This document shows positions 1-64,000 of a stretch of 64,000 nt of DNA, one piece after another. A program made the translations under genes and the position numbers. Numbering within the stretch: position 1 is the stretch's first letter; each line of letters starts with the position of its first letter. This stretch comes from Candidatus Pacearchaeota archaeon (lineage in GTDB: Archaea > Nanobdellota > Nanobdellia > Pacearchaeales > GW2011-AR1), in contig JAGVXF010000007.1 of NCBI GenBank assembly GCA_018303925.1, positions 56,775 to 120,774 on the forward strand, written 5' to 3'. The notes under the pieces were generated by a model that saw only the letters and a list, made by a program, of their open reading frames with translations, was not told the DNA's origin and did no database searches.

Positions 1-594
1 TACATTGATCCCTTTAAAATAAGTGAAGGCCTTCCGAAGGCGGATTTGATTTTACTTACCCATGGGCATTATGACCACTGCAGTTTTGAAGACATTGGGA
101 AAATTATCCAAGAAGGAACAAGAATAATAATGACTGCCGACTCTCAAAGCAAGATTGCCCGTTTTCAGATTCCAATAAGGATGGAAGTTGTTTCGCCGGG
201 AGATGAAATTGACCTTGGAACAGTAAAAGTTTCAGCAGTTCCCGCTTACAATATAAATAAAACTTTTCACACAAAAGAGGAAGGTCTTGTTGGGTATGTT
301 ATAAAAACAAATGACGTCATAATTTATCATGCCGGGGACACAGATATAATTCCTGAAATGCAAAAATTAACGGGGCATAACCAACCGGATAAAAAGTTTA
401 TTGCCCTTCTTCCTATTGGAGGCAGATTTACGATGAGCGCTGAAGAAGCATTTGAAGCCGCAAAAATAATGAAACCAGCAATTGTAATCCCAATGCATTG
501 GGGGACAATTATTGGAACAGAAAAAGACGCCCAGGAATTTAAGGAGCTTTGCGAGGCTGAAGGAATTCAGGCTGAAATTTTGGAAAAGGAGTGA
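1..594 (+). CDS. Metallo-beta-lactamase-fold metal-dependent hydrolase; 5' end runs off the window edge
   Basis: HGHYDH motif (HxHxDH) near the N-terminus and overall MBL-fold hydrolase pattern. The reading frame is open back to position 1, so the gene is 5' partial. Confidence 0.6.
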   Translation, partial: YIDPFKISEGLPKADLILLTHGHYDHCSFEDIGKIIQEGTRIIMTADSQSKIARFQIPIRMEVVSPGDEIDLGTVKVSAVPAYNINKTFHTKEEGLVGYVIKTNDVIIYHAGDTDIIPEMQKLTGHNQPDKKFIALLPIGGRFTMSAEEAFEAAKIMKPAIVIPMHWGTIIGTEKDAQEFKELCEAEGIQAEILEKE

Positions 595-633
595 ATTGGA
601 TATATTTTTAACCAAAACCTCTTTTAATTTTTC

Positions 634-1200
634 ATGTCAGAATACAATTTCTTGCAGAGAAAAAATGATGTTTTGAAAAAGGTTGACAAATCTTATGCTG
701 GAGGGTGGGATAAAAAAATTGCTGCTCTTTGTGAAAAGATAAACAAAAGCCCAAACTATTACACAACTTCGTCGTGCTCGGGGCGGGTTCTTATAATGAT
801 TGATCAAATGAAAAAAGGAGCAGGGCTTTTTATTTGGATGAGCCACGATAAAATAACCCCCAAAGAGGTGAGAGATAAGTTGGAAAATTTTAAAGAAAAA
901 GAGCTTTTGAAATTCAAGTGTGAGCCTCCGATAATTCATATTGTTTGTAAAACCCTTAAAGATGCCAAAGAAATACTGAGGAAAGGCCAGAAAGCCGGCT
1001 TCAAAAATTCAGGAATAATAAGCCTTTCAAGGAATATTGTTGCTGAGATTCATGGGACTGAAAAATTTGAGTTTCCTGTATTTAAGTGCGGAAAGTTTCT
1101 TATCGGGGATAAATTTATCAGATTAGTTGTTGAAAAAAGCAATAAAAAGCTTGAAAAAGGCTGGAAGATAATTGGCAAACTTGACGGGTTAATTTCATAA
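634..1200 (+). CDS. tRNA wybutosine/wyosine-synthesizing protein 3 homolog (Taw3/Tyw3-like methyltransferase)
   Basis: Length about 190 aa and the motif TTSSCSGR, which matches the conserved (S/T)xSSCxGR signature I recall for the TYW3/Taw3 family. The assignment rests on that motif alone. Confidence 0.45.
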   Translation: MSEYNFLQRKNDVLKKVDKSYAGGWDKKIAALCEKINKSPNYYTTSSCSGRVLIMIDQMKKGAGLFIWMSHDKITPKEVRDKLENFKEKELLKFKCEPPIIHIVCKTLKDAKEILRKGQKAGFKNSGIISLSRNIVAEIHGTEKFEFPVFKCGKFLIGDKFIRLVVEKSNKKLEKGWKIIGKLDGLIS

Positions 1201-1231
1201 CTTTTTTATAATCTCTCTGCTTTAAATTTCA

Positions 1232-1456
1232 ATGAACAAAAGTGATATTCCTAAGTTTATCTCAGCAGGTCTTAAGAGAGGTCTTTCTATTGAAGAAATT
1301 AAAGAACATCTTCTCGCAAGAGGATTTTTTGACTGTGACATAAGTGAAGCGGTTAATCAGTTGAATTTAAAAGAGTTTACTGAAAAAGAGAAAAAACCCG
1401 AGCCAAAAAAGGAAGAAACAATCGAGGGATGGGACAAAGATTTGGTTGATGACTGA
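1232..1456 (+). CDS. Hypothetical small acidic/basic protein (74 aa)
   Basis: ORF with coding-like composition lying between two same-strand genes. No recognisable motif. Confidence 0.3.
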   Translation: MNKSDIPKFISAGLKRGLSIEEIKEHLLARGFFDCDISEAVNQLNLKEFTEKEKKPEPKKEETIEGWDKDLVDD

Positions 1457-1578
1457 TTTTTTCTCTAAAATTTTTGAAGAGAAATATTTTTTCACTTAAC
1501 TAAATATATTTAAATAGAAGTTAATTATTTTTTAGTATGGGAAACTTTGCATAAGCAAAGTTTTTGATACAAGAAAAA

Positions 1579-1584
1579 AGGAGG
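1579..1584 (+). promoter_or_regulatory. Shine-Dalgarno-like AGGAGG 15 nt upstream of the ftsZ ATG
   Basis: The sequence aaggaggag precedes the ATG at 1600. A similar aaggagg lies 16 nt upstream of the ATG of the giant gene at 24601. Confidence 0.35.
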
Positions 1585-1599
1585 AGATAAAAAAAATTT

Positions 1600-2679
1600 A
1601 TGGTACTTGATTTTGCAAAAGAAGCAATTCAAAATGCTGAAACGCATAGCATAAACTTTGATGAATTGAAAGCAGGTAAAGCTGCAATTAAGGTTATCGG
1701 AGTCGGAGGGTGCGGGTCAAACATGATTACCTGGCTTTTTAACAAAGGAATTAATGGAGCAACGATTTACGCTGCAAATACTGATGCACTTCACCTTAGT
1801 GTAACAAAGGCTGATGAGAAAATTCTTTTAGGAAGGGAATTAACTCGTGGTCTTGGTGCCGGGGGAAAGGCTACTCGTGGGAGAGAGGCAGCTAAAGAAT
1901 CTTTGGTTGACTTGAAAAAGGCTGTTTCAGGTTCTGACATGGTTTTTGTTCTTGGCGGAATGGGTGGCGGAACAGGGACAGGCGGAGCGCCTGTTGTAGC
2001 GCAACTCGCTAAAGAGACAGGGGCGGTAGTTATTGGCGTTGTTACAATGCCTTTTGAATCTGAAAAAGCAAGAATTGACAAAGCAGAATTTGGATTGCAG
2101 GAATTAAGAGAAGCGACAGACACTTGTATTGTTCTTGACAACAATAGGTTAGTTGATATTGCAGGACAGCTTCCTTTAGAGCAGGCTTTTGCGGTTGCAA
2201 ATGAACTTGTGAGTACAATGGTTAAAGGAATAGTTGAAACAATAACTTTGCCTTCTTTAATTAACCTTGACTATGCTGATGTTTCGGCTATTATGAAAAA
2301 CGGCGGAGTTGCGGTTATTGGAATCGGAGAATCAGATGCTGCGGATCGTGTGCAGGAATCAGTTAAGCAAGCCCTTACTCATCCTCTACTTGATGTGGAT
2401 TACAAAGGTGCGAGCGGAGCTTTAGTGCACATAACATGCGGACCTGATTTGAAACTTGAAGAATTTGATGTTATTGGTAGAACTGTTTCAGAAAACCTTA
2501 GTGCTGATGCGCAGGTTATAATTGGTGCAAGGATTTCAAAAGACTTTATTGGGAAAGTGCGTGTCATAACAATTATGACTGGAGTTAAATCTCCGTACGT
2601 CCTAGGAAGGGATTTTGAAGATGCTGTAATGCCCAAATCCAGAGAATTGTCGGACCTTGGAATTGATATCTACGGATAA
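1600..2679 (+). CDS. ftsZ: Cell division GTPase FtsZ
   Basis: Tubulin/FtsZ signature GGGTGTG (GGMGGGTGTGGAPVVA), a GGCGSNM N-terminal G-box, and a length of 359 aa. Confidence 0.95.
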   Translation: MVLDFAKEAIQNAETHSINFDELKAGKAAIKVIGVGGCGSNMITWLFNKGINGATIYAANTDALHLSVTKADEKILLGRELTRGLGAGGKATRGREAAKESLVDLKKAVSGSDMVFVLGGMGGGTGTGGAPVVAQLAKETGAVVIGVVTMPFESEKARIDKAEFGLQELREATDTCIVLDNNRLVDIAGQLPLEQAFAVANELVSTMVKGIVETITLPSLINLDYADVSAIMKNGGVAVIGIGESDAADRVQESVKQALTHPLLDVDYKGASGALVHITCGPDLKLEEFDVIGRTVSENLSADAQVIIGARISKDFIGKVRVITIMTGVKSPYVLGRDFEDAVMPKSRELSDLGIDIYG

Positions 2680-2718
2680 AAATTCTTATGGAGTAGTTTA
2701 TTTTTTTTATTTTTTCGG

Positions 2719-2754
2719 GAAGCCCGGGAAAACGGGCTTCTTATTTTTGTTTTT
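2719..2754 (+). terminator. Hairpin plus oligo-T terminator downstream of ftsZ
   Basis: Perfect 8-bp inverted repeat GAAGCCCG-ggaaaa-CGGGCTTC immediately followed by ttatttttgttttt. This sits 40 nt after the ftsZ stop codon. Confidence 0.5.
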
Positions 2755-2791
2755 AAGAGGGATTTAAATATTCTCTTTATCTTGAGAAATT

Positions 2792-3523
2792 ATGAAAATG
2801 ATTAAAGAAATTGTGGACAACCTTCCAAGCGAGGGTTATGCGGTTTTTGATTTTGATAACACTTGCATAATAAATGATATTCAAGAAGCTTTACTTGCTT
2901 ATTTGTGTGAGAATTCCATTTTGAAAAACTTTAATGGGGAGGAAGTTTTTAAGAAATATTACCAGTTAATTGAAAGTTCAAAACTTCATGAAGCTTATGA
3001 ATTTGCTGTGTCTGTTTTTTGGGGTTTTTCCTTGGATGAATTGAGAAAATTTACTAAGGATTCTATTGATTCAGAAGGCTCCAGGATTACAAAAAGAGAA
3101 CTTTTTGGAATAAAGATAAATAAGGGAATAAAAAGAAATGAATCTATCTACAAATTAATGAAACTTATGTACATAAAAGGTTATAAGATTTATATTGTGA
3201 GCACGTCAAGTAAATATGTTGTTGAATGGGCATTCAAAAGATTTTTTTCGAATATTTCTGCCAACGTTATCGGAATTGAAAATATAATTAAAAATAGAAT
3301 TTTGACGGATGAATTAGTTTACCCATTGTCAGTATATGGGGGAAAGGTTGAAAATATAAAGAATAAAATTTCTGGAAATGAAAAACCAATTTTAGCGGTG
3401 GGGGATTCAATTGGGGACGAAAAGATGCTTGAATATTCTCAGGTAAAAATTGTTGTAGACAGAAATAACCAGTTAACAAAAATTGCAAAGGACAAAGGTT
3501 GGATCGTTCTTCTACAGAGATGA
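2792..3523 (+). CDS. HAD-superfamily hydrolase (phosphatase-like)
   Basis: N-terminal DxDxT motif (FDFDNT) and a C-terminal GDSIGD motif, as in HAD phosphatases. Confidence 0.6.
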   Translation: MKMIKEIVDNLPSEGYAVFDFDNTCIINDIQEALLAYLCENSILKNFNGEEVFKKYYQLIESSKLHEAYEFAVSVFWGFSLDELRKFTKDSIDSEGSRITKRELFGIKINKGIKRNESIYKLMKLMYIKGYKIYIVSTSSKYVVEWAFKRFFSNISANVIGIENIIKNRILTDELVYPLSVYGGKVENIKNKISGNEKPILAVGDSIGDEKMLEYSQVKIVVDRNNQLTKIAKDKGWIVLLQR

Positions 3524-4099
3524 TTAATACCCTTCAGGATATCTTGACTCAATCTTTTCAACTTTTTTCATCCTGTCGTGTTCCCACTGATTGAAGTAAA
3601 GAATATTGTAAATGTCAGATTTGGGTTTTTGTTTCTTTTTCTTTTCGGCAGAATATCCTATGGGAAAAAGAGCTTCAATTTCGTGGTTCTCCGGAATTTT
3701 GAGTATATTTTTTATTTTTTCCTCATTGAAGTGTCCTATCCAGCATGTTCCCAGCCCGAAATTTGTCAAGCTCAAAAGAAAATTTTCTATTGCGGCTCCT
3801 GCCTGCTGGTGGGAAAAAATTTCACCTTTTTTCGGAAAGGGCGTTTTAACAAGCAAACTGTTGGAAACTGCAACAACAACATATTTGGCTTCTGCAATGA
3901 ATTCCTGTTCAGCCCATTTTGCGATTTCTTCAATTATTTTTTTATCATCCACTATGACAAATTTCATAGAAAAGATATCTCCGGCCATTGGGGCATATTG
4001 TGAGGAATTAATTGATTCAATAATATCCCTCCAGTCTGGTTTCTTTGAAGAAAATTTTCTGACACTTTTCCTTGACTTGATTGCGTCGGGTAATTCCAT
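3524..4099 (-). CDS. Nitroreductase-family flavoprotein
   Basis: N-terminal SRKSVRKF matches the nitroreductase RxSxRxF signature. Length 191 aa. Confidence 0.6.
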   Translation of the reverse strand: MELPDAIKSRKSVRKFSSKKPDWRDIIESINSSQYAPMAGDIFSMKFVIVDDKKIIEEIAKWAEQEFIAEAKYVVVAVSNSLLVKTPFPKKGEIFSHQQAGAAIENFLLSLTNFGLGTCWIGHFNEEKIKNILKIPENHEIEALFPIGYSAEKKKKQKPKSDIYNILYFNQWEHDRMKKVEKIESRYPEGY

Positions 4100-4354
4100 T
4101 AATTAATCAGGTTAATGGGATTTTTAAGTTTGACGGGTTTTATTTCCCCCTATTCCAGACCAGTATTTCCAAATGATTCGTTCGCTTCCGCTCAATTTTT
4201 TATTTCTATGAAATTCACACCCATTTAATTTTTCCGCCAAGGGTTGTTAATACCAGAAAAAATTTAGAGAAGGTTTTTTAAGTGTTAGTAAGACCCCTTT
4301 AATCAATTTAGAAGTTGTTTTATCGTTAATTCTTTTTTTCAAATTTTTGGAAGT

Positions 4355-5479
4355 TTAACCAAAACCAATAACTCCCCCGCCAAGGCATTTTGTTTTATGG
4401 TAAAGAACTATTGCCTGACCTTCGGAGACTCCATTTATTGCTTTGTTTAGTATGACTTTTATTTTTCCTTTTTCTTCCGAAATTTTTGAAGGAATAAGTT
4501 CGCCGACCTGTCTTATTCTTGAAAAGATTCGTTTATGTTTTAGAAATTCTTTTTTTGTTTCATCTATAAGATGAAGATTGTCCACCATTATAATTTTTCG
4601 GTAAAGAATGGGGTGGCCTTCTGGCGCTGCTGTGAGAGTATTTGTTTTAACATCTTTTTTTGAAACATACCACTTGCTCATTCTTTTTGTTGTTTTGTCT
4701 TTTCTTTCAATTTCGAATCCATAGCGTGGTCCGAGTCTTTGTCCTATTGTATAAAAATAAACTCCATCATGTTTTCCAATAACATTTCCCTCTGGATCAA
4801 GAATTTTTCCAATCTTTGGTTTTATTTTTTTAGAGAGGAAATTTTTAAGATTAACTTTTCCGATGAAGCAAATTCCAACTGTTCCTTTTTTGTCAGCATT
4901 TTGAAATCCGTTTTTTCTTGCAAGGGCTCTCACTTTCTTTTTTGTTAAGTTTCCTATAGGAAAAAGCGTGCGGGAGAGTTCATCCTGATTTTGCCTGTAT
5001 AAAAAGTATGACTGGTCTTTATTTTCATCTTTTGCACGATGAAGTTCATAATTTTTTCCTTTCTTTTTTATCCTTGCATAGTGTCCTGTTGCAATCAAAT
5101 TAATTCCTGCTTTTTTGGCAGCCTCAATTAACAACGGGAATTTTATTTTTTCATTGCAATCAATGTCTGGGTTTGGGGTAATTCCCGCTTTATATTTTTT
5201 GAACATTTCGTCAACCACCAATTTTTTGTATTCTTTTTCAAAGTCAAGTGTTACAAATGTTATTCCTAATTTTGTTGCAATTTTCATTGCATAATCTCTT
5301 TCTTCAATCCATGCGCACTTGCCTGTTATTTTATTTTTGGTGTCAGACCAATTTTTCATGAAAGCCCCATAAATCTTATAACCTTTTTTTTTCAGGAAAA
5401 GCGCTGCTACGGAAGAGTCCACTCCCCCCGACATTGCCAGAAGGACTTTTTGTTTTGGTTTATTTTTAAATTGGTTCAT
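4355..5479 (-). CDS. mnmA: tRNA-specific 2-thiouridylase MnmA (bacterial-type)
   Basis: PP-loop SGGVDSS, plus NPDIDCN, ATGHYAR, DQSYFL, GICFIG and YTIGQR motifs, all in MnmA order. Confidence 0.85.
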   Translation of the reverse strand: MNQFKNKPKQKVLLAMSGGVDSSVAALFLKKKGYKIYGAFMKNWSDTKNKITGKCAWIEERDYAMKIATKLGITFVTLDFEKEYKKLVVDEMFKKYKAGITPNPDIDCNEKIKFPLLIEAAKKAGINLIATGHYARIKKKGKNYELHRAKDENKDQSYFLYRQNQDELSRTLFPIGNLTKKKVRALARKNGFQNADKKGTVGICFIGKVNLKNFLSKKIKPKIGKILDPEGNVIGKHDGVYFYTIGQRLGPRYGFEIERKDKTTKRMSKWYVSKKDVKTNTLTAAPEGHPILYRKIIMVDNLHLIDETKKEFLKHKRIFSRIRQVGELIPSKISEEKGKIKVILNKAINGVSEGQAIVLYHKTKCLGGGVIGFG

Positions 5480-5522
5480 AGAAATATTTGTTTGTGAAGT
5501 ATTTTAAGGGTTTTGGAAGGAA

Positions 5523-5620
5523 CGTCTGAGGGAGGGCTCGAACCTCCGACCTATCGGTCTCAGCGAAAAATTTTAATTTTTCGTAACAGCCGATCGCTCC
5601 ACCAACTGAGCTACTCAGAC
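5523..5620 (-). tRNA. tRNA-Asn(GTT) with a 25-nt intron between positions 37 and 38
   Basis: Reverse complement reads GTCTGAG TA GCTC AGTTGGTG GAGC G ATCGG CUGUUA[intron]A CCGAT AGGTC GGAGG TTCGAGC CCTCC CTCAGAC G. Acceptor, D, anticodon and T stems all pair. The intron CGAAAAATTAAAATTTTTCGCTGAG contains a perfect 9-bp hairpin consistent with a bulge-helix-bulge splice substrate. Confidence 0.8.
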
Positions 5621-5647
5621 CTATACTTAGTTTAAAGAAATTCTTAT

Positions 5648-6166
5648 TTAAAGGTTTTTATTCTTTTTTTCCTTCAGCCCCAAATCCAAAACAGGGTCTT
5701 CTTTTCTTTTTTCAAGGCCCTTGTAAACATTTGCATGTTTTGAGCCCTGAATAATTTGTATAACTGCCTCAATTGCGGGTTTTATTCTTTCAGGGTCGCC
5801 GATTATTCCAATTTCATTATTTTTTAGTTCAAGAGAGCACTTTGTCAGTTCTGAAAGAGTTGAAAGGGTCTTTCCGTTTTTTCCGATTATTCTTCCTCTT
5901 ATTTTTACAAGGTTTCCTCTTCTTGCGTAATCCTTAATATTTAAAATATCAAATTCAAGTTCGTGTTTTTTTATTGAGAGCGCATCAGAAAAACTAAATC
6001 CCATGCCGAGAGCATCAAGAACCTTTGTTGCTATGAATTCATCTTCAGGAGACCCTTCAAGGATCACTTCTTTTTCACTATTTGCAATTTTTACCTTAAG
6101 GACTTTTTCAAGTTTTTTTCTGTTTTTGGTTATCCTTTCAAAGTCATCGCATATTATTGTTGCCAT
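5648..6166 (-). CDS. KH-domain RNA-binding protein (aDim2/Pno1-like)
   Basis: Two KH-like segments. The C-terminal one carries a GXXG loop (IIGKNGKT). Size of 172 aa and adjacency to aIF-1A are typical of archaeal Dim2-like proteins. Confidence 0.5.
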   Translation of the reverse strand: MATIICDDFERITKNRKKLEKVLKVKIANSEKEVILEGSPEDEFIATKVLDALGMGFSFSDALSIKKHELEFDILNIKDYARRGNLVKIRGRIIGKNGKTLSTLSELTKCSLELKNNEIGIIGDPERIKPAIEAVIQIIQGSKHANVYKGLEKRKEDPVLDLGLKEKKNKNL

Positions 6167-6232
6167 CTTTACGAGAAAAATCAGGGGATTATAAGTTTTT
6201 TGGAGGTTTTCATTGTTGAAAAATATTAAGTC

Positions 6233-6556
6233 TTAAAACTCTTCGCTTTCTTTTTCAAGGTAGCCATTTTTTTTGAGCCATGTAATCTGGCTTGGTTTGT
6301 ATTTTAAAAGTATTTCCCCTTTATTGTTGTCAAACTCCCAGGGTTCAATTATTATTACATCCCCTGGCCGAAGCCAAAGTTTTCTTTTTAACCTTCCAGG
6401 AACTCTTCCGAGCCTTTCTTTTCCGTCAAGGCAAGTGACTTTCATTTTGTTTCCGCCGTATCGCTGCTCTATAATTCCAATTAGTTCACGACCTCTTGGA
6501 AGGGGTGCGCGGGTTATTTTTTCTTCTTCCTGATCAATTTCTTTTGCCATACACAT
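6233..6556 (-). CDS. Translation initiation factor aIF-1A
   Basis: S1-like OB fold with GRVPGRLKRKLWLRPGDVIIIEPWEF, which matches the e/aIF-1A core. Confidence 0.85.
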   Translation of the reverse strand: MCMAKEIDQEEEKITRAPLPRGRELIGIIEQRYGGNKMKVTCLDGKERLGRVPGRLKRKLWLRPGDVIIIEPWEFDNNKGEILLKYKPSQITWLKKNGYLEKESEEF

Positions 6557-6666
6557 AAATAAAGAAATTTGTTTATAAGGGTTTTGGGTTTGAAAATCTG
6601 ATAAATGAATTGAGAACTGTTTTTTGATAATTATTTTATTTTTTGTTGGGCGAGTAGTTTAACTTT

Positions 6667-6990
6667 TTACAACAAAACCAAACTGTAAGGAATCCCGTCA
6701 ATCTTCATAATTGCCTCTTTTTTTATTATTCCTGTTTCAAGTGCGCAGGCAACTGACTCTTTTCCTACAATATTAAAGGTTGCGTCTTCTTTTGTCATTT
6801 CAAGGATTATTTCTTTCACTTCCTCCTTTGAAAGGGAATTTTCAGATTCGCTTTTGTAAAAAGATTCTTTCACGTCAAGCTGCTTATTTCCCTCGAAGAA
6901 TTTTTTTCCTACCAGTTCTTCGTCTGCTATTGCAACAACATTTCTGTAAGATTCAATTATTTTTACAAACATTTTAGTTTTCCCTGTCAT
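6667..6990 (-). CDS. Conserved hypothetical protein (possibly DUF424-like)
   Basis: 107-aa ORF. The segment NVVAIADEELVGKKF resembles a small archaeal conserved family. The family name is uncertain. Confidence 0.35.
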   Translation of the reverse strand: MTGKTKMFVKIIESYRNVVAIADEELVGKKFFEGNKQLDVKESFYKSESENSLSKEEVKEIILEMTKEDATFNIVGKESVACALETGIIKKEAIMKIDGIPYSLVLL

Positions 6991-7018
6991 AACAAAAATA
7001 AAACAAAAAATAATTTAT

Positions 7019-7213
7019 TTAATATCCTTTTTTAGCTTCCCCTTTCTTTATCGCTTCTTCTGCTTTTTCCTTTGACATCATTGCGCAAACAGTTATCCCT
7101 GTTTCAGGGCACTTTCCTTTTGCAATGAATCCCCCTCTTGAAGTGTTGCTTATTACGGGGTCTTTTATATTCACTTTTTTCTTTGCTTTAACACTGTATC
7201 CTTGTATTGCCAT
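7019..7213 (-). CDS. Hypothetical small basic protein (64 aa)
   Basis: ORF between aIF-2beta and the upstream gene on the same strand. Lys-rich with a CPETG...VC pair. No family recognised. Confidence 0.3.
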   Translation of the reverse strand: MAIQGYSVKAKKKVNIKDPVISNTSRGGFIAKGKCPETGITVCAMMSKEKAEEAIKKGEAKKGY

Positions 7214-7299
7214 TTTTTTACCTCCTTCTCATTCTTTTGTAAAATTTAATAGTCAATTTGTTTTTTAAAGTTTCTGGAACCAGTTTAGAGTTGTAATTT

Positions 7300-7710
7300 T
7301 TATATTTTTGAGTTCACCGGATGCTTTGCTCCGCATGCAAGGCAATGGAGCATTGAAAACTTTCCTTCTTTGATTATTTCTGTGTCCGGCTTTTTGCATT
7401 CTCTGCAAAGGACAAATTCTTCAACATACTGCTCAATTTTGAGGTTTATCTTTTTACTTGGGACTTTCATGTTCAAAATGATTCTTTCCCCGTCAATAAC
7501 AGCTTTTGCGGCAAGCTCTTTAGTTAAAAATTTTAAGAGGTGCTCCGGTCCTCTTCTTAATGATGAGGCAATCTGAAAAAAGTTTGTAAGGAGAGTCCTT
7601 TTTCCCTCAAAGCGCCCTTCAATTTTTGGAATTTCAAATCTGTTTCCATTTCCTTCTACGACCTTTACTTTTCCGTACGCTTCATCAAGTAATTGTTCAT
7701 AAGGTTCCAT
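7300..7710 (-). CDS. Translation initiation factor aIF-2 beta subunit
   Basis: Conserved core (TNF..I...L.R.P.H...FL..EL) and a C-terminal C4 zinc ribbon CRECKKPDT...CLACGA. Confidence 0.85.
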   Translation of the reverse strand: MEPYEQLLDEAYGKVKVVEGNGNRFEIPKIEGRFEGKRTLLTNFFQIASSLRRGPEHLLKFLTKELAAKAVIDGERIILNMKVPSKKINLKIEQYVEEFVLCRECKKPDTEIIKEGKFSMLHCLACGAKHPVNSKI

Positions 7711-7812
7711 GAAGTAGGAAGAAAGAGGGGGTTTTTAAGTGTTTTTGGAAGAATTGCTACCTTAAAAGTTGGCGGCGGATAGGTTTTTAAAATTCTTTTT
7801 ATTAATAAGTGA

Positions 7813-8469
7813 ATGGGGATAAAAGAGGATAATTTGAAGAAGATATTTGAAATTATGAAAACTCTCCCTGTTTTTTGGAATGGTAAAAAATCAATTTTGG
7901 AAATGAAAGAGAATAATTTTGACCAGTGGAAACAGATGGAATGGATTGGTTTTTATTTTGAGTTTTTATGTGAAAAATATTTAAAAGGATTTATGGAATT
8001 TCATAAAATAAAATATGGAAATACTTCTTTTGATGGTTTCCTGGAAATTCCTTTTGATTTTAAATCTCATGCAATAAACACAGAGAGCCACAGAGTCATA
8101 ATTAATGATACTGAAGCGACGATTAAAGCAATAGAAGAATATGGCTTTGTTATTGTGATTATGGCACTCGGTGAAGTTACTTATAATGATGTAAACAGGA
8201 CTTTCCAAAAATGGCATGAGAAAATAAAAGGCGGAAAATCAAAATATGAAGAAGAACGAATAAAGAGGGGTGCTTTGTCAAGATTAAGAAAGACCGAATT
8301 TAACCTTAAAGAATTGAGATTTATTAAAATCAATAAAGGAACTTTGGAAAGGTGCGGCTCATTTCAAAAAAATTTCAGAAATGCGGATGGCTCGCTGAGA
8401 AGATCTAAAGTTTTGCTTGATTTGGAAAAATTAAAAGATGAAGAAGTGATTAAAAGAATGAAATTTTAA
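7813..8469 (+). CDS. Putative type II restriction endonuclease (candidate cognate of the adjacent MTase)
   Basis: 218-aa ORF convergent with the DNA methyltransferase, with the two 3' ends overlapping by 4 nt. Contains a possible PD-(D/E)xK-like element FDG...EIPFDFK. No family-level match is possible by eye. Confidence 0.3.
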   Translation: MGIKEDNLKKIFEIMKTLPVFWNGKKSILEMKENNFDQWKQMEWIGFYFEFLCEKYLKGFMEFHKIKYGNTSFDGFLEIPFDFKSHAINTESHRVIINDTEATIKAIEEYGFVIVIMALGEVTYNDVNRTFQKWHEKIKGGKSKYEEERIKRGALSRLRKTEFNLKELRFIKINKGTLERCGSFQKNFRNADGSLRRSKVLLDLEKLKDEEVIKRMKF

Positions 8470-9266
8470 TAACCATTCTTTTTTTTCCAAAAGTCTGTTA
8501 TTTTTTTGTCTTGCATTAATCCGTTTTTGTTAAAATAATATTCAATGAGATGTTCAAAAACTATTTTTCCATTTTCATTTAAATCCCCAATTAAAAAATC
8601 CCTGTCTAACATGGAAGCAACAACCCCCACCATGCCGCTACCACTGAGAGGATCAAAGATTAAATCCTCTTTGTCTGAAAAATGTTCTAATAAACATTTA
8701 AGCAATTTGAAGGGCAACCTCGTCGGATATTTTGGCATATTCATTTTGTAATCTCTGATAAATTTTAAGGTTGTTAAATTTGGCTCTCCCTCTGTGCAGT
8801 GATGAGTAGAGCAACGATTATTATAATGCCATCCCCCATCTTTTGTAATCCAAAAGATCTCATAAACATTATGGGCTGGTCTTAACTTGCACGCTGGAGC
8901 AAAATTATAAGTCCAATACATTTTACCTCTTAATGTTAATCCTTCAAATTTCATAATCTCATTATGGATTAAATTGCTGTTATTCCAACCTGAAAAAATT
9001 AACGCTTGTCCGCTTTGTTTCAAATTGTCTTTTATGGTTTTTAATAATTGTTTTATTCTCTCGGAGTATTCACTAACTTTCCATTCAACATAACCACTAA
9101 CGACATTATCAGAATTTCTGTGATAGTTTCCGTTTTTTCCGCTAAACTCAATTCCAAAAGGGGGGTCTGTAATAATTAAATCGGCATTAACCCCTTTCCA
9201 ATCTTTCATATCTTTTATCTCATATTTTTTTAACAATTCCAATTTTATATTTTCTTTGCTTTCCAT
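8466..9266 (-). CDS. Beta-class DNA methyltransferase (N6-adenine or N4-cytosine), type II R-M
   Basis: Catalytic motif IV DPPF near the N-terminus (ITDPPFG). AdoMet motif I FDPLSGSGM lies near the C-terminus. The order IV before I indicates the beta class. Confidence 0.8.
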   Translation of the reverse strand: MESKENIKLELLKKYEIKDMKDWKGVNADLIITDPPFGIEFSGKNGNYHRNSDNVVSGYVEWKVSEYSERIKQLLKTIKDNLKQSGQALIFSGWNNSNLIHNEIMKFEGLTLRGKMYWTYNFAPACKLRPAHNVYEIFWITKDGGWHYNNRCSTHHCTEGEPNLTTLKFIRDYKMNMPKYPTRLPFKLLKCLLEHFSDKEDLIFDPLSGSGMVGVVASMLDRDFLIGDLNENGKIVFEHLIEYYFNKNGLMQDKKITDFWKKKNGY

Positions 9267-9281
9267 TTTTCAATTTTTTTC

Positions 9282-9515
9282 TTAAAGAGATAAAATTTCA
9301 GAACGAGATCCACCGCTTATAACCTTAATGACTTTTCGTTTTTTGAGGGTGTCTATATCTCGGCTTATAACTTGGTAAGTTGTTGCTTTTCCAAATTTTT
9401 TCTCTTGTTTTTTCATAACCTCTTTGTAAAGGTCACCTCGCCTTATCTTTTTATTCTCTCTCAAAACTTCAAGAATCAAGGGGATATTCTTGAATTGATT
9501 TAAGTGTTTGTCCAT
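9282..9515 (-). CDS. Small winged-helix DNA-binding protein upstream of the MTase
   Basis: 77 aa with wHTH-like IPLILEVLRENKKIRRGDLYKEV. Same strand as the methyltransferase and immediately 5' of it. Confidence 0.4.
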   Translation of the reverse strand: MDKHLNQFKNIPLILEVLRENKKIRRGDLYKEVMKKQEKKFGKATTYQVISRDIDTLKKRKVIKVISGGSRSEILSL

Positions 9516-9596
9516 TTCAATACCTCTTATTTTTTTAAGAAGAGCTTTATTATAAAGCTTTCTATTTATTTTTTCATCTCTTCCTTTTTACGAGTC

Positions 9597-10226
9597 TTAA
9601 CCCAAATACCTGATTCTTCCGGGTCTTGGCTCAAAAATTATTCCTTCTTCAAGAAGTTTTTGTATTTCTTCATTTATTGTATCCGGCGAGACATCTTTAA
9701 ATTCAAGAATTATTTTTTCAGTGTCAATTCCCCCCTCGCTTTCGGCATTTTTTATCCGTTCAAGAATCCTGTCTTTTATTGCTTTTGCTTCTTTTTTGTC
9801 TTTAATCGGCTTTGTGCTTTCTTTTCTTTGCTTTTCAATTTCAAGTTTCCGGACCAAAAGATACCGAGGGTTTCTTTCAGAAATTATTTCTGGTTGGATG
9901 TATGTTTCATTGTTCCAGTTTCTTACAACCCCTATCACAATAATAGTCTCACCCTGTGCCACATTTCTGAATTTCAGAGTGTCTTCCTCCCCGAAAATTT
10001 TAAGTTTTATTTGACCCGAACCGTCGTCAAGAGTAAAAAAAAGATACTTTTTTTCACCTTCGCTTTCATATTTATCCACTATATTTCCGACAATGTTTGC
10101 CCTTGAAATTTTTTTACTGCCAAGCTCCACATAAAGAAATTTTTCGTTGTCAAAAATCGGCTTACCGAGGAGTATATCCCCCACCCGAAGTTTATATGCA
10201 ACATTTCGCTTAAATTGTTCAACCAT
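9597..10226 (-). CDS. OB-fold nucleic-acid-binding protein with C-terminal winged helix (RPA32-like architecture)
   Basis: N-terminal RPA/SSB-type OB pattern (VGDILLGKPIF...LDDGSGQIKLKIFGEE...VIGVV). C-terminal wH (TINEEIQKLLEEGIIFEPRPGRIRY). Confidence 0.4.
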   Translation of the reverse strand: MVEQFKRNVAYKLRVGDILLGKPIFDNEKFLYVELGSKKISRANIVGNIVDKYESEGEKKYLFFTLDDGSGQIKLKIFGEEDTLKFRNVAQGETIIVIGVVRNWNNETYIQPEIISERNPRYLLVRKLEIEKQRKESTKPIKDKKEAKAIKDRILERIKNAESEGGIDTEKIILEFKDVSPDTINEEIQKLLEEGIIFEPRPGRIRYLG

Positions 10227-10263
10227 GACTGTAAAAATGAGAAACGGTTTTTAAAGATTTAGA

Positions 10264-10812
10264 TTAAAGATTTATATTTAAGGGGAAAATTTTTTTATTC
10301 TCAAATATTTCATTTTTCTGCTGGTCCAGTGCATCAATTATTTCTTTTTTGAAACTAAAAATGTCAAAATCCATTGTTTCAATTACTTTCAATTTTTTCC
10401 CTTCAGTGTATGCCTGTATTGCTGAACCCTTCCCGATTTCAATAGGCGCATACTTATCAAAGTTTTTGCCTAAAAATTCTTTCGCAAAAGAATATTCATT
10501 ATAGTCAAAATTAATTATCGCCCTTAAAAAATAACAATTTCCCAATTCTCTTTCAACCTTTTTATTAAATTTAATTGTCTGATCTGACAAATTATTATAA
10601 CCTCTTTTTGAAAGATTATATGCAATTAAAAAATTTCTAAAATATTGTTTTTCCATAGTTGGAAGAATATTCTTTTCAAGATTTGTTAGAACTTCAAGGA
10701 CCACTTCTAAACTTATTTTTTTATCTTTTGAAATTATTATCGTTTCTTCCATTTTCTTAAACTTTTTGGACAAAACCTCTTCTTGGACGAAAAAGAGTTC
10801 CTTCCTTTGCAA
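10264..10812 (-). CDS. Hypothetical protein between the OB/wH gene and MCM
   Basis: 182-aa ORF in the same orientation as mcm. No motif recognised. Its position suggests a replication accessory protein (a GINS-like protein is one possibility), but this is a guess. Confidence 0.35.
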   Translation of the reverse strand: MQRKELFFVQEEVLSKKFKKMEETIIISKDKKISLEVVLEVLTNLEKNILPTMEKQYFRNFLIAYNLSKRGYNNLSDQTIKFNKKVERELGNCYFLRAIINFDYNEYSFAKEFLGKNFDKYAPIEIGKGSAIQAYTEGKKLKVIETMDFDIFSFKKEIIDALDQQKNEIFENKKIFPLNINL

Positions 10813-12785
10813 GCCTGTCTACGGCCTCTTCAATTTCTTCAGGAGTCAGCTTTCCTTCAAGTTTCTCTTCTACCTTTTTAATCGGGACAATTTCCCCGGT
10901 TTCTTTTATGAGTGCAAAAATTATGTCCCTGACAATAAAAACTTTATTTCTTTGGCTTGATTTCATTTTTCCGGAAATTTTGTCTATATCTATTTCTCCT
11001 GTTTCTTCGTCAAATCCAACTTGCTCAAGGTAGTATTTTAAAAGGTTTATTGCGACTTCCGCATCTTTTCCTTCTACTTTTTCAGACATCCTGAGTTTTG
11101 CCGCCGCTTCAGCCATTCTTATAAGAGAGTTAAGTTGCCTTGCCGAGATAGGAATTGTTCTCATTTCCTGTCCTTCAATCATCGGACGGTTTCGAAGGTT
11201 CACATAAAACTCTTTCATTTTTTCAACTGCTTCATTTGTTAATTTTGGCTGAACTCTTCGCCTTGCATATGCAATATATTTTCTGAAGAGTTCTTTTTCA
11301 ATTATCATTTCTTTTGCTTCTTTCTGATGTTCTTCTAAAATGTGGTCTGCAACTTTGGTGTCATTTCTCATATTTGGGATGTCCCTCATTGTAAAAATAA
11401 GGTCAAACCTGTTGATAAGCGCTGGAGGCAGGTTTATTTGCTGGGGGATTCCCTGAGTCGGGGGCCCGAAGGGTTGCCTGGATATTTGCTTTTGAGATTG
11501 TAACAGTTTGCTGCTCAAGGGCTTCATGCATTGCTGACTGGTCTGACGGGTCCATTTTTTCAAGTTCATCAATACAGACAAGACCTTTATTTGCCAAGAC
11601 CATGGCTCCTGCTTCAAGCGACCACCCTTTAAGATATTCATCTCTTATAACACTTGCAGTCAAACCTGCGCCTGAAGCTGATTTTCCAACGACATAACGG
11701 CCTTTCGGAGAAATATTTGCCATGAAATTCAAAATTACAGACTTTGCAACTCCTGGGTCTCCTATCATCATTATGTGAATATCCCCCCTTGTTTTTTGCC
11801 CGTCTGATTTTTGCTTTTGCACTCCACCAAAAAGCTGAAGAAGAAGAGATTCTTTTATTTTTTCATATCCCCATACACTTGGGGCGATACTATCTCTTAA
11901 ATTTTCACGGACATTTGGGTCTGCCGCAAGTTCCTGAATTTGCTGTTCATCTTCTTCGGTTATGTCAAGTTCTTCAAAAGTTTCTTCAAGAGGAATTATA
12001 TTATTTACTTCAATTGCAAGTTCAAAACGTGTTGACATTCCTCCCGTTGAGAGGGGAACAGGAACTTCATTTAATATTCCTATGACCCGTACTCTTGCTC
12101 CGGGAGTTGTTCTTTCTTCCATTTTAGGATCAACTAAATCTTCTTTTACAAAAACATTTATCCTTTTTGGCTGCTCTCCTCCGTGAAGCATGTCGGGAGC
12201 CTCTTCAACAATAAGTCTTTGCGTGTCAACCATCTCTTTTGAAATTAGTCTGAATCCCCCTCTTCTTCCGCAAGAGCATCGGCTTGGTTCCCTGAACTTT
12301 TTTTCAATCTGAAGGACCGAAATAATTGTTCCACAGCTTGGACATTCAAACTTTGCGTTTACAACCTGCGGACGAACATCTGAAGACTGGCGGATTATTC
12401 CTTCAATTATTATTAATTCATTTAAATGTTTTGAACGGATGTTTCTTATGAGAATTTCATCTGACTTTTCAAGGTTAAAAAGCCTCACTCTTACGTTTTC
12501 AATAAGTCCCATTTCTTCAACTGCAATTTCTATTATTCTAAGGGTTTCTTCAGGGTGTTTTATTATTTCTTCAGAGAGAACCGGCGATTCTTCAGCAATT
12601 TCCATAAAGTCAATATAAACAACATTATTTTCATCCCGCAAGGAAGATTTTAGTTTTTTTTTGTATGAATCAATAAAACGCTTTGATTCTAGGATAAGTT
12701 CTTCCTGCTTTCCTGTTTGCTCTGGTCTTTTAGTCTCAATTATTCTCTCCTCATCCGGTTCTTTTGTAAAGTCCACCTCATCCAT
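10757..12785 (-). pseudogene. mcm: MCM replicative helicase, interrupted; two overlapping ORFs in different frames
   Basis: The 5' ORF (12785..11403) has the Zn finger CPSCG...CSCG, Walker A IGDPGVAKS and Walker B CIDELEKM. The 3' ORF (11641..10757) has the arginine-finger INRFDLIF. At the frame change (about 11460-11475) TLRA in one frame runs directly into PFGPP in the other. The roughly 12-aa sensor-1 segment (NAR..V.AAANPK) expected between them is absent. Confidence 0.8.
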
Positions 12786-12868
12786 ATAAAAAAGATATTC
12801 TTCTTATTTATAAAAATAGTTGTAAATTTTAGAGTGGTTTTGAAGGAGAAGTATTTCTTGAATAGAAA

Positions 12869-13459
12869 TTATTTCTTATATTTCTTTAGAATATTTTTAA
12901 CGTTTTTCAAAAGTCGATTCATTGAGTCTTCAAGTTGTTGCTTATTTTTTGTTCCGGTGCAGACAAGTTTTCCGTTTGAAAAAAGAAGAAAAGTTGCGTT
13001 TGATTCTTCAAGTTTATAGACAAGACCCGGAAACTGTTCGGGCTCATATTCGGTATTTTCCATTTCTAAGGCAAGGTAGTTTAAGTTGAGCTGAAGGTTT
13101 ATAGTTCCTGATGCAACAATATTCTGAACTGTTATTTTTGGGGTGATTGTTATTTTTACGTTGACCTTTTTTAACTGTTTTATAACTTCATCTATGACTT
13201 TTCTGACCTGTGTAAGGGATTTTGTTCCGGTGCAGACCAAATTTCCCGAGGAGAAAACCAGAACTGCTGATTTTGGCTCTTTGATTCTCAAAACGAGCCC
13301 TGGAAAAGTTTCGGGATTATATTCAGTGTTTGGCTGGGTTCTTGCAAGTTTTGTCAAGGGAACAGGTTTCTCCAGAGAAGTTGTTGCTACAATATTTTGT
13401 ATTTTATATTCAGAATGTTTTTTGAATGAGTGAGGAGACGCACTTTTTTTTGCAGTCAT
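12869..13459 (-). CDS. tbp: TATA-box-binding protein
   Basis: Two direct TBP repeats (NIVATTSL...FPGLVLRIKEPK and NIVASGTI...FPGLVYKLEESN). Length 196 aa. Confidence 0.95.
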   Translation of the reverse strand: MTAKKSASPHSFKKHSEYKIQNIVATTSLEKPVPLTKLARTQPNTEYNPETFPGLVLRIKEPKSAVLVFSSGNLVCTGTKSLTQVRKVIDEVIKQLKKVNVKITITPKITVQNIVASGTINLQLNLNYLALEMENTEYEPEQFPGLVYKLEESNATFLLFSNGKLVCTGTKNKQQLEDSMNRLLKNVKNILKKYKK

Positions 13460-13550
13460 TCTTTTTAAAGAAAAAAGGCGTTTATAAAGCTTTAGCGGAG
13501 TTTTTTTGCTGTTTCTGAATTAGATGTAAAAATTTTGTACATCTTCAAAT

Positions 13551-15272
13551 TTATCCATACTTATAATTTTTTGATTTTTGTTCCAAAAAATCTTTTTCGA
13601 CTTCGTTTAGATCTGCAATTTCTGAAATTGGTTTGTCGGGGCGAAGTGCCGCTATTCTTGGAAACCTTAAAGCCCAGCCTGATTCGTAATTAGGGGATTT
13701 TTGAATGTCCTGATAATGAACAGTTACAACAATTTTTGATTTAACCTTTACATTTTTGCCTTTTTCTTCGATGATTAATGGAGTCATAAGTTTAGTTAAT
13801 TCATCAAAAGTCACTTTATTTTCTTCATTTATTTTTTCGCCTATTCCTGTTCCTACTTTTCCGACTTCAAGATATTTACCATCCTTTTTGCATGAGAGGT
13901 TGAAAGATGAAATCCAGCCCGACCTTTTTCCCGAACCCCATTCTCCCCCGGTTATAACAAGGTCAATTTCATTTGTTTCGGGCTTTAACTTGAGCATGTT
14001 TCCAACTCTTCGACCGGGTTTATACGGAGCATTTAAGCTTTTGAACATAATTCCCTCCTGATTGTCTTTTAGCGCTGCCTTATAAAAAGATTCAACGACT
14101 TTTTTATCGTCAGTTATTTTCATTTTTGAAGAAATAAGTTTGTAGGGGTGCTCTTTTATAATTTCCCTTACTAATTTTGCCCTTTTTTCAAAAGGAATGG
14201 AAAGCATGTTTTTTCCGTCATAATACAAAATGTCAAAGACATTCACTTCTACGGGAAGTTTTTCAGATATTTTTTCGATATTATATTTTCTTTTTATTCT
14301 TTGTGAAACTGCCTGAAAATCCGTGTATTTTTTTGTTTTTTTGTCATATCCAACTACTTCTGAGTCAAGTATAAATGAATCTCCCTTTACATATTCTTTT
14401 ACATAATTAATCACTTCCGGAAATTGCTTTGTTACATTCTCAAGGCTCCTTGTAAAAAGAGTTATTTTGCCTTCCCTTTTGTGAATAAGCAATCTGAATC
14501 CATCGTATTTATATTCAATAGCAATGGGTTTACCAAGATGCTTAAATGCATCTTCTACATTTTTAGCTTTTTGTGCAAGCATCGCTTTTATTGGCTTTCC
14601 CACCTGCAAATCTATTTTTTCAAATTCTTTTATTTTTCCCTCTCTTGCAACTTCAAAGACTTCCTTTAAATCGTTTGACCTGTCAATTACTCTTTGGATT
14701 TCTTCTTCGTAATCTTTGTTGTTTTTGAAAAAGGCTTTAAGGATTGCATACTTTATAGTTGACTCTTGGACCCCAATTCTCAAATCTCCTATGAGGGTCC
14801 TGACAAGATAAAGTGCTTCGAGAGGAGACGCTGAAGTTAAGAGTTCAGTAATAAGAGAAATTTTTTTTTCTATTGTTCCTTTGCCTTCAAATTCAGTTAA
14901 TTTTCTTAAATTGTCAACGACTTTTCCGGTTGTTAAAATGTGGGATGCAAGGGTTGTTTGTTTTTTTGATTTTATGAGCTCCTTTGCAACTTCTCCAATA
15001 TCTCCAGTTTTTTTCCAGTGTAAGACAACTTTTTTCCCATCTGTTCCCGTTGCTTTTGAAATTGCTTTAATAGCCAGTTGGTTTGAAATTCCGATTTTTC
15101 TTTCATCATATGAAGGATAAATTCTTCCTTCCAAAAGATACATTATGTCAGAATCTTCTTTTGGAATTTCCTCTAAAAATTTTGACAGGATGTCAATTTT
15201 TTCAAGTCTCTTTGAAGTTTGAGAGAGTTCATAATAAACTTTGGAGAGTTTTTCATATCTCATTCTGGGCAA
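13551..15272 (-). CDS. lig: ATP-dependent DNA ligase
   Basis: Adenylation motif KYDG (IEYKYDGFRLLIHK), OB-domain motifs and a length of 573 aa. Confidence 0.95.
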   Translation of the reverse strand: MPRMRYEKLSKVYYELSQTSKRLEKIDILSKFLEEIPKEDSDIMYLLEGRIYPSYDERKIGISNQLAIKAISKATGTDGKKVVLHWKKTGDIGEVAKELIKSKKQTTLASHILTTGKVVDNLRKLTEFEGKGTIEKKISLITELLTSASPLEALYLVRTLIGDLRIGVQESTIKYAILKAFFKNNKDYEEEIQRVIDRSNDLKEVFEVAREGKIKEFEKIDLQVGKPIKAMLAQKAKNVEDAFKHLGKPIAIEYKYDGFRLLIHKREGKITLFTRSLENVTKQFPEVINYVKEYVKGDSFILDSEVVGYDKKTKKYTDFQAVSQRIKRKYNIEKISEKLPVEVNVFDILYYDGKNMLSIPFEKRAKLVREIIKEHPYKLISSKMKITDDKKVVESFYKAALKDNQEGIMFKSLNAPYKPGRRVGNMLKLKPETNEIDLVITGGEWGSGKRSGWISSFNLSCKKDGKYLEVGKVGTGIGEKINEENKVTFDELTKLMTPLIIEEKGKNVKVKSKIVVTVHYQDIQKSPNYESGWALRFPRIAALRPDKPISEIADLNEVEKDFLEQKSKNYKYG

Positions 15273-15355
15273 AAGAAAGAGAAGTTTTTAATATTTGGGG
15301 TTTTGAAGCAGAATCATTGTGGATTATTTTATGCAATTGTATAAATTTTTATATA

Positions 15356-15971
15356 TTATTTATTCTTAGCCTCTTGATAGTTTTTTTCAACTTGCTCCCA
15401 ATTAATCACATGAAAGAATGCTTCTATGTAATCCGGTCTCTTATTCTGATATTTTAAGTAATATGCATGTTCCCAGACATCAATCCCGAGAATCGGAATT
15501 AATCTGCTTGAGATGGGAGAGTCTTGGTTTTTTGTCTTGACTATTTTTAGTTTATTTTTGTCAAGAACAATCCATGCCCAACCGCTCCCAAATAAAGTTA
15601 TGGCGGCTTCTGAAAATTGTTTTTTGAATTCGTCATATGAGCCGAATGTTTTTTTGATTTCGTCAATGACTTTGCCTTTTGCCCTGACATCCTTTTTTAA
15701 TATTGAAAAGAAAAAATTATGGTTGTATGCCCCCCCGCCATGGTTTATCACAGCCTGCTTTATGTCTTTAGGAACTGAATCAATATTTTCCAAGAGTTCT
15801 TTGACTGATTTTTCCTCCAACCATCTCCATTGTCTCTTTGTCAATGTAAGGTTCAAGGGAATCATAATCATAAGGAAGGGGATTTAATTCATATGCCATA
15901 TATGAAAATATTTTCATGTGTTTATATAATTTTTGGTGTTTTGGAAGATTTATATATTTCTCCTTAATCAA
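15356..15971 (-). pseudogene. Fe/Mn superoxide dismutase with a disrupted N-terminal region
   Basis: C-terminal domain intact (DVWEHAYYLKYQNKRPDYIEAFFHVINW; NHGGGAYNH). The N-terminus MAYELNPLPYDYDSLEPYIDKETMEM is in another frame and runs into a stop. The expected HHxKHH...YVNNLN segment is replaced by about 5 aa plus a frameshift, so the first His ligand is lost. Confidence 0.55.
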
Positions 15972-15977
15972 TTATCT

Positions 15978-16232
15978 ATGGTTTCAATTGAAAAACTTAC
16001 AAAAGGGCAGGAGATTAATGGAGAAAATCCCAGAGTCAATTCTAAAAAACCCGTCAAAAAACTGGATAGGTCTTTTGAGGAGATTAAAAGACCAATGAAA
16101 ATCATAGAAGATTATGATAAAATGATAGAAATAGTAAAACAATACTCTCTCAAAAAAAAAGTAAGAGTTTATTATTCTCCTCGTTACGAAATTTCAGGTT
16201 CACATCCTCTCAAGAATATCAATTCCCAATAA
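15978..16232 (+). CDS. Hypothetical small protein (about 84 aa from an internal Met)
   Basis: ORF in the gap between the SOD remnant and argS. It overlaps the argS 3' end by about 30 nt. Composition is coding-like. No motif. Confidence 0.25.
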   Translation: MVSIEKLTKGQEINGENPRVNSKKPVKKLDRSFEEIKRPMKIIEDYDKMIEIVKQYSLKKKVRVYYSPRYEISGSHPLKNINSQ

Positions 16233-17903
16233 ATAAAGTGAATTTTTCAATACTTGCTTGAAAGAATCAACCAGGCCCAGTCTAAACTCTTCTTTTTCAG
16301 ATCCGATTACATCAAGAGAATGGTAAAATTCATTAAATATTTTTGCAAGTTCATAAGAATAGTTTGCAATGAGTGAAGGGTCAAGGGAATTATATGATTT
16401 TTTTATAATTTCCGGAAATTCCCCCGTTTTTAAAATCAGTTCAGTTTCTTTTTCCTCAAGTTCTTCGGGCATTACAGAACTGACTTCTTTTTTTGACTTT
16501 TTCAGAATAGAATTTGCTCTTGCATATGAGTACAGTAAGTAGGGGCCCGTGTTTCCCTCGAGGGAAATTGATTCTTTTGTATTAAAAAGCATGTCTTTTT
16601 TTATGTCTATTTTTAATAAAAAATACTTTATTGCCGCAAGGGCGATTGTATGGCTTCTTTTTTCAAGTTCTTTAGATGAAATTTTTTCCCTTTTTGAAAT
16701 TTCCCTTTTGGCAAGATTTTCCATTTCTTCAATGAGATTATCGGCATCAACAACAGTTCCTTCACGGGACTTCATTTTTCCTTCAGGGAGGTTGACCATC
16801 CCATAAGAAAGGTGCTTTAATCCCTTTAAGGGAATTCCCAATTTTTCTAAAATTTTGAAAAGAACCCTGAAGTGATATTCCTGCTCGCTTCCCACGACAT
16901 AATAACTTTTTGTCAGTTTGAATTCTTTTTGTTTAAGATAAGCAAGATAAAGATCCTGGGTGATGTAAAGTGAAGTTCCGTCTGCTCTTAAGAGGTATTT
17001 TTCACCTAACCCCCATTTTTTCAGATCAAACTTTATTGAGCCGTCTTCAAGTTTTTCAAAAATACCTTTTTTTACTCCGTCCAGAATTATTTCTTTTCCT
17101 TTTTTGTAAATTTTACTTTCAAAGTATTCTTTGTCGTGGGTTATCCCAAAATTTTTATAGGTTTCATTAAATCCTTGAAATGCCCATTTATTCATTTTTT
17201 TCCAAAGATTAACTGTCTCTTTGTCGCCTTTTTCCCATTTTCCCAAAAGATCGTGGACTTCTTTTTCTATGCCCGGATTTTCCTTTTCTTTTTTTGAGTA
17301 TAAGACATAAAAGTTTCCGACAAGGTGATCAGACTTTAGTTTTTCAGAGGGTTTTTTTCCTTTTCCCCATTTTTTGTAAGCCAAAATTGATTTACATATA
17401 TGAATTCCCTTGTCATTGTTCAGGTTTGCTCTTACAACTTTTTCACCATTAAACTCAGAAATTCTTGACAAACTTTCACCAAGAGACATGTTCCTTAAAT
17501 GTCCTAAGTGAAGAGGCTTGTTTGTATTTGGGGAAGGAAACTCAATCATTGTCTTTTCCTTTTTTCCCCCATTATTTTTTCCGAAATTATCCCCCTCTTT
17601 TTTTATTTTTTTTATAATCTGATAAGCAAGGCTTTTTCTGTTCAAAAAAAAGTTTATGTAAGCTCCGGCAGTTTCTATATCCGAAAACTCAAGAGGTGCG
17701 TTTCCAATTGCTTTACGGATTTGTATTGCAATTTCATGAGGCGGCATTTTCATAATTCCGGAAAGAAAAAAACATGTAAAGGCAAAATCTCCTTTTGAAT
17801 AGTCTTTTGGAATTTCTATGAATGAACTTATTTTTTCATCTTCAAGTTTGACATTCAGTTTGCCAAGAGCTTTTTTTATTGTTTCAAAGACCGCCTCTTT
17901 CAT
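16200..17903 (-). CDS. argS: Arginyl-tRNA synthetase
   Basis: Class I HIGH-region PNTNKPLHLGHLRN, a KMSKS-like GKMKSREGT, and a C-terminal DALR-type anticodon-binding tail. Confidence 0.9.
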   Translation of the reverse strand: MKEAVFETIKKALGKLNVKLEDEKISSFIEIPKDYSKGDFAFTCFFLSGIMKMPPHEIAIQIRKAIGNAPLEFSDIETAGAYINFFLNRKSLAYQIIKKIKKEGDNFGKNNGGKKEKTMIEFPSPNTNKPLHLGHLRNMSLGESLSRISEFNGEKVVRANLNNDKGIHICKSILAYKKWGKGKKPSEKLKSDHLVGNFYVLYSKKEKENPGIEKEVHDLLGKWEKGDKETVNLWKKMNKWAFQGFNETYKNFGITHDKEYFESKIYKKGKEIILDGVKKGIFEKLEDGSIKFDLKKWGLGEKYLLRADGTSLYITQDLYLAYLKQKEFKLTKSYYVVGSEQEYHFRVLFKILEKLGIPLKGLKHLSYGMVNLPEGKMKSREGTVVDADNLIEEMENLAKREISKREKISSKELEKRSHTIALAAIKYFLLKIDIKKDMLFNTKESISLEGNTGPYLLYSYARANSILKKSKKEVSSVMPEELEEKETELILKTGEFPEIIKKSYNSLDPSLIANYSYELAKIFNEFYHSLDVIGSEKEEFRLGLVDSFKQVLKNSLYLLGIDILERM

Positions 17904-17939
17904 AAAATAATTCAGTAAAACCCGCTTAATAAATTTTGT

Positions 17940-18485
17940 TTAATTTTTCAGCCCCAAAATTCCCAAAACTTTCCCGTTAATTTCTTCTATGGTTTTTCCT
18001 GCATCAATTTCATAAAACTTAAAATTCTCCTTTAAGTAATTTAAAATTGGTTCTGTCTTTTTTCTGTATTCGTCGAATCTTTTTTTGACTGAAATTATAT
18101 TGTCATCTGTCCTGCCTTCATTTCTTTTGAGTATTCTTTCAACAGCCTTTTTTTCGTCAATTGAGAAGTAAAGGGCTGTCTCTGCAAGATTTTTCTTTTT
18201 TGCGTATTCTGCCTGAGGGAGAGTTCTTATAAATCCATCCAGGATATAACCCGTTGAACCCCTTGGAAGTTTTGAAATTCCTTCTTTAATAAGTTTGAAA
18301 ATTAACCGGTCTGAAAGAAGTTTTCCCCGGGGATACTCAATTTCTTTGTACTTTACAATCACAGAGTCGGAGGATTTTCTTATTAAGTCTCCACTACTTA
18401 GATTGATAAAACCATATTTTTCAAGGAGTTTTGCCTGTGTTCCTTTACCCGAACCAGGCGGGCCTATAAACAAGAGTTTTTTCAT
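17940..18485 (-). CDS. adk: Adenylate kinase (short bacterial/eukaryal type)
   Basis: P-loop GPPGSGKGTQ, NMP-binding SSGDLIR, and GYILDGFIRT. Confidence 0.85.
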   Translation of the reverse strand: MKKLLFIGPPGSGKGTQAKLLEKYGFINLSSGDLIRKSSDSVIVKYKEIEYPRGKLLSDRLIFKLIKEGISKLPRGSTGYILDGFIRTLPQAEYAKKKNLAETALYFSIDEKKAVERILKRNEGRTDDNIISVKKRFDEYRKKTEPILNYLKENFKFYEIDAGKTIEEINGKVLGILGLKN

Positions 18486-18543
18486 AATATTGGTTGTTAA
18501 GGTAGCTTTTTATATTCTTTAGAAGAGAATTGATTGAATTTAA

Positions 18544-18855
18544 TTAAATCTTATAATTTTTAATATCGATGTAGAGGTCTTCAGATTTATCAGCACCAAT
18601 GTTTACCGGGGCGAAGAATCGATAATTAGGGTTCATTCCTTTTTCAATTTCTTTTAGTAATAATTCAGGTATTTTTTCAGTATCAAAATATAAAACTTCT
18701 TCTGTATTCCAACCTGGGATTAAAAAACCAATTTTGTTGCTTAAGCAATCTAAAGAATCAATTCTTACCAAAGTATTCCATAACCTTTTTTCATTTGGAT
18801 TCAAATCCACCCTTTTTTTAAGGGGGAGGTTACCTTTACTTAACATTTTAATCAA
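18544..18855 (-). CDS. Hypothetical protein (103 aa)
   Basis: ORF with coding-like composition. No motif recognised. Confidence 0.35.
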   Translation of the reverse strand: MIKMLSKGNLPLKKRVDLNPNEKRLWNTLVRIDSLDCLSNKIGFLIPGWNTEEVLYFDTEKIPELLLKEIEKGMNPNYRFFAPVNIGADKSEDLYIDIKNYKI

Positions 18856-18946
18856 AAACCAATTAAGTTTTTAATCTTTTCCGCAATTTATTTTCTTCCG
18901 TTATTATAAACTTAAAACATATAAATTCCTTATCCCTTTATTTTTT

Positions 18947-19189
18947 ATGGTATGGAAAGAAGAAGACATGCTTTTAGTGAAAGAATTCAAATTTAAGGAT
19001 TTTTTAGGGGCTATTGAGTTTGTTAATAAGGTTGCAAAATTAGCCGAAAGGATAAATCATCACCCGAATATTTTGATTCACTCTTACAATTTGGTCAGAA
19101 TCACTTTGACGACCCACTCGGAAAACAAAATCACAAAAAAAGATTATGAAATGGCAAAAGAGATTGATAAGCTTTTATCCTCATTTTGA
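18947..19189 (+). CDS. Pterin-4a-carbinolamine dehydratase (PCD/DCoH)
   Basis: AERINHHPNILIHSYNLVRITLTTH matches the PCD signature E-x-HHP-x5-[YW]-x9-H. Confidence 0.65.
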   Translation: MVWKEEDMLLVKEFKFKDFLGAIEFVNKVAKLAERINHHPNILIHSYNLVRITLTTHSENKITKKDYEMAKEIDKLLSSF

Positions 19190-19258
19190 ACTGCAAAATT
19201 TCCGCAGTATTTTTCAATTCTAACAAACTTATTTAAATGAAAATTTCTTTGTTTGGCA

Positions 19259-20179
19259 ATGGAGAAATTAATTATTATTGGTGCAGGGGTTGCCGGATGG
19301 ACTGCGGCGATTTATGCCGGAAGAGCAAGCCTTGAACCATTGATGTTTACCGGGATTGAAGAAGGGGGTCAGCTTATGCTTACCACTGATGTTGAAAACT
19401 TTCCCGGCTTTCCGGAGGGAATTATTGGATCGGATTTAGTAGAAAAACTAAAAAAGCAGGCTGAGAGATTCGGAACAAGAATTTTTCAAAAAAATGTTAC
19501 GGGGTTTAAAAAAATAAAAGGAGGTTATGAAATTGCTGTGGGAAAAGAAAAATATTCCTCTAAGACAATAATCATTTCAACCGGTGCATCTGCGCGTTGG
19601 CTTGGGCTGCCCAACGAAAAAAACTTTCAGGGTCGCGGCCTTCATACATGCGCTACATGTGATGGTTTTTTTTATAAAGATAAGGAGATTTTTGTTGTTG
19701 GGGGCGGAGATTCAGCCATGGAGGAAGCAAACTTTTTAACAAAGTTTGCAAAAAAAGTCACAATAGTGCACAGGAAAGATACTTTTCGCGCAAGTAAAAT
19801 TATGCAGGAAAAAGTCAGAAAAAATCCCAAAATTGAAATAATGCTGGATTCAGAAATTACCGGACTAAAGGGGGAGCCTCCGTTGAAAATGGTTACAATA
19901 AAAAATGCGAAAACAGGAAAAACAAAGAATTACAAAATAGATGGAATTTTTTTGGCAATAGGCCACATCCCAAACACAGCAATTTTTCAGGGGTTAGTAG
20001 AACTTGATGAGCATGGATTTATAAAAACTGATAGAAGAATGAGGACAAACCTCCCCGGGGTTTTTGCAGCGGGGGATGTTCAGGACCCGATTTACAAGCA
20101 GGCAGTTACGGCCGCCGGAACAGGATGCCAGGCAGCAATGGAAGCAGAAAGATATTATGATGAAGTGAAAGAGAAATAA
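19259..20179 (+). CDS. trxB: Thioredoxin-disulfide reductase
   Basis: FAD motif GAGVAG, redox-active CATCDG and NADPH motif GGGDSAMEEA. Possible alternative TTG start at 19253. Confidence 0.9.
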   Translation: MEKLIIIGAGVAGWTAAIYAGRASLEPLMFTGIEEGGQLMLTTDVENFPGFPEGIIGSDLVEKLKKQAERFGTRIFQKNVTGFKKIKGGYEIAVGKEKYSSKTIIISTGASARWLGLPNEKNFQGRGLHTCATCDGFFYKDKEIFVVGGGDSAMEEANFLTKFAKKVTIVHRKDTFRASKIMQEKVRKNPKIEIMLDSEITGLKGEPPLKMVTIKNAKTGKTKNYKIDGIFLAIGHIPNTAIFQGLVELDEHGFIKTDRRMRTNLPGVFAAGDVQDPIYKQAVTAAGTGCQAAMEAERYYDEVKEK

Positions 20180-20207
20180 TTTTAAACATCAAACACTTGC
20201 TTAATTT

Positions 20208-20441
20208 ATGAATTTTAGATTTACGTGGATAAAAGCGATTTTAGCAATAATTATTGTAGTTTTGGGATTTTTGGGGTTGCAGTTTGGTTTAATTGCTTGT
20301 TATGGTGTTGCTCCACAGGTTATAGGGGGAGAAGTATATAATTTATGTGGCTCTCAATTTTCTATCTACACAAATATTTTATTTGGAATTGCCATAGGTT
20401 TAATTTTCTACCCAATATATAGCTTATTTCAGAGAAAATAA
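20208..20441 (+). CDS. Small membrane protein (two predicted TM helices)
   Basis: 77 aa with two hydrophobic stretches. Confidence 0.4.
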   Translation: MNFRFTWIKAILAIIIVVLGFLGLQFGLIACYGVAPQVIGGEVYNLCGSQFSIYTNILFGIAIGLIFYPIYSLFQRK

Positions 20442-20735
20442 TCTAAAATTTTAAAAATAGGCATATTTTTTTAATACTATGGTTAGAGAATCTTTGTATG
20501 TACTTTTTTTGATGTCTGAGTTTTCCGGAATATCCTCAAGATTAATTTTGGATTTTCCAGTTACTTCTAAAAGTCAAAAAGTTCCGTATATGGAAAGTTT
20601 ATGCTATCCTCCCAAAAATCCGTTAAGAAAAACTTTTTTTCCTGCTTATGCCAAGACTTCAAAGTTAACTTATGCTAACAGATATGGAAGGCACATTAAT
20701 CTTGAAAGAAGGGTAAAGGGGGGAAAAAGTTTAAA

Positions 20736-20972
20736 ATGGAAATAGATAAAAGCAAACTTGAGAAGTCGCTTTCTTCAAAAGGCGGAAAGAAAACTGAGGA
20801 GCTGAAAATGAGCAAAGAGGTTGAAATTGGTTTTCACGAGGGTGCTCTTAACACCCTTGCCGCTGAAAGAATTGAACTTGTAAGGGTTGTTCAGAATGTT
20901 GAAAAAATAATGTCTATGCATTTATCACGTCTTGAAGAACTTGGTGTTAAGATTGAAGCCAAGAAAGAATAG
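20736..20972 (+). CDS. Hypothetical small helical protein
   Basis: 78-aa ORF with charged, helical composition. Confidence 0.3.
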   Translation: MEIDKSKLEKSLSSKGGKKTEELKMSKEVEIGFHEGALNTLAAERIELVRVVQNVEKIMSMHLSRLEELGVKIEAKKE

Positions 20973-21041
20973 GTAAATTTTAATTTATGTTAGAGTGAAC
21001 ATTTTATCTCTCTCAATTATAAATGTTTTAGAGATGCAAAA

Positions 21042-21125
21042 TGTGAGGGACAGGATTCGAACCTGCGTAAGGCATAAGCCACAGGATCTTAAGTCCTGCC
21101 CGTTTGACCACTCCGGCACCCCCAC
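21042..21125 (-). tRNA. tRNA-Leu(TAA), type II with long variable arm
   Basis: Reverse complement: GTGGGGG TG CCG GAGTGGTCAAA CGG G CAGGA CUUAAGA TCCTG + 15-nt variable arm + GCAGG TTCGAAT CCTGT CCCTCAC A. The anticodon loop CUUAAGA gives UAA. Acceptor stem has one G-U pair. Confidence 0.8.
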
Positions 21126-21161
21126 ATATATATCCTTTTTAGAGGGGATTGGCTTAAAAAT

Positions 21162-21626
21162 TTATCTAAACTTTTCAAATATTTCCTCAAGATTTTTTAA
21201 GTCTTTTTTTTTCATGCGGTTGAATTTTGAAAGAGGAAGATGGCTTTTCCATAAAAAATATGTTCTTCCATATCCCAAATCAATAATTTTTGCATTATCC
21301 TTTTCTGGCGAGACTATAATATTTCGACTTTCAATCTCTAATCTTGCAATTCCAACAGAGTGCAGTTCAAGGATGGTGTTTTCTAATTTTTTTTGAATGC
21401 AAGATTTGTTAATTTTGGGATCTTTAAGATAAATTTCCTTTCCATCAAAAAATTCTTTGAGTATTGGTTTTTTGTAGTTTTTAAAGTTTTCATACTCCTG
21501 AATTAAGTTTGTTACCCCTTCGATTCCTTTAGCGAGATTCAAATTTTTGCACTCATTTTTTAGATGTCTAACATCCCAAGAGTCTCTTGCTATTTTTAAT
21601 ACATAAAATAATCCATTTTTTTTCAA
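21162..21626 (-). CDS. Small protein-kinase-like fold protein (Bud32/RIO/Kdo-kinase-like), possibly non-canonical
   Basis: Catalytic-loop-like LHSVGIARLEIESRNIIV and a DFG-like IIDLGYG. Glu sits where the catalytic Asp of the HGD motif is expected. The N-lobe is short. Confidence 0.3.
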   Translation of the reverse strand: MKKNGLFYVLKIARDSWDVRHLKNECKNLNLAKGIEGVTNLIQEYENFKNYKKPILKEFFDGKEIYLKDPKINKSCIQKKLENTILELHSVGIARLEIESRNIIVSPEKDNAKIIDLGYGRTYFLWKSHLPLSKFNRMKKKDLKNLEEIFEKFR

Positions 21627-21771
21627 CCTGATAAACCAAGGTTGAAGAAGGTCTGAGAGTTTTTATATATCTTAATGATGAATCTATTTTTTTGACTATT
21701 TCTTCCCCTATTTCCATAAACAAAATGATAGTTAAGAGCTTTTAAGTTTTAGGATTGCCCATTGGCTATTT

Positions 21772-22137
21772 TCAAAACCTAAACCCGTATTTTTTCAAAT
21801 CAATTTTTCCGTTCTCTATTTCAATGCTCTCTTTTTTTAGCATGCGGATTTTTTTTGGAGTTCCGTGGGCGAATTTTCCGACTTTTCCGTCGGAGTTGAT
21901 AACCCTGTGGCATGGAACAGTTGGAGCCGAGCCATTTTGTGGTAGGCAGTAACCGTCTTTACCCATAGCCGTGCGAAGTGGCGAGTAAGGATTTTTATTC
22001 ATTGCTGTTCCTACGGCACGGTAGGCTTTTGATCTGAGCGCCCTGGCAATATCTCTATAAGTTGTAACTTTCCCTTTTGGAACTTTTCTTAAAATTTTGT
22101 AGCAATTTTCATAAAATTGGCTTTTGTTTTTAATCAT
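21772..22137 (-). CDS. ogt: Methylated-DNA-protein-cysteine methyltransferase (Ogt/MGMT)
   Basis: Active-site PCHRV (TVPCHRVINSDGKVG) and HTH-like TTYRDIARAL. Confidence 0.85.
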   Translation of the reverse strand: MIKNKSQFYENCYKILRKVPKGKVTTYRDIARALRSKAYRAVGTAMNKNPYSPLRTAMGKDGYCLPQNGSAPTVPCHRVINSDGKVGKFAHGTPKKIRMLKKESIEIENGKIDLKKYGFRF

Positions 22138-22242
22138 TATTTTCTAATCATTAACTCATTTAATATCTTTTATCTTAATTATCCCCAGAAATTTAAAGTA
22201 TATATGTTTAATGCTAAACTGAGCCTGAGACTATGAAATAAA

Positions 22243-23031
22243 TTGTTAGTCGGTTATAATAAAGATTATAAAATTCTGTATTTAATTGTTTTTATGAACA
22301 GAGAAAAAATAATCCTTTTAATTCTTGTTATAATGGCATTAATCGCTAATTATTCTTTTTTTGATAATTTTTTGGAAAAGTCCTATGAGGATTCTGAATA
22401 TGGTGTTGTTGAAAGAGTTATAGACGGAGATACGCTTGTAATAAATAGAACTTCTGTAAGGCTCCTTGGGATAAATTCTCCGGAAAAGGGAGAGGCCGGA
22501 TATGCTAGTGCGATGAATTTTCTTAAAGATGGGGTTTTGGAAAAAGAAGTAAAACTTGTTTTTGGCCGCGAAAAATACGATTTATACAAAAGAAAGCTTG
22601 CTTATGTTTTTATTGGCGGAAAAAACATAAATCTTGAGTCTGTTAAAAACGGATACTCAAACTTTTATTTTCCATCGGGAAGAGATGGTTATTATGTGGA
22701 TTTTTATGATGCTTGGAAAAATTGCATGGGCAAAAATATAAATTTATGTGAAAAGTCATATGAAACGTGCATGATTCTGAGTGAGTGGGATTTTAAAAAT
22801 CAGAGAGTCGTTTTGGAAAATTCATGTTCTAAGGAGGTTAACATTACCGGCTGGTCTCTCAAAGATGAGGGAAGAAAAAAATATGTTTTTGAGGATAAAT
22901 CTTTAAATTCGGGGGAGAAGATTATTTTGACTGCTAAAGACTGGAACGAAACTTATGTATGGACTTTTAGCGGGGATTCAATTTTTATAAGGGACAATCA
23001 GGGCAAGCTTGTTTATTGGGATAGTTATTGA
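22243..23031 (+). CDS. Membrane-anchored staphylococcal-nuclease-like (SNase) nuclease with C-terminal lamin-tail domain
   Basis: N-terminal TM/signal segment. SNase core VIDGDTLVI...VRLLGINSPE. C-terminal LTD-like segment VVLENSCSKEVNITGWSLKDEG...LNSGEKIIL. Confidence 0.7.
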   Translation: MLVGYNKDYKILYLIVFMNREKIILLILVIMALIANYSFFDNFLEKSYEDSEYGVVERVIDGDTLVINRTSVRLLGINSPEKGEAGYASAMNFLKDGVLEKEVKLVFGREKYDLYKRKLAYVFIGGKNINLESVKNGYSNFYFPSGRDGYYVDFYDAWKNCMGKNINLCEKSYETCMILSEWDFKNQRVVLENSCSKEVNITGWSLKDEGRKKYVFEDKSLNSGEKIILTAKDWNETYVWTFSGDSIFIRDNQGKLVYWDSY

Positions 23032-23076
23032 ATCCAGTTAGGAAATGTTTTTATAAAAGGAAGATTTTCATTATGG

Positions 23077-23829
23077 ATGAAATCTCTTGCGAAGAAGATT
23101 ACTGAATTGCAGAATGATTTTTTTTCTATTTCTGAAAATTTGAAAAGCCTTTTGAAACTTGGGTTGCCTCCACCCTGGAAAGCGAGAGAGGTTGCATTTG
23201 TTGCGGATGACCTAATTGAAACGATTACTATGAAATTGAGGAAATATATTTCTCTTGAAAAATTGGATTTAGAGAGCAATTTTTATGATTCAATGGTCAA
23301 ATCGAAAAAGGTGCTTGTGAGAGAGGAAAAAAGAATCGTCCGGAATTTGGAGAATATGGGCTATAAATTTATTTATTCTAATTCTGGAAAGGACCTTGAA
23401 GCAATTTGTGGGCTCAAGTTCCCAAGAATTGAAGATTGCCTGAGTGAAAAAGACAAACTTTTATTGTATGGCAAAAACCTTGAAAAAATTTATTTTTTTA
23501 TTTGTAAAATTCCGACCTTAAAAACTGAAAACAAAAATGAATTAAAAAGCATGATAGATAGAATCCAAAGAATGAGAAGAACAATAGAGATTTACATTTC
23601 GGATTGTTCTGCTCTTGAAAAAAATGGAGAATATCCAAGAATGGAAGTATTTTTTTCAAATCAGCCGAACTTTAATGCGGCCGTAGAGGTTTTTGAAAAA
23701 ACATATGAAAAAATATTTAAAAATTTTGGATACAAATTTTTGTATAAAAATAAATTAATAAAAGAAATATCAAGAGATTCTAAAGTTTCGGTTAATGGAA
23801 AAAGGAAAGTCCCTTTTCAATTACCATAA
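23077..23829 (+). CDS. Hypothetical protein (250 aa)
   Basis: ORF with coding-like composition. No motif recognised. Confidence 0.4.
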   Translation: MKSLAKKITELQNDFFSISENLKSLLKLGLPPPWKAREVAFVADDLIETITMKLRKYISLEKLDLESNFYDSMVKSKKVLVREEKRIVRNLENMGYKFIYSNSGKDLEAICGLKFPRIEDCLSEKDKLLLYGKNLEKIYFFICKIPTLKTENKNELKSMIDRIQRMRRTIEIYISDCSALEKNGEYPRMEVFFSNQPNFNAAVEVFEKTYEKIFKNFGYKFLYKNKLIKEISRDSKVSVNGKRKVPFQLP

Positions 23830-23861
23830 TACTTATTAATCACTTTAATTTTAAAAACAAA

Positions 23862-24299
23862 ATGAAGTGGTATTATGCTTTGCCTTTTTTGTTTTTAAAT
23901 AATTCTTTTGCCCAACATTCTTTAAAGGATTCTGTGTTTAATATTCTGGATTATGAAGGGGATTTTGGAGGTTTTGAATTCTTTAATACCCTCGGAGATT
24001 ATGATTCTCTGAGTTTAATTGGAGTTTCTCTGGATATAAATCCAAAAGATGGAGTTCTTGATACGTATGCATTTTTTAAGGTTAAAAGTTACGAAGATTC
24101 CAATTTTTTGGATATAAAAGTCAAAATTGACAGTCTTGCGTATGTGGTTTGGCAGGTTTTCAATAGGCATGGAGAGATTGATGTTGTTTTAGGAGACAGG
24201 GATGGAAATGGAACTCTTGAAACAATTATTTTTGAAAGAAAAAAAGAGCTCAAGAAATTGGAAAAAGAGTCTCTCCCAGAAATTTTCAAAAGAACTTAA
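23862..24299 (+). CDS. Small secreted protein with signal peptide
   Basis: N-terminal hydrophobic signal LPFLFLNNSFAQ. 145 aa. Confidence 0.4.
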   Translation: MKWYYALPFLFLNNSFAQHSLKDSVFNILDYEGDFGGFEFFNTLGDYDSLSLIGVSLDINPKDGVLDTYAFFKVKSYEDSNFLDIKVKIDSLAYVVWQVFNRHGEIDVVLGDRDGNGTLETIIFERKKELKKLEKESLPEIFKRT

Positions 24300-24600
24300 G
24301 ATTTTGGAGTATAATGCAGTTGAATAATTTTAAAGAGTTTCAATCTTAAAGTATTTATTTAAAGTAATAACAAAAAAGTATTTTCTCTATGACAACAATA
24401 CTTAAAAGAGAATGTCCGCATAAAAATTAATGAGAATTAAAAAAACGGGCTTTATTTTAGTTGTTAATTCTCACTCACCTGACTATCATGGTTATACGTA
24501 TAACGAGTATAACAATACTTGGCGGGGTTTTGCCCTGCGACTGATACCTTGTTTTGAACAGGGGAATAAAAAGTTAGAAGGAGGTTATAAAAAATAAAAT

Positions 24601-27600
24601 ATGAAAAAAAATTTAACATTAATTAGTTTAATGTTAGGTGTTATGATTGTTTTGATGGTTGGAGCAGTTAGTGCTGTGACTTATGGTCCAATAGGTTCCG
24701 ATTATTCATTGTGTACACACGATGGAGCATCCGATTGGATTTGTACTTCCGAAGTTCACGTTAACGACTCTTCTTATGCAAATATGGATGAAGAAGAAGA
24801 GGTTCAGGGTAGATGGAATGCAGTAATTCCTACAAACGCGGTTGTGACAAGTGTTAAAGTATATGTTGAAGGTATGGAAACTGACCCAAATGTGGAAGCA
24901 AACATTCAATTATGGAGTACAGATACTCAGGAATCTTTGACAGACTATCAAGCTTTTTCACACAACAACTGGCAGACTAAAACATTCCAAGATTCTGATT
25001 TGACTGATTATGTTCAGTCAAAAGTTTCTGCAGGGCAGCCTATAAAATTGGAATTAGATATAGAAGGTGAAAATGACGATGAGAATCACAATGAGATTCT
25101 TATTGATTATATCCATCTTAAAATTACTTATGAAATTCCAGAATGTCCTTTTGAACCACAAGATGGAAGAACAATAGTCCATTTTAGTCCTAGTGATAAA
25201 ATATTATCCTCGGGAAGTTCTGCTGATGCTCAAACTGATAATGAATCGGTTGACTTGGCTGCAGGAAAATATGGGGTTTCTCTTTACTCTTGGGATTATG
25301 GTGTAAACAGGGCAACTCAGAGTCAGCCAAATGAAGAATATTTTGTATTCTTCTATGATTCCTCTGGGAATCTTATAGCTCAATCAAGCGATTCTACGGA
25401 TTTGGCAGACAATGTTATTTTCGCGGATTGGGAAGGACAGGTTGATACAAATTTGGTTTTGTCAGGGGCAGTGGAAGATGTTCAAGGTTTCCATGCGGTT
25501 TATCCTGATGGATCAAGTCCAAACAGCTTAGTTGCTGAATGTGCGGCTTTTGATTTTATAGAAGAACCATGTAGTTTGGAAGTAACTAATCCTGAAGAAG
25601 GAGATTGGTTTGACAACGAGTCTGTTCCAATTAATTGGACTCTTAGTGAAGGTTGTCAATCTATTGTTCATTCATCACTTTACTATTACAATTCTGTAAA
25701 TGGAGAGTGTAATACCCAAGGTCCTTGGAATGAGATAGCAATTCAAGTCTCATCTGCAAATACTGTTGTGAACCCTCCTTTTGAACATGGTTATTTGTGG
25801 GATAAACCTTCAGAAAGTGGGCAATACTGTGTCTATGTAGAAACTCATTCATCGGGTGTAAAAGGATATTCAGAAGTTTTCAATGTTGATCATGCAAAAC
25901 CCTATGTAAATTTAAGTGTGGGAAGTCCTCAAACAGGAACATGTACTGAAGCTGACGGAGAGATTTGTTGGGTTAAACCGAACACTCCTATAACTTTGAC
26001 TTGTCAGGATAACAATCCTAATGAGCCTTGGCAGTCTGGTCCAGATGAAATCTGGTACAGTATAAATGAGGGTCCAGTACAACTTTACACTGGTGCGTTT
26101 AGTTTCCAAACGGATTCTGAACATGACCTAGAATATTGGTGCTTTGATAAAGTGGACAAAGAATCTGAACATAAGTTCAAAGATTTCTTTGTGAACTCTG
26201 AATCTCCAACAATAACAAAAACTGTTGGAGAGCCAAAGGTTAACGCTTCAAGTGAGGAATTTGACTGGTATGTAAATACTGGCACAAAGATTTGCTTGTC
26301 TGCAACTCAAGGAAATCCTACGCATCCAACTCCTGGAGGAGTTGTAATTGATTGTGGGTACACTTATTCCTTAGATAATACAAATTGGGATAAAATACAA
26401 CACGTATCTTTTGATGAAAACGGATGTTTTAGTTATCTTGAAGATTCTTGGCATGAACTTAGTTGTACAGCAACTGATGCTTTAGGAAACACAGCTTTCC
26501 TTTCAGAGAAAGACATTGTGGATTCACAAGGTCCAACGACAACGTGGGATCATGAAGGGCCATACTATTCTTCTGAAAATGGAAAGTGGGTTGACGGTAT
26601 TTCAAATATAACTTTGAGTGCAACAGATCCAGATTCACATCCAGTAGGGGTTGACAAAATTTACTACAGATACACTGTAGTCAATGATGACTATTGTTAT
26701 GGAAAACTCGAAGGTTTTGAAGAACCCGAAAGGTGGAACCAGGATTGGACAGTTTATACTGAACCATTTGGACTTCCAGAATCATGTCATGTGATTGAAT
26801 ATTACTCTAATGATTTGTTGGGTAATAGTGAAGGAATTCATCATGAATTTATCTTTTCAGATCACACTGCTCCTGTTTTGACTAAACTAGTTGGAGAACC
26901 AAGTACTCCTAAGAATGAAAATCCTCTTGAGAACTGGTACGAAAACGAAGGTCAAAAAATTGAGTGGGCAGTTACAATGGACACCCCAATTGAGATAAGT
27001 TGCGAGGATTCAAGTCCTCACCCTTCCGGAATTGGAAATACTCAAGGAAGTGGAATTTATTGGAGGGTAGTTCTAGATGGGGAATATAATTCTTCATCTG
27101 CACAATGGCAGAACTCAAGTACAGACCATGTAACAATATGGTTTAAAGAGCAATCTGAACACCTACTTGAATTTTACTGTGTTGATAATGTTGGAAAGAA
27201 ATCTGAAACAGATTCAGAACTTTTCAAAGTCATAGGAAGTTCATTTGACTTGATAATTGGAGATAAATGGGACTTAATTTCAGTTCCATTCAATTTGTTG
27301 AGTAATGATATAGATGAAGTTTTCGGGAATAATTCAGACATTACAGGCATATGGGGTTACGACCCTTCAACAGGATGGCATTTGTATGCGCCTGGTGTTA
27401 CCGAAGATGATTTGACAACAATTGAACCCGGACACGGTTATTGGATAAAAACTGACAGCGAAACTACTGTTTTAATAGGGGGTAGTTTATTTAGCCCTCA
27501 AAGTGTTCCTGCTGCAGTTGAACTTCAGAATGGTTGGAATTTAATAGGTCACTACGGAACTTCAAACAAGAATTCGTGGTGTAGCCTTTTCTCATTAGTA

Positions 27601-27774
27601 GATACTTCAGTTGGTTTTCCAAGATGGAGTTCCTTATGGGGATACGATTCACCTTCACAAGATTTCGTTCCATTAAGCGCCTATGACAATACAAACCCAG
27701 GAAGAGGTTATTGGGTTGAAATGGATGTGAATGACACATATGTTCCGTCTTCAATTTGCTGGGGACTTAATTAA
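24601..27774 (+). CDS. Giant secreted Cys-rich surface protein (1057 aa)
   Basis: Signal peptide (MLGVMIVLMVGAVSA). Many paired Cys and numerous N-x-S/T sequons. SD-like aaggagg 16 nt upstream. Shares an approximately 100-aa domain with the 28849 ORF. Confidence 0.7.
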   Translation: MKKNLTLISLMLGVMIVLMVGAVSAVTYGPIGSDYSLCTHDGASDWICTSEVHVNDSSYANMDEEEEVQGRWNAVIPTNAVVTSVKVYVEGMETDPNVEANIQLWSTDTQESLTDYQAFSHNNWQTKTFQDSDLTDYVQSKVSAGQPIKLELDIEGENDDENHNEILIDYIHLKITYEIPECPFEPQDGRTIVHFSPSDKILSSGSSADAQTDNESVDLAAGKYGVSLYSWDYGVNRATQSQPNEEYFVFFYDSSGNLIAQSSDSTDLADNVIFADWEGQVDTNLVLSGAVEDVQGFHAVYPDGSSPNSLVAECAAFDFIEEPCSLEVTNPEEGDWFDNESVPINWTLSEGCQSIVHSSLYYYNSVNGECNTQGPWNEIAIQVSSANTVVNPPFEHGYLWDKPSESGQYCVYVETHSSGVKGYSEVFNVDHAKPYVNLSVGSPQTGTCTEADGEICWVKPNTPITLTCQDNNPNEPWQSGPDEIWYSINEGPVQLYTGAFSFQTDSEHDLEYWCFDKVDKESEHKFKDFFVNSESPTITKTVGEPKVNASSEEFDWYVNTGTKICLSATQGNPTHPTPGGVVIDCGYTYSLDNTNWDKIQHVSFDENGCFSYLEDSWHELSCTATDALGNTAFLSEKDIVDSQGPTTTWDHEGPYYSSENGKWVDGISNITLSATDPDSHPVGVDKIYYRYTVVNDDYCYGKLEGFEEPERWNQDWTVYTEPFGLPESCHVIEYYSNDLLGNSEGIHHEFIFSDHTAPVLTKLVGEPSTPKNENPLENWYENEGQKIEWAVTMDTPIEISCEDSSPHPSGIGNTQGSGIYWRVVLDGEYNSSSAQWQNSSTDHVTIWFKEQSEHLLEFYCVDNVGKKSETDSELFKVIGSSFDLIIGDKWDLISVPFNLLSNDIDEVFGNNSDITGIWGYDPSTGWHLYAPGVTEDDLTTIEPGHGYWIKTDSETTVLIGGSLFSPQSVPAAVELQNGWNLIGHYGTSNKNSWCSLFSLVDTSVGFPRWSSLWGYDSPSQDFVPLSAYDNTNPGRGYWVEMDVNDTYVPSSICWGLN

Positions 27775-27927
27775 AACAATTTTTTATTTTTTTTATTTTT
27801 CTTTTTATTTTTTTATTGAGGGACGGGAGTCTTTTAAAATACAAAAATTGTGGGGATGTGAGTAGTGACAAAAAATAACCCTATTCACTATAATAATACT
27901 TTTAAACTAATTACTTGTCGCTTTTTT

Positions 27928-28752
27928 ATGAGAAATGAAATTTTGGTAGTATTTTTGCTTCTAATTTCAGTTGGTTTTATCAGTTTTATTTCAGCTGTTC
28001 CTCCAGAACCAATGGCTTTTTATGGAAATGTGAGTATGAATGGAACTTTAATTCCAAATGGATATTACTTAACTGCAAAAATTAATGAGATAGTCAGTGG
28101 GCAGTGTGAAGTCATTAATGGAATATATGGGATGGGCGAAAACACTTGCATAGTTCAGAGTTATTCCTCAAATAAAGTTAAATTTTATTTAGGGAATAAT
28201 TTTTTGGGAGAATATCCTTTTCAGGGAAAAGAAATTGTAAATTTAAATTTTCAAACAGATTCCCTCCCTTCTAATTTTACTCCTCTTTCAAATGGAGTTT
28301 GTGAACCTTCAAAGGGAGAGTGTTCTTACAATTTGTTGGATTGCGGAAATTCAATAACAACAGTTTGTGTCGGAAATGGAATTTGTGATTCAAATATTGG
28401 AGAGACATGCTCAAATGCCCCTAATGATTGTGGGGCTTGTCAAACAACAACCCCTCCCGGTGGAGGAGGCGGTGGAGGAGGCGGAGGCTCTGGTGGAGGA
28501 GGTTCATCTTCAGGAGTAACAACTCCGGTGGATGTTCAGTTTTTAGGGGATAATTCTCAAAATCCAGGTTCCAGTGAGGGGGAGAATAATAATCAACTTT
28601 CAAACGAAACCTCTCAAAAAGAAAAAATTTTTGGAATTACAGGATTAGCAATTGGTGAATTTGCAGGAACTACCCTAGGAATAATCACAATTATTATTTT
28701 AGTATTGGTCCTTCTTGGAATTCTTTACTATTTTTTCTTTGGAAAAAAATAA
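27928..28752 (+). CDS. Membrane-anchored Cys-rich surface protein with poly-Gly linker
   Basis: Probable start at MRNEILVVFLLL (signal peptide). Cys-rich module CGNGICDSNIGETCSNAPNDCGAC. G10SG4S3 linker. C-terminal TM anchor IITIIILVLVLLGILYYFFF. Confidence 0.6.
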   Translation: MRNEILVVFLLLISVGFISFISAVPPEPMAFYGNVSMNGTLIPNGYYLTAKINEIVSGQCEVINGIYGMGENTCIVQSYSSNKVKFYLGNNFLGEYPFQGKEIVNLNFQTDSLPSNFTPLSNGVCEPSKGECSYNLLDCGNSITTVCVGNGICDSNIGETCSNAPNDCGACQTTTPPGGGGGGGGGGSGGGGSSSGVTTPVDVQFLGDNSQNPGSSEGENNNQLSNETSQKEKIFGITGLAIGEFAGTTLGIITIIILVLVLLGILYYFFFGKK

Positions 28753-28848
28753 CCTGATATTTCTTTTTTTTTGGGTGGAAATTTAAAGTATATTTTTTAG
28801 GATAATAATCTTTTTAAGTTGCAGTCATTACAGAATTAATATTAGAAA

Positions 28849-30141
28849 ATGAAAAATAAGATAATTTTGGCCTTTGGAATTTTAATTTTGGGAGTTCTTT
28901 TAATGGGATTGGGAAGTGCGGCAGATATGTGCCCTTTAAATTTAGGAGATTACGACCAAATTGTGAATATTGGAGGTGGAAAGTTAAGGTCGGATTTAAC
29001 TATTTTAGATGCAAAATCTTCAATGGTTCCACTTGTGCTTAACCCGGGAGATTATTCCATAACTCTTGTTGCGAGAGATGAATCCTTAAACCGAAAAGAT
29101 GATTCTCAGCCAAATGAGCAATATCAGATTTCATTTCTAAAAGAAGGAAGTCAGGTTGCTTTAACTTCTTCAACTTCTGATCTTGAAGATAATGTTCTTT
29201 TTTCAGAAGTGATTGAAGTTGTTGAAACTCGTCTTTCTCTTCCAGAGGGGGTGGATTCTATTCAGGCAATCCATTCAGAGTATAATTCTGTTCCGACTGA
29301 TTCTCCAAATAGTTTGTATGCAGTTTGTGTTGGAATAAATAAAGTTGAGAAATTCTGCGATTATGATGCGGGGGTAAATTATGCCTACAGTTTTTCAAAT
29401 GGAACAGGAATAGCAATTGGACATGAAACGGGTTCAAACTGGATTGAAGGGTACGTGAATTTATCTAAAAATGAAACTTATGACATTAAACTTTCTCTTA
29501 AAAATTTTGGGGCAAGTGCAATAAGCAACCTTTATATCCTTTTTGAAATTGATGGGTCTTATTTAAATTCATTTTATAAGAATTTGGCGGTGAGTTCAAG
29601 TGCTGTTTACCAAAAATTTGAACTAAATGCTTCATCGCTTTCATGCGGAAGCCATATAATTTCTGCTGAACTTTCTAAAGAGGGTCAAATTGATTGTAAT
29701 CTTGAAAACAATTATGCAGAAAGAGAAATTTATGTTCAATGCAATGGAATTGAGCCCCCAAACCCAACTTGCGGAGACAATGTCTGTGGTTTGGAAGAGA
29801 GTTGTTTAACCTGCTTTGAGGATTGCGGATTTTGTGATACAGAAGATGACGATAATGATGGGAATACCAATCATTCGTTTATTTCTTTTTCTTACGGATG
29901 TAGCCCTGAATGGCAATGTTCTTCCTGGGGAGATTGCATTAACAGAATTCAAACAAGAATGTGCAATGACAAAAACAATTGCAATTATACCTACGGAAAA
30001 CCTTTGGAAACTTCAGGGTGTGTTGAAGGAATAACCTCTCTTAATTCGCAGATTCAGGATGGAGGTATAAGTCTATGGATTTTAATAGGAATAATTTTCC
30101 TTGTGATACTTTTGGTAATTTTGATTCTTGTTTTTTTGTGA
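28849..30141 (+). CDS. Surface protein with signal peptide and C-terminal TM anchor, paralogous in part to the 24601 ORF
   Basis: Signal peptide. The domain SQPNEQY...TSDLEDNVLF...SPNSLYAVC is homologous to the 24601 ORF. Cys module CGDNVCGLEESCLTCFEDCGFC. C-terminal TM. Confidence 0.65.
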   Translation: MKNKIILAFGILILGVLLMGLGSAADMCPLNLGDYDQIVNIGGGKLRSDLTILDAKSSMVPLVLNPGDYSITLVARDESLNRKDDSQPNEQYQISFLKEGSQVALTSSTSDLEDNVLFSEVIEVVETRLSLPEGVDSIQAIHSEYNSVPTDSPNSLYAVCVGINKVEKFCDYDAGVNYAYSFSNGTGIAIGHETGSNWIEGYVNLSKNETYDIKLSLKNFGASAISNLYILFEIDGSYLNSFYKNLAVSSSAVYQKFELNASSLSCGSHIISAELSKEGQIDCNLENNYAEREIYVQCNGIEPPNPTCGDNVCGLEESCLTCFEDCGFCDTEDDDNDGNTNHSFISFSYGCSPEWQCSSWGDCINRIQTRMCNDKNNCNYTYGKPLETSGCVEGITSLNSQIQDGGISLWILIGIIFLVILLVILILVFL

Positions 30142-30170
30142 ATTCTAAAATAAAAACTTTTATATAGGGG

Positions 30171-30415
30171 AACTTCTCTTTAATTTTGTAGGCTTGGTCG
30201 GGAAGCTAGCCCCTTTCCTTTATGCAAACGGGCTTTATGGCAGGCGACGGGCAAGGAGTGAAAAAGACTTTATGGAAAGTCTTTAAGATTTCGCTGACAC
30301 TTTGTCCGCTTTGATCCTACATTTGCGAATCGGGTCAGGCCTTGATCGGAGCAGCCCTAAACATTTGCAAGGGTGCTTAGCGGGTTGCAAAGCCGAGAAA
30401 TTTTGAAGGGAGCTT
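30171..30415 (+). ncRNA. Candidate signal recognition particle (7S) RNA
   Basis: A roughly 240-nt GC-rich (about 50% GC) intergenic patch in a 30% GC genome. Contains GGGUCAGGCC...GGAGCAGCC, resembling the SRP RNA helix-8 motifs (GUCAGG...AGCAGC). Also a perfect hairpin GACUUU-AUGG-AAAGUC and 5'/3' complementarity (GGGCUUU with AAAGCC). The boundaries are approximate. Confidence 0.45.
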
Positions 30416-30593
30416 TTCTTAAGGTTTTTCTTGCAATTTGCCCTGCTTACATTTATTTTATAATCCGTTGTTTTAGGGTTAAAAATGCGGTCTTTATTAG
30501 ATTTAAATTAGATGTTTCATCATCTGTTAAGTTAACAGAATCCCATAACATTAATTATTTAAGTTTACTTTTCTTCTTTAAATAAATTAAGAG

Positions 30594-31319
30594 GTGAAAA
30601 TGAACAAAAAAGCACAGTTTTATTTTTTGGCAATAATTCTTCTTGCCGCAATTTTTATAGGATTTGTTACAATTTCAAATAAAACAGTTTATACAGGCGC
30701 CCTAAAACTTTCTCATACTGAAGCGAGCATAAATTCAGAGATTTCAAGCCTTCTTGATTATTTTTCAAGAGAGCAAATTTCTGATTCAACCCAAAAAACA
30801 ATTCTGACTGATTTCTCTGTTTCTTATATAAATGAGATTGGAATAGATAAGGATGTTTTTTTTATTTTTGGAAAATTCCCCACGGTGACCTTATCCGGGA
30901 ACAGAGTTACCGGAACAAATCTGTCAGTTAACACAGGAAGCGGGGATATCTATGTTAATAATGTGGGAATTTTTCAAACAGATTATACTCTTTCAGGGAC
31001 TAACGTTACTAAAGTGAGTCTTGACGGAGTTGAGTACAATTTTACTTTTTACTCGGGACAAAATGTTTATTACCTTCTAAAAGCAGTTTCAAATAACCAA
31101 ACTTTTATATCCAGCGGAGGAACACTTTCAAGCCAGTTGATTGATTACTGCAACGACGGGGTTTTTGACAATGGAGAGGAAGGGCTTGACTGCGGAGGAA
31201 GCTGTCCAAATGAATGTGAGTACGATACATGTAATCAGAATAGCCTTCAGGACAATGGAGAAACAGGAGTGGATTGCGGAGGAGGAATCTGTCCCCCATG
31301 CGATTTTGTAGGAGTCTGA
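30594..31319 (+). CDS. Pilin-like (class III signal peptide candidate) Cys-rich surface protein
   Basis: N-terminus MKMNKKAQFYFLAIILLAAIFIGFV: a basic stretch followed by a hydrophobic helix, as in archaeal type IV prepilins (possible KKA/Q cleavage). The C-terminus has two NG-EEG-DCGG-C modules. Confidence 0.5.
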   Translation: MKMNKKAQFYFLAIILLAAIFIGFVTISNKTVYTGALKLSHTEASINSEISSLLDYFSREQISDSTQKTILTDFSVSYINEIGIDKDVFFIFGKFPTVTLSGNRVTGTNLSVNTGSGDIYVNNVGIFQTDYTLSGTNVTKVSLDGVEYNFTFYSGQNVYYLLKAVSNNQTFISSGGTLSSQLIDYCNDGVFDNGEEGLDCGGSCPNECEYDTCNQNSLQDNGETGVDCGGGICPPCDFVGV

Positions 31320-31361
31320 AGGCTTAATTAATTTAATAAAGTTTCTTTTGCTTTTTGTTGA

Positions 31362-31772
31362 ATGAAATTCAAATTTTTAGCCCATACAGCAGATTTAAAA
31401 TTTAAAGCTTACGGAAAAACCGTCGAGGAAGTTTTTATTAATTCGGCAAAAGCGCTTATGAGTCAGATATTTTCGGGAAGAGTGAAAGAGAAAGAAAAAA
31501 TAAAAATAAACCTTTCAGGAAAAGATTATGAAAGCCTCTTGTATAATTTTTTGGAGGAAATTATTTTCTTGATTGATTCGAAGGGATTTCTGGTTTCGGA
31601 AGTCAAAGATTTAAAAATTGACAAAAAGAGTTTTAAGCTCTCAGGAGTTTTTGAAGGGGATTCAGGAGAAAACTATGAGGTTCACACGCATATTAAGGCT
31701 GTAACTTACAATGAAATGTTTGTAAAGCGTGAAAGAGGAAAGTGGGTTAGCCAGGTTGTTTTGGATGTTTAA
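31362..31772 (+). CDS. Archease (RtcB activator)
   Basis: N-terminal FLAHTADLKFKAYG matches the archease HTAD motif. Size and profile are typical of archease. RtcB lies 1.4 kb downstream. Confidence 0.85.
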   Translation: MKFKFLAHTADLKFKAYGKTVEEVFINSAKALMSQIFSGRVKEKEKIKINLSGKDYESLLYNFLEEIIFLIDSKGFLVSEVKDLKIDKKSFKLSGVFEGDSGENYEVHTHIKAVTYNEMFVKRERGKWVSQVVLDV

Positions 31773-31824
31773 AAACCATTAAAGCGGACGTAAGTTTTAT
31801 AAATGTTATAACATTGTTATAACT

Positions 31825-32607
31825 ATGATAAATGAAATAATCAGACCAATTGTCAAAGTGGGAAACAGTTCAGGGGTGGTTTTGCCTAAGAACTGGTACG
31901 GGGGAAAAGCAAAGATTGAACTTGTTGAGAAACCGCTCAATATAAAAAAAGATCTTCTTGAAATTTTAGAAGGATATCTTGCAAAAGTTTTGGGAGTTTA
32001 TCTTTCCGGAAGTTATGCGAGAGGGGAGGAAAAAGAAAGTTCGGATGTGGATGTGTTAGTTATAACTTCAGATTTAAATAAAGTGATAAAAAAAGGAAAA
32101 TATTATATAATTTTAATTTCAAAAAAGATTTTAGAAAACACCCTTAAAAAAAACGTTTTGCCTCTTCTCCCCATGGTTAAAGAAGCAAAAACTATTTTGA
32201 ATGAAAGCCTGATTCGAGAATATAAAGGAACCCTTTTAACAAAAAGGAATTTGAAGTTCCATCTTGAAACCACAAAGTCTGCTCTTGAAATTAACAAGTC
32301 TTTAGTTTTACTGGATAAAGAAAAGAACTTGAATTCTTCGGATGGGGTTTCTTATTCTCTTGTTCTTAGATTAAGAGGAGTTTACATTGTTGATTGCCTG
32401 ATTAAAAATAAGATGTGGTCAACAAAAGAATTAAAGAATCTTATAAAAAAAGTATCTGGTTCTTCAGAAGCATATTCCGGGTACCTGCGTGTTAAAAATG
32501 ATGAGAAGAATCAGGAGAACCTGAAAACTGAAGAAGCCGAAAAAATCATAAATTATGTTTCCAAGAAAATCAATGAACAGGAAAAATGGCTAAGAAAAAT
32601 AAAATAG
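31825..32607 (+). CDS. MazE/AbrB-like swapped-hairpin domain fused to a minimal nucleotidyltransferase (MntA-like), paralog 1
   Basis: N-terminal VKVGNSSGVVLPKNW (MazE/SpoVT-AbrB-like). NTase motif GSYARGEEKESSDVDVLV (GS...D.D). C-terminal helical domain. About 35-40% identical to the 34880 ORF. Confidence 0.6.
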   Translation: MINEIIRPIVKVGNSSGVVLPKNWYGGKAKIELVEKPLNIKKDLLEILEGYLAKVLGVYLSGSYARGEEKESSDVDVLVITSDLNKVIKKGKYYIILISKKILENTLKKNVLPLLPMVKEAKTILNESLIREYKGTLLTKRNLKFHLETTKSALEINKSLVLLDKEKNLNSSDGVSYSLVLRLRGVYIVDCLIKNKMWSTKELKNLIKKVSGSSEAYSGYLRVKNDEKNQENLKTEEAEKIINYVSKKINEQEKWLRKIK

Positions 32608-32765
32608 AAAAAAGCATCAAAAGTTTTAGTAAGAGAATTGAAGAACATAAAAAGAAAATCCAAAATTTTTCCGGGAAAAATGATCTTGTCATTGGATACT
32701 GGAAAAATGAAATAAAACATTTTAAAGATATGAAGAAAGAAAAAGAAAAGAAATTAAGAAAGTGA
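32586..32765 (+). CDS. Small basic protein (59 aa), paralog of the 34680 ORF
   Basis: ATG at 32586 overlaps the 3' end of the upstream NTase gene by 22 nt. It shares KSF.K.(I/V)E.H..KI.N..G.....YW..EI with the 34680..34880 ORF. Confidence 0.35.
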   Translation: MAKKNKIEKSIKSFSKRIEEHKKKIQNFSGKNDLVIGYWKNEIKHFKDMKKEKEKKLRK

Positions 32766-32803
32766 ATTGTTATAATAAATTAAGTTTTTAAAAGGAACAA
32801 AAT

Positions 32804-33010
32804 TTATTTCTTCCAGTCAACATTCTTAAACTCATATTTTGTTGCAATTAAGATTATGTCCACAATCCACCATATACCGATTCCTCCAAAAGTTATTAGT
32901 TTTAAAATTCCAGTTCCTATTTTTCCGAGGATAAATCTGTCCACACCAAAGAATCCAAAAACTATAGATATTACAAGAACCAAAACCCAGTCTACTTTTT
33001 TCTTTGCCAT
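32804..33010 (-). CDS. TM2-domain small membrane protein
   Basis: GFFGVDRFILGKIGTGILKLITFGGIGIWWIVD matches the TM2 domain pattern (G..G.HRFYLG...G..QL.T.GG.G.WW..D). Confidence 0.6.
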   Translation of the reverse strand: MAKKKVDWVLVLVISIVFGFFGVDRFILGKIGTGILKLITFGGIGIWWIVDIILIATKYEFKNVDWKK

Positions 33011-33215
33011 ATTTAAGCATGAAAACTTAATTATTTAAATCCTCCTTTTACCTTCACTAAAAATTTGAGAATCTTGCCAAAGGAAGGAGGTTAATCAATT
33101 TAGAAAAAATGTGATAGATAATTATTTCTAGTTAATTAAATTGGTATTTATCCAAGAAAGAGATATTGGTTTAGATGACAAGATAATTTATTAAATAATC
33201 TTTCTTACCAATTTT

Positions 33216-34622
33216 ATGGAAAACTTCAGGCATGAAATAAAAAAAGAAGATGAAATGAATGTTTCGGGAGTAATTTATGCATCTGAAAAAATTTACGAGG
33301 CAATTAAGAAAGACAAAACTATTGAGCAGGTTAAAAATGTCGCAAAACTTCCGGGAATTGTCCGTGAGTCAATTGCACTCCCTGACTGCCATCAAGGTTA
33401 TGGTTTTTGCATCGGGGGGGTTGCTGCTTTTGACTTGAAGAAAGGGGTGATTTGCCCTGGGGGCATAGGGTATGATATAAATTGCTCGGTAAGATTACTC
33501 AAAACGAACCTTAAAAAAGAGGATATTTTAAAAAAACAAAAAGAGGTTCTTGAAACCCTTTACAAGAAAATTCCGTCAGGGGTTGGTCACGGGAGTCCTT
33601 TTCAGATTAGTTACAAAGAACTGGATAAACTTTTAGATAGGGGAGCAAAATATATGATTGAAAAAGGTTACGGAATTCCCGAAGATTATTTATACAGTGA
33701 GGAAGAAGGATGCATGAAAAATGCTGATTCCCAAAAAATTTCAAAAAGAGCAAAGCAAAGAGGGATTGGGCAAATAGGGACGATTGGCGCCGGAAATCAT
33801 TTTTTAGAAGTCCAAAGTGTTGAAGAAATTTATGACAAAAAAACCGCCGAAGTTTACGGACTCTCTAAAGGGCAGATTGTAGTGATGATTCATTGCGGTT
33901 CAAGGGGGCTTGGTCATCAGGTTGCGTCGGATTATATTAAGTTAATGGAAGATAAATATGGAATAAAAAATCTGCCTGACAGGGAATTAATAAACGCACC
34001 GATAAATTCTGAATTAGGAAAAGATTATTTTTCAGCAATGGGTGCTGCTGCAAATTTTGCTTTTGCTAATAAACAGCTTATTACATATTGGGTTCGTGAG
34101 GCTTTAACAAATTTATTTTACGAAAAGAAAGTAAAGGTTGAAGTTCTTTATGATGTTTGCCACAACATAGCAAAGATTGAAGAGTATTTTGTGGGGGGTA
34201 GAAAAGTGAAAGTTTGTGTCCATAGGAAGGGCGCAACAAGGGCATTCGGAAAAGGAAGAATTGAAATTCCTGAAAAATACAGGAGCGTTGGGCAACCCGT
34301 TTTAATTCCGGGCTCAATGGGAACAGCATCCTATGTAATGGTTGGGCGCAAGAAATCAGAAGAATTAACCTTTGGTTCATCTGTTCACGGCGCCGGAAGA
34401 CTCATGAGTAGAAGTCACGCAGTAAAAAACCTTAACGGAGAAAAAATAAAAAAGGACCTGAAAAAGATAGGTGTTGAAGTTGGCGTCGGGAGTCTCAGAG
34501 GGTTAACAGAGGAAGCTCCAGAAGTTTACAAAGATATAGACGAAGTTGTAAGAGTTGTTGATTCACTTGGAATTAGTCAAAAGGTTGCAAGAATGAAACC
34601 TTTGATTGTTATTAAGGGATAA
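33216..34622 (+). CDS. rtcB: RNA-splicing ligase RtcB
   Basis: Full RtcB motif set in order: PDCHQGYG, GYDINCSVR, GNHFLEVQ, CGSRGLGHQVA, CHNIA, HRKGATRA, GSMGTASY and VHGAGR. Confidence 0.95.
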   Translation: MENFRHEIKKEDEMNVSGVIYASEKIYEAIKKDKTIEQVKNVAKLPGIVRESIALPDCHQGYGFCIGGVAAFDLKKGVICPGGIGYDINCSVRLLKTNLKKEDILKKQKEVLETLYKKIPSGVGHGSPFQISYKELDKLLDRGAKYMIEKGYGIPEDYLYSEEEGCMKNADSQKISKRAKQRGIGQIGTIGAGNHFLEVQSVEEIYDKKTAEVYGLSKGQIVVMIHCGSRGLGHQVASDYIKLMEDKYGIKNLPDRELINAPINSELGKDYFSAMGAAANFAFANKQLITYWVREALTNLFYEKKVKVEVLYDVCHNIAKIEEYFVGGRKVKVCVHRKGATRAFGKGRIEIPEKYRSVGQPVLIPGSMGTASYVMVGRKKSEELTFGSSVHGAGRLMSRSHAVKNLNGEKIKKDLKKIGVEVGVGSLRGLTEEAPEVYKDIDEVVRVVDSLGISQKVARMKPLIVIKG

Positions 34623-34679
34623 GTTGACTTTTGGTTTAATTTTAGTAAAGTTTATAAATATGTAAGTACATGTAAATAC

Positions 34680-34880
34680 ATGGGCAAAGACATCAAACAT
34701 ATGAAGAAACTGCGCAAAAAAAGATTAAAATCGTTTAGAAAGCAAGTGGAAAAACACGAGGAAAAAATTGAAAATGAGAAGGGAAGGTTTGATACAACCA
34801 AAGATTACTGGGAAAAAGAAATAGATGAAAAATTTTTAAAAAAGATCGAAGAAGATGAAAATTATCTGGAGGAAAAATAA
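34680..34880 (+). CDS. Small basic protein (66 aa), paralog of the 32586 ORF
   Basis: Shares the conserved KSFRK.VEKHEEKIEN..G.....YWEKEI core with the 32586..32765 ORF. Its stop codon overlaps the ATG of the downstream NTase gene. Confidence 0.4.
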   Translation: MGKDIKHMKKLRKKRLKSFRKQVEKHEEKIENEKGRFDTTKDYWEKEIDEKFLKKIEEDENYLEEK

Positions 34881-35653
34881 TGGAAATACAAATTAAAAAG
34901 GCTGTCAAATCGGGGAATTCTTCAGCTGTAATTCTTCCAAAATCATGGTTGAATAAAGAAGTCCGAGTTGAACTTGTTGAAAAGTCCCCCGAAAAAATTC
35001 TTTCCGAAGTTCTGAATATTGTTGGAAATTATCTTGATTTAAAAAAGATAATAGGAGTTTATCTTGTGGGAAGTTATGCCCGTGGAGAAGAAGATGAGGG
35101 AAGTGACATTGATATTCTGGTTCTAACTGATGATTTAGACAGAAAGATGATTTCCAAAGGAGAGTATAATGTTTTAATCTTGTCTTCAAATCTATTAAAA
35201 CAAAAATTAGATAGGGATCTTCTCCCTATTGGGCCAATGATTCGAGAAGCGAAGCCTCTTTTGAATCTTAGCTATCTTGATTTAATAAAAGTAGAGGTTA
35301 CAAAAAAGAATGTTTCTTGGTACCTTCAAACTACAAAAGACAAATTAAGAATCATAAAAAGTATCCTTTCCAGAACAAAACTTAAATTTCTCGATAGTAG
35401 AATTGCTTATACTTTGGTTTTGAGAATAAGGACTCTTTATTTAATTAATAAGATGATAAAAAATGAAAAACCGTCAAAAAAGGAACTTATAGAAATAATA
35501 AAAAGCACTTCCGGAGGAGAAAATGCTTACAGAGGATATTTGGATGTAAAAAATAATTCAAAGAAAAAAAGAGAAATCAGCTCAGATGAAGCTCGGGGGC
35601 TGTATGATTATTTGAAGAATCTTTTATCTGATATTAAGATGCAATTAAACTGA
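34880..35653 (+). CDS. MazE/AbrB-like domain fused to a minimal nucleotidyltransferase (MntA-like), paralog 2
   Basis: N-terminal VKSGNSSAVILPKSW. NTase motif GSYARGEEDEGSDIDILV. Same architecture as the 31825 ORF. Confidence 0.6.
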   Translation: MEIQIKKAVKSGNSSAVILPKSWLNKEVRVELVEKSPEKILSEVLNIVGNYLDLKKIIGVYLVGSYARGEEDEGSDIDILVLTDDLDRKMISKGEYNVLILSSNLLKQKLDRDLLPIGPMIREAKPLLNLSYLDLIKVEVTKKNVSWYLQTTKDKLRIIKSILSRTKLKFLDSRIAYTLVLRIRTLYLINKMIKNEKPSKKELIEIIKSTSGGENAYRGYLDVKNNSKKKREISSDEARGLYDYLKNLLSDIKMQLN

Positions 35654-35937
35654 TTTTATATGGGCACAAATTTTATAAATATGAAATAATCGGAGGATCT
35701 GCAAAGAATATTTCTGAAAATCTAAAGAAAAAATATTACAAAATTGAATGGAGAGAAATTGTGAGGGCAAGAGATTTAATTGTCCATAGTTCTTTTAAAA
35801 TTGATTCCGATGCAATTTTTGGGATTATGGAAAAAGATTTTCCGATTTTAAAAGATCAAATTGATGAAATTTTGGAGAGCGGATGTGAATTCAAAAAAAC
35901 AAAAATATTTATAAAACACTTTAACCTAATTTTTAAA
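35638..35937 (+). pseudogene. HEPN (HepT/DUF86-type) C-terminal remnant without a start codon
   Basis: The open frame reads ...KYEIIGGSAKNISENLKKKYYKIEWREIVRARDLIVHSSFKIDSDAIFGIMEKDFPILKDQI..., which matches the HepT C-terminal half (IIGEA.KNLSE..K..YP.I.W..I.G.RN.LVH.Y..ID...VW). The roughly 40 aa of N-terminal HepT sequence is missing, and there is no ATG, GTG or TTG at a sensible position. It overlaps the NTase stop and ends at the start of the giant gene. Confidence 0.45.
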
Positions 35938-38900
35938 TGATAAAAGAGGGAAAGGTAATCTTTAGTTTATTATTTTTGCTAATCTTTGTTGTTGTGATTT
36001 TTTCAAGTTCATTTGTTTTAGGAGAATTAACATGTGCTGGGGGGACATTGACGGGAACTTACGCAGGATGTGATGGAGATTATGAGAATACCCAAACAGG
36101 AAGTTGCTGGTATAGACCCCCAATTTACTACCCCAATGGAACTGCGATGTACAATTTCAAGAGTTTGGGTCTTCGGGCAGAAGTTTATTGTTGGAATTTT
36201 GAAACTCCCGCTTTGTGTGGTTCCAATGACGAATATTGTAAATGGTATCATGGGCAAAATTCTTGTTATGGTCTGAGTCAGGAAAATTGCGGGTCAATAT
36301 ATTATCCTACTTGTTCTCCCCAATATTCAGATTATACCTGCTCTTGTCCTTTAGGGCAGCACAGTGATTTGGCAAGTACCCCTTTTGCATCATGCAGTGG
36401 AACTTTTGTGGAAAATTATACATCTAGTTATTGTTATTGGAGGGAGGGTGTAAAGGCTAATGCCATAAGTCAAGGTGAGTATTGCAGTTATTCTGATGCC
36501 GGTTCTTGCAGAGGTGCCGATGAATTCTGTGAATGGAATATCTTATCTTACTCAGCTACTTTTTCATGTATTGGATTTAATGAGCAAACATGTATGTTTA
36601 CTTCAGGATGCGTAGCGTCTTATGATACCAATTATCAATGTGTTTCAAATACATGCTCAGATACCGATGGGGGTTATGTTCCCGAAATACAAGGAACAGT
36701 TAGCGCTCAAAGTGGGGATACTGGGACAGATTTTTGTGAGGATGGTTATTTTTTAACTGAGTATTATTGTTCGAATAGTGTCGGATTCTCAGGACAGGAA
36801 ACCTGTAACTTTGGTTGTTTAAATGGAGAGTGCAAGCCTGTTCCTTGCCCAAGTTCTCAAGAAGGGGTAAATGGAGGAAACCTTGGATGTATTGATAAAA
36901 TAATTTCTAATTCTCATATTATTTATTCAACTTCTTCATGTACTAGTTTAAGTCAAATTTGTTCTGCATGTAATTCGGGTTATTATCCTTCTTATGATTA
37001 CGCTACAGAATCTTATATTTGTCACGCTATCCCTGATACTTGCTCTGACAGCGACGGGATGAATTATAATACCCGAGGGACCGTGAATGCAAGTAGGGGA
37101 TATTCAGGAACTGATTATTGCGCTGATTCCGGGGGAGACCCAGGGGCTCCAACTTCAGAAGGGGATATTTTATGGGAGTTTGGATGTTCAGGAACGACCG
37201 GAGTTAAAAATATTTATGGGGATTGCCAGTATGGATGTTCAGAGGGAAAGTGTAATCCTACTCCTCCCCTCCCAGATTGTCCTGTTACCCAAACTGGAAC
37301 TATATATGTAGGATGTGTACAGGATCAAGATATAAATTCAAATCTAATTAACTATGCCCATTCAACAAATGATTTATGTAGTGATGAATATGTGTGTTTT
37401 CAATGTAATTCAGGATACATCTGGGACGGAAATAATTGTGTTCTTAAATGTCCAAGTCCACAACCAGGAACGAGCGGGGGAAATTTGGGATGTTTAGAAA
37501 ATCAGGTTTTATATTCTTACGTTTTGTATCCCACCTCTTCATGTACTAGTTTAAGTCAAATTTGTTCTGCATGTAATTCTGGTTATTATCCTTCTTATGA
37601 TCACGCTACAGAGTCTTATATTTGTGTTCCTGTGTCTATTTCATGTACGGATACAGATTTAGGTCAAGCTTATCCTGAATATTTCAAAGGGTCTCTAACT
37701 GCAACGACGGGGATAACAAATGGTATGGATAATTGTGCAGATTCAACACATTTAAATGAATATTTTTGTGATGCATCAAACCGAGGTTCACTTGATTCCA
37801 ATCATCTTTGCCCAAAAAACTATGGTTGTAATAGTGGCGCATGCAGAGACTTTTATTTTGTTGGCACATCAGATGGTAATAAAATTTTATCTTTAGGTCA
37901 GGGAACAACTCTTCCTAAGACGATTAAATTTGTTGGTTCAGCTTATTCAGGGTCAGGAGGAGGGTCTTTTTCACTTTATGAAAGGGCTTGGACAAATGAA
38001 TTCTGGGGATGGTGTGATATTTGTGCAGCAGATACTCTTGTTGGGACTTATTCAGGAAATACTCAGGATTTTAACGGCGATGGGGTTAATGATTATTTAA
38101 GTGACAGTTGGACTTTAAATTCAAATGTTTTAAATTCTTTAGAATCTGATGGGCCGTATGACAAGTATGAATTTTATTTTAAAGTTGGTTCTTATCAAAG
38201 TTCTGGTTTGTTGGTTGATCCAAGTCTTGACACCTGCCACGACGAAATTCAAAATGGTGGCGAAGAAGGTATTGATTGTGGTCCTGTGTGTGGAAATGAA
38301 TGTCTTTTTTGTCAGGACAGCGATGGAGGGCAAATTTATGATGTTCAAGGAAGGATAATTGCAAACAATGGGTTACATACAAGCGGGACAGATTTTTGTG
38401 ATGATTCAACTCATTTAAATGAATATTATTGTAGTGCTGCTAATGCAGGTTCTTTAGAGATACGCCACTATTGTGGGGCTGGAAATGCATGTTCAAATGG
38501 AGTTTGCACAGGAGAGCAAATTCCTAATTCAATTGTTTATTGGGCTTATAAAACCTATCAGGAGGCACCCGGATATTTAGAGGTATTAAACTCAAGTATT
38601 GGTTCTTTTGGAAGAAGATTAGTTTTAACTTATCCAGAACCTTCTCTTAGTTCATTTCAGATATTTAAAGAAAGCAATGCAATTTTTATTCCCGATACAT
38701 TGGTAAGAGAAGAGTATGGTTCATCATTTTCTAATTTTTATTTTTATGATTGGATTCCTTCTTATGCGGATTTTATGAATGCAGGAACTCCGACTTTTAG
38801 CAATAATACATATAGATTTTACTTTAAGGTGGACGATGGAGATAGTCGTTTAACAAGCAATTATTGGGATGTTTATGTAATTGGAGAGGTTCCTTCATGT

Positions 38901-39545
38901 ACTGATGGAGCGCAGAATGGGGATGAGGAAGGAGTTGACTGTGGAGGAAGCTGTCCAAACGAATGTGAACCAGATATAGATCAGTGCCTTGGAATAGATT
39001 TTTGTATGGATTATACCAGCGAGGCGACATGTAATTTAGATAATTGTAGTGTTGCACAATATAGTGGTTATGCTCCTTCCGGTACAACTCCTTTGTGTAT
39101 TTGGTATTCGGTAGTTCCCGAGGAATGTATCTTTGGCTATTCAGGAAGTAATTATGGGGTTTGTATGCACCACGATAGCCCGACAAATGACAGTTGTGAG
39201 GATGACGGTTTTTTAACTCATATATGGACTAATGAATATTCCTGGGATTTAGATAATGCTTTTTCAACCCAGCAGGCATGTGAGGTTTATACATCTGAGT
39301 GTTCAGGCAATTGTGTCTTAAGGGGAAGTTCATGGCATTGTGATCCCAATGGAGAAGAAACAACGTGCTTAAATGGAGAAACTACTGCAACAATTCCATG
39401 CCCTGCTCAAATACAACTTGGATTTTTTGATTGGCAGAATGTGGTAGTTGCTATTCTTGTAATTTTCCTTTTGTATTTAATTCTTTTGAAGAATAAGAAG
39501 ACACAAACAGAAAAATCCTCGAAAGGCAAAAAGAGAAAAAAATAG
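35937..39545 (+). CDS. Giant secreted Cys-rich modular surface protein (1202 aa) with C-terminal TM anchor and basic tail
   Basis: Signal peptide. Four copies of an approximately 60-aa module C.D[ST]DG..GT....G.D.C.D...L.EY[YF]C...C..GC..G[AK]C. Two NG-EEG-DCGG-C-NEC modules. An approximately 200-aa tandem duplication. C-terminal TM AILVIFLLYLILL followed by KKTQTEKSSKGKKRKK. Confidence 0.7.
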   Translation: MIKEGKVIFSLLFLLIFVVVIFSSSFVLGELTCAGGTLTGTYAGCDGDYENTQTGSCWYRPPIYYPNGTAMYNFKSLGLRAEVYCWNFETPALCGSNDEYCKWYHGQNSCYGLSQENCGSIYYPTCSPQYSDYTCSCPLGQHSDLASTPFASCSGTFVENYTSSYCYWREGVKANAISQGEYCSYSDAGSCRGADEFCEWNILSYSATFSCIGFNEQTCMFTSGCVASYDTNYQCVSNTCSDTDGGYVPEIQGTVSAQSGDTGTDFCEDGYFLTEYYCSNSVGFSGQETCNFGCLNGECKPVPCPSSQEGVNGGNLGCIDKIISNSHIIYSTSSCTSLSQICSACNSGYYPSYDYATESYICHAIPDTCSDSDGMNYNTRGTVNASRGYSGTDYCADSGGDPGAPTSEGDILWEFGCSGTTGVKNIYGDCQYGCSEGKCNPTPPLPDCPVTQTGTIYVGCVQDQDINSNLINYAHSTNDLCSDEYVCFQCNSGYIWDGNNCVLKCPSPQPGTSGGNLGCLENQVLYSYVLYPTSSCTSLSQICSACNSGYYPSYDHATESYICVPVSISCTDTDLGQAYPEYFKGSLTATTGITNGMDNCADSTHLNEYFCDASNRGSLDSNHLCPKNYGCNSGACRDFYFVGTSDGNKILSLGQGTTLPKTIKFVGSAYSGSGGGSFSLYERAWTNEFWGWCDICAADTLVGTYSGNTQDFNGDGVNDYLSDSWTLNSNVLNSLESDGPYDKYEFYFKVGSYQSSGLLVDPSLDTCHDEIQNGGEEGIDCGPVCGNECLFCQDSDGGQIYDVQGRIIANNGLHTSGTDFCDDSTHLNEYYCSAANAGSLEIRHYCGAGNACSNGVCTGEQIPNSIVYWAYKTYQEAPGYLEVLNSSIGSFGRRLVLTYPEPSLSSFQIFKESNAIFIPDTLVREEYGSSFSNFYFYDWIPSYADFMNAGTPTFSNNTYRFYFKVDDGDSRLTSNYWDVYVIGEVPSCTDGAQNGDEEGVDCGGSCPNECEPDIDQCLGIDFCMDYTSEATCNLDNCSVAQYSGYAPSGTTPLCIWYSVVPEECIFGYSGSNYGVCMHHDSPTNDSCEDDGFLTHIWTNEYSWDLDNAFSTQQACEVYTSECSGNCVLRGSSWHCDPNGEETTCLNGETTATIPCPAQIQLGFFDWQNVVVAILVIFLLYLILLKNKKTQTEKSSKGKKRKK
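36933..37023 (+). repeat. Internal direct repeat copy A (about 91 nt) within the giant gene
   Basis: tcttcatgtactagtttaagtcaaatttgttctgcatgtaattcgggttattatccttcttatgattacgctacagaatcttatatttgt is repeated 603 nt downstream with 3 mismatches. Confidence 0.85.
37536..37626 (+). repeat. Internal direct repeat copy B (about 91 nt) within the giant gene
   Basis: Near-identical to 36933..37023 (g/t, t/c and a/g differences). It encodes SSCTSLSQICSACNSGYYPSYD(Y/H)ATESYIC in both copies. Confidence 0.85.
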
Positions 39546-39548
39546 ACG

Positions 39549-39995
39549 TTAATTATTATTTATAAATTTTATAATTTCTTCCTTGAATTTTTCAAAATCC
39601 TGCAACTTTTCTGACAAGATTTCATATATGATTTCGTTGTCGGTTTCCCCATATTTATGAACGAGAATATTTCTAAATCCTTTCATTCCCATCAATATTT
39701 CTTTTAATTCTTTTGAAATTACTCCTTTCTTGTAAGTTTTTTCTATTAGATCCTCTTCTCCCGAGGGGAGTCCCAATTTAAGCCCGGAAGTGATTATGTT
39801 TAGGATGTCAATAATTGTTTCTATAGATATTTGCAATAATCTTTCGCATGCCCTTTTATCTTTTATGGAATTTTTGTAAATTTCTAAATTTTCAGGAATT
39901 ATCTCTTCAAGTTCGGAAAGATATTTATTCAATTCATCTATCTTTGATAAAATCCTTTTATTATCTAATTTTGACATTTTCGAGGTAACTATCAT
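39549..39995 (-). CDS. HEPN-domain toxin-like protein (HepT/DUF86 family)
   Basis: C-terminal GFRNILVHKYGETDNEIIYEIL carries the R-x4-6-H HEPN motif (RNILVH). It lies downstream of, and overlaps, the MNT gene. Confidence 0.75.
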   Translation of the reverse strand: MIVTSKMSKLDNKRILSKIDELNKYLSELEEIIPENLEIYKNSIKDKRACERLLQISIETIIDILNIITSGLKLGLPSGEEDLIEKTYKKGVISKELKEILMGMKGFRNILVHKYGETDNEIIYEILSEKLQDFEKFKEEIIKFINNN

Positions 39996-40341
39996 AAATT
40001 TTTTTGTAGAATCCGAATTCTTTTATTGTTTCAAAAGCAATCTCGTACATTTTATCCTCATCTTTTATTAAAATAAATTTTCCTTCTTTTAATATTCTTA
40101 TCTTAATATAAACGGGCAATTGCTCAAATATATGAATATCTAATTTTGAATCGAATTTTGAAGCATATTTTAATTTTATTTTTGACATTTCTTTATTGCT
40201 TTTCTTTTCTTTTAAAACCAGCGCAATGTCAATATCCCGGTAATCTTCTTTTCTTGCATATGATCCAAACAAAGCAACAGCTAAAACTTCTTTGTCTTTT
40301 TCTGCTTCTTTAATAATCTTGGAGGTAATTTCTTTCATCAA
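39961..40341 (-). CDS. Minimal nucleotidyltransferase (MntA-like antitoxin)
   Basis: LFGSYARKEDYRDIDIAL (GS...D.D). 126 aa. Overlaps the downstream HEPN gene by 35 nt. Confidence 0.8.
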   Translation of the reverse strand: MMKEITSKIIKEAEKDKEVLAVALFGSYARKEDYRDIDIALVLKEKKSNKEMSKIKLKYASKFDSKLDIHIFEQLPVYIKIRILKEGKFILIKDEDKMYEIAFETIKEFGFYKKIYDSYLENVKIR

Positions 40342-40498
40342 ATTAGGAATTATTATTTGTTTAAATAATATTCTTTTTTGTTTTTAATAAAATTTTTGGC
40401 CGAACTGTAAATCCATAAATTTTATATCCTCACTTGTATTTGAAAAATATATAAATGGGAAAGTTTATAAATAACTTCTAAGTAGTAATATCAGGAAG

Positions 40499-41992
40499 AT
40501 GGGAAGGAAATTAAGGAATTTGGTAGCAGCCGTTGGGATTACTTTAGCGACGCTTTCTCCAATGAAATATGCAAATGCACAGGTTGACAGCTTAAATACC
40601 CCTCTTTCTTTAGAGAGAGCCGGAAATTTTTTCTCTCCATCAGGGGTTAATGAACTTGTTGGAAAACCATGGAAATATGGGGATGGAGATGTCAATCATG
40701 ATGGAAGAACGGATAGTTTTGATTTAGCAGTTATAGATTCAGTTTCAAATGATGAAGGGGATATAGATGGGGACAGCCTTTCTTCATCTGCAAATGACAA
40801 GCAAATATTGTCTGATTATTTGAATGGAAATATCCCTTATTTACCGGGGGACTGGGCAAATTTAAACAAGGAAGAAAAAACTTCGTGGATTAAAAAGATG
40901 ATAAAAATTCAAAATTCTCTTCCTAATACAGATTATAGTCAATGGGTTTGCAGAAATTTTATAACCCAAATGGAACTTGAATTTTACGGTTCTTCAAATA
41001 TCGATGGATTTATACAATATTATCATGATAATGGAGAACCACAGGGGGGGGAATATTATTTGGGAGAAAAAAATGCAAGGTTTGGTTTGCCTGTTGTTTA
41101 TGCTGGCACAATAAACACCTCAGGGGAATCTCATTCTGTTAATGGGGTTCTTGTTGGTAAAGACCCTTTGAATTTTAATGATTGGTATTTTTTTGGATAC
41201 GAAAATGATAATCAGGTTGTTCCTGGCTCCCAGCAAATGGATTCAAATAGCCCCGTTTCAATTGGATTGAATGGATATTTTAAAGGACCTTTTGGACCTG
41301 TTTTTAGTCCTCTTTCCGATTTGATACAATTTGAATTGCAGGGCGGAGAAGTTGTAAATATAATTCATAAAAATTATGTCACACTTCACAATCCCGAGAA
41401 AATAAAAGTTCATCTTGGAAAACTTGAAAAAATAGTAATTGATAATAATTCTTTTCCAGATGTGACAAATTTTACCCCCGAATTTTTGGAGAGTCAGGGA
41501 TATAAAGCAATACCGGATACTTCTTCGGAGAATGCTTTTGGAATTCCGGTTAAATTGACTCATGAAGATTCAGATACTACAAATGTTTCATACAGACATT
41601 TTCAGTTTTTAAGAAAGTTTGTTGGTTCAGTTTATTCAGGGGGAATAACAAAGTCAGATTCTTCCCCACAAATAATTGAGGTTAATAATTTTACACCCGT
41701 TGAACCAGAGGATTTTTATTTGCCGGATGAATTCAAGATTTACCAGAATTATCCTAATCCATTCAACCCAACGACAAATGTGAAGTATGAGACAAACAGA
41801 TATGGAGATGTAAAATTGGAAGTTTACAATAATTTGGGGCAGAAAGTTTATGAAAAAACAGATAAAGGAGTTTATCCCGGGGTTCATGAATTTAAGGATA
41901 TAGATATGTCAAAATATGCTTCGGGAATGTATCTTTTTAGAATTTATGAGGGGGAGAAATTCAAATCTATAAAAGGTGTTTTACAAAAATAA
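40499..41992 (+). CDS. Secreted protein with N-terminal dockerin-like repeats and C-terminal T9SS (Por_Secre_tail)-like sorting domain
   Basis: Signal peptide ending ANAQ. Dockerin type-I-like pair GDVNHDGRTDSFDLAVIDSV and DIDGDSLSSSANDKQILSDYLNG. C-terminal KIYQNYPNPFNPTTNVKYE...VYNNLGQKVYE...GVHEF...ASGMYLFRI...KGVLQK matches the bacterial T9SS C-terminal domain consensus. Confidence 0.6.
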   Translation: MGRKLRNLVAAVGITLATLSPMKYANAQVDSLNTPLSLERAGNFFSPSGVNELVGKPWKYGDGDVNHDGRTDSFDLAVIDSVSNDEGDIDGDSLSSSANDKQILSDYLNGNIPYLPGDWANLNKEEKTSWIKKMIKIQNSLPNTDYSQWVCRNFITQMELEFYGSSNIDGFIQYYHDNGEPQGGEYYLGEKNARFGLPVVYAGTINTSGESHSVNGVLVGKDPLNFNDWYFFGYENDNQVVPGSQQMDSNSPVSIGLNGYFKGPFGPVFSPLSDLIQFELQGGEVVNIIHKNYVTLHNPEKIKVHLGKLEKIVIDNNSFPDVTNFTPEFLESQGYKAIPDTSSENAFGIPVKLTHEDSDTTNVSYRHFQFLRKFVGSVYSGGITKSDSSPQIIEVNNFTPVEPEDFYLPDEFKIYQNYPNPFNPTTNVKYETNRYGDVKLEVYNNLGQKVYEKTDKGVYPGVHEFKDIDMSKYASGMYLFRIYEGEKFKSIKGVLQK

Positions 41993-42160
41993 ATTGTAAA
42001 TTGGATGAATTTTTTTGATAAATTTTTGTTTTTTAATAAATTTTTAATTGACTTGGTGGGTTATCCCGATTAACTTAGTTGGAAATTATTAGATAGCAAA
42101 TAAAATGGACAACCTCGAATTCAAAAATCTTTATAAATCTCTTTCTCTTGATTAGTATTA

Positions 42161-44809
42161 ATGAAAGAAAAAAGGGGAGGTAGTTATTTTTTAGCTGTAA
42201 TTCTATTTATCTTTTTAATTTCATATGTATCCGCATCTTATGAGTTTTCAAATCATTCAATTGAAACTCATTATTCAAAAGGCTCAACCATCTCAGGAAA
42301 TATTAATATTTCTTTTGAGAACGAATCTTTGAATTCTTTTTTTGAAGATTCATTTGATAACAAGGTTTACCTTAAAGATTTACTCGGAGGTTCGAATTCA
42401 TATTTATACAACTGTACTTCCAAGAAATGTTCTTCATCATATGTTCTTTCAAACCCATCAAGTTCCAAAACTTTTTCTCTTCCAAAAGGTGAAGAAAAGA
42501 CCTTTGGATTTGTGATTCAGGGAAATATTCAGAACATAAATTCGGTTTCTTTTTTGCTTTCAAGCACTGCTCCCGCGTCAGATTTAAATCAGATAAAAAT
42601 CGATATTTTAGATGATGGAATTATTGATGCAGGAAACTCCAAAGCCGGAACTGCTTCGCAGAATGTGAATTATGGTTGTTATAATGCAAGCGAGGGGCCA
42701 AACGAGATAAACCTTATAACTACTCCTTTTTGCCAGAATATAACTGTATATGAATCTCCGGGTCTGCTTCTTGGAGGATTTTTTAAAAAAGTCTCAGACG
42801 GGTCAAATGGAATTGGATTGAATATTTACAATAAAAAAGGAGTTTCTCTTGGATCATGCAGAATTTTAAATTCAAGTGTCTCTTTTTCAGGAGGGAACTA
42901 TTTTTGCAGTGTGAATGTCTCTATACCTGAAACTAATAATTATTATATCTGTGCTTATGCAGAACAGGGAGAGGCCAAATACAAAACTCTTGGATATTCT
43001 TCTTTGTCATCAGGAAAAAATTGCGGTTTTTTAGGTTATTTAAGTTTTCCCCCCCAAAATGAAACTGCGGCATACAAGATAGGTCTGACCCCCTTAAAAT
43101 TTTCTTCTCCAAGTGCTCTTAATATCTCAAATGTCCTTCCAACTGGAGATTTAATCTCTTTACTCATCGGAGAATATCTCTCCAAAACTTATCCTGAAGG
43201 CTGCCTTGAGGGATGCAAGATCCCTTTAAAATTAGTTTCTTTTGAAGACCAGTCAATCACTTTAAACAGCCTGAAAGTCAGTTATGATGCAGAATCGCTT
43301 CCAGGTCTGGAGATTTCAACTTTTTATGATTTTGACATTCAAGACTCAAAAGTCAGTTCTCCAATGCAGTTACTTCCTCTTGACGGATTTTTTTATGTTT
43401 CTCAGTTAGGGTGGGATGAAAATTACACCCTCAAATTTAAAGGAGAAAAACTTTTTAGTGAAAAGATTTTCCTTGAAAACTTCTCCATTCAGATTTATCC
43501 CTTAAGATATGCTGTTAATTTTTCTGTTCCTTTTTTAATATTAAATTCTCAGGATGCGGGTTCACAGTATTATGAAATTGATTTTGGAGACAATTCCATT
43601 TCCACAACTTCGTCAAAATCTTTTTTGCACAAATATATTTCAGTTGGGAATTTTAGTTTAAAGGTTTCGTCTTATATAAACGGCACCAAATTAACAAAAA
43701 CCTTCAAAATAGAAATTCTTCCTTCAAAAAACTTTATTGACAATGAAATTAAAATCCAGAGGAGTTCCATTTCTTTTTTTAACTCACAGATATCTTTTAT
43801 GAATTCTTTTGAAAAGTCAGAAATAAACAGAATTTTTGAACTTGAGAACCTGACTACCACACTTAATTCAATTGAATCTTCTGTTTCTTTGGCGTCTTCG
43901 GATTCGGATTATGAGAAAATTTTCGGGAATTTAATCAGGCTTAATATTCCAAAGTCAATTACTCGCACAGTCTCCCAGGAAATCCCTTTTATTATTGAGG
44001 TAAATGAAATAAATCTGGATATCCTTAAGGATATAACCGAAGAAGACTATTCCCCTGCCGATGAAAGTGCTGATTATATTTCTTTTTGGGATTATGAAAA
44101 TCTTAATTCAAAAATCTCCTCTAACAATATTTTAGTTGAGACAGCAGACGGTTCAAAAGTTCCTCTTAATTTTTATGAGATTTCTATCTCTCCTAAAAAA
44201 AATATTAACCAGTCTTATTATTTTATTTTTCCAAATTCGGGGAATGCCAATTTTGAAGAAAATTCCGGAGTTGAGGCCGGGAGCGGGTATTCCTATTTTG
44301 AACTTGGAAACATTGAAAAAACTATAAGGTTTTCAACCGGGGAAGATTTTGGGTCGTATCATCCTTTTTTTATTGCCCCACAGAATGTTGAAGTTTTCGC
44401 AGGAGGGGACATTTCCGAACCCATGAATAATAACTGGATATTGATTTTAGTAATTCTGGGGGTTATTCTAATAGGGTTTTTAACTTATTACATTATGCAC
44501 AGGTGGTATGCTGTTAAGTATGAAAATTATCTTTTCCCTGATAAAAACCACCTTTACAATGCAATTTTTTATATAAATAATTCATTAAAGAATGGAATGG
44601 AAGAGAGTGAAATAAGAAAGAGTCTGCTTGATGCTGGATGGAAAAATGAGCAGGTTGTTTACTTAATAAAAAAGCATTCAGGAAAGAATCCGGGGATGTT
44701 TAATCTGTTTGGTTCTTCAAGTGAAAAGGGATCCTCAAAAATAAATTCACCTCCAAAACCTGGAAGAAATGTGAATTATAAGGATTCAAATACAAAATTT
44801 AATAAATAA
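42161..44809 (+). CDS. Type-I membrane surface glycoprotein with PKD-like domain and cytoplasmic tail (882 aa)
   Basis: Signal peptide. Dense N-x-S/T sequons. PKD-like YYEIDFGDNSIS...HKYISVGNFSLKVS. TM WILILVILGVILIGFLTYYI followed by an approximately 110-aa cytoplasmic segment. Confidence 0.6.
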   Translation: MKEKRGGSYFLAVILFIFLISYVSASYEFSNHSIETHYSKGSTISGNINISFENESLNSFFEDSFDNKVYLKDLLGGSNSYLYNCTSKKCSSSYVLSNPSSSKTFSLPKGEEKTFGFVIQGNIQNINSVSFLLSSTAPASDLNQIKIDILDDGIIDAGNSKAGTASQNVNYGCYNASEGPNEINLITTPFCQNITVYESPGLLLGGFFKKVSDGSNGIGLNIYNKKGVSLGSCRILNSSVSFSGGNYFCSVNVSIPETNNYYICAYAEQGEAKYKTLGYSSLSSGKNCGFLGYLSFPPQNETAAYKIGLTPLKFSSPSALNISNVLPTGDLISLLIGEYLSKTYPEGCLEGCKIPLKLVSFEDQSITLNSLKVSYDAESLPGLEISTFYDFDIQDSKVSSPMQLLPLDGFFYVSQLGWDENYTLKFKGEKLFSEKIFLENFSIQIYPLRYAVNFSVPFLILNSQDAGSQYYEIDFGDNSISTTSSKSFLHKYISVGNFSLKVSSYINGTKLTKTFKIEILPSKNFIDNEIKIQRSSISFFNSQISFMNSFEKSEINRIFELENLTTTLNSIESSVSLASSDSDYEKIFGNLIRLNIPKSITRTVSQEIPFIIEVNEINLDILKDITEEDYSPADESADYISFWDYENLNSKISSNNILVETADGSKVPLNFYEISISPKKNINQSYYFIFPNSGNANFEENSGVEAGSGYSYFELGNIEKTIRFSTGEDFGSYHPFFIAPQNVEVFAGGDISEPMNNNWILILVILGVILIGFLTYYIMHRWYAVKYENYLFPDKNHLYNAIFYINNSLKNGMEESEIRKSLLDAGWKNEQVVYLIKKHSGKNPGMFNLFGSSSEKGSSKINSPPKPGRNVNYKDSNTKFNK

Positions 44810-44827
44810 AAAAAATAATTAAGAAAG

Positions 44828-45472
44828 ATGGCAATAAAAATAATGGCAAATTTTTTCAAAAAAATCTTTTCAGGCCTATTCAAAAATAAGAAAGATATAA
44901 AACTGGGTTTTTACGGTCCGCCTAATGCAGGGAAAACAAGCCTTGCAAATAGAATATGCAAAGATTTTACAGGAGAGGAGATAGGCTCTGTTTCAAAAAT
45001 TCCCCATGAGACAAGAAATGTGCAGTTTAAAGAAAAAGTTGAAATCTCTTATAAGGGAAAATCAATGATTTTTAAGATGATTGACACTCCCGGGATAGCA
45101 ACACGCATTGATTACGAGGATTTCTTAAAATATAAAGTAAACAAAAAAGATGCAAAAATAAGGGCAAAAGAGGCCACTCAGGGAATTATTGAGAGCATAA
45201 AATGGCTTGATGACATGGATGTTGTTGTTATTGTCCTTGATGCAACTGAAAACCCTTACAATCAGGTTAATATAACCATAATAGGAAATCTTGTTGCAAG
45301 AAAAATTCCGGTTTTAATTGTTGCAAATAAATCCGACTTAAGAAAGGCGAACATAAAAAAGATTGAAGAGGCTTTTCCGGAATACAGGGTCGTTGGAATG
45401 AGCGCTAAGTACGGAAAGAATTTTGAAGAGTTTTATGAGGAAATTTTTAGCCTTTCAAAAAAATTAAAGTAA
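44828..45472 (+). CDS. Small Ras-superfamily GTPase (hydrophobic residue in place of the catalytic Gln)
   Basis: G1 GPPNAGKTS, G3 DTPGIA (no Gln after DxxG) and G4 NKSD. 214 aa. Confidence 0.8.
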   Translation: MAIKIMANFFKKIFSGLFKNKKDIKLGFYGPPNAGKTSLANRICKDFTGEEIGSVSKIPHETRNVQFKEKVEISYKGKSMIFKMIDTPGIATRIDYEDFLKYKVNKKDAKIRAKEATQGIIESIKWLDDMDVVVIVLDATENPYNQVNITIIGNLVARKIPVLIVANKSDLRKANIKKIEEAFPEYRVVGMSAKYGKNFEEFYEEIFSLSKKLK

Positions 45473-45473
45473 A

Positions 45474-45881
45474 ATGTCAAAAAAAGAGTTAAGGAACAAA
45501 AGAATAAAGGGGTTTTCAATAAGGTTTATGCCCTATTCCGAAATAAAAAATTTAAATAGCACAGAAAGAATAAGAAAAATTTTAGATATTGTATTTCAAA
45601 ATTATATCCTTATTTTGCAGGGGAGGCTTAAAAATGAAGAAGAAACAAGGCTTATTGGAGATACAATGGCAATGATTGGCCACGTGAAAAATTTCAAGGG
45701 AATTGAACTTGCGGTTATTAGTTCTGATGAAAGAGTTGGTGCAATTGACAGGATAAAAAACAGGCTTGTTATGAGTCTTTCAGGCGGGGATATCGGAGCA
45801 ATTACAATAATCGGCCCCGCTTCAATTGTGAAAGAGATAAAGAAAGATCCCAAAAAGATTGAATTGATGCTGAATAAATAA
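45474..45881 (+). CDS. Conserved hypothetical protein co-oriented with the GTPase (possible DUF2073-like or roadblock-like partner)
   Basis: 135 aa. Start is 2 nt after the GTPase stop. No motif recognised by eye. Confidence 0.35.
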   Translation: MSKKELRNKRIKGFSIRFMPYSEIKNLNSTERIRKILDIVFQNYILILQGRLKNEEETRLIGDTMAMIGHVKNFKGIELAVISSDERVGAIDRIKNRLVMSLSGGDIGAITIIGPASIVKEIKKDPKKIELMLNK

Positions 45882-45962
45882 AACTTAATTTCTAATTTAA
45901 AATTTCCTAAATATTTTTAAGTCTCAGTTACCTTATGTTTTTAAGGAGAGTCAAAGCAAAAA

Positions 45963-46358
45963 ATGCCCCACCAATGTGTCCGGTGTTCGAGAATTATTTC
46001 TGCAAGCAGCAGGGAGCTTTTAGATGGATGTCAAAACTGCGGGAGCAGGTTCTTTTTTTATGTCCGGGAAGAACAACTTGAAAGGTTAAGAGAAAGAGTA
46101 ATTGAAATTCCGCAAGAAGATAGACAAAAAATTGAGGAGGATGTTCGCGAGATTGCGGGAATAAAAGATGATGAGATTCCGGTTATTCTGGATTTTGAAT
46201 CGGTAAGGGTTACAGGAGATGGAAAGTTTGAACTGGATTTGGTGAACCTTTTTAATAAAAAGAAACCTTTAGTTTACAAACTTGAGGAAGGAAAATATTT
46301 AATTGATATTGGGAGAACTCTTCAGACTCGTTCCGAAGAGGATAAAGGGCTGATTTAA
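45963..46358 (+). CDS. Zn-ribbon-containing small protein (possible DUF2072-like)
   Basis: N-terminal CVRC...x13...CQNCG zinc ribbon. 131 aa. Third gene of the same-strand block after the GTPase. Confidence 0.4.
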   Translation: MPHQCVRCSRIISASSRELLDGCQNCGSRFFFYVREEQLERLRERVIEIPQEDRQKIEEDVREIAGIKDDEIPVILDFESVRVTGDGKFELDLVNLFNKKKPLVYKLEEGKYLIDIGRTLQTRSEEDKGLI

Positions 46359-46542
46359 TGGCACTTTTATTCCGCCACTCCAAAAGAAAAAATTGTTAAT
46401 GTAAAAATTCATTCATAAGCAGGGCTTAAGGTTTATTGCAAATTTCAATATCCTTCTTTATGATATTTTTTGGATTAATTGTCTTATTTTATATTAAATA
46501 AACTTCAAATAAAATTAAAAACTCTCTTTAATTATTTAATTC

Positions 46543-47820
46543 ATGGCAGGTAAAATAGATGTAATTTTGAATGAAGTTTTTGAAAAAATAAATCCCTCTG
46601 AAAATGAATTGAAAGTGATAAATGAAAATCTGTTAGATTTTATGGATAAGATAAAAAAAAGAATAAAAAAATTCAAAATTGATTGTGATGTTTTTGTCGG
46701 AGGAAGTTTTCCAAAGAGAACCATTATAAAAAAAGATTTTTATGATGTGGATTTATTTTTGAGATATGGCAAAAGATATTCTGAAAAAGATTATCCGAAA
46801 CTTTCAAGGAAAATTTTAGGATTTACCAAGGGGATTATTGTAATTCATGGTTCAAGAGATTACTTTAAGGTAAAAGTAAGTCCGACTGTGTTTTTTGAGG
46901 TTGTTCCGGTGAAAAGAATAAAAAACCCCAAAGAGGCTCTTAATATTACGGATTTAAGTTATTTTCATGTAAACTATATAAAAAAGAAAATAAAATTAAA
47001 GAAGGTTTTAGAGGGGGTAAGGTTTGCAAAAGCATTTTGTCATGCATCAAAAACTTATGGAGCGGAATCTTATGTAAAAGGGTTTAGCGGATACTCCCTT
47101 GAACTTTTGATTTACTACTTTAAGAGTTTTGAGAATTTCCTGAAAATTCTTTCAAAAAAGAGAAGCGAAAAGTTGATTATTGACATTGAAAAGCAATACA
47201 AAAAAGAAAACGTCCTTTTTGACATGAATGGCTCAAAACTTGATTCACCTGTTATTTTGGTTGATCCCACGTACAAGGCAAGAAATGTTCTTGCGGCGCT
47301 TTCATATGAAACCTATGAGAGATTTCGCGAAAGCGCCGCTTCATTTTTGAAAAAGCCCTCTAAAGAATTTTTTGAATATAAAAAAATTGATTTTAATAAA
47401 TCTAAAAGTGGAGCGGAAAAGAAAGGGTTGGAATTTCTCAAGATTAGGATTAAAACAAAAAAAGAAAGAGGAGATATTGCCGGAACAAAACTTCTTAAAT
47501 TTTTCAATCATATGGCAAAAGAATTAGAAAAATATTTTGAAATAAGATATAAAGATTTTGAATACAGTGGGGGAAAAGCAGGTGAAGGATATTTTACTCT
47601 TAAATCCCGTAGGGAAATTGAATTCAGAGGGCCTTTTGTGAAAGACAAGAAAAATCTCATCAAATTCAAAAAAGAGCATACAAAAACATATGAAAAAAAA
47701 GGAAGAGTTTATGCTTTTGAGAAAATAGATTTTTCTCCGGGAGAATTTTTAGGTAAGTGGGTTGAAAAAAACAAAAAGAAGATTAAAGAGATGAGTATAA
47801 ACGGGGTTGAAGGGGGTTAG
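46543..47820 (+). CDS. cca: Archaeal class I CCA-adding enzyme (tRNA nucleotidyltransferase)
   Basis: VFVGGSFPKRTIIKKDFYDVDLFL (GS...D.D), GAESYVKGFSGYSLELLIYYF and LVDPTYKARNVLAALS match the archaeal CCA-adding enzyme blocks (GSYARNTWL..DIDVF, GFSGY..ELL, VVDPVD..RNVAA). Confidence 0.85.
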   Translation: MAGKIDVILNEVFEKINPSENELKVINENLLDFMDKIKKRIKKFKIDCDVFVGGSFPKRTIIKKDFYDVDLFLRYGKRYSEKDYPKLSRKILGFTKGIIVIHGSRDYFKVKVSPTVFFEVVPVKRIKNPKEALNITDLSYFHVNYIKKKIKLKKVLEGVRFAKAFCHASKTYGAESYVKGFSGYSLELLIYYFKSFENFLKILSKKRSEKLIIDIEKQYKKENVLFDMNGSKLDSPVILVDPTYKARNVLAALSYETYERFRESAASFLKKPSKEFFEYKKIDFNKSKSGAEKKGLEFLKIRIKTKKERGDIAGTKLLKFFNHMAKELEKYFEIRYKDFEYSGGKAGEGYFTLKSRREIEFRGPFVKDKKNLIKFKKEHTKTYEKKGRVYAFEKIDFSPGEFLGKWVEKNKKKIKEMSINGVEGG

Positions 47821-48101
47821 ATTTTCTTTTACCTTAAATATATATCTTATTTTTTTAGAGTCAAAATAAAATTTCCTTTCAAATCATAAAAATATTTTTT
47901 GTATCTACATAATGTCCTTTTCCAATTATTAACCCCATCTTAGTTTTCTTTTTTATAATTTGGTTTTCTATAGAATAAATCCCGATTCTTTCATTTCCTC
48001 TTGATGCAAATAAATTTCCATACTTTTCAATTTCTTCCAACATTTTTACCGATAACATTCTTCCAGTTATTATTTTTATAAAATCTGTTAATTTTTTCGT
48101 T

Positions 48102-48878
48102 TTAATCCTGAATTGCTATTTCAAAGAGTTTCGCGAAAGCTTCTGAGAAAAATTCCGAGTTGAGCCATATTGCCTGGTCGTTTTTGTCAGATTCTTTTTT
48201 AAGGTAGAACAGGACTTCTTTTCTGTCGACTATAAAAAACTTAGCGTCGATTTCAACAGCTTTGACTTTTATTTTTATTTCTTCAGAGAATCTTTTTATT
48301 TCTTCAGGGTTTCCTGAAAGTGCAATTTTAATTTTTATATTATTTTTTTTAAGTAAATCAAAAGTGTCAGTGAAAAGTCTTTCTTTTAATTTCATTTCCT
48401 TTAAGTTTGTGCAAATTATTACTTCTTTTTTTGCTGAGTCAATTATTTCTTTAAGGTGATTTGAAATTGTGCTTCTTCCCCTTATGGAAGCCGAAACATC
48501 CTCCCTTTTTACAGGGCTTATTCCGACATTATAAAGTTCCTCAAGCTGGTTAAATTCATCAGTTTCTTTTACTTTTAAAAGACTTTTGAATCTTTCTTCA
48601 GCATCGGTTCTTACGTTATTTTTTAATTTTTCAAGAATTATCCTCGGTTTAACTCCAAGGTATTTTACCGGTTTCCCGAGTTTAATTATTGCAAAGCCTT
48701 TTTTTTCAAGAGATTCCAAAACATCATAAGTTCTGGATCTCGGAACTCCTGAAATTGAAGCAATTTCACCTGCTGAAGCAGAACCTTTTCCAAGCAAAGC
48801 AAGCCAGACCTTCGTCTCATAAATGTTAAGTTCAAAGTAGTCCCTTATTTTCGCAATTAAATCACTTTTTACTAGCAT
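48102..48878 (-). CDS. TrmB-family transcriptional regulator
   Basis: N-terminal wHTH LNIYETKVWLALLGKGSASAGEIASISGVPRSRTYDVLESLEKKGF, typical of TrmB. 258 aa. Confidence 0.8.
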   Translation of the reverse strand: MLVKSDLIAKIRDYFELNIYETKVWLALLGKGSASAGEIASISGVPRSRTYDVLESLEKKGFAIIKLGKPVKYLGVKPRIILEKLKNNVRTDAEERFKSLLKVKETDEFNQLEELYNVGISPVKREDVSASIRGRSTISNHLKEIIDSAKKEVIICTNLKEMKLKERLFTDTFDLLKKNNIKIKIALSGNPEEIKRFSEEIKIKVKAVEIDAKFFIVDRKEVLFYLKKESDKNDQAIWLNSEFFSEAFAKLFEIAIQD

Positions 48879-48879
48879 T

Positions 48880-49272
48880 TTAGTTTTGTCCTCCTGAATT
48901 CGGATATTTTATTTTCCCTTTAACATGGAATTTTCTCTTTGAAAAAAGTTTTTTACGAGGGATTAATACTTTCTCCCCACGCCCATCTGTAACATAATCT
49001 TCATTTGTAGTTCCATCGATGAGGTGATAGTATTCGTTTAAAAGGTATAATTCAATGTTAATTCCATCCTCTCCAGGAGAAAGTTTAACCCTCCCCTTGA
49101 GTTCTAAGCTTGTCCATTTTTCCCCTAATAACAATCTATCCTTATCCAGATTTATCCCCAAAGCCGAAGCCAAGTTAATTAGTTTGTCTCCGTCAATTCT
49201 CTGTCCAAATAATTTTGTAGTAAGTCCCATTTTATCTTTCTTCCTCAAATTTAAATTTTCCATCAAAATCAT
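48880..49272 (-). CDS. Hypothetical protein, upstream of TrmB in the same operon
   Basis: 130-aa ORF that abuts the trmB start with a 1-nt gap. Confidence 0.4.
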   Translation of the reverse strand: MILMENLNLRKKDKMGLTTKLFGQRIDGDKLINLASALGINLDKDRLLLGEKWTSLELKGRVKLSPGEDGINIELYLLNEYYHLIDGTTNEDYVTDGRGEKVLIPRKKLFSKRKFHVKGKIKYPNSGGQN

Positions 49273-49561
49273 GTTCTATTTTCATAATTGTGTTGTCTAG
49301 TGTGTCTTTGTTTGGACCTACTAATAGAACAAATGGATTTTTTGCGCCGTTAATTTTCAAAAATATTCCCTCAAAATCAAATGAGGAAATTTCTTCGTAA
49401 TTTCCTTTGAATATTTTTTTTAGGGCATATTTTTCAGTAAATTCATCATAAAAATCCCAATATCTATAGTCATTGATTCCTTCTATTTCCTTAAGCAACT
49501 TATTCTTATTATCTTTTATGAGATAAGTTTTATATACCATGTAATTACCCAGTAACAACAC
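49232..49561 (-). CDS. Hypothetical protein
   Basis: 109-aa ORF overlapping the next gene by 41 nt. Coding-like composition. Confidence 0.35.
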   Translation of the reverse strand: MLLLGNYMVYKTYLIKDNKNKLLKEIEGINDYRYWDFYDEFTEKYALKKIFKGNYEEISSFDFEGIFLKINGAKNPFVLLVGPNKDTLDNTIMKIEHDFDGKFKFEEER

Positions 49562-49800
49562 CTTTATAAACTTTTCGATGTGTTATTTTTTGATAGGGGT
49601 GACAATTTGGAAAGAAGGATATTTATTTAAAACTTTATCTCACTTTTAAAGATATCCTCTAATTTGAGGGAACATGGGAATCCCATCCGGTCAAAGATTC
49701 ATTTATAGAAAAAATTATCCCTTTTCATCCGATTTCTTTGGAGGTTGTAAGTAAAAGTTATGTAAAGAAAGTTCTGAATAAATTCAGGAAATTGAGGATT

Positions 49801-50751
49801 CTAAATCAAAAAAAGATAACTAATAATTAATGCTAAAATTATTCCTGCACTTATAAAAGGCATTGCGGGATACATTACTTTCTTTTTTCCGAGGAATAGT
49901 AAAATAGTTAAGCCCAATGTAGCCCCTGTGATAACAAGGATTGCAGGAGCAAGACCCCATGTTTTCAAAATAACTCCTGAAGTGATTATAGGATAAACTA
50001 TGTCTCCTCCTCCAAGAATAGCAAGGTTTATTTTTAACCTGGACTTTTTGAGTTCTTTTTCAAGTTTCTTTTTTGACCTGAATTTTCCTCTTAAAATTTT
50101 TATTTTTTCCTTTGTTTTTTTTGAAGCGTAGGGAATAAAAAATCCCCCGAAGACATTTAACTTTTCCATCTGGAATTTTGCCATTTTTTGCATTATTTTT
50201 GACTTCCATACGGCCCACATATCGTAACCTGAAATTATTAAAAGAAGAATTATGACTGCGGTCAAGCTTAAAATCGGAACAAAAACCGTAGCAATTCCCG
50301 GGTAAATAAGGAGTTCAGTTAGATTGTGAGCAATAAAATTTTGCCTGTAAAATTTAAGAATAACCAAAGGAACTGCAATTGCAAGGCCTATTATTGATGC
50401 ATATTTAATTTCTGGGAGTACGGCTGTGAATGAAATTCCAAGTGCAATTGTGCTCACTACAAAAAACCAGGTTCTCATTATGAACCTTGCATTTATTTTA
50501 ATAAGTAAAAAAATAAGTGAAACTGCAATTATAAGAGAAATCAAAAACGAAATCAAAATAGAGGCTGAGTCAATGTTTTCGTCGTTCATATCAAACTCCA
50601 TTCCGTATGGGAGGCCTTTTCCTGTTGAATTTACAATTTCTCCATTAACGACTTTTTCCTGTGCATAAGTATTCACTACATAGAGTCCTATAAATTGGGC
50701 AATTAAAAACATAATAAGGATAATTATTGTGATTTTTTTATTGTGTTTCAT
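49801..50751 (-). CDS. Presenilin/signal-peptide-peptidase family intramembrane aspartyl protease (A22)
   Basis: Multi-pass membrane protein with YD (SGYDMWAV), GxGD (LGGGDIVYP) and PAL-like (YPAMPF) motifs in the canonical order. Confidence 0.7.
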   Translation of the reverse strand: MKHNKKITIIILIMFLIAQFIGLYVVNTYAQEKVVNGEIVNSTGKGLPYGMEFDMNDENIDSASILISFLISLIIAVSLIFLLIKINARFIMRTWFFVVSTIALGISFTAVLPEIKYASIIGLAIAVPLVILKFYRQNFIAHNLTELLIYPGIATVFVPILSLTAVIILLLIISGYDMWAVWKSKIMQKMAKFQMEKLNVFGGFFIPYASKKTKEKIKILRGKFRSKKKLEKELKKSRLKINLAILGGGDIVYPIITSGVILKTWGLAPAILVITGATLGLTILLFLGKKKVMYPAMPFISAGIILALIISYLFLI

Positions 50752-50903
50752 AGATTGGATAAGAAAAATTAGTTTAAAAGGTGTTTGAAAAAAGGATTGA
50801 TAATCTTGGCGGATAATCGGCGAATATGACTAAATTTTTCATGTTTAAAGTTCAAAATTTAAACCACAATAAAATTTATTAACCCCCAATTCGCAGAACT
50901 TTT

Positions 50904-51443
50904 ATGAAAGAAGTTTATTTTGTAACGGGAAACCGGGATAAGTACAGCGAAGTAAATGAAATTATGGGGGAAAAGATGAATCATGTTGATTTGAACTTAA
51001 CGGAAATTCAGTCAGGGGATATTTATGAAATTACAAAAGACAAGGTAAAGAGAGCTTATGAAATCCTGGGAAGACCGGTTGTTGTTGAGGATATAGGATT
51101 TTACTTAGAATGTTTAAACAAGTTTCCTGGTCCTCTTATAAAATTTTTTATTTCTTCAATTGGAATTGATGGGATTTATGAGCTTGTTAAAAATTACAAA
51201 GAAAAAACAGCAATTGTAAGGTGTGTTGTATGTTATTTCGACGGAAATGAGCTTCACTTTTTTACAGGGGATGTTAGGGGGAAAATTATTTCTCCAAAAG
51301 GGAAAGAAAATTTTGGTTTTGACCCAATTTTTCAGCCCGATGGAAAAAAGAAAACGCTTTCACAAATGGGAAAAGAAAAACATAACGTTTCGCATAGGGG
51401 GATTGCCTGGAGAAAGTTTAAGGATTTCTTGGAGAAGAATTGA
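50904..51443 (+). CDS. Non-canonical purine NTP pyrophosphatase (Ham1/RdgB ITPase)
   Basis: TGNRDK near the N-terminus, GFDPIFQPDG and SHRG motifs. Confidence 0.85.
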   Translation: MKEVYFVTGNRDKYSEVNEIMGEKMNHVDLNLTEIQSGDIYEITKDKVKRAYEILGRPVVVEDIGFYLECLNKFPGPLIKFFISSIGIDGIYELVKNYKEKTAIVRCVVCYFDGNELHFFTGDVRGKIISPKGKENFGFDPIFQPDGKKKTLSQMGKEKHNVSHRGIAWRKFKDFLEKN

Positions 51444-51445
51444 AA

Positions 51446-53332
51446 TTATCTTAACCTAATTGTCTCAAGGCCCCTCGGAACAGTTGTTTCAATCCTGTTT
51501 GCTTTGTATATTGATGAAGCAAGATCGAGAGATTTTGAAACTTCGCCATGATTTACAATCACCCTTTTTGGTTTTGGTTCCATATTTTTTACATAATTCA
51601 TCAGTTCGTTTCTTCCGGAGTGAGGTGAGAGACCGTTCACGAGTTCTACCCTCATTTTAACTTCTAAGTTTTTGCTTCCGTTTTCATCATCAATTGTGAC
51701 ATTTTTTGCACCTTCCTGAAGCGCCCGCCCTATTGAACCAGGGCCCTGGTAACAACTGAGAATCAAAAGATTATGGGGGTTATCTGCAAAGTGTTTTAAG
51801 TATTCAACTGAAGCACCCCCAACAAGCATACCTGAAGTTGCAATAACTATGCATGGACCTCCGTCTATCACGGCTTTTCTTTCCTGAGGAGACCCTACTC
51901 TTGAAAAAATATCTGAAGTGAAAGGATTGTTGTCCTGAAAAACCTGGTTTCTTACGCTAGCTGATAAAAAATCAGGATAAGCAGTATGGATGGCGTTTAT
52001 GTCCCATATCATTCCGTCAATATACATTGGGATTTTTGGAAGATCTCCCTTTCTTATTGCTTCTTCAACTCTAAGAAGAGTTTCCTGTGCATGACCAAGT
52101 CCTAATTCAGGAAGAAGAACTTTCCCGCCTTTTTCGACAGTTTCTTTTACAAGATGAAGGAAAAGTTCATCAGTAACTTGTCTTGGCGGGAGAATATCAT
52201 TTTTTCCACCGTAAGTTGATTCAATTTGCATGGTTTCAACCCTTGGAAATTTATTCACGGCAGGATCAAGAAGTCTTGTTCTTCCGTATTTTGTGTCTCC
52301 AGAATAAAGAAAATTGTGTGCGCCGTTTCCTATATTAATGTGAATCTGCGCCGAACCCAAAACGTGCCCTGCATTGTAAAATGTGATTCTTATATCAGGG
52401 GTTATATCATGAACTTCATTATAGTTTAAGCAGATAGTCCTTTTGACCATTTCAGATACATCAGTTGAAGAAAAAATAGGCGCTGCCGCCTGCTTGTATG
52501 AAACTCCTATAAAATCAAGAGCCAAAAGTGAAGCAATGTCTCTTGTTGGGGCAGTCATGTAAGCTGGGCCTTTATATCCCATTTTGTAAAGATATGGCAA
52601 AAGTCCGCTGTGGTCAAGGTGAGCATGGGATAAAATTATTGCATCAAGATGCGAGATATCAAACTCTGGAACATTAAAAACCGGAAATTTATCTTTTCCT
52701 GAAGAGGCAACATCAACTCCGCAGTCAAGAAGAACCCGTGAATTTGGAGTCTGCAATAAAAAGCAGCTTCTTCCAACCTGCCTTCCTCCTCCAAGAATTG
52801 TGACTCTTGCCCACCCTTCTGACTTTTCCTGAGTCCATCCCGAATAAATTTTTTCACCGACTTCATTTAAGAATTTTTTTCTATCCTTATTTTTAGCATA
52901 TAGGACGCTTCTTATATTTTCGGTTATTTTTGATTTTATTGCGGGGCTTCTTTGGACAACAGGGGTCCATAAAGTGGATTTTTTAATTTCTTCTAAAATT
53001 GAACCCTGTTTTCCTATTACAAGCCCCGGTTTTTTTGCCTCAATTGTCACAGAGCTTCTGTGCAGATCAAAAAGTATGTCTGTAATTTCGGCCTCTGCCG
53101 GGACAATTTCTTTTATTTTTTTTTCAGTTGATTCTTTATCTGGAAGAATCTTTTCATCGGCCCTTAGTTCAATTCTTTTTTTTATATCATTAACAATCTC
53201 TCTTATTTTTCCGTTGCTGTCTTTGAAAAAGTTTTCATTTTTTGTATAAAGAACTATATTTGCTCCTTCAAATGAAGCTTCCGAAACTTCTCCGTGAAGT
53301 CTCTCTGTAATATTTTTCAAGATTTCTAGCAT
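51446..53332 (-). CDS. aCPSF1 (FttA) beta-CASP ribonuclease with N-terminal KH domains
   Basis: N-terminal KH-like region. MBL motif HAHLDHSG. Beta-CASP C-terminal region. 628 aa. Confidence 0.9.
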   Translation of the reverse strand: MLEILKNITERLHGEVSEASFEGANIVLYTKNENFFKDSNGKIREIVNDIKKRIELRADEKILPDKESTEKKIKEIVPAEAEITDILFDLHRSSVTIEAKKPGLVIGKQGSILEEIKKSTLWTPVVQRSPAIKSKITENIRSVLYAKNKDRKKFLNEVGEKIYSGWTQEKSEGWARVTILGGGRQVGRSCFLLQTPNSRVLLDCGVDVASSGKDKFPVFNVPEFDISHLDAIILSHAHLDHSGLLPYLYKMGYKGPAYMTAPTRDIASLLALDFIGVSYKQAAAPIFSSTDVSEMVKRTICLNYNEVHDITPDIRITFYNAGHVLGSAQIHINIGNGAHNFLYSGDTKYGRTRLLDPAVNKFPRVETMQIESTYGGKNDILPPRQVTDELFLHLVKETVEKGGKVLLPELGLGHAQETLLRVEEAIRKGDLPKIPMYIDGMIWDINAIHTAYPDFLSASVRNQVFQDNNPFTSDIFSRVGSPQERKAVIDGGPCIVIATSGMLVGGASVEYLKHFADNPHNLLILSCYQGPGSIGRALQEGAKNVTIDDENGSKNLEVKMRVELVNGLSPHSGRNELMNYVKNMEPKPKRVIVNHGEVSKSLDLASSIYKANRIETTVPRGLETIRLR

Positions 53333-53360
53333 TTTTCTTTCTTTTATTTAAATTAAAAAA

Positions 53361-53999
53361 TTATTCCCTTTCTTTAAAACCCGGTTCTATAACTTCATTG
53401 ACAACTTGTTTAATACCTTCTTTAGTTATAGAATAAATGTCAATTCCGTTCCCAGACCCAGTATCCCTTTGAGTTGAGGATTTTATTGCTTCTTTTGCAA
53501 GTTCAACACATTCTTTAACGCTCATCCCTTTTTTGTATTGTCTTTCAAGAAGCCCAAGAACATAAGACATCCCTGAACCCCAGTTTGCATCATAATCTTC
53601 AACTTTCATAATATGTCCAGCAGGGTCAGTTGAATAAAGATCTACTGAGCCATCTTCATTAAACCCTCCTAAGAGGTATGCGGATTGACCAGATGTTCTA
53701 AAGTTTGATAAAAGTCCAGCGGCCTGCTTTACTGTAGGGCGGGATTTTGACCTTAATTCTTTTAGTTTTAGTTCTGCAGATAGGTATTTTGGAACTTTTT
53801 GCGCTTCCGCAGCGCTTCCGCATCCTGCCATTACAAGATATCCATTTATGGGCTGGACTTTCCTTTCATTTTTTGAAACTACAACAGCGCCTCCAGCTGA
53901 GGCTCTTCGGTCTCCCGCCATTACAACTCCGTCTTTACAGACAATTCCTAAGATTGTCGTTCCTGTTTTTAAAATATTTTTCTTAAAGTCTTCATCCAT
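53361..53999 (-). CDS. psmB: Proteasome subunit beta
   Basis: Propeptide followed by TGTTILGIVCKDGVVMAGDRRAS (N-terminal Thr nucleophile context). 212 aa. Confidence 0.9.
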   Translation of the reverse strand: MDEDFKKNILKTGTTILGIVCKDGVVMAGDRRASAGGAVVVSKNERKVQPINGYLVMAGCGSAAEAQKVPKYLSAELKLKELRSKSRPTVKQAAGLLSNFRTSGQSAYLLGGFNEDGSVDLYSTDPAGHIMKVEDYDANWGSGMSYVLGLLERQYKKGMSVKECVELAKEAIKSSTQRDTGSGNGIDIYSITKEGIKQVVNEVIEPGFKERE

Positions 54000-54076
54000 T
54001 TTCTAATAAGATTCTTTAGAATTTATAAATTTAATGGGAACTAATAATTTATAAAGATTTCTGTTTTTGGGATTTA

Positions 54077-55843
54077 ATGAAAACTGAGTGGGATTTAGGG
54101 GGGCTTAAGTCTGACTTTGAAAAAGAGAGAGTTTTGATAGAGAAAATAAATGATAACTTTAAAAATAAGTGGGAAAAAGACTCAACTTATCTTGAAAATC
54201 CTCTTAAACTCAAAGAAGCGCTTGATGAAATTGAAAAAATTTCGGAGAAATTTTCTAAGGGAGGAAATGAGTTTGATTACTACTTCCTTAATCAGGAGCT
54301 TAATCAAAATGATGCCGAAATAAGACGAAAATTTCTTAGTGCTGATGAATTTATAAAAAAACAGTCCAATAAAATAATATTTTTTTCAATAAACCTTTCA
54401 AAAATAGGTGAAGAGAGAAAAAAAGAATTCTTACAAAACCCCATCCTTAAAAAATACCATCCTTATCTTTTTGAACTTTTTGAGAATGCAAAGCATATAT
54501 TATCTGAAAAAGAGGAAAAAATTCTTACTCTTAAGGAAAATGCGTCTTATGGCATGTGGGTCAGAATGGTTTCTTCACTCCTTTCTAAAGAAACGAGAAT
54601 TAGCATCGATGAAAAAGGCGAAAAAAAAGAATTTGTTTATTCAGAGCTCATGAATCTTATGAAGTCAGCAGACAAAAAAGTCAGATTAAGCGCAAAAAAG
54701 GCTTTTGAGGATATTTTAAAAAAATATGAAGAAATTGCAGAATTTGAGATTAATGCAGTCCTTGAGGAAGCAAAAATTAATGATGAACTTCGTGGATTTA
54801 CACGTGCTGATGAAGCGAGGATAAAATCAGATTCAATTGATTTTGATTTTGTCAATTCAGTTCTTGAAGCAGTTAAAGAAAAGTTTTCAATTTCCCGGGA
54901 ATATTATAAACTAAAAGCCACATTAATGGGCCAAAAAAAGATTGGGTATTCTGAAAGGACAGCCGAACTAAAAAAAGTTGAAAAAATATTTGATTTAGAC
55001 TCGGCGGTTGAAATTATAAAAAAAGTTTTTTCAAAACTTGACAAAAATTTTACTTATATTTTTGAGGATATGCTTAAATCCGGAAAAATTGATTTTTTTC
55101 CTAAAATCGGAAAAAACGGCGGTGCGTTTTGTGTGAGCTTTGGAAAGAATAAACCGGTTTATGTTCTTTTAAATTATACAAATAAACTAAGGGATGTTGC
55201 GGTGATTTCTCATGAGATGGGACATGCAATAAACTATAAACTTATGAAAAAGGAGCCTTCAATTTACTATGACCTTCCAAAATCAACAGGTGAAGTTGCT
55301 TCAACTTTTATGGAAGATTTTATCTACAAAGAGATAATGGAAGAATTAAGTGAAGAGGACAGATTTTTTTTGAAGATTGCAAGATTTGAAGACGACCTTG
55401 CAACAATCCCAAGACAAATTGCCCTTTACTTTTTTGAGCTGGAGATTCATGAATCTTACAGGAAAGAAGGTTATTTATCAAAGGAAAAGATTGGGAAAAT
55501 TTTTGTAAAGCACATGTCTGAATATTTGGGAAAATCTGTTGATATGAAAAATGCCAATTTGTGGTGGGTTTATTGGGAGCATATAAGGCTTTTCTTTTAT
55601 GTTTATTCCTACGCTTCAGGGCTTTTAATCTCAAAAGCAATGCAAAAAAAGTACAGGAGAGACAAAAATTTTATTGAAAAAATAAAATTATTTTTATCAA
55701 CGGGAACAAGCAAAAGACCCCGTGAAATTTTTAAGGAACTTGGAATTGAAATCAGCAAAGATTTCTTTTTGGAAGGGTTAAGTGAAATGGAGAGGGATTT
55801 TGAAGAAATAAAAAATTTAGGTAAAAAACTGGGGAAGATTTAA
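54077..55843 (+). CDS. pepF: Oligoendopeptidase F (M3 family)
   Basis: HEMGHAINY zinc motif (HExxH). 588 aa with an M3B-type profile. Confidence 0.85.
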   Translation: MKTEWDLGGLKSDFEKERVLIEKINDNFKNKWEKDSTYLENPLKLKEALDEIEKISEKFSKGGNEFDYYFLNQELNQNDAEIRRKFLSADEFIKKQSNKIIFFSINLSKIGEERKKEFLQNPILKKYHPYLFELFENAKHILSEKEEKILTLKENASYGMWVRMVSSLLSKETRISIDEKGEKKEFVYSELMNLMKSADKKVRLSAKKAFEDILKKYEEIAEFEINAVLEEAKINDELRGFTRADEARIKSDSIDFDFVNSVLEAVKEKFSISREYYKLKATLMGQKKIGYSERTAELKKVEKIFDLDSAVEIIKKVFSKLDKNFTYIFEDMLKSGKIDFFPKIGKNGGAFCVSFGKNKPVYVLLNYTNKLRDVAVISHEMGHAINYKLMKKEPSIYYDLPKSTGEVASTFMEDFIYKEIMEELSEEDRFFLKIARFEDDLATIPRQIALYFFELEIHESYRKEGYLSKEKIGKIFVKHMSEYLGKSVDMKNANLWWVYWEHIRLFFYVYSYASGLLISKAMQKKYRRDKNFIEKIKLFLSTGTSKRPREIFKELGIEISKDFFLEGLSEMERDFEEIKNLGKKLGKI

Positions 55844-56180
55844 AGGGTTTCCAAATCCTATTCAAACAGAAGGGGGGTTTGGGTTGAAACTGATAGTGAA
55901 GGTCTTGAAAAAATAAAAAATAATACTTTTGAAACTATCCTTAATTTTAGTGAGAGAGGTGAAAAAAGAAGGGAAATTATAATGTCAGTTAATTATTCTG
56001 AAAATCAAAGAGAGCCTACTGGGGTTTATGGTGAATCCGAAGGAGTTTATTTTTGGGATTGTGATAAATTATTTTTTACAATAAATAAAGATTATCTGGA
56101 CCATCTGGTTTGATATAATCGTTGCGATGAAAGGTTTATGGGTTCAGACAGACTTAAGATAGAGATAAAAGATTAATTTT

Positions 56181-58226
56181 TCATTCTTTTGCGCTAATTC
56201 CGTGGTTTTTCTTGAATCTTATGATTTTTTCGACGAATCCTTCTATTTTTTGCTCATGTGAGACTATGATTAACTGTTTTACATTGAGCTGTTCAAGAAC
56301 GCCCCTCATTTTGTCAAGTTGCTGTTCACTGAATCCGTCGGTTGGCTCGTCAAGAATCACAATTTCTCTTGTTTTAATTTTACTCATAAGCGAGTTAATT
56401 ACCTGATTTAGGGCGAGCCTGTAAGCAAGCGCTATTGCGGTTCTTTCTCCGCCAGAAAGGTAGGCGTAGTCAATTTCATAATCATGCTGTTCTATAATGG
56501 GGGTAAAGTCGTCAGATATTCTTACAGAAAAAGTGTCAGATACTAGGGATTGGAACCATTCAGAGAAAAGAAGTGAAAATTCTTTTTTTAAAGAGTTCAT
56601 GACATTTTTTTCAAGAAAAGTTACAACCGGAACAAATTTTTTATTGAGCCAGTTTTCAAGTTCTGTAAGGTAAACAAGCTTCTTTCTTATTTCTTCAACT
56701 TTTAGAAGCCTTTTTTTTAAATCAGTTATTGAGCGGGAATAGACTTCTATTTCTTTTTTGACTTCTGCAAGCCTTATTTCTGAAATTTTTTCCTGCTTTC
56801 TTGCTTCATTAAGTTCTTTTTCTTTTTCATTAAAAACTAAGTCAAATTTTGATAAAGTAAAAAAAGACTGGTTTAAAGATTCAAGATGCTTTTCCAGAAT
56901 CAAAATGTCCTTTTTCAAAAAACCATTTTCTTTTTCAAGCTCCAGTAGTTTTTTCTCTTTTTCAGAAATTCCTTCATATCTCATTTTTAATATCTTAATG
57001 TCTGTAAGTTCCCTTTCATTTTTAGTAATTTTTGATTCAATTTCTTTTAATTTTTGGGAAGTGGATTTTTTTTCTTCTTCAAGCTCTTCAAGCCTTCTTT
57101 TAGCCTGAGAGATTTCATTGTATGACCTGTTCAGAACATTTGCCCTGTGAATAGAATCAACATCCTGATAGCAGGTTGGGCAGACTTTAAGTTCGGACAT
57201 TGTATCATGAATTTTTTTGTGCTCCTCTTCTTTTATTTTAAGGTTTTCAATTTCAGAGTTTATTTTAAATCTTTTTTCAGAGATCTCCTCTTTCTCTTTT
57301 TTATTCTCTTCAACAAATTTTCCTATTTCAGAAAGTTTTTTTTCGTCAAAATTTAAATTTTTGAAATTGTCAATTTCATTTTTCATCTCTTTTGTCAATC
57401 TTTCATTTTTTGATAAGTTCTCTTTTTTTGACAAAAGAAGAATTTTTGACTTTCCAAGTTCATTTTTTATATCATTTTTTTCATCAATTTTTTCTGAAAT
57501 TTCTTCCTTTTCTTTTTCTTTTATCTTTCTTAATTTTAACTTTTCCCCAAAATTTTCTTCCAGGTTTTTCGTGCTTTTTTTCATTTCTTTAAGTTCGTTT
57601 TCTTTTTTCAAAATATTTTTTTTGTCTTCGTCAATTGTTGAAGTAATTCCTTCCATCATTCTTTTTTCTTCCCTTATTTTTAATCTTAATACCCCTGTGT
57701 TTTCAATGATTGTTTTATATTTGTCAATTCCAAAAACATGGCGAAGGGTATTTAACCTAACTTCCGGGTCTTCAAGAATTATTTCTTTCATTGATTCCTG
57801 GGGAGTATAGACTGTAAACTTGTAGAGAAGATTTTGCTTTTTAGAAAATTCCTGAGGGTATTTTAATAAATCCAGTATTTTTTGCTTCAGTTCCATCACA
57901 GAAATTTCCTCTTTTTTTCCGTCAATTGTTATTGCCGAATAATCCTGCGATATGTTTTTTCCTTTTTTTAACTTTCTTTCAACCAAAATTTCTTTTCCGT
58001 CAACTTCAAAAATCAAAGTGACCCCCCCCTCTGTTTTTCCATTTCTTAGAAGGGCTGATCCTTTTTGCCCTGGCTGGAGTCCGAAAAGTCCAAATTCAAT
58101 TCCAAGCAGAACTGAAGTTTTCCCGGAGCCAATGTCCCCGGATAAAAGAGTTGATCCGGTGGAAAGTTCAACTTCTTCATGCTCATAACTTCTTATATTA
58201 TCCAAAATTATTTTTTTTATTATCAT
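56181..58226 (-). CDS. rad50: DNA double-strand break repair ATPase Rad50
   Basis: N-terminal Walker A GDIGSGKTS. Central zinc hook CPTC. C-terminal signature LSGGERTAIALAYRLAL and Walker B ILDEPT. 4-nt overlap with mre11. Confidence 0.9.
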   Translation of the reverse strand: MIIKKIILDNIRSYEHEEVELSTGSTLLSGDIGSGKTSVLLGIEFGLFGLQPGQKGSALLRNGKTEGGVTLIFEVDGKEILVERKLKKGKNISQDYSAITIDGKKEEISVMELKQKILDLLKYPQEFSKKQNLLYKFTVYTPQESMKEIILEDPEVRLNTLRHVFGIDKYKTIIENTGVLRLKIREEKRMMEGITSTIDEDKKNILKKENELKEMKKSTKNLEENFGEKLKLRKIKEKEKEEISEKIDEKNDIKNELGKSKILLLSKKENLSKNERLTKEMKNEIDNFKNLNFDEKKLSEIGKFVEENKKEKEEISEKRFKINSEIENLKIKEEEHKKIHDTMSELKVCPTCYQDVDSIHRANVLNRSYNEISQAKRRLEELEEEKKSTSQKLKEIESKITKNERELTDIKILKMRYEGISEKEKKLLELEKENGFLKKDILILEKHLESLNQSFFTLSKFDLVFNEKEKELNEARKQEKISEIRLAEVKKEIEVYSRSITDLKKRLLKVEEIRKKLVYLTELENWLNKKFVPVVTFLEKNVMNSLKKEFSLLFSEWFQSLVSDTFSVRISDDFTPIIEQHDYEIDYAYLSGGERTAIALAYRLALNQVINSLMSKIKTREIVILDEPTDGFSEQQLDKMRGVLEQLNVKQLIIVSHEQKIEGFVEKIIRFKKNHGISAKE

Positions 58227-59386
58227 TCTATGTCTAAAACTTTTCTTGACTCCCCCAAAATCCTCGTATTGAAAGAATCAATAGTTTCACCTTCCTGTTT
58301 TTCAATTGAGAGAATGTTTATTAACTGGGGGATAAATTTGTTGAACTCAGAAGGGTTTTCACTGGAGTATTTCATAATTCCCTCCTCTTCAAGATTATCC
58401 TTGTTTTTTATTTCAATGTCTAATTTAACTTCACTTGTTTTAAGGTCGTGAGTGTTTTTCAAAAAGAAGTATGCCCCATTTTCAAAACAGAAGTTTTCTA
58501 TTTTTTCAAAGTGTATGTCTGAAATTTTCTGGTTGTCGAGATCTCCAGAAACTCTCAAAAGAACAATCTTGTCTTTGAGATTCTTTTTTCCAAGTTCTTT
58601 TAAAATTTCCTCGTTTGTTAATATGGCATTTTTTGCTTCAACATCCAGGCTGACTATTTCTTTTACTTTTATATCTATTTTTTCAAACGGATTTCCAAGA
58701 TCAGTGTCTACAATGTAGAAACTACCGTTCTCAAGAGTTTCAAGTTCGCCGAAATTATTGGGAAATACCGGTCCTGGATAAACCAGGTTTTTATATCTGA
58801 AATCAATATGAATGTGACCAAGCGCATAATAATTTGCTTCTGGAAGTTTGTCTACCTCTGCACATTCAATTGGGAGAACCCCCCTTACTTTATCCATTGT
58901 TGTGTGAAGCATCAAAATCTTAAACATTCCTGGGGAATCGTTAAGTTTCAATTTTTTTATGTCTCCAACCTCAAGCCCCGATTTTTTACCCGGATAGCCA
59001 TAAATTGCAACCCCTTTGTTTATTGTTGGGGAGAGAATAATCTCGTTTTCTTTAAATTCTGCATCAAAAACATTTTTGCAAAATCCTGCTTTTTCCAAAA
59101 CCTCGAGGAAGGTTCTTCCCGAAGCAGAATAATCATGTGAACCTGCAATTATAAAAACAGGAATTTTTGCCTCTTTTAATTTTCTGAATTCGGCAAAAGT
59201 TTCTTTCAGAGTTTCAATAGGGGGGTAAGCGGAGTCAAACAAGTCCCCTGCTATTAAAATAAATTCCACTTTTCTCAAAATGCAAGTGTCTATAACCTTT
59301 TGGAATGCAATAAAATTAAGGTCCTGCATTGGACCCTGTCTCCAGCCCCCCAAGTGCACGTCAGCAAAGTGCGCAAAATGTACCAT
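58223..59386 (-). CDS. mre11: DNA double-strand break repair nuclease Mre11
   Basis: Calcineurin-like phosphoesterase motifs DVHLG, GDLFD, AGSHD and GHIH. Confidence 0.9.
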   Translation of the reverse strand: MVHFAHFADVHLGGWRQGPMQDLNFIAFQKVIDTCILRKVEFILIAGDLFDSAYPPIETLKETFAEFRKLKEAKIPVFIIAGSHDYSASGRTFLEVLEKAGFCKNVFDAEFKENEIILSPTINKGVAIYGYPGKKSGLEVGDIKKLKLNDSPGMFKILMLHTTMDKVRGVLPIECAEVDKLPEANYYALGHIHIDFRYKNLVYPGPVFPNNFGELETLENGSFYIVDTDLGNPFEKIDIKVKEIVSLDVEAKNAILTNEEILKELGKKNLKDKIVLLRVSGDLDNQKISDIHFEKIENFCFENGAYFFLKNTHDLKTSEVKLDIEIKNKDNLEEEGIMKYSSENPSEFNKFIPQLINILSIEKQEGETIDSFNTRILGESRKVLDIE

Positions 59387-59416
59387 TTTTCCCTCAATCT
59401 TTAAAAAAGATGGGGG

Positions 59417-59428
59417 TATATAAATATA
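59417..59428 (-). promoter_or_regulatory. TATA-like element about 30 nt upstream of the mre11 start
   Basis: tatataaatata in the divergent intergenic region. The position fits an archaeal TATA box for a short-leader mre11 transcript. Confidence 0.3.
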
Positions 59429-59561
59429 ATTGGGGGGGAAGTTAATTAATAATACAATTGTTAATTTGACTGAGAATTTATGAGGGTAATTAAAGTTTTT
59501 ATCAGGATAAGTCCGCTGTTCTCAGGCCAATCTTTTTAAATAAAGTTTTTTTCTTATAATA

Positions 59562-60263
59562 ATGGAAGCACAAAGATTTATTTCAAAGCTTATCGGGGAG
59601 TCAAAGATAAATGAAGATACAAAGATTCTTGATTTTTCGGCTCCAGAAAGATTTGAATTTGAAGCAGGGCAATATGTTAGGATGGCGTTTTATAAGGAGG
59701 GGAAAAGGATTTTAAGGGACTACTCAATTTTTTCAGCGCCATATGAGAAAGGAAAAATATCTGTTTATTTTAAAAAAGTTAAAGATGGTTACGCTTCAAA
59801 TTTTCTTTTTGATATGAAGGTGGGAGAAAAAATAGAAATGAAAGGCCCTTTAGGAGATTTTGTTGTGGGGGATTTTTCAAAAGATTTGATTTTTGTTAGT
59901 TCTGGGACCGGTTTTGGACCGTTCATGAGCATAATTAAGGATTTGATTTATAAAGGGTACCGCAGAAAGATGATTCTAATCCGGGGGTACAGGAAAGAAG
60001 AAAGTTTGGTTTGTGAAAATGAACTTAAAAAAATTAAAAAGAATAATAAGAATTTTTTTTATCACAATATTTTAAGCCAGCCTAATGAGGAAGATTATAA
60101 TTTAAAAGGGCATGTGCAGGAGTTCCTGGAAGGGTTTATTCCTTATGATTTTAATGGAGACTTTTATATATGCGGTCTAAAAGACATGGTTTCGGACATA
60201 TGTGAGAAACTTCGGGAAATAGGAGTTTCAGATGAGAGAATATTTTTTGAGAGGTATGATTAA
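59562..60263 (+). CDS. Ferredoxin-NADP+ reductase-family FAD/NAD(P)-binding oxidoreductase
   Basis: FAD motif RDYSIFS (RxYS) and NAD(P) motif SSGTGFGPF. 233 aa. Confidence 0.7.
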   Translation: MEAQRFISKLIGESKINEDTKILDFSAPERFEFEAGQYVRMAFYKEGKRILRDYSIFSAPYEKGKISVYFKKVKDGYASNFLFDMKVGEKIEMKGPLGDFVVGDFSKDLIFVSSGTGFGPFMSIIKDLIYKGYRRKMILIRGYRKEESLVCENELKKIKKNNKNFFYHNILSQPNEEDYNLKGHVQEFLEGFIPYDFNGDFYICGLKDMVSDICEKLREIGVSDERIFFERYD

Positions 60264-60293
60264 GTTTTTATATTCTAAAAGGTTTTTAAGAGC

Positions 60294-60842
60294 ATGAAGC
60301 GCATTTATATAATTCACGGCTGGGGGTTTGATTCAAGTATGCCGTGGATTTTATGGCTTGAGGAAGAGATTAGGAAGAAAGGTTTTGAAGTTTATTCTTT
60401 TGATATGCCCAACACCAATGAGCCAAAAATTGAAGAATGGGTTAAGTATCTTGAAGAGAATGTAGTTGATGTTGATGAAAATACTTATTTTGTCGGGCAT
60501 AGCATCGGATCTCAGGCAATAATGAGGTTTTTGGAAAAAAGCCATAAGCATCTGAAAGTCGGAGGATGTGTTTTTATTGCGCCATGGTTTGATTTGATTG
60601 GTCTTGGAAGCGAAGAACTTAAAATTGCTCATCCATGGTTTAATAGCAAAATTGAATGTGAAAGGGTGCTTGACCACACTGGAAACATAACCTGCATTTT
60701 TTCAACAAATGATCCTTATGTTTCTCCCCTCGAATGGAAAAAGTTTGAAGGGAGGTTGAAGGCAAAAATAATAATAAAAAAGGACGAAGGACATTTTGAA
60801 GAAGTTAAGAGAATTCCCGAGATTTTAGAGAATTTTAAATAG
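60294..60842 (+). CDS. Alpha/beta-hydrolase, RBBP9/YdeN-like serine hydrolase
   Basis: Nucleophile elbow GHSIG (GxSxG). IIHGWG N-terminus. 182 aa. Confidence 0.6.
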   Translation: MKRIYIIHGWGFDSSMPWILWLEEEIRKKGFEVYSFDMPNTNEPKIEEWVKYLEENVVDVDENTYFVGHSIGSQAIMRFLEKSHKHLKVGGCVFIAPWFDLIGLGSEELKIAHPWFNSKIECERVLDHTGNITCIFSTNDPYVSPLEWKKFEGRLKAKIIIKKDEGHFEEVKRIPEILENFK

Positions 60843-61356
60843 ACAATTCCCAGATTTCCAATTTTTCGTAAAATAATTTTTTCTCTCCGATAAGTTTTTT
60901 TGTGTAATTCCTGAAGTTAATTCCTTTAGTCAATGAAGAAATAAGCAAAAGTATCTTTCCGTTTTTTTTCAGATGGTTTTCTGCTTTTCTTAAAAATTTA
61001 TTTATTAATTCCCCTCCTTTTTTTCCGCCGGTTGTTGCAATGGCTGAATCGGAGTCCTCAAGATTATCTTCAGGAAGATAAGGGGAATTAAAAATTATAA
61101 GATTATATTTTCCTTTTATATTTGAGAAAAGATTAGATTCAAAAACATTTAATCCTTTGTCTTTGCAAACCTTAACAGATTTGGGATTTATATCCACTCC
61201 TTCCAATTTTTTAAATCCTTTTTCTTTTAAAAATTCAAGAATATATCCCGAACCAACACCAACCTCCAAAACCGCCATGGATTTATCTTTAACATTTTTT
61301 CCTAAGACTTCACACAGAAAATAAGTGTCTTCTGACGGCTCGTATATTAATGTCAT
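60835..61356 (-). CDS. SAM-dependent methyltransferase, HemK/Mtq2-like (putative release-factor glutamine MTase)
   Basis: N-terminal YEPSEDTYFL, SAM motif LEVGVGSGY and an NPPY-variant FNSPYLP. Confidence 0.55.
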   Translation of the reverse strand: MTLIYEPSEDTYFLCEVLGKNVKDKSMAVLEVGVGSGYILEFLKEKGFKKLEGVDINPKSVKVCKDKGLNVFESNLFSNIKGKYNLIIFNSPYLPEDNLEDSDSAIATTGGKKGGELINKFLRKAENHLKKNGKILLLISSLTKGINFRNYTKKLIGEKKLFYEKLEIWELSI

Positions 61357-61490
61357 AATTTTTAATAGTTAAACCTTTTTATTCATATGATATGTGAATA
61401 TCATTTACTTTCATTTTGGCATTATTCTTAGTTTTTATTATAGATTTCCCGGAAATTGTTAGATTCACAAAATGTTTATTGTCAGTTATT

Positions 61491-62078
61491 TTATCCAAAT
61501 AATCCGTTAATAAAATTTACGAGGTCTTCTTTGAAAAGGAATACAAGAGCAAGTATTCCAAGGAGCAGAATCAAAACGATTACAAGAACTGCTGTAAGAA
61601 TTTTGCTTTTAGGGTTAAAAGCCTTGATTTTTTCTCCGTAACTGGAAACTTTCTGTATTGGATTTTTATTCTCTTCTTTATTCTCTTTTTCTCCAGAAAT
61701 TTCGGGAACTTTTGTTTCGATTATCTTTGGAATGAATTTTTCATTCTTCCCTTTTTCTAATTTTTTCATTCTTTCCTCTTCCTTTTTCTTTTCTTCTGCT
61801 TTTTTTTTATTCTCTTCTTCAATTTTATTTTTAGCCAGTTTTTCACTTTCTTCCCTCTTTTTTATTTCTTCCTTACTTTCTTTAAGAATTTCGGCTTCTG
61901 ACATTCCTTTTTGAAGGTAAAGATAAGCTCTTGCAGCGTCCTCAATTTCTTCTTTTTTGTAGCCTGCCTGGTAAAAACTCATCATGGCCTGTTTAAGATC
62001 CTGCCCCCTTGCCAGTGCGCTTTTTAATCCTCCAAGAATTTCCTGATTTGTTAACAGATACTCTTCCTCTTTTACCAT
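61491..62078 (-). CDS. Charged KE-rich protein with C-terminal TM anchor
   Basis: K/E-rich central region. C-terminal ILTAVLVIVLILLLGILALVFLF. Confidence 0.4.
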   Translation of the reverse strand: MVKEEEYLLTNQEILGGLKSALARGQDLKQAMMSFYQAGYKKEEIEDAARAYLYLQKGMSEAEILKESKEEIKKREESEKLAKNKIEEENKKKAEEKKKEEERMKKLEKGKNEKFIPKIIETKVPEISGEKENKEENKNPIQKVSSYGEKIKAFNPKSKILTAVLVIVLILLLGILALVFLFKEDLVNFINGLFG

Positions 62079-62136
62079 TTTATAAATATGAATTTGATGT
62101 TTAAAAATTTGTCTTATTTGAAAATTCGTGGCTTAT

Positions 62137-63477
62137 TTATGCCTTCAAAACAAATCCATTATTCATAAGGTGGGAAGTTTCACCCGGAATGTACCCAAAT
62201 TCTTCTCCCAGATTTAGCAAAGGTTTTTCTTGCTCCTGTGAGCCGTGCGCCGGAATTATGTGCTTTGGCTTGAGAATGTTTATCATTTCCCTCATATCTT
62301 CCCTGCTTCCGTGCCCGTGAACATGCACATCAACCTGAAGCTTAACCCCCCTTTTTCTTAATTTTTCATCAAGTCTTCTTCTTGCTTCAATATTTACTTC
62401 TGTCGGAATAACACTCGAAGAAAAAATTAAATTGTCGCCCTCGCGAAATTTAAAGTGTGTTTCTCCTTTTGTAATTCTGTCAAGAATCGAATTCTCTTCT
62501 CCTTGATGTCCGGTGCAGACGATTAAGTACTTCCCCCTGTTTTTTTCAACTTTTTTTAAAATGGAATCAACCTGTCCCCTGTATTTTACTATCCTTATTT
62601 TATTTTTGAAGGGACACTTTCCAACATTTATTGCACATGTAATGTATTTTGCAAGGCTTCTTCCAAGAAAAATTATTTCTCTTCTTGTTTTTTGCCCAGA
62701 TTTTACAATATTATTTAATCTTTCAATGTGGCTTGAAAAGGTTGTAGCAAAAAGGGCTTTGTCACCATGATTAACTCTTGAAAAAGCATCTTCCAAGAGA
62801 TGTTCTGCAACTTTTTCCCCTCCCGGTCTTTTTTCTGTTGAAGAGTAAAGTGCATCTATTACAAGAACTTTTACTTTTTCTTTTCCTATTTCTTTTAATC
62901 TTTTGTAATTTGGGGGGAGTCCAAAAGTGGGGGAATTATCAAATTTAAGGTCAAGGGCGTAAAAGAAAATTCCCTCTTTTGTGTGGAGGGCAATATAAGC
63001 ACAGTCTATTGTTGAGTGTGTTGCATTGACAAATTCAACTTTAATTTCTTCAGTACTCCCTTTTATTTTATGGATTGAATTAGGATTGACTATATTTAGC
63101 CGGTTATTTACCTTCACTTTAGAGTCTTCAATTAAAGAATCAAGGACTTTCATTGTGAAAGGAGTCCCATATATTTCGACTCCCGGATATCTGTTTATTA
63201 AGAATGGCAGTCCGCCGATATGGTCAAGATGGGCGTGGGATAAAAATATTGCCTTAACGTGATTTCTCCATCCAAGTTCGTCAAGAATTCTGTCATCAGG
63301 AACCCCGCCGACTCTTCTTAATCCAGGAAGACTGTAGCCTATTTTTTCAGTTTCCTGAAGTTCAATAATTCCCGGGAGGAAAAAACCGCAGTCGAAAATG
63401 AAAACATCCTTACCCACTTTAACGGCAGTCATATTTTTTCCAACCTCATTAAATCCGCCTATTGTGCAAATTTCCAT
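62137..63477 (-). CDS. Archaeal RNase J-like beta-CASP ribonuclease
   Basis: N-terminal IGGFNEVGKNMTAV (the RNase J GG..EIGKN signature). MBL motif SHAHLDHIGG. 446 aa. Confidence 0.75.
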   Translation of the reverse strand: MEICTIGGFNEVGKNMTAVKVGKDVFIFDCGFFLPGIIELQETEKIGYSLPGLRRVGGVPDDRILDELGWRNHVKAIFLSHAHLDHIGGLPFLINRYPGVEIYGTPFTMKVLDSLIEDSKVKVNNRLNIVNPNSIHKIKGSTEEIKVEFVNATHSTIDCAYIALHTKEGIFFYALDLKFDNSPTFGLPPNYKRLKEIGKEKVKVLVIDALYSSTEKRPGGEKVAEHLLEDAFSRVNHGDKALFATTFSSHIERLNNIVKSGQKTRREIIFLGRSLAKYITCAINVGKCPFKNKIRIVKYRGQVDSILKKVEKNRGKYLIVCTGHQGEENSILDRITKGETHFKFREGDNLIFSSSVIPTEVNIEARRRLDEKLRKRGVKLQVDVHVHGHGSREDMREMINILKPKHIIPAHGSQEQEKPLLNLGEEFGYIPGETSHLMNNGFVLKA

Positions 63478-63516
63478 TTTATAAAATAAAGATGAAATTT
63501 TAGTTTAAAATGGTTT

Positions 63517-63855
63517 CTACAAAAGTGTTTCGACAGAAATTTCAACCATTTTTTTTGTCAAAAGATGATGATTTCCAATAGCAAGTTTCTCGAGGAGTGC
63601 AAGGTTTCTTTCATGTTCTTTGCATGCAGAAATTTCAACTGAAAAAAATTTTGAATCTTTCACTTTGAAATTTAAATCAAGGCTTTTGAATATTTCAGTA
63701 AAAAAATTGAATTCTTCTTTTGACTTCCCAAAACCTATCATATATTCTTTGTATTCATATCCGTAGAAACCGCAAACGTAACAAGGGTGATTTTTTCCAA
63801 AACTTCCGTTTATTTTTTTTTGTTTTTCAAGATAAAATGAAATTTCGCTTTCCAT
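63517..63855 (-). CDS. Hypothetical protein with CxxC
   Basis: 112-aa ORF. HPCYVCG motif. No family recognised. Confidence 0.3.
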   Translation of the reverse strand: MESEISFYLEKQKKINGSFGKNHPCYVCGFYGYEYKEYMIGFGKSKEEFNFFTEIFKSLDLNFKVKDSKFFSVEISACKEHERNLALLEKLAIGNHHLLTKKMVEISVETLL

Positions 63856-64000
63856 TGGGGTTTTAATAAGAAAAGGTATTTAAGGATTTGGATATTTTAA
63901 TAATTATGAAGCCGTTAATCCCCTCACATAAAGAGAAAAAAAGATATCTTTTGCTTAGAGGGAAAGACCTTAAAAAAAATGTTTCAGTTGCAATAAAAGA

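Follow-up and report, generated by a model that had tools for sequence, protein, structure and literature searches.

The mcm gene of the 64,000-nt stretch of DNA analyzed here (the window) is interrupted by the loss of 47 nt, which we consider quite probably a local assembly error in a single MAG scaffold. The break is most likely not a real biological feature of the organism, and we infer that its cause is the assembler rather than mutation. The gene would be the ordinary, single chromosomal replicative MCM helicase of a Rifle-aquifer member of the Pacearchaeota (DPANN). In the proposed sequence of events, the assembler mis-joined the sequence in one MAG scaffold and dropped 47 nt through a local assembly or scaffolding error. 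This loss would take the beta-strand that carries the sensor-1 asparagine and also shift the reading frame, leading gene callers to report 'MCM' proteins of 460 and 210 aa, while the organism's real gene would be a 691-aa ORF with all ATPase motifs. The main value of the observation is as a data-quality flag, as the public NCBI MAG contains MBS3084442.1, MBS3084441.1 and a broken superoxide dismutase gene. The broken mcm and sod records are not to be taken for gene loss, split genes or DPANN reductive evolution.

Structure of the interrupted mcm gene

The mcm region lies on the minus strand at 10757-12785, where the ORF list divides a canonical archaeal MCM between two overlapping ORFs in different frames. 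ORF A (11403..12785, minus strand, 460 aa) ends in ...TVTISKANIQATLRA followed by 19 residues out of frame, and ORF B (10757..11641, minus strand, 294 aa) reads ...SRQPFGPPTQGIPQQINLPPALINRFDLIF. A single continuous ORF of ~690 aa is not found; the window has these overlapping ORFs of 460 and 294 aa in its place. ORF A matches the Pfam families MCM_N (E 2e-6) and MCM_OB (E 8e-25) and positions 1-164 of the 224 in the MCM P-loop profile (E 4e-63), and ORF B matches positions 182-224 of the same profile together with MCM_lid (E 2e-26). Profile positions 165-181 are matched by neither ORF, and three-frame translation across the junction does not yield the AAANP sensor-1 strand in any of the three frames. 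An earlier, sequence-only reading had described a frameshifted mcm lacking the sensor-1 segment, and both the translation and the Pfam gap confirm this description.

Alignment to a contig of 100% identity shows that exactly 47 nt, CAGACATCTGTTCTTGCAGCAGCAAACCCAAAGTTTGGAAGGTTTGA, are absent from the window mcm. They correspond to mcm nt 1324-1370, or codons 442-457, and encode the 16 residues Q442-D457, QTSVLAAANPKFGRFD, which include the sensor-1 Asn450. The missing block had been put at roughly 12 aa; the alignment to the intact contig bears out its absence and corrects its size to 16 aa (47 nt). An indel in the homopolymer gggggccc had also been envisaged. However, a 47-nt block is gone rather than 1 nt. 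The deletion junction is placed at 11462/11463, in the sequence CTTCGGGCCCCCGACTCAGG, by alignment to five contigs from other assemblies (L001, L012, L013, L015 and L016), with 1 nt of microhomology or ambiguity. The other 2,029 nt of the window gene show no difference from the intact allele, whose gene is 2,076 nt long.

The codons on the 5' side of the junction, 1-441 (11463..12785, minus strand), form the in-frame part of ORF A. They encode the N-terminal domain and an OB fold with the zinc-finger cysteines CPSCG...CSCG (translation and Pfam), followed by the Walker A motif GDPGVAKS from residue 342, the Walker B motif CIDELEKM from residue 404 and the pre-sensor-1 hairpin ISKAN from residue 430. 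In a tblastn comparison, residues 1-450 of the intact allele are 98.7% identical to the window. The out-of-frame tail of ORF A (11403..11462, minus strand) is a product of the 47-nt loss and consists of PDSGNPPANKPASSAYQQV and a stop codon. It is identical to the C-terminus of MBS3084442.1, and the same DNA in the other frame encodes MCM residues 458 onward. The 'FG' of PFGPP had been taken for the conserved Phe-Gly of KFGRF; these residues are really read from out-of-frame Leu-Arg-Ala codons, and homology extends from P458.

Homology restarts at this proline (CCG, window 11461) and continues through V691 to the stop codon at 10757-10759. Codons 458-691 with the stop (10757..11461, minus strand) are 100% identical to the corresponding residues of the intact allele by tblastn. 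Their product has the arginine finger, in the motif NRFDL from residue 474, followed by an AAA-lid that includes sensor 2 and by a winged-helix region at the C-terminus. All of these elements are present, but in another frame than the N-terminal part. There is no start codon at the junction, and the first in-frame ATG of the 3' piece is 24 codons past it. The GC content near the site is 46–54%, compared with 34% genome-wide, and might have affected coverage or sequencing accuracy.

In the public record, ORF A is identical to MBS3084442.1 (460 aa), and the 210 codons from window 11389 to the end of the gene are MBS3084441.1 (210 aa). Both entries carry the name 'minichromosome maintenance protein MCM [Candidatus Pacearchaeota archaeon]' and belong to one 157,439-bp contig.

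A 99%-identical protein recovered by homology search (P0001, encoded on L001) runs through the junction uninterrupted (...ATLRAQTSVLAAANPKFGRFDPTQGIPQQ...). The intact allele is a 691-aa MCM with the Pfam domains MCM_N, MCM_OB, MCM and MCM_lid, in which the sensor-1 residue N450 is present. Its alignment with PDB 8x7t, 'mini-chromosome maintenance complex 3', spans the full length (E 1e-140); the other solved archaeal MCM structures used for comparison were those of Sulfolobus solfataricus (6mii and 4fdg) and an Sso-Pfu chimera (4r7y). The deleted stretch is colinear and gapless with archaeal MCM and with eukaryotic MCM2-7, including yeast and Xenopus MCM7. Compared with archaeal MCM, the window copy is without residues 442-457, comprising the sensor-1 strand and the PKFGRFD loop, and then runs out of frame. 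The S. solfataricus MCM has its sensor 1 at N448, its ps1-beta lysine at K430 and its arginine finger at R473 (PMC6629641), and from the alignment of the motifs (AAANP for sensor 1) N450, K432 and R475 would be their counterparts here. As MCM active-site mutations generally abolish ATPase activity (PMC4619765), the MCM product as written in the window is predicted to be dead. Relatives at 72–91% identity have a full-length MCM of ~690 aa in the same TBP-mcm-OB-fold-protein neighborhood.

The same population in other assemblies

The population originates from the aquifer at Rifle, Colorado, and proteins identical to those of the window occur on more than 20 contigs. These contigs come from the MEGAHIT assembly of SRR1658462 (PRJNA268031), ANAN16-1 scaffolds, GCA_036849835.1, Logan assemblies, and the JGI metagenomes 3300025117 and 3300025012. 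Nineteen loci from independent assemblies (MEGAHIT, IDBA-UD, JGI, NCBI and Logan) together match the window at 99.97–100% identity along 62,790 of its 64,000 bases. Four differences are private to the window: the 47-nt mcm loss, the replacement of 66 nt by 1 nt in a sod gene, and SNPs at 30518 and 30526. The two SNPs (C and G in the window, T and T in six other assemblies) are intergenic, lie 8 nt apart and are the sole substitutions that set the window apart from all other assemblies.

The 47 nt are kept in L001, L012, L013, L015 and L016, and L014 has the first 36 nt followed by Ns. With the exception of these Ns, both the mcm and the sod segments are kept in all other assemblies read. An intact 691-aa MCM is called in L012, L013 and L015, with which at least 19 further similar places are grouped. 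Within a 90% cluster of a collection of 15 billion proteins, the intact 691-aa form occurs on 15 contigs (NCBI, JGI and ENA), a 540-aa nonsense form on one contig, and the 460-aa form on one, which is the window's own record. Because the 47-nt loss is confined to the window scaffold, against 15 intact contigs of the same population with identical flanks, an assembly error is favored. This supports the first of the options that the sequence-only reading had offered, a local assembly or strain-variant artefact. A second mcm elsewhere, another of its options, is unneeded, and tblastn finds none within the window; genuine decay, also listed, is contradicted by the intact alleles of the same population. 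The broken gene is otherwise unchanged from the intact allele and so shows no secondary decay.

Exact-pattern scans of genome and metagenome contigs with the flank sequences gave no match and are uninformative on the frequency of the junction. Exact look-ups also missed ORF A of the window although the identical P0122 is in the collection, and negatives from such look-ups do not mean absence.

The window's only other private indel is in the gene for an Fe/Mn superoxide dismutase (15356..15971, minus strand), with its junction at 15822, 4.3 kb from the mcm junction. The defect is of the same kind. A single G stands in place of 66 nt, a net loss of 65 nt (junction sequence GGAGATGGTTGGAGG), which shifts the frame and removes about residues 26-48, IHHNKHHQTYVNKLNDAIKKHPE, with the HHxKHH motif (HHNKHH). 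The enzyme is intact in all other assemblies, at 202 or 208 aa. Two out-of-frame deletions in the catalytic cores of conserved genes, accompanied by two intergenic SNPs only and by no coding SNP in 62 kb, are the opposite of the pattern expected under purifying selection, which again favors an assembly error.

Two of the other assemblies have peculiarities of their own in mcm. Over the length of mcm, L001 (ENA ERZ27254732 k141_966649, MEGAHIT, 107,894 bp) differs from the window at two places only, one being the 47 nt that it retains. The other is a private G-to-T change at 11621 (window 11212), which turns mcm codon 541 from GAA to TAA and divides the MCM into 540 and 141 aa; this stop may be a rare allele or else reflect an error of sequencing or assembly. 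L016 (MEGAHIT, ERZ27254739), with an mcm that is otherwise identical, has nine SNPs within 20 nt at 5160-5179, equivalent to window 12281-12300 and mcm codons 162-169. The cluster is suggestive of a second strain present alongside, of local recombination or of a chimeric consensus.

Origin of the junctions and rival explanations

An independent IDBA-UD scaffold, ANAN16-1_SAMN03842445 scaffold_81 (L014), has a run of 10 Ns (6034-6043) in place of mcm nt 1360-1371. After the Ns it restarts at CCGACTCAGGG, the same base where the window resumes, and it has a private C-to-A change within the 66-nt sod segment. L014 shows three anomalies over 8.6 kb, and two of them are at the sites deleted in the window, for which we estimate a probability by chance of ~5e-4. 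The breakpoint common to the window and L014 shows that the site is systematically troublesome. By itself, the L014 breakpoint fits an assembler artefact as well as a real deletion allele that is a minority in both samples.

N runs in the sibling scaffolds do not have the length of the sequence that they replace, as 145 nt are represented by 83 Ns, 1 nt by 10 Ns, 28 nt by 29 Ns and 12 nt by 10 Ns. In addition to the run in L014, there are three in the 22 kb of L009 (7088-7170, 12772-12781 and 18680-18708) and one in L005 (2364-2373), which has ~45 extra nt ahead of the Ns. These mismatches imply that tens of bases can go or come at such joins.

The published methods for Rifle DPANN MAGs used IDBA-UD with k 40-100 (PMC8204110), and the window's scaffold was therefore probably built with the same assembler. 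Short local assembly and scaffolding errors are documented for IDBA-UD metagenome assemblies (Anantharaman et al. 2016, PMC5079060; Chen et al. 2020, PMC7111523), and the single reported error rate for such assemblies is 13 in 1.13 Mb, or ~0.7 per 64 kb. The window's two presumed errors in 64 kb are above this single rate and below the density of N runs in the sibling scaffolds. Like these IDBA-UD errors, the defect spans tens of nucleotides in an otherwise perfect scaffold, is not reproduced elsewhere and has Ns at the same spot in a sibling. However, the IDBA-UD errors are defined by having no perfectly supporting read, whereas the window defect is known from assembled contigs alone. The window also differs from the N-marked joins in having no N at the mcm site, where the join was closed silently.

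Repeat scans found no repeat bracketing the 47 nt of mcm, the microhomology being limited to 1 nt, and no repeats at the sod site. Two 10-nt direct repeats are near the mcm site (AGGTTTGACC, 60 nt apart, and AGCAGCAAAC, 70 nt apart). Neither brackets the 47 nt, and a repeat- or microhomology-mediated deletion or k-mer collapse was rejected on these grounds. De Bruijn joins need junction-spanning k-mers, and the lack of a flanking repeat at the 47-nt loss therefore argues against a plain collapse; the origin must lie in a scaffolding or contig-merging step, or in real or chimeric reads. Both deletions fall in the most conserved motifs, which prompted the idea of graph tangles via k-mers of co-occurring relatives. 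This was also rejected, as all exact runs are shorter than the minimum k of 40. The mcm genes of relatives have 79% DNA identity, longest exact runs of at most 30 nt and only a 17-mer at the right breakpoint, and the sod genes have 69% identity and exact runs of at most 17 nt. Strain micro-heterogeneity, as seen in the SNPs of L016 and the sod SNP of L014, is a plausible cause of contig ends at both sites.

A real deletion allele would leave some of the same traces. A sub-lineage with mcm-delta47 (and sod-delta65) could be dominant in the sample of this MAG and a minority elsewhere, and several observations are consistent with it. The junction, clean and with microhomology of 1 nt, resembles those of non-homologous deletions, and a segregating variant would disturb L014 just where it is disturbed, at the window's right-hand breakpoint and within the sod segment. 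Additionally, L001 bears a different private lesion in mcm, the stop at codon 541, and the SNPs at 30518 and 30526 make the window a slightly distinct genotype. We nonetheless consider this reading unlikely. The 460-aa product is on one contig compared with 15 that carry the intact gene, and the window has no second mcm by tblastn. Selection makes it implausible that two independent null deletions would stand in 62 kb otherwise free of coding changes, and the known error mode of the assembler accounts for the pattern unaided. Such a null allele could be only transient or complemented, for example by heterozygous copies in a polyploid cell. The fuller claim that both deletions are real alleles segregating in a natural Pacearchaeota population, and dominant in one sample, strikes us as decidedly unlikely. 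If it were true, genomes without a functional replicative helicase would persist, for example as polyploid heterozygotes or through complementation by kin or host. A real deletion would amount to an unusual helicase-null genotype persisting in nature, but nothing in the present data favors this.

Genome reduction and host dependence are features of DPANN archaea. This lends some appeal to a genuine pseudogenization of the lineage's mcm, whose role in replication would then have passed to a second mcm or to a helicase of the host, and the search for another copy covered the 64-kb window rather than the whole genome. However, the same population and all relatives at 72–91% identity have a full-length MCM, which contradicts both decay at the level of the lineage and a conserved split, and the two pieces are undegraded and 100% identical to the intact allele. 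A pseudogene lesion would be common to relatives, accompanied by further degenerative substitutions, or both, and neither sign is found here. We regard pseudogenization as very improbable. Split genes exist in Nanoarchaeum equitans, and the window mcm resembles the split archaeal replication genes of that organism in that two adjacent ORFs jointly span one conserved protein; NCBI labels both pieces MCM. A functional split or recoded gene would give an active helicase either from two MCM polypeptides or by a programmed frameshift or bypass. However, the sensor-1 strand is in no frame, so no recoding can restore it, and the 3' piece is without a start codon at the junction. A true split gene loses no residues and is conserved in related genomes, and an intein, as in intein-containing MCM, brings additional sequence. 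In contrast, the window mcm misses 16 conserved residues, its frames overlap and its break is conserved in no relative. We give a functional split almost no credence, and a local assembly error is the explanation that we prefer for the 47-nt loss.

Other features of the window and of a related MCM

A related Pacearchaeota MCM of 553 aa (P0077), encoded on a 2,647-nt ENA contig, has a Lys/Glu-rich, non-MCM tail after ...TLRDIPDKQK. The tail could be an insertion, or it could result from a chimeric contig or other assembly defect in this relative.

Elsewhere in the window, a direct repeat of ~150 nt with 85% identity (36873-37022 and 37476-37625) is found inside an ORF at 35937..39545 (1202 aa) that has no Pfam match. 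Other large ORFs nearby without a Pfam match are located at 24601..27774 (1057 aa) and 42161..44809 (882 aa). The region at ~31825-40400 contains several nucleotidyltransferase (NTP_transf_2/Polbeta) genes, one of which adjoins a HepT-like gene. Judging from the Pfam labels on an identical ENA contig, the nucleotidyltransferase and HepT-like genes look like putative HEPN/MNT toxin-antitoxin pairs.

Follow-up and report, generated by a model that had tools for sequence, protein, structure and literature searches.

The DNA analysed here, referred to as the window, is a 64,000-nucleotide stretch of a contig from a groundwater metagenome, assigned to Candidatus Pacearchaeota (DPANN), and it was compared with about 170 related loci (numbered L below). 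NCBI lists the products of RtcB, ArgRS, E, F, G and C under Candidatus Pacearchaeota archaeon. Between 24.6 and 44.8 kb it carries seven open reading frames for secreted or membrane proteins, designated A to G (Table 1), all on the + strand and all with a signal-like hydrophobic segment at the N-terminus (7/7); these signals, and the transmembrane (TM) topologies given below, were assigned solely by a hydropathy heuristic. The original prediction for this region was of a single 20 kb island of seven consecutive genes encoding giant, Cys-rich surface proteins. All seven frames are present at the predicted lengths, but they are not consecutive: genes for archease, an NTase, RtcB and an NTase paralog lie between D and E, and a minus-strand HepT/MNT pair lies between E and F. 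The longest products, of 1057-1202 aa, are large rather than giant.

Table 1. Features of the region and of the genes immediately downstream (positions are those of the window).
Feature	Position	Strand	Basis
Leader/promoter upstream of A, conserved non-coding	24350..24600	+	DNA alignment with regions upstream of A homologs in L094 and L093
A, secreted, 1057 aa, all-beta, no TM anchor	24601..27774	+	ORF, hydropathy, domain and homolog searches
B, 274 aa	27928..28752	+	ORF, hydropathy, homologs in L094 and L093
C, 430 aa	28849..30141	+	ORF, hydropathy, module match, homologs
D, pilin-like, 241 aa	30594..31319	+	Homolog of first pilin-like gene in L093 and L094
Archease	31362-31772	+	Pfam Archease 6e-37
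AbrB-like + NTase gene	31825-32607	+	Pfam NTP_transf_2 4e-09
RtcB RNA ligase	33216-34622	+	Pfam RtcB 5.6e-167
Second NTase-domain paralog	34880..35653	+	43.6% identity to the 31825-32607 gene
E, 1202 aa, 7.2% Cys	35937..39545	+	Hydropathy, repeats, modules
HepT	39549-39995	-	Pfam HepT-like 4e-28
MNT	39961-40341	-	Pfam Polbeta 1.8e-15
F, 497 aa, bacterial-type	40499..41992	+	Pfam/NCBIfam, homologs, family profile
G, 882 aa, single-pass membrane protein	42161..44809	+	Domain, structure and tail conservation analyses
ArvA/OapA small GTPase	44828..45472	+	Pfam MMR_HSR1 4e-16, Arf 1.4e-4
ArvB/OapB	45474..45881	+	Pfam OapB 9e-17
ArvC/OapC zinc-ribbon protein	45963..46358	+	Pfam OapC 3.1e-20

Several of the compositional features expected of these proteins apply to only some of them. 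A high Cys content is seen in A to E (2.1, 3.6, 4.2, 3.3 and 7.2% respectively, against a window background of 0.82%) but not in F (0.2%) or G (1.1%), and a C-terminal TM anchor, predicted for most of the seven, is found in four (B, C, E and G) and not in A, D or F. The NxS/T sequons are indeed two to four times as dense as the window background (1.0-2.1 per 100 aa for all but one of the proteins; background 0.54), but they are no more numerous than composition predicts, and in E they are depleted, with 7 observed and 14 expected from its N/S/T content. Because the counts match the compositional expectation protein by protein, we have dropped N-glycosylation enrichment as a special feature of the region.

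Searches of Pfam and NCBIfam with the seven proteins and ten excised modules returned only Por_Secre_tail, a weak PKD and one OmpL47-type domain; for CARDB the result was no better than 0.14, in C, and the LTD, LNR, cohesin and PGF-CTERM models gave no match. The expectation that no family could be named is thus not entirely correct, since A contains the OmpL47-type domain NF047446; for the most part the proteins are uncharacterised. Neither A nor G at full length matches a curated family, including the S-layer families of Pfam and NCBIfam, a PDB sequence search with A and E gave no usable match, and Rfam identifies two tRNAs and nothing else across the window. The predicted structures are strings of Ig/FN3/PKD/CBM-like beta-sandwiches of a generic adhesin or envelope type, and fold searches with A and G return generic beta-sandwich strings only, with global TM-scores of 0.1-0.2 that are low because single domains alone match; no match to a characterised S-layer or adhesin family was found. 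In being chains of Ig/FN3/PKD-like domains with signals, A and G resemble modular beta-sandwich adhesins and envelope proteins (PrgB, RbmA, OmpL47-type proteins, 1l0q), with one OmpL47-type domain in A and one PKD in G, from which G differs by the addition of a helical bundle and a conserved cytoplasmic domain.

The layout of G runs from the signal through four beta-sandwich domains, a PKD domain (residues 443-520), a helical bundle (522-592) and a mixed domain (597-740) to the TM segment (758-791); on the cytoplasmic side follow a conserved three-helix tail (795-839) and a basic, disordered end. The PKD domain had been predicted and is borne out by both fold and sequence signature, with a weak Pfam/NCBIfam match. 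The tail is the most conserved part of the protein, with a mean pairwise identity of 50.7% as compared to 24-38% for regions of the ectodomain, and residues W782, Y783, Y787, E788, L791 and F792 are invariant. A search with the tail recovers 861 cluster representatives at the 50% level, of which the full-length ones nearly all have the G architecture, and the tail is essentially confined to proteins of ~850-1000 aa, where it occupies residues ~780-860. Relatives of G are present in at least 286 GTDB species.

The gene that starts 18 nt past the G stop codon has an N-terminal amphipathic-looking segment and was assigned as arvA by its agreement with the published description of ArvA (PF01926, Arf-like; PMC10927574); oapB follows directly and oapC lies within two genes, which is the layout of the ArvABC operon. 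The association of G with these genes is nearly invariant. Among the best 80 of the at least 286 GTDB species, 77 G loci include ArvA, 76 of them on the same strand, and two of the three that lack it have no more than 90 nt of sequence downstream. Of 78 genome loci, 77 have G as the gene immediately before arvA, and in 64 of the 65 ArvA-anchored metagenome loci that have at least 400 nt upstream the preceding gene encodes a G-type tail; ArvA itself is 79-93% identical in the metagenome relatives. The gap from the G stop to the arvA start has a median of 52 nt and is at most 100 nt in 130 of 143 loci, distances so short that they indicate co-transcription.

In Haloferax volcanii, knockout of ArvA strongly reduces the formation of extracellular vesicles, and ArvB and ArvC also affect vesicles (Mills et al. 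2024, PMC10927574). The same study finds ArvA in seven DPANN phyla, with reports in Nanoarchaeota and other DPANN, and ArvB directly downstream of ArvA in 93% of genomes; it analyses only the downstream genes and does not mention an upstream membrane partner. The window resembles the Haloferax system in the order and close spacing of ArvA, OapB and OapC, and differs in what lies ahead of arvA: in ~98% of the loci of this clade it is G, a PKD-containing single-pass membrane protein of ~880 aa, itself often preceded by a Cys-rich anchored protein of the E family. A role in vesiculation has been demonstrated in Haloferax only. Synteny by itself does not prove a functional link, and the whole block may be a frozen gene order in small genomes; the gene for the CCA-adding enzyme follows arvC in 57 of 59 loci, and cca is unlikely to be related in function. 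Since ArvA is present without G in Euryarchaeota and other DPANN (PMC10927574), G is not needed for ArvA function in general. Identity is also far higher for ArvA (~83%) than for the G tail (~50%), contrary to what one would expect of a binding pair evolving closely together.

These considerations bear on an alternative in which G is the main S-layer-type envelope protein of the Pacearchaeales and Woesearchaeales and owes its place before arvABC to conserved gene order or to a strong promoter used in common, mechanistically uncoupled from vesiculation, the cytoplasmic tail serving for membrane anchoring or cytoskeletal contacts. The near-universal presence of G in the clade at a fixed length and architecture would fit such a role, as would the position of the unrelated cca, equally locked downstream of arvC. 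The very short gaps between G and arvA argue instead for co-transcription, and the fold searches give no specific match to a solved S-layer protein, the probability for Haloferax csg (7ptp) being only 0.25 and the match to the Methanosarcina S-layer protein 1l0q being through the PKD domain only. Moreover, a folded and highly conserved cytoplasmic domain is unusual in archaeal S-layer proteins. We regard this alternative as conceivable but rather unlikely, and our best reading is that A to G are envelope or adhesion proteins among which G, together with the E family, would act as a lineage-specific membrane partner of ArvABC.

E is composed of repeated disulfide-type modules, with extensive internal repeats, and its conserved C-terminal domain (residues ~1017-1168) ends in CPAQIQLGFF, after which come a TM helix and a basic tail. 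This domain is homologous to Cys-rich anchored proteins encoded beside G homologs (L008_421, 2e-12; L010_463, 3e-07) and is present in 24 of the 80 GTDB loci. In 38 of 57 loci the gene directly upstream of G encodes a protein with 3% Cys or more, and in 29 of the 57 it encodes one that is both Cys-rich and equipped with a C-terminal TM helix; a juxtamembrane signature, CPAQIxLPFFG, is common to 29 E-family genes upstream of G. E thus belongs to a family of Cys-rich membrane-anchored proteins usually encoded just upstream of G. The succession of a CPAQIxLPFFGxYN motif, a TM helix and a basic cluster recalls the three-part layout of the PGF-CTERM/archaeosortase and PEP-CTERM/exosortase systems, but no NCBIfam CTERM model matches: B, C, E and G gave none at E values up to 0.1. 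The window contains no archaeosortase-like multi-pass protein, its sole multi-pass protein being a presenilin-type signal peptide peptidase. The HepT/MNT toxin-antitoxin pair (39549..40341) inserted between E and F is found in none of the 80 G-anchored loci.

The genes A, B and C have a different distribution. The conserved leader upstream of A, which has no match in Rfam, contains a strong RBS-like GGAGG as well as GTTATACGTATAAC, a perfect palindrome of 14 bp at 24491-24504; gene callers place a 55-aa ORF in the leader. This palindrome occurs just once in the window, where 0.07 matches with no more than two mismatches are expected, and because of this single occurrence we have rejected it as a regulon motif. 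A itself comprises a signal, an N-domain (residues 30-180), a module shared with C (182-325), an Ig/FN3-like core that includes the OmpL47-type domain, and a C-terminal domain of ~190 aa with GWNLI...PGxGYW repeats. The OmpL47-type beta-barrel domain at residues 478-525 scores 70.1 bits against a cut-off of 40, and the full-length OmpL47 equivalog reaches only 24.7 of the 250 bits required. The AF2 model (pLDDT 77.5) has Foldseek matches to TEP1, lambda gpJ, the Ig-like domains of PrgB, and RbmA. The module shared with C (A182-327 and C28-173; 33% identity, E 5e-18) is modelled at low confidence, with pLDDT below 50 at residues 182-321.

B consists of a signal, a beta domain of ~100 aa, a Cys module, a Gly/Ser/Asn-rich stalk and a C-terminal TM anchor, and its start is placed at ATG 27928, as supported by the homolog L094_310, rather than at GTG 27865. 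In C the copy of the A module comes after the signal and is succeeded by the weakly CARDB-like region and Cys modules, with a TM anchor at the C-terminus. At least three other genomes keep these genes together: L094 has a 947-aa A homolog followed by homologs of B (61% identity over 175 aa) and C (404 aa, 33% identity), with a duplicate pair of A-like and B-like genes upstream; L093 has the A and B homologs adjacent (28% identity for B) and, further downstream, a 432-aa homolog of C; and the contig of P0010 has genes for 1007, 290 and 363 aa (DUF4215) in the same order. The family is nonetheless rare, with ~15 full-length homologs of A among 5.8 billion proteins, so that A-B-C is not a universal envelope component, and none of the 80 G-anchored species loci has A, B or C within 10 kb of G.

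A would be a large secreted Ig/FN3-like chain, and B and C smaller proteins tethered by a C-terminal membrane helix. The most likely arrangement, judging from these layouts, is a surface complex in which B and/or C would hold A on the cell. A more specific version, compatible with this, is a two-tier S-layer like that of Sulfolobales SlaA/SlaB, in which A forms the canopy and B and C the stalks. The order of the cassette, a large anchor-less all-beta protein and then smaller proteins with C-terminal TM segments, and its conservation as a unit suggest such an organisation, as do the Gly/Ser/Asn-rich linker preceding the TM segment of B and the recurrence of the C-terminal domain of A on otherwise different proteins (P0016, P0018 and P0020), as a docking domain would recur. 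The A family is very rare, however, and missing from most relatives, the searches found nothing resembling SlaA or SlaB in sequence or fold, and the paralogous duplicate pair in L094 fits variable adhesins better than a lattice protein. A two-tier S-layer is in our estimation unlikely.

D had been called pilin-like, and this is supported by its homology to the first pilin-like gene beside T2SSE and T2SSF in L093 (E 1.6e-6) and L094 (E 1.6e-9). Its N-terminus, KKAQFYFLAIILL, resembles a class III (pilin) signal: KKA|QFYFLAIILL fits the [KR][GA] cleavage context, but its residues at positions +2 to +4 are aromatic. In L093 and L094 the homolog of D is followed by four pilins, T2SSE and T2SSF, whereas in L008 and L010 the order is T2SSE, T2SSF, T2SSF, two further genes, archease, RtcB and, further on, G and ArvABC. 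In the window D is followed directly by archease, and neither T2SSE nor T2SSF was found within its 64 kb. The ~245-aa gene that follows T2SSF in L008 and L010 was considered as an equivalent of D and rejected, as the two show no significant similarity. D is probably the remnant of a type IV pilus locus whose other pilins, ATPase and platform are missing at this position. It is like archaeal type IV pilus loci in its [KR][GA]-Q-hydrophobic N-terminus and in its homology to the first gene of the pilin arrays beside T2SSE/T2SSF in relatives; it differs in that the window has no PilB/T2SSE-like ATPase, PilC/T2SSF-like platform or other pilins, and in two extra C-terminal Cys modules shared with E. 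D and E each have two copies of CxDGxxNGxEEGxDCGGxCxxC, and D186-211 is 69% identical to E988-1013. Type IV pili are described as missing in DPANN; pilus loci are present in these Pacearchaeota relatives despite that description. We note that archease, the NTase gene at 31825 and RtcB constitute a housekeeping interruption and are not surface genes.

The region as a whole can therefore be weighed against the original prediction of one lineage-specific 20 kb island, in which the seven surface proteins act as a unit for host-cell attachment or an S-layer-like envelope. The common strand and signal-like N-termini of A to G and the adhesin-like folds are in keeping with an island, and the predicted sharing of small modules is real for A/C, with one module of 145 aa, and for D/E, with small Cys modules. 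Pacearchaeota have also been reported as unusually strongly host-attached (bioRxiv 10.1101/2020.05.14.094862). A literature search on surface proteins of Pacearchaeota and on T9SS domains in DPANN turned up no specific report. The genes are interrupted, however, by archease, RtcB, the NTase paralogs and the toxin-antitoxin pair; in GC content and GC skew the stretch does not differ from its flanks, and synteny with relatives extends to either side (upstream ArgRS, Pyr_redox and SNase-LTD; downstream ArvABC, CCA, TrmB, SPP, CPSF and proteasome); F and G have no module in common with the others in comparisons among A to G; and A, B and C are lacking from all 80 G-anchored loci, yet G is found in at least 286 species. 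The absence from close relatives that the original prediction had named as refuting the island applies to A-C and not to E and G, because the modules differ in conservation. The single island is thus largely refuted by synteny, and we consider it quite improbable; what persists of the host-attachment or envelope reading is that the proteins of this reduced DPANN archaeon appear extracytoplasmic and modular and have adhesin or envelope-type folds. We favour, as somewhat better than an even prospect, a conserved syntenic cell-envelope neighbourhood of the Pacearchaeota chromosome made up of three separately inherited modules, with G linked to ArvABC. The first module would be the A-B-C cassette, the second D, and the third E-F-G running into arvA-arvB-arvC. 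A plausible-looking island is in this way resolved into modules with different histories.

Within the third module F stands apart in its bacterial character. It has a signal, a dockerin-like EF-hand pair (residues ~60-110), a central domain and a T9SS type A C-terminal sorting domain (CTD; 418-492). The predicted T9SS-like domain is found at scores above the curated cut-offs (PF18962, Por_Secre_tail, 36.4 against 27 bits; TIGR04183, 33 against 23 bits) and in 24 of the 24 family members, and the predicted dockerin is recovered at the level of the family (PF00404 in 13 of 24; profile against PDB dockerins, E 3.6e-6) and not with F alone (E 0.33). The central domain has a near-invariant C151 and H212 and matches no family, and a reading of this C...H motif as a transglutaminase-like Cys protease finds no support in Pfam or PDB sequences. 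F resembles bacterial T9SS type A cargo and cellulosomal dockerins in its Por_Secre_tail domain and family-level dockerin Ca-binding pair; it differs in that its host is an archaeon and in that no T9SS family was found among the Pfam/NCBIfam matches of the scanned ORFs (mainly 19-51 kb) and no cohesin in the seven proteins and their scanned neighbours. Archaea lack an outer membrane. With an archaeal host and no T9SS component found among the scanned ORFs of the window, this CTD is unlikely to serve for T9SS secretion, and it is probably just a beta-sandwich.

Full-length homologs of F occur in Ignavibacteriae and Bacteroidetes, including an Ignavibacteriae protein on a 4.5 Mb contig that is 40% identical over 380 aa, and four other archaeal MAGs (L011, L013, L015 and L016) have an F homolog as the gene just before their G homolog. 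Contamination or a chimeric assembly, affecting F and by extension part of the region, might be suspected from its bacterial-style signal, this identity and a sorting domain type that belongs to Bacteroidota and other FCB-group bacteria, but is highly improbable given that an identical F lies among archaeal genes on 21 contigs, the longest of 176 kb, has the GC content of its neighbours, and recurs next to G in those four MAGs. The same observations point to an old inter-domain transfer that has been retained, and not to an artefact. F, a dockerin/T9SS-CTD protein, would accordingly have come from bacteria and, in one sublineage, have been inserted between E and G; it documents a retained bacterial protein of this type in archaea.

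DPANN archaea depend on hosts, and to our knowledge the mechanism by which they attach to them and exchange material is largely undescribed. ArvABC in a haloarchaeon is the only mechanistic handle on archaeal small-GTPase vesiculation that we are aware of, and we know of no membrane receptor or cargo partner for it. E, F and G form the front end of an operon-like block, G-arvA-arvB-arvC, that continues past 44,809 to cca. G would be a type I membrane protein with its fast-evolving ectodomain facing outward, and its slowly evolving three-helix tail could contact the ArvA/B/C machinery in the cytoplasm and thereby link membrane remodelling or the budding of vesicles to what takes place on the cell surface. 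As a speculative extension, to which we attach only a small likelihood, G might be the missing transmembrane part of the ArvABC system in Nanoarchaeia, probably together with an E-family protein, such that the tail recruits or regulates ArvA/B/C and contact by the ectodomain triggers, at that site, budding of the membrane, the release of vesicles or the formation of a cytoplasmic bridge to the host. G is in any event a concrete candidate for an ArvABC partner, being a large surface protein of fixed architecture with a conserved tail and a gene locked to arvA, and thereby a candidate link between surface recognition and membrane remodelling in episymbionts. If the extended proposal is true, it would constitute a prokaryotic counterpart of cargo-tail/Arf-GTPase coupling, used for exchange between symbiont and host.

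The seven plus-strand genes for secreted or membrane-anchored proteins that had been predicted to form a 20 kb cell-surface island (A to G) are all found at the predicted positions in the ORF listing, but they are not seven consecutive genes as proposed, since others are interposed between D and E and between E and F. The D-E interval contains archease, a nucleotidyltransferase (NTase) gene, RtcB and a second NTase paralog, while a HepT/MNT toxin-antitoxin pair, the only minus-strand genes of the stretch, separates E from F; none of 80 related loci has this pair, so it must have entered the E-F-G block recently. Nor does the island end with G, as that boundary at 44809 splits an operon-like block running into arvABC. 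What is well supported is a syntenic neighbourhood of three modules with different histories: A-B-C, the pilin-like D, and E-F-G, continuing into arvA-arvB-arvC and then cca. Neither GC content (about 0.32-0.39) nor GC skew separates the region from its flanks, and exact matches to the window sequence lie on contigs up to 176 kb long from groundwater metagenomes.

Features of the window, with cysteine content and C-terminal membrane anchors of the seven proteins, and pilus-like loci of Pacearchaeota relatives
Feature	Position	Strand	Length	Cys	C-terminal TM anchor
tRNA	5523-5620	-	98 nt
SNase-LTD protein	22243-23031
Small ORF	23862-24299		145 aa
Conserved DNA upstream of A	24350-24600		about 250 nt
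Palindrome	24491-24504		14 bp
A	24601-27774	+	1057 aa	2.1%	no
B	27928-28752	+	274 aa	3.6%	yes
C	28849-30141	+	430 aa	4.2%	yes
D	30594-31319	+	241 aa	3.3%	no
NTase paralog 1	31825-32607
NTase paralog 2	34880-35653
E	35937-39545	+	1202 aa	7.2%	yes
E C-terminal motif, TM helix and basic cluster	39400-39545
HepT/MNT pair	39549-40341	-
F	40499-41992	+	497 aa	0.2%	no
G	42161-44809	+	882 aa	1.1%	yes, then ~100 cytoplasmic residues
arvA	44828-45472
Pooled background (54 window ORFs)				0.82%
Pilus-like locus, L093	17179-22733
Pilus-like locus, L094	17019-22844
Pilus-like locus, L008	1-2570
Pilus-like locus, L010	133-6102

Several other genes of the window deserve mention. The NTase paralogs on either side of RtcB are 43.6% identical, both join an AbrB/SpoVT-like motif at the N-terminus (VKxGNSSxVxLPKxW) to a nucleotidyltransferase domain, and a search of 80 G-anchored relatives found neither. 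Just upstream of the stretch, and syntenic with related locus L093, is a secreted protein combining a staphylococcal nuclease (SNase) with a lamin-tail domain (LTD), a candidate extracellular DNA-scavenging nuclease that is part of the surface and secreted gene set and lies outside the interval originally delimited. The neighbouring small ORF has a Bacteroidetes-style signal peptide (MKWYYALPFLFLNNSFAQ), with no family detected and no match among the related loci. A second tRNA (Rfam, 56.8 bits) was not called by ARAGORN, and its span suggests an intron-containing archaeal tRNA.

The properties ascribed to these proteins hold for some of them and not for others. By a hydropathy and composition script, the C-terminal anchors attributed to most are present in B, C, E and G but absent from A, D and F, and the high Cys content is seen in A to E (2.1-7.2%) but not in F or G. 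Six of these proteins have 1.0-2.1 sequons (NxS/T) per 100 aa against 0.54 in the background, but this apparent density is no more than their own N, S and T content predicts, and E is depleted (7 observed, 14 expected). Shared modules link A with C (A residues 182-327 and C residues 28-173; 33% identity, E 5e-18 in all-against-all BLASTP) and D with E, which have in common a small Cys module (69% identity over 26 aa), but F and G have nothing in common with the others. A regular-expression scan finds CxDGxxNGxEEGxDCGGxCxxC twice in D and twice in E, itself made up of internal repeats.

Known families account for little of this material. The one Pfam match of the seven proteins to exceed the gathering score is Por_Secre_tail in F (6e-9); PKD in G stays below threshold, and no other Pfam family is hit. 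NCBIfam models further detect an OmpL47-type beta-barrel domain in A (70 bits, cut-off 40) and TIGR04183 in F, and family searches with ten excised modules give nothing further. AlphaFold2 models built from homolog alignments show A as all-beta (pLDDT 77.5), and G (pLDDT 78.2) as beta-sandwiches, PKD, a helical bundle, a mixed domain, a TM helix and a cytoplasmic three-helix domain. No match of A to G to characterised S-layer or adhesin families emerges from Pfam, NCBIfam or the fold models. NCBI records attribute the products to Candidatus Pacearchaeota archaeon (MBS30844xx; also AQS312xx, as 'uncultured archaeon') and already label F 'T9SS type A sorting domain-containing protein' and G 'PKD domain-containing protein'. 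Because large unannotated Cys-rich modular surface proteins are expected in DPANN archaea, the original prediction as worded describes something ordinary.

A surface protein of fixed architecture with a conserved cytoplasmic tail, G, is near-universally joined to ArvABC, a linkage for which we found no report in the literature searched. The genes downstream of G, encoding a GTPase (MMR_HSR1/Arf-like), OapB and OapC, are the ArvA-ArvB-ArvC operon; in Haloferax volcanii, extracellular vesicle formation drops strongly once ArvA is knocked out, and seven DPANN phyla are reported to have the operon, in a study that looked at downstream genes only and does not mention an upstream membrane protein (PMC10927574). 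Full-length G homologs are 25-34% identical, and the order G-ArvA-ArvB-ArvC is seen in every inspected locus that has one. A degenerate-pattern scan of GTDB species genomes yields 286 relatives of G; in the best 80 of these, ArvA is present in 77 loci, 76 times on the same strand, and two of the three lacking it have at most 90 nt of downstream sequence. Conversely, among ArvA-anchored metagenome loci with at least 400 nt upstream, 64 of 65 have a G-type gene directly before ArvA. Over 143 loci the median distance from G stop to arvA start is 52 nt; the window has 18 nt.

The cytoplasmic tail is the best-conserved region of G, with a mean pairwise identity of 50.7% against 24-38% for regions of the ectodomain, and W782, Y783, Y787, E788, L791 and F792 are invariant. 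Searching 1.84 billion representatives with the 69-residue tail gives 861 matches, of which the full-length ones are nearly all 840-1000 aa long with the tail at about residues 780-860. Rates contrast strongly within this operon-like block: among metagenome relatives ArvA keeps 79-93% identity, against about 30% for the G ectodomain and about 50% for the tail. In a closely related population (>90% identity) G is split into proteins of 481 aa (P0037) and 307 aa (P0040) on one 125 kb JGI contig, either through misassembly or because the copy is frameshifted and degraded.

From guilt by association and the conservation of the tail we infer that A to G serve in the envelope or in adhesion, and that ArvABC has its membrane partners in G and the E family. 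The leading alternative makes G the main protein of the envelope, co-transcribed with arvABC and nothing more, and several observations caution against over-reading the linkage: cca is equally fixed behind arvC (57 of 59 loci), ArvA is about 83% identical where the G tail is about 50%, and ArvA works without G in other archaea (PMC10927574). The strongest reading, in which G would be the receptor or cargo partner of ArvABC, seems rather unlikely.

The C-terminal ~260 residues of E are homologous to Cys-rich anchored proteins adjoining G in two related loci (L008 and L010), and such homologs occur in 24 of 80 GTDB loci (the best 80 of 286). In 38 of 57 loci the protein encoded just upstream of G contains 3% Cys or more, and in 29 of 57 it is Cys-rich and has a C-terminal TM. 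Those of loci L025-L092 have in common the juxtamembrane signature CPAQIxLPFFGxYN; a TM helix and a basic tail come after it, the layout in which the E family ends. The tripartite layout is similar to that of sortase-type C-terminal signals (archaeosortase/exosortase); no known CTERM model in NCBIfam fits, and there is no archaeosortase in the window.

F has a different origin. Full-length homologs, 40% identical, occur in Ignavibacteriae and Bacteroidetes, with one Ignavibacteriae match (40% over 380 aa) lying on a contig of 4.5 Mb, and archaeal homologs lie directly upstream of G in four loci (L011, L013, L015 and L016), which points to an old inter-domain acquisition that one sublineage has kept and not to contamination. 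A T9SS C-terminal sorting domain is present in 24 of 24 family members and a dockerin in 13, but archaea typically lack an outer membrane and this domain therefore probably cannot serve T9SS here. The central ~250-aa domain matches no family; its near-invariant Cys151 and His212 suggest a possible Cys-His hydrolase.

About 15 full-length relatives of A are 39-51% identical over the core (residues 324-1057), and its N-domain, the A/C module and its C-terminal domain each recur separately on other proteins. The A-B-C order is kept in three other genomes: L094 (A' 947 aa; B' and C' 61% and 33% identical; an upstream A-like/B-like paralogous pair), L093 (A' 910 aa next to B' 298 aa, with three other genes between these and C' 432 aa) and the P0010 contig (1007, 290 and 363 aa). 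Because A has no anchor and B and C do, the three may assemble into a complex at the surface, with A held there by B and/or C. The DNA upstream of A is conserved in L094 and L093 (9750-10000 in each), even though the A proteins of the three are only about 45% identical. This leader contains a perfect palindrome, GTTATACGTATAAC, occurring once in the window, and a conserved block, AAGTAATAACAAAAA..TATTTTCTC. Gene callers place a 55-59 aa ORF here, but a promoter, operator or 5' leader is the likelier identity.

Over its first ~170 residues, D shares homology with the leading member of the five pilin-like genes upstream of T2SSE (pilus ATPase) and T2SSF (platform) in L093 (E 1.6e-6) and L094 (E 1.6e-9), and D has gained two C-terminal Cys modules. 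L008 and L010 have the arrangement T2SSE-T2SSF-T2SSF-two small genes-archease-RtcB-...-G-ArvABC; the window retains the outer genes of this layout, with archease directly after D and no detectable T2SSE or T2SSF in its 64 kb, including the syntenic position, pointing to D as a remnant or relocated survivor of a pilus locus. Full type IV pilus-like loci in Pacearchaeota relatives comprise five pilin-like genes, T2SSE and two T2SSF; a groundwater study described type IV pili components as missing in DPANN (bioRxiv 10.1101/2020.05.14.094862).

The association of G and its conserved cytoplasmic tail with ArvABC provides a testable way into the connection between Arf-like GTPases and the membrane in archaea, and into the possible use of an Arf-like GTPase system by episymbionts.

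Follow-up and report, generated by a model that had tools for sequence, protein, structure and literature searches.

A 5′-truncated HepT-family toxin gene remnant between a conserved nucleotidyltransferase gene and a giant surface-protein gene in a Pacearchaeota-like archaeon

The short open frame between a 257-aa nucleotidyltransferase (NTase) gene and a 1202-aa surface-protein gene is, with a probability of roughly 0.8, a 5′-truncated, non-functional pseudogene derived from a type VII toxin gene of the short DUF86/HepT kind, fixed in one groundwater DPANN (Pacearchaeota-like) population. We propose that a small MntA-HepT cassette formerly stood downstream of a conserved operon made of a 66-aa protein gene and the NTase gene, and that a deletion or rearrangement would have taken MntA and the first 30–42 HepT codons, up to the NTase stop. 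The surviving part covers helices α2 to α5 with no start for a complete HEPN domain, and near-invariant residues, including the Tyr which MntA would AMPylate, have already been replaced in it. The DNA now acts as a spacer whose 3′ tail holds the putative TATA box of the giant gene. The remnant is presumably no longer expressed. It is an ordinary toxin gene relic of an already known kind and no new system. Decayed toxin-antitoxin genes are common, and the remnant contributes one more dated case, here in a DPANN archaeon, of little import in itself.

HepT identity and the point of truncation

The frame opens after the TAA at 35635–35637, and positions 35638–35937 translate to DAIKLILYGHKFYKYEIIGGSAKNISENLKKKYYKIEWREIVRARDLIVHSSFKID...; its TGA (35938–35940) overlaps the ATG of the 1202-aa gene at 35937 as ATGA. 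The first-pass annotation of this DNA had given the same frame, reading and overlap. The 100 codons run uninterrupted in surroundings of 25–34% GC, an openness that a rough estimate for random sequence of such composition puts at ~1e-4 by chance. The remnant sequence was recovered with 100% identity in at least 22 independent contigs or assemblies across several samples, which marks the truncation as genuine and not an assembly error; all contigs carrying it are 99.9–100% identical to each other, i.e. clonal. The remnant DNA fills the 283-nt spacer between the two neighbouring genes (Table 1), and an Rfam scan of 35300–36200 found no RNA families.

Table 1. Features in and around the HepT remnant (positions in the 64,000-nt stretch of DNA analysed, here called the window)
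Feature	Position	Strand	Description
66-aa small protein	34680..34880	+	conserved upstream partner of the NTase
257-aa NTase	34880..35653	+	AbrB-like N-terminus, MNT core with GSX10DXD, helical C-domain; full length
HepT/DUF86 remnant	35638..35940	+	stop-to-stop open frame (100 codons + TGA)
BRE/TATA-like element	35668..35681	+	AAATTTTATAAATA; within the remnant, similar to the 66-aa/NTase operon promoter
Recognisable HepT homology	35674..35880	+	residues 13–81; α2 to the C-terminal helix of short 110–118 aa DUF86
G20-S21	35695..35700	+	stand where the IGEA motif has near-invariant E (97%) and A (95%)
GTG (V42)	35761..35763	+	sole canonical in-frame start of the remnant; 59-aa ORF
RX4H	35770..35787	+	preserved catalytic motif, R45-D-L-I-V-H50
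S52	35791..35793	+	replaces Tyr (99% conserved) of RX4HXY
Candidate TATA box	35908..35915	+	TTTATAAA; centred 25 nt before the giant gene ATG, within the frame's tail beyond the HepT homology
1202-aa surface protein	35937..39545	+	lineage-specific, Cys-rich
Intact HepT	39549..39995	-	148 aa with canonical RX4HXY; identity to the remnant only 26%
Intact small MntA	39961..40341	-	about 126 aa; overlaps with the intact HepT gene

Against the Pfam HepT-like family PF01934 (DUF86) the remnant scored 43.7 bits (E = 2.6e-11, cutoff 23.5), residues 13–78 matching profile positions 32–120 of 120. The NCBIfam HepT_toxin equivalog gave 16.9 bits (cutoff 60). A subfamily profile run on the 1303 ORFs from all six frames of the window matched the remnant at E = 6.6e-27, covering positions 43–111 of 116. 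Judged from these profile matches, the HepT identity of the remnant is far above chance. Alignment to complete HepT sequences, as had been suggested earlier, located the point of truncation: among the 1529 relatives found, the full-length ones are 110–118 aa long, and the remnant's homology sets in (residue 13–14) at their residue 43–46. The N-terminal loss amounts to ~30 residues counted from the open frame and ~42 counted from detectable homology, in agreement with the first estimate of roughly 40 aa. The piece had also been described as the C-terminal half of DUF86/HepT, which names the family correctly and understates the extent, as about two thirds of the domain are present; with only profile positions 32–120 of 120, it is not a complete HEPN domain with all helices (110–150 aa). 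The earlier reading would have fallen with an upstream extension encoding the missing N-terminal helices. There are stops in all three upstream frames and therefore no hidden HepT extension ahead of the remnant.

A word-based search for homologs of the 100-aa fragment returned only the organism's own 59-aa call and no closer relative from which the history could be rebuilt. A PDB search with the single remnant sequence gave no significant match, while a profile search of the PDB identified the Shewanella oneidensis HepT SO_3166 (5YEP, 6M6U) as the nearest solved structure.

Preserved and replaced residues, and the closest relatives

The remnant is homologous to the HepT of type VII HepT/MntA (HEPN/MNT) systems, in the short 110–118 aa PF01934 subfamily, over helices α2–α5, and it shares with them RX4H, the conserved Trp and a C-terminal helix with D-x-P-x-L-K. 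Unlike HepT, it is without helix α1 and the α1-α2 loop (about 30–42 aa) and without a full-length start, other residues stand in place of the E and A of IGEA and of the AMPylated Tyr of RX4HXY, and no cognate small MNT lies upstream. Judged against 86 full-length relatives, the G, W, R, H and P are preserved, and the replacements are E (97%) to G, A (95%) to S, Y (99%) to S and W (84%) to F. The Tyr of RX4HXY is the acceptor of MntA oligoAMPylation in HepT (PMC7641770). In cross-validated profile scoring over the same region, the remnant obtained 88.7 bits versus 106.7 ± 7.9 for intact relatives and ranked 0–1 of about 41, at the bottom of their range. Loss of the N-terminus, replacement of near-invariant residues and this low score together support the decayed toxin that had been one of two explanations offered for the fragment.

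The closest relatives, P0124 (locus L017; 62% identity) and P0126 (L019–L021; 49%), come from groundwater metagenomes and are, like the remnant, N-terminally truncated or degenerate DUF86 proteins with no adjacent MNT. Unlike the remnant, both keep the Tyr and Trp and reach 63–66 Pfam bits, or about 1.1–1.2 bits per aligned residue compared with about 0.66 for the remnant. They lie in genomic contexts other than that of the remnant, P0126 following a Fic-domain gene. The P0124 contig is only 742 bp long at coverage 1 and P0124 is itself degenerate, and it is therefore no help with synteny. Between the remnant and P0124, dN/dS was 0.15 with dS saturated, a value that reports older history only; most of the divergence would therefore have accumulated under selection, and the inactivation would be recent or incomplete. 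The open 100-codon frame, the intact RX4H and the dN/dS of 0.15 are observations that count against a dead relic, as do start and promoter-like signals (below) that might permit a 59-aa peptide to be made.

Neighbouring genes and the origin of the fragment

One of the two explanations in the first-pass annotation took the upstream NTase for an antitoxin-like protein that had persisted after its toxin decayed. The gene does share the strand of the remnant and immediately precedes it, the arrangement of MntA-HepT operons; it encodes an MNT domain with the GSX10DXD motif (GSYARGEEDEGSDID), and the NCBIfam MntA model matches it weakly (29.7 bits, under the cutoff of 60). MntA, however, is a minimal NTase with one domain and <150 aa (PMC7641770), while the 257-aa protein carries extra N- and C-terminal domains, the former AbrB-like and the latter helical, and its predicted fold is closest to the two-domain kanamycin nucleotidyltransferase (KNTase 1KNY) and Hailong HalB (9DBJ), with MntA 7BXO matching the core only. 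Its more than 600 homologs are all of similar length (254–273 aa) with a conserved native C-terminus, and family members from Pace-, Woese- and Nanoarchaeota share about 60% identity. The small upstream protein pairs with the NTase in 66 of 67 species genomes, and HepT directly follows a family member in none of the 67; the second NTase paralog in the window is likewise without HepT. We conclude that this full-length, conserved DPANN family member is not the cognate antitoxin of the remnant, and a cognate MntA-type partner outliving its toxin is very improbable here. Nor is there any cognate small MNT (<150 aa, GSX10DXD) upstream of the remnant in the window, where the MNT-type genes are the two NTases of 257 and 260 aa and the MntA of an intact pair. 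The neighbouring NTase should accordingly not be labelled an MntA antitoxin. The NTase and the small basic protein form a strongly conserved two-gene module in Pace-, Woese- and Nanoarchaeota, which is the more useful by-product of this analysis. That NTase and remnant make up one NTase-HEPN protein, through a frameshift, whether programmed or due to faulty sequencing, or in the manner of FhepTA, is scarcely credible. Their frames share 13 nt (35638–35650) at an offset of -1, and fused MNT-HEPN proteins (FhepTA) exist as a precedent (PMC13000451), with the likeness that here too HEPN-coding sequence comes immediately after an MNT ORF, both on one strand. In contrast to FhepTA, the frames here differ and contain stops instead of forming one continuous MNT + HEPN ORF, the NTase family is never HEPN-fused and the HEPN part is incomplete; the NTase ends at its native C-terminus, a slippery heptamer of the form X XXY YYZ is absent from the overlap, independent assemblies agree exactly on the sequence, and a fused product would still be without helix α1. 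Fusion and frameshift were rejected on a query with the conceptual NTase + HepT protein, which retrieved only the unfused NTases, PF01934 occurring in none.

The other explanation offered at first, that the giant surface-protein gene had inserted into a HepT-MntA operon and left the fragment as a scar, could draw on the ATGA contact between remnant and giant gene, on HepT-family genes flanking the giant gene on both sides and on its lineage specificity: the one giant-protein homolog found, near NTase homologs or in the protein database, is a partial match of 33% identity. The 3′ end of HepT is nevertheless complete (120 of 120), and the loss is 5′, abutting the NTase stop. MntA canonically precedes HepT, an order also found at the full-length relative P0123 (small MNT upstream, 4-nt overlap), and therefore an insertion downstream of HepT could not have taken away MntA together with the 5′ part of HepT. 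Beyond the giant gene, the second HepT is intact, lies on the opposite strand and has its own MntA; this pair is unrelated to the remnant. A repeat search around the giant gene returned internal repeats of the gene and AT-rich promoter-like words only, with no target-site duplications, terminal repeats or flanking direct or inverted repeats, and its composition gave no signal of foreign DNA, the GC being ordinary for the window. The comparison with relatives lacking the giant gene, which had been recommended, found none at a useful distance in public data. Such an insertion is thus given very little credence, and the 5′ deletion in a pseudogene remains the preferred account. The perfect TATA box of the giant gene lies at the genome's modal offset of -25 (7 of 56 genes, versus 0.05 expected); from its sequence and position it is likely the promoter of a leaderless giant-gene mRNA, and because of it the ATGA overlap is probably incidental.

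Start signals and possible expression

The first-pass annotation saw no plausible start codon in the frame. This holds for a start of the full domain; a canonical GTG does exist at 35761 and would give 59 aa only, with no ATG, GTG or TTG ahead of it in the remnant frame. The remnant might still yield a short peptide of HEPN origin whose role is residual or new, such as a decoy or modulator of another HEPN or NTase protein, made as 59 aa from this GTG or as ~96 aa from a near-cognate start, for instance the CTG overlapping the NTase stop (CTGA). We consider this unlikely. Besides the frame being open and RX4H preserved, a GGAG stands 7 nt before the GTG, just as far as the GGAGG is from the NTase ATG, but it is explained by conserved Trp-Arg codons and found also in the relative at L017. 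The BRE/TATA-like 14-mer inside the remnant is identical to the consensus at two real promoters; two of the four perfect matches to it in the window, however, lie within coding sequence, and it sits 90 nt upstream of the GTG, with no start codon at the leaderless position 25–30 nt after it. Public pipelines do call the 59-aa ORF as a 'hypothetical protein' (P0121), but the product is without three of the five HEPN helices and reaches only 20.3 bits, below the Pfam cutoff. The AF2 model of the fragment is all-helical (mean pLDDT 76), and yet Foldseek found no significant match for it in the PDB (best E about 1); the near-invariant residues, moreover, are gone. There is only a slight chance that a living mini-HEPN, begun at the GTG or a non-canonical start and expressed from the internal BRE/TATA-like element, has kept RX4H while losing the AMPylatable Tyr. 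In such a protein the C-terminal tail helix would take the place of α1, and the product would be an MntA-insensitive RNase subunit or a decoy forming heterodimers with other HEPN proteins. Under the pseudogene reading, the public 59-aa 'hypothetical protein' is to be labelled a HepT pseudogene fragment. In a composition profile, the remnant is AT-rich and resembles both the spacers and the intact toxin-antitoxin pair.

Identity and extent of the HepT remnant

The frame between the NTase and the giant gene is what is left of a short DUF86/HepT toxin gene, 5'-truncated, orphaned and eroding: an unremarkable pseudogene belonging to a known family, with nothing new. It matches Pfam HepT-like PF01934 (E = 2.6e-11, 43.7 bits, cutoff 23.5), with fragment residues 13–78 aligned to profile positions 32–120 of 120. 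When a subfamily profile made from 86 full-length relatives was run on the window's 1303 six-frame ORFs, two matched: the remnant (E = 6.6e-27, profile positions 43–111 of 116) and the intact HepT beyond the giant gene. At least 22 independently assembled contigs, drawn from several groundwater samples, carry the remnant without a single difference, which excludes an assembly or sequencing artefact. The start-less HepT C-terminal piece described in the first-pass annotation is thus real, its coordinates, translation and PF01934 match being in agreement, and the overlap of its TGA with the giant-gene ATG is borne out by the sequence.

An exhaustive phmmer search (1.8 billion representatives) returned 1529 relatives of the fragment. 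Alignment to complete HepT sequences (110–118 aa) paired their residue 43–46 with fragment residue 14, which sets the truncation point: the frame opens ~30 residues into the protein and homology is recognisable from ~42 residues. Helix alpha1 and the loop joining it to alpha2 are absent; a profile search gave Shewanella oneidensis HepT (5YEP, 6M6U) as the closest solved structure. The 3' end of HepT is complete. The frame shares its first 16 nt with the last NTase codons, so the breakpoint falls at the NTase gene's 3' end. No upstream extension encoding the N-terminal helices was found: stops occur in all three frames 5' of 35638, ruling out a hidden N-terminus.

Coordinates of features in the window
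Feature	Position	Strand	Remark
241-aa ORF	30594-31319		
Archease	31362-31772		
Second module copy	31825-32765	+	
TM2-domain gene	32804-33010	-	
RtcB	33216-34622		
66-aa protein gene	34680-34880	+	
NTase gene	34880-35653	+	257 aa; stop 35651-35653
TAA before remnant	35635-35637		
HepT remnant	35638-35940	+	35638-35937 translates as DAIKLILYGHKFYKYEIIGGSAKNISENLKKKYYKIEWREIVRARDLIVHSSFKIDSDAIFGIMEKDFPILKDQIDEILESGCEFKKTKIFIKHFNLIFK
BRE/TATA-like 14-mer	35668-35681		AAATTTTATAAATA
GTG of 59-aa ORF	35761		sole canonical in-frame start
TTTAWAWA box	35908-35915		TTTATAAA
Giant gene	35937-39545	+	1202 aa, Cys-rich
Giant-gene internal repeats	36846-37022, 37449-37625		79%
Intact HepT	39549-39995	-	
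HepT/MntA pair	39549-40341	-	

Decay and possible expression

Judged on the 86 full-length relatives, the fragment retains the invariant G, W, R, H and P. In its IGEA motif the 97%-conserved E is replaced by G and the 95%-conserved A by S; elsewhere a 99%-conserved Y is replaced by S and an 84%-conserved W by F. The lost Tyr is that of the RX4HXY motif, the residue oligoAMPylated by MntA (PMC7641770). Over six random train/test splits the fragment averaged 88.7 bits, against 106.7 ± 7.9 for intact relatives trimmed to its region, and ranked 0–1 from the bottom of ~41, even though the relatives had been picked by similarity to it. The earlier proposal of a decayed toxin therefore holds, given the lost 5' end, the replaced residues and the lowest-range score. 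Weighing on the other side, the frame is still open, RX4H is intact, and dN/dS against the closest relative (P0124, 62% identity) is 0.15 with dS saturated, which together indicate that inactivation is evolutionarily recent.

The GTG yields a 59-aa ORF that public pipelines label 'hypothetical protein' (P0121) and that scores 20.3 bits against Pfam, under the cutoff. Expression of this peptide is improbable though conceivable: the 14-mer matches the promoter of the 66-aa/NTase operon and a GGAG lies 7 nt 5' of the GTG. However, of the 14-mer's four perfect matches in the window, two fall inside coding sequence, no start codon stands at the predicted leaderless-mRNA position after its TATA, and the GGAG derives from conserved Trp-Arg codons, being present also in L017, the contig carrying P0124. 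AF2 models the 100-aa frame as helical (pLDDT 76.5), and this model gave no significant structural match; Rfam gave no RNA family match in the remnant's region.

The flanking NTase and giant gene

The first-pass annotation offered two histories, an antitoxin-like NTase persisting beside its decayed toxin or an insertion scar of the giant gene, and neither the persistence nor the scar survives. Among 67 species-representative genomes with the NTase, none has DUF86 directly downstream, one has it 2.5 kb upstream, and in 66 a homolog of the 66-aa protein ends where the NTase begins; the post-NTase spacers of two relatives (L005, L008) are non-coding and without HepT similarity. A conceptual NTase+HepT fusion query returned >600 homologs; the 120 matches listed, which belong to Pacearchaeota, Woesearchaeota and Nanoarchaeota, are all 254–273 aa and ~55–64% identical, and PF01934 is absent from every one of these 120. 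Homolog C-termini agree with the window NTase's native end. In its AF2 model (pLDDT 86) the NTase most resembles nucleotidyltransferases with two domains (kanamycin NTase 1KNY and Hailong HalB 9DBJ; E ~2e-6), whereas MntA structures match in the MNT core only. The GSX10DXD motif of the NTase is general to MNT-type enzymes. In contrast, full-length HepT relative P0123 follows a canonical small MNT with an ATGA overlap.

As for the scar, the giant gene starts after the complete HepT 3' end, the missing part lies at the remnant's opposite end, and a repeat search found no flanking insertion-type repeats. Giant-gene composition is ordinary. The HepT/MntA pair across it is intact and canonical, and its HepT shares only 26% identity with the remnant; this pair is a separate system rather than the missing side of a divided operon.

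The giant protein, a Cys-rich surface protein, is lineage-specific: besides itself, a search of 5.8 billion protein clusters gave one match (33% identity), and it was not found beside NTase homologs. Perfect TTTAWAWA boxes peak 25 nt 5' of the ATG (7 of 56 long window ORFs versus 0.05 expected per offset). The giant gene's box lies exactly at this offset, so the frame's last ~20 codons look like the promoter of a leaderless giant-gene transcript, and the ATGA overlap is probably coincidental. The single-offset peak suggests that many of this genome's genes give leaderless transcripts; genes inside operons, the NTase among them, have GGAGG 7 nt upstream instead. The giant gene contains internal repeats, of which the tabulated pair is one example, and a DCGG-x-C-P-x-EC motif occurs both in its product and in the 241-aa ORF.

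The NTase module and other DUF86 genes

More interesting than the remnant is the conserved DPANN two-gene module to which the NTase belongs (window 34680-35653; also loci L022-L088). A basic, coiled-coil 66-aa protein (motif DYWEKEI) immediately precedes an NTase with an AbrB-like N-terminus, MNT core and helical C-domain, ~60% identical across Pace-, Woese- and Nanoarchaeota. The second, paralogous copy has reversed order: a 260-aa NTase (42% identical), then a 59-aa small-protein paralog overlapping its 3' end. Archease and RtcB are flanked by the two copies, with the TM2-domain gene between the copies; RtcB is not adjacent to the module in relatives. A low-coverage contig from the same population (L013, 2799-3568) shows one gap and one mismatch against the window and has two calls, of 154 aa and 66 aa, where the window has the 257-aa NTase; this reflects either misassembly or a rare frameshift variant.

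Another N-terminally degenerate DUF86 protein, P0126 (95 aa, TTG start, 49% identical to the remnant; L019 2501-2788, also L020 and L021), is encoded immediately downstream of a gene for a 311-aa Fic-domain protein (AMPylase family) in place of an MNT; one of its contigs comes from the same groundwater dataset.

Follow-up and report, generated by a model that had tools for sequence, protein, structure and literature searches.

Bacterial and parasite surface proteins undergo intragenic gene conversion between repeat modules, with concerted evolution of tandem domains, and the surface proteins of eukaryotes are assembled from small "beads" such as the EGF-like, Sushi/CCP, TSR and LDL-receptor class A modules. 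DPANN archaea and CPR bacteria need contact with host cells, and most of their surface proteins carry no annotation. We analyzed a stretch of 64,000 nucleotides (the window) from a Pacearchaeota (DPANN) archaeon whose source is aquifer groundwater, largely anoxic, and focused on a gene that encodes a cysteine-rich surface protein with features reminiscent of both kinds of system. The account that we consider probable is that the product is a mosaic, disulfide-rich type I anchored surface protein that contains an unnamed domain, module A, and in which a second domain, module B, later underwent a short gene conversion.

The open reading frame (35937..39545; this and all features below lie on the + strand) encodes a type I membrane-anchored surface protein of 1202 amino acids with 86 cysteines. 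The adjoining genes are archaeal and encode archease, RtcB, an archaeal CCA-adding enzyme and TrmB. A protein of identical length, MBS3084472.1, is named "hypothetical protein [Candidatus Pacearchaeota archaeon]", and a search for full-length homologues returned only the protein itself and one relative (P0002) that is 33% identical. By hydropathy, the sole hydrophobic segments are residues 1–30 and about 1161–1188. The first corresponds to a signal or anchor segment (aa 1–29, 35937..36023), with Kyte–Doolittle windows above 1.6 at aa 1–18 plus 19 and a similar N terminus in P0002. The second is a transmembrane helix followed by the basic tail ...KGKKRKK (39417..39542), also conserved in P0002, as is the cysteine-rich stalk region that precedes it (38967..39410) in a BLASTP alignment. 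Between these ends the ectodomain consists of recurring modules and reads, from its N-terminal Cys-rich region onward, A1, B1, A2, B′, B2, A3, X1, Q1, A4, X2, Q2 and Cys-rich stalk, with the transmembrane segment following. The X1 domain (aa 638–766, 37848..38234) is uncharacterized and ends in YEFYFKV; it can be aligned to X2 (aa 859–987, 38511..38897) as well as to the X region of P0002, and a Pfam search gave no match to it. Each X domain is followed by a short Q motif, namely Q1 (aa 767–789, 38235..38303), which reads C.D.IQNGGEEGIDCG..C..C, and Q2 (aa 988–1010, 38898..38966), which reads CTDGAQNGDEEGVDCGGSCPNEC; the two are identical at 15 of 23 positions (z = 10). A profile search with the X domain and Q motif mostly returned matches to the Q motif, which is found in tandem in unrelated proteins too, and no annotation was gained from it.

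Module A occurs four times, as A1 (aa 239–300, 36651..36836; CSDTDGG...EYYC...GEC), A2 (aa 368–440, 37038..37256), A3 (aa 569–637, 37641..37847) and A4 (aa 791–858, 38307..38510). All were identified with a profile that drew on 865 instances from other proteins and on none from the window, at E-values of 1.2e-20, 2.5e-17, 7.2e-17 and 3.2e-21, respectively, and that profile detects no additional copy anywhere in the gene, nor in any reading frame across the window. Against this profile, each of the four carries the six cysteines together with D3, D5, D26 and E36 in register. Two copies depart from the consensus: in A2 the alignment shows an 11-residue insertion, and W-E-F-G-C takes the place of EYYC, whereas in A3 DGG is replaced by DLG. 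An earlier note on this DNA had described four tandem modules of the form C.D[ST]DG...EY[YF]C...G.C in the 1202-residue protein. The count of four is exact by profile and the quoted motifs can be read in the sequence as given; the modules are not in tandem, since 67, 128 and 153 residues, filled by other modules, intervene between successive copies. P0002 has one A module.

Module A comprises about 60–65 residues with the consensus CTDSDGGxNYYxKGT...D.C.....L.EYYC...........C..GC.NGAC and a cysteine spacing of C-x24-30-C-x10-C-x11-C-x3-C-x4-C. The six cysteines, D3, D5, G14, D26 and E36 are near-invariant, each occurring in over 91% of 874 instances. All six cysteines are kept in 855 of these, and the number of cysteines is even in 867 of the 874, as expected if all of them are paired in disulfides; we infer that three disulfides hold the module together, which presupposes that disulfides can form outside the cell in groundwater that is largely anoxic. 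A word-indexed search with a 117-sequence module profile yielded 14 candidates only, and the family was therefore counted by an exhaustive profile search of 1.84 billion cluster representatives. This search returned 4162 proteins at E ≤ 1e-3; the number falls to 1163 at E ≤ 1e-10 and to 104 at E ≤ 1e-30, and a single protein can hold as many as 15 copies. Among the best 150 of the 4162, the median is six copies joined by six-residue linkers, and 122 have an N-terminal hydrophobic, signal-like segment. Pfam places a Kazal domain in 22 of 84 module A proteins, always N-terminal to the array, and the other domains that co-occur with the module are Dockerin_1, CARDB, PKD, S_layer_C, PEGA, Laminin_G_3 and PG_binding_1. 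When ten canonical instances were scanned against species-representative genomes, the best 80 loci were labeled DPANN (53), unclassified archaea (11), CPR/Patescibacteria (5) and other (11); no members were found on viral contigs.

Module A is a large family that has neither a Pfam or NCBIfam model nor a relative of solved structure. At the gathering threshold, Pfam-A (2025 copy) gave no match over the module in the window protein, in seven top members or in 84 further members, and ten isolated A modules had no match even at E ≤ 10. NCBIfam release 20.0 assigned zero families at its curated cutoff to the window protein, P0002 and five canonical members, and no relative by sequence or fold was found in the PDB. 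In the literature on cysteine-rich surface proteins of DPANN archaea and on extracellular cysteine in Woese- and Pacearchaeota we found no account of the module; the nearest trace is that "chitin-binding" and "Kazal" domains are mentioned, indirectly, for DPANN archaea. The suggestion that the module is unnamed is thus borne out in the two model collections, in the PDB and in this literature. One could still take module A for a very divergent version of the CBM14 (peritrophin-A) chitin-binding fold, that is, a glycan-binding lectin module, with Avr4 (6BN0) and Der p 23 (4ZCE) as the examples for comparison. We consider this unlikely. In sequence, an hhalign comparison of the 117-sequence module A alignment with a four-sequence CBM14 alignment from PDB chains gave a probability of 0.15% and an E-value of 0.39. 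The family, of more than 4000 clusters, can now be defined and given a consensus; its fold is predicted with confidence, and its typical architectures are described, among them one of signal peptide, Kazal domain and array. The data suffice to seed a family model and to pick targets for structure and binding studies.

The AF2 model of module A (pLDDT 96.4, pTM 0.82) has five strands and predicts, with high confidence, an autonomous all-β fold. The closest parallels are the EGF-like, Sushi/CCP, TSR and LDL-receptor class A modules. What module A shares with them is a size of about 40–65 residues, six conserved cysteines and a setting in proteins that are secreted or anchored in the membrane, where short linkers join the copies into tandem arrays and other modules are interspersed. 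Unlike them, module A has no sequence match to those Pfam families, differs in its cysteine spacing, has a five-strand predicted fold without a PDB match and is found in DPANN archaea and on CPR-labeled contigs, not in eukaryotes. By analogy with the EGF, Sushi and TSR beads, module A may serve as a rigid, protease-resistant extracellular spacer, as a ligand-binding (adhesion) unit or as both. Its acidic residues recall the Ca2+-binding LDL-A and cbEGF modules, and the conserved acidic cluster is a putative binder of a cation or another ligand. The loop is not of the calcium-binding DxDxDG type, in which three Asp side chains coordinate Ca2+, as C-T-D-S-D-G-G contains two Asp and gives the motif DxDGG. 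A broader and more tentative possibility is that module A represents a superfamily of extracellular domains that is new, perhaps in its fold as well: a six-cysteine, perhaps cation-dependent β-module that would be a hallmark of ultra-small episymbiotic prokaryotes, abundant in DPANN archaea and shared with CPR/Patescibacteria, presumably by horizontal transfer. Its arrays could then act as stalks or adhesive structures on which Kazal inhibitors, dockerins and other heads are displayed at the symbiont–host interface, and characterizing module A, if that is so, would allow the surface by which DPANN and CPR organisms attach to be approached through sequence.

The second repeated domain, module B, lies between the A modules. 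B1 (aa 304–362, 36846..37022; repeat family D1) has six cysteines and the pattern CP..GGNLGC...CTSLSQICSACNSGYYPSYDYATESYIC, and it is identical to B2 (aa 505–563, 37449..37625) at 43 of 59 positions (z = 34.6). Between them lies B′ (aa 448–501, 37278..37439), a diverged copy (z = 8.0–8.4 against B1 and B2) with an EGF-like hairpin, CFQCNSGY. The Pfam cEGF model matches B′ only, at E = 5.5e-4 and 20.2 bits, below its gathering threshold of 26.6 bits, and the AF2 model of B1, made from three sequences, is of low confidence (pLDDT 60.6). From this sub-threshold match and low-confidence model, module B appears to be weakly EGF-like. It shares C-x2-C-N-S-G-Y...C with the CxxC repeats of Giardia VSPs and furin-like proteins and with cEGF, a pattern typical of EGF or furin-like hairpins; its N-terminal half (CP..GGNLGC...) is without counterpart in any of these.

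The module order arose by two old tandem duplications, one of B–A units with a period of 603 nt and one of A–X–Q units with a period of 663 nt. In the former, the alignment of residues 304–504 with residues 505–705 spans 128 columns, 64 of them identical (z = 31.6). This duplication of about 200 residues pairs B1–A2 with B2–A3, not A1 with A2. In the latter, A3–X1–Q1 and A4–X2–Q2 are identical at 73 of 207 positions (z = 31). Embedded in the B–A units is a 90-nt tract of 30 codons, present in the C-terminal half of B1 (36933..37022) and again in B2 (37536..37625), with a start-to-start distance of 603 nt (201 aa). The two copies differ at 36977, 36999 and 37010 only; the earlier figure of three differences in 91 nt (36933–37023 and 37536–37626) is right as to near-identity and off by one in length, as the 91st nucleotide adds a fourth mismatch. 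The near-identical DNA belongs to the B modules and not to the C.D[ST]DG modules. Its exact 44-nt core occurs at these two sites only within the window, with zero occurrences expected by chance, and the window contains no third copy of the tract, B′ being diverged.

Identity is 97% within the tract and falls abruptly at its edge to 61% in the adjacent 87 nt on the left; given that flanking level, the probability of at least 87 matches in 90 is about 1e-15. Of the 29 residues that are identical between the copies inside the tract, 27 are encoded by the same codon, where 11.7–13.7 would be expected (P from 6e-10 to 2e-8); in the left half of module B the figure is 8 of 14 against 5.5–6.3 expected (P = 0.12–0.23), which is no excess. 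The tract thus has sharp boundaries and synonymous sites homogenized relative to the flanking paralogous sequence, as in gene conversion. We infer from the contrast in identity and from the codon usage that a short stretch was converted between B1 and B2, within a tandem duplication that is itself old, as seen in a single paralogous pair from one clonal population. The old tandem duplication made the B–A units, and a short non-reciprocal recombination, long afterwards, would have homogenized the C-terminal half of B between the two copies. The earlier note had offered very recent duplication or ongoing gene conversion as readings of the repeat, and it is conversion, ongoing or recent, that agrees with the drop in identity at the edge and the codon excess confined to the tract.

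If the whole unit of about 200 residues had been duplicated in tandem very recently, the 603-nt period and the alignment of the units over 128 columns at 50% identity would be accounted for, but near-identity should then extend throughout, and the mosaic identity profile contradicts this. Beyond the tract the two copies show their age: DNA identity in the left half of B is 61%, with synonymous sites at chance level, and A2 and A3 are identical at only 21 of 64 residues (33%). We therefore regard a recent duplication as highly improbable. Selection could instead have kept the tract, its target being the peptide SSCTSLSQICSACNSGYYPSYD.ATESYIC or an embedded nucleic acid element, and the tract does stop exactly at the last cysteine of module B and span its most structured part (pLDDT of about 70, compared with about 50 for the rest of the B1 model). 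Selection on the protein fails, however, to explain the 27 of 29 identical codons (P ≤ 2e-8), and for a nucleic acid element the RNA folding of both strands gives no structure signal (z from −0.8 to +0.9). The divergence of B′, which leaves no third copy, and the lack of related sequences elsewhere in a scan of JGI metagenomes also count against selection, which we find very doubtful as the cause. The favored explanation, gene conversion, resembles that in bacterial and parasite surface-protein repeats in having a near-identical tract within diverged modules and homogenized synonymous sites. It differs from those systems in that there is a single tract of about 90 nt in two copies only, with no silent-cassette donor locus, invertase or observed variants, and it does not amount to a dedicated system of variation.

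Repeats are a well-known weak spot of assembly and the window is a metagenome assembly, so that the repeat or the intervening unit might come from misjoined or collapsed reads. Such an artefact is very unlikely, bordering on negligible, because the gene DNA is identical in three independent assemblies (L003, L004 and L005; 0 differences in 3609 nt) and has one SNP in a fourth (L001), all four being colinear across the gene. The k-mers in the contig identifiers, 127 for L003 and 141 for L005, both exceed the 90-nt tract, L004 is an independent scaffold, and the two copies differ at three positions. The same assemblies bear on the proposal of repeat-number variation (phase or antigenic variation), according to which programmed or frequent recombination between the 90-nt copies would delete or duplicate the in-frame 603-bp unit of 201 codons and give rise to size variants. 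In its favor, the copies are directly repeated at a distance of 603 nt, which is divisible by three, and share a 44-nt perfect core; the protein is surface exposed by hydropathy; and the gene conversion itself shows recombination between the two. Against this, among the assembled sequences compared, all 17 contigs that carry the protein encode the same 1202 residues, both partial cluster members are colinear fragments, and the assemblies are identical or differ by one SNP. There are two copies only, the gene contains no simple-sequence tract or other simple or tandem repeat of the kind that marks a contingency locus or phase-variable gene, and a scan of the JGI metagenome collection with the B1–A3 region found two distant loci only and no length variant. 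Repeat-number variation is accordingly quite improbable at this locus, and the assembled sequences give no evidence of copy-number switching driven by the tract. What the tract offers is a small, clean case of concerted evolution between archaeal surface-protein modules, with no variation system indicated.

The protein is also depleted in N-glycosylation sequons, of which there are 7 as compared with 14.1 ± 3.3 expected; a shortage of this kind is atypical among archaeal surface glycoproteins.

The gene at 35937-39545 on the forward strand encodes a protein of 1202 residues with 86 cysteines, deposited at equal length as 'hypothetical protein [Candidatus Pacearchaeota archaeon]' (MBS3084472.1 / AQS31271.1). 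It has just two hydrophobic segments, at residues 1-30 and about 1161-1188, the latter followed by a basic tail (...KGKKRKK), which together predict a type-I anchored layout with an ectodomain of about 1130 residues. From pairwise alignments with shuffling controls and from module alignments, we obtained the order signal, Cys-rich N-region, A1, B1, A2, B', B2, A3, X1, Q1, A4, X2, Q2, Cys-rich stalk and TM, where A is the ~60-residue six-cysteine C.D[ST]DG...EY[YF]C...G.C module, B is another six-cysteine module, X1 and X2 are uncharacterised domains and Q1 and Q2 are short Cys motifs. One tandem duplication relates B1-A2 to B2-A3 (603-nt period, 64/128 identical, z = 31.6) and another A3-X1-Q1 to A4-X2-Q2 (37641-38303 and 38307-38966; 663-nt period, 73/207 identical, z = 31). 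The approximately 200-aa duplication of the earlier note corresponds to the 603-nt period, but it pairs A2 with A3 rather than A1 with A2. The hydrophobic segments and the alignments show the protein to be a membrane-anchored ectodomain built from duplicated modules.

Of 874 full-length instances of module A gathered from other proteins, 865 went into a profile that left out the window protein and P0002, its sole full-length homologue. This independent profile finds exactly four copies, A1 (residues 239-300, E-value 1.2e-20), A2 (368-440, 2.5e-17), A3 (569-637, 7.2e-17) and A4 (791-858, 3.2e-21), with no further copy elsewhere in the gene or in any reading frame of the window; the four modules first quoted from the sequence are thus real. 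They are not strictly tandem, since other modules intervene. The C-terminal half of module B, CSACNSGYYPSYD.ATESYIC, resembles an EGF or furin-type hairpin, the support for an EGF-like B being limited to a sub-threshold cEGF match on B' (E 5.5e-4) and a low-confidence model (pLDDT 60.6). A motif of 22-23 residues, C.DG.QNG.EEG.DCGG.C..C, follows each X domain (38235-38303 and 38898-38966; residues 767-789 and 988-1010); it has no Pfam match in the window protein and is also tandemly arrayed in the unrelated short proteins P0166, P0167 and P0172.

Module A is the more interesting finding: it represents a large, uncurated family of extracellular domains that apparently has no structural match. 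We searched 1.84 billion cluster representatives exhaustively with a profile and obtained 4162 proteins at E<=1e-3, of which 1163 reached E<=1e-10 and 104 reached E<=1e-30, with up to 15 copies per protein. The consensus of the 874 instances is CTDSDGGKNYYVKGTV..G...TDYC.....L.EYYC...........CP.GC.NGAC, in which each of the six cysteines, D3, D5, G14, D26 and E36 occurs in >91% of instances; the cysteine number is even in 867/874, consistent with all cysteines being paired in disulfides. Of the 150 best proteins, 122 have a signal-like hydrophobic N-terminal segment; the median copy number is six and the median linker is six residues, so that a secreted tandem array is the typical context. These features point firmly to a large, secreted, arrayed family, of which the window protein is an atypical, mosaic user. 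As proposed earlier, the module is unnamed: no Pfam-A or NCBIfam model matches it in the window protein, in isolated modules (E<=10) or in 91 other members, and no published description was found in the literature searched. The domains that co-occur with it are all extracellular. Kazal is found in 22/84 family proteins by Pfam, and a motif scan of about 150 top matches identified 25 Kazal proteins (P0012, P0020 and P0035 among them), in all of which the motif is placed after the N-terminus and before the first module A, giving a recurrent architecture of signal peptide, one Kazal-type protease-inhibitor domain and module A array. Dockerin, CARDB, PKD, S-layer outer domain, PEGA, Laminin_G_3 and PG_binding_1 also co-occur. 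Among the ECOD groups unique to DPANN, a 2026 survey (PMC13607799) lists 'chitin-binding domains' and 'Kazal-type protease inhibitors', a remark that may concern module A proteins.

The AlphaFold2 model of module A, from a 117-sequence alignment, is a confident five-stranded, all-beta fold (pLDDT 96.4, pTM 0.82). No solved structure matches it in a Foldseek search of the PDB (best E 0.99, TM <= 0.34), and neither Foldseek against BFVD viral models nor a profile search of PDB sequences gave a match at E <= 0.001. We infer a three-disulfide beta unit that would serve as a rigid, protease-resistant extracellular scaffold and/or binding surface, a role modelled on that of EGF, Sushi, TSR and LDL-A modules. 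The invariant acidic residues hint at a putative cation or ligand site; the loop is DxDGG in place of the canonical DxDxDG. In an episymbiotic DPANN cell, a protein like that of the window is a plausible candidate for contacting a host or substrate surface. We regard module A as a new family of a familiar class of protein building block, meriting a family model and a structure, and not as a new mechanism.

Scanning one genome per species with a strict pattern gave 380 confirmed stretches. By label, the 80 best loci comprise Woesearchaeota (22), Nanoarchaeota / Nanoarchaeia (9), Micrarchaeota, including Bilamarchaeum (7), Pacearchaeota (5), Aenigmatarchaeota (4), Iainarchaeum, Nanohaloarchaea and Altiarchaeota (2 each), unclassified archaea (11), Methanosarcinales (3), CPR / Patescibacteria (5) and other or unclassified bacteria (8). 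The family is concentrated in DPANN archaea, with further members on CPR-labelled contigs and none found on viral contigs. Two CPR occurrences look plausible, with binning error possible: a 102-kb Saccharibacteria contig, where the module A gene adjoins a Xer-type recombinase, and a Paceibacter single-cell contig, where it adjoins GyrB.

It is B1 and B2, rather than any CxDxDG module, that hold the near-identical DNA. The repeat is genuine, with 3 differences over 90 positions (36933-37022 and 37536-37625); the 91-nt length first given includes one extra mismatch. Within the window, its 44-nt exact core is present at these two sites only. Identity is 97% in the tract versus 61% over the adjoining 87 nt upstream in the same module; at the flank rate, 87/90 or more matching positions would have a probability of about 1e-15. 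A recent whole-unit duplication, one of the two origins originally proposed, would not leave such diverged flanks, and A2 and A3 are just 33% identical. We also compared same-codon use at identical residues with the expectation from codon usage. Across the 30 codons of the tract, 27 of 29 identical residues use the same codon, against 11.7 (window) or 13.7 (this gene) expected (P 6e-10 to 2e-8), whereas in the upstream half of module B the count is 8 of 14, against 5.5-6.3 (P 0.12-0.23). Selection on the peptide cannot give an excess of this kind in the tract alone, and RNA structure gives no signal on either strand (z from -0.8 to +0.9). We treat the synonymous-site test as decisive, and the best reading is the other proposed origin, gene conversion, here over a short tract shared by two paralogous modules of old origin. 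Another conversion tract, weaker than the first, may join A3 and A4, where a patch (37733-37769 and 38396-38432) is identical at 33/37 nt, or 89%, and the codon test gives P about 0.005-0.016.

An assembly artefact is very unlikely. The contig derives from metagenomes of aquifer groundwater, and three independent assemblies match the window at all 3609 nt; the contig names of two carry k127 and k141, k-mers that exceed the repeat length and make assembly through it unambiguous, while the third is a scaffold assembled from a different sample. One SNP, at 39286 (T versus G), separates the window gene from the copy in a fourth sample (SAMN03842451); apart from it, the population is clonal across samples. 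Recombination between the copies could, mechanistically, delete 603 bp in frame, but no such size variants occur among the assembled copies compared: the exact protein is found on 17 contigs, and two shorter members of its 90% cluster are colinear fragments, one spanning both repeat copies. With simple-sequence repeats also absent from the gene, the suggested repeat-number, phase or antigenic variation finds no support; a JGI metagenome contig scan contained no close relatives able to reveal variants.

In the neighbourhood of 35937-39545 the genes are of archaeal type (archease, RtcB, archaeal CCA-adding enzyme, TrmB and OapB/C), and the organism, on this and the deposited name a DPANN archaeon, has DNA with a G+C content of about 33%. 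Directly downstream, on the reverse strand, the overlapping ORFs at 39549-39995 and 39961-40341 encode a HepT-like RNase and nucleotidyltransferase (MNT) toxin-antitoxin pair; more MNT-like ORFs lie at 34880-35653 and 31825-32607. P0002 (33% identical) belongs to a Nanoarchaeota-labelled cluster, and its gene too precedes a toxin-antitoxin pair, DUF7557 and ParE-like (2802-3324 of its contig, L002), echoing the arrangement here. Nearby large ORFs (1057, 882, 295 and 430 aa, including 24601-27774, 42161-44809 and 27865-30141, all on the forward strand) have no Pfam match at E<=1e-3, and this region rich in orphan proteins possibly encodes surface proteins. At 40499-41992 (forward strand), a 497-aa protein ends in Por_Secre_tail (E 6.3e-9), a bacterial T9SS-type C-terminal sorting domain unexpected in a DPANN archaeon. 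Finally, a 98-nt tRNA at 5523-5620 on the reverse strand (Rfam, 56.8 bits), absent from the ARAGORN calls, is probably an intron-containing archaeal tRNA.
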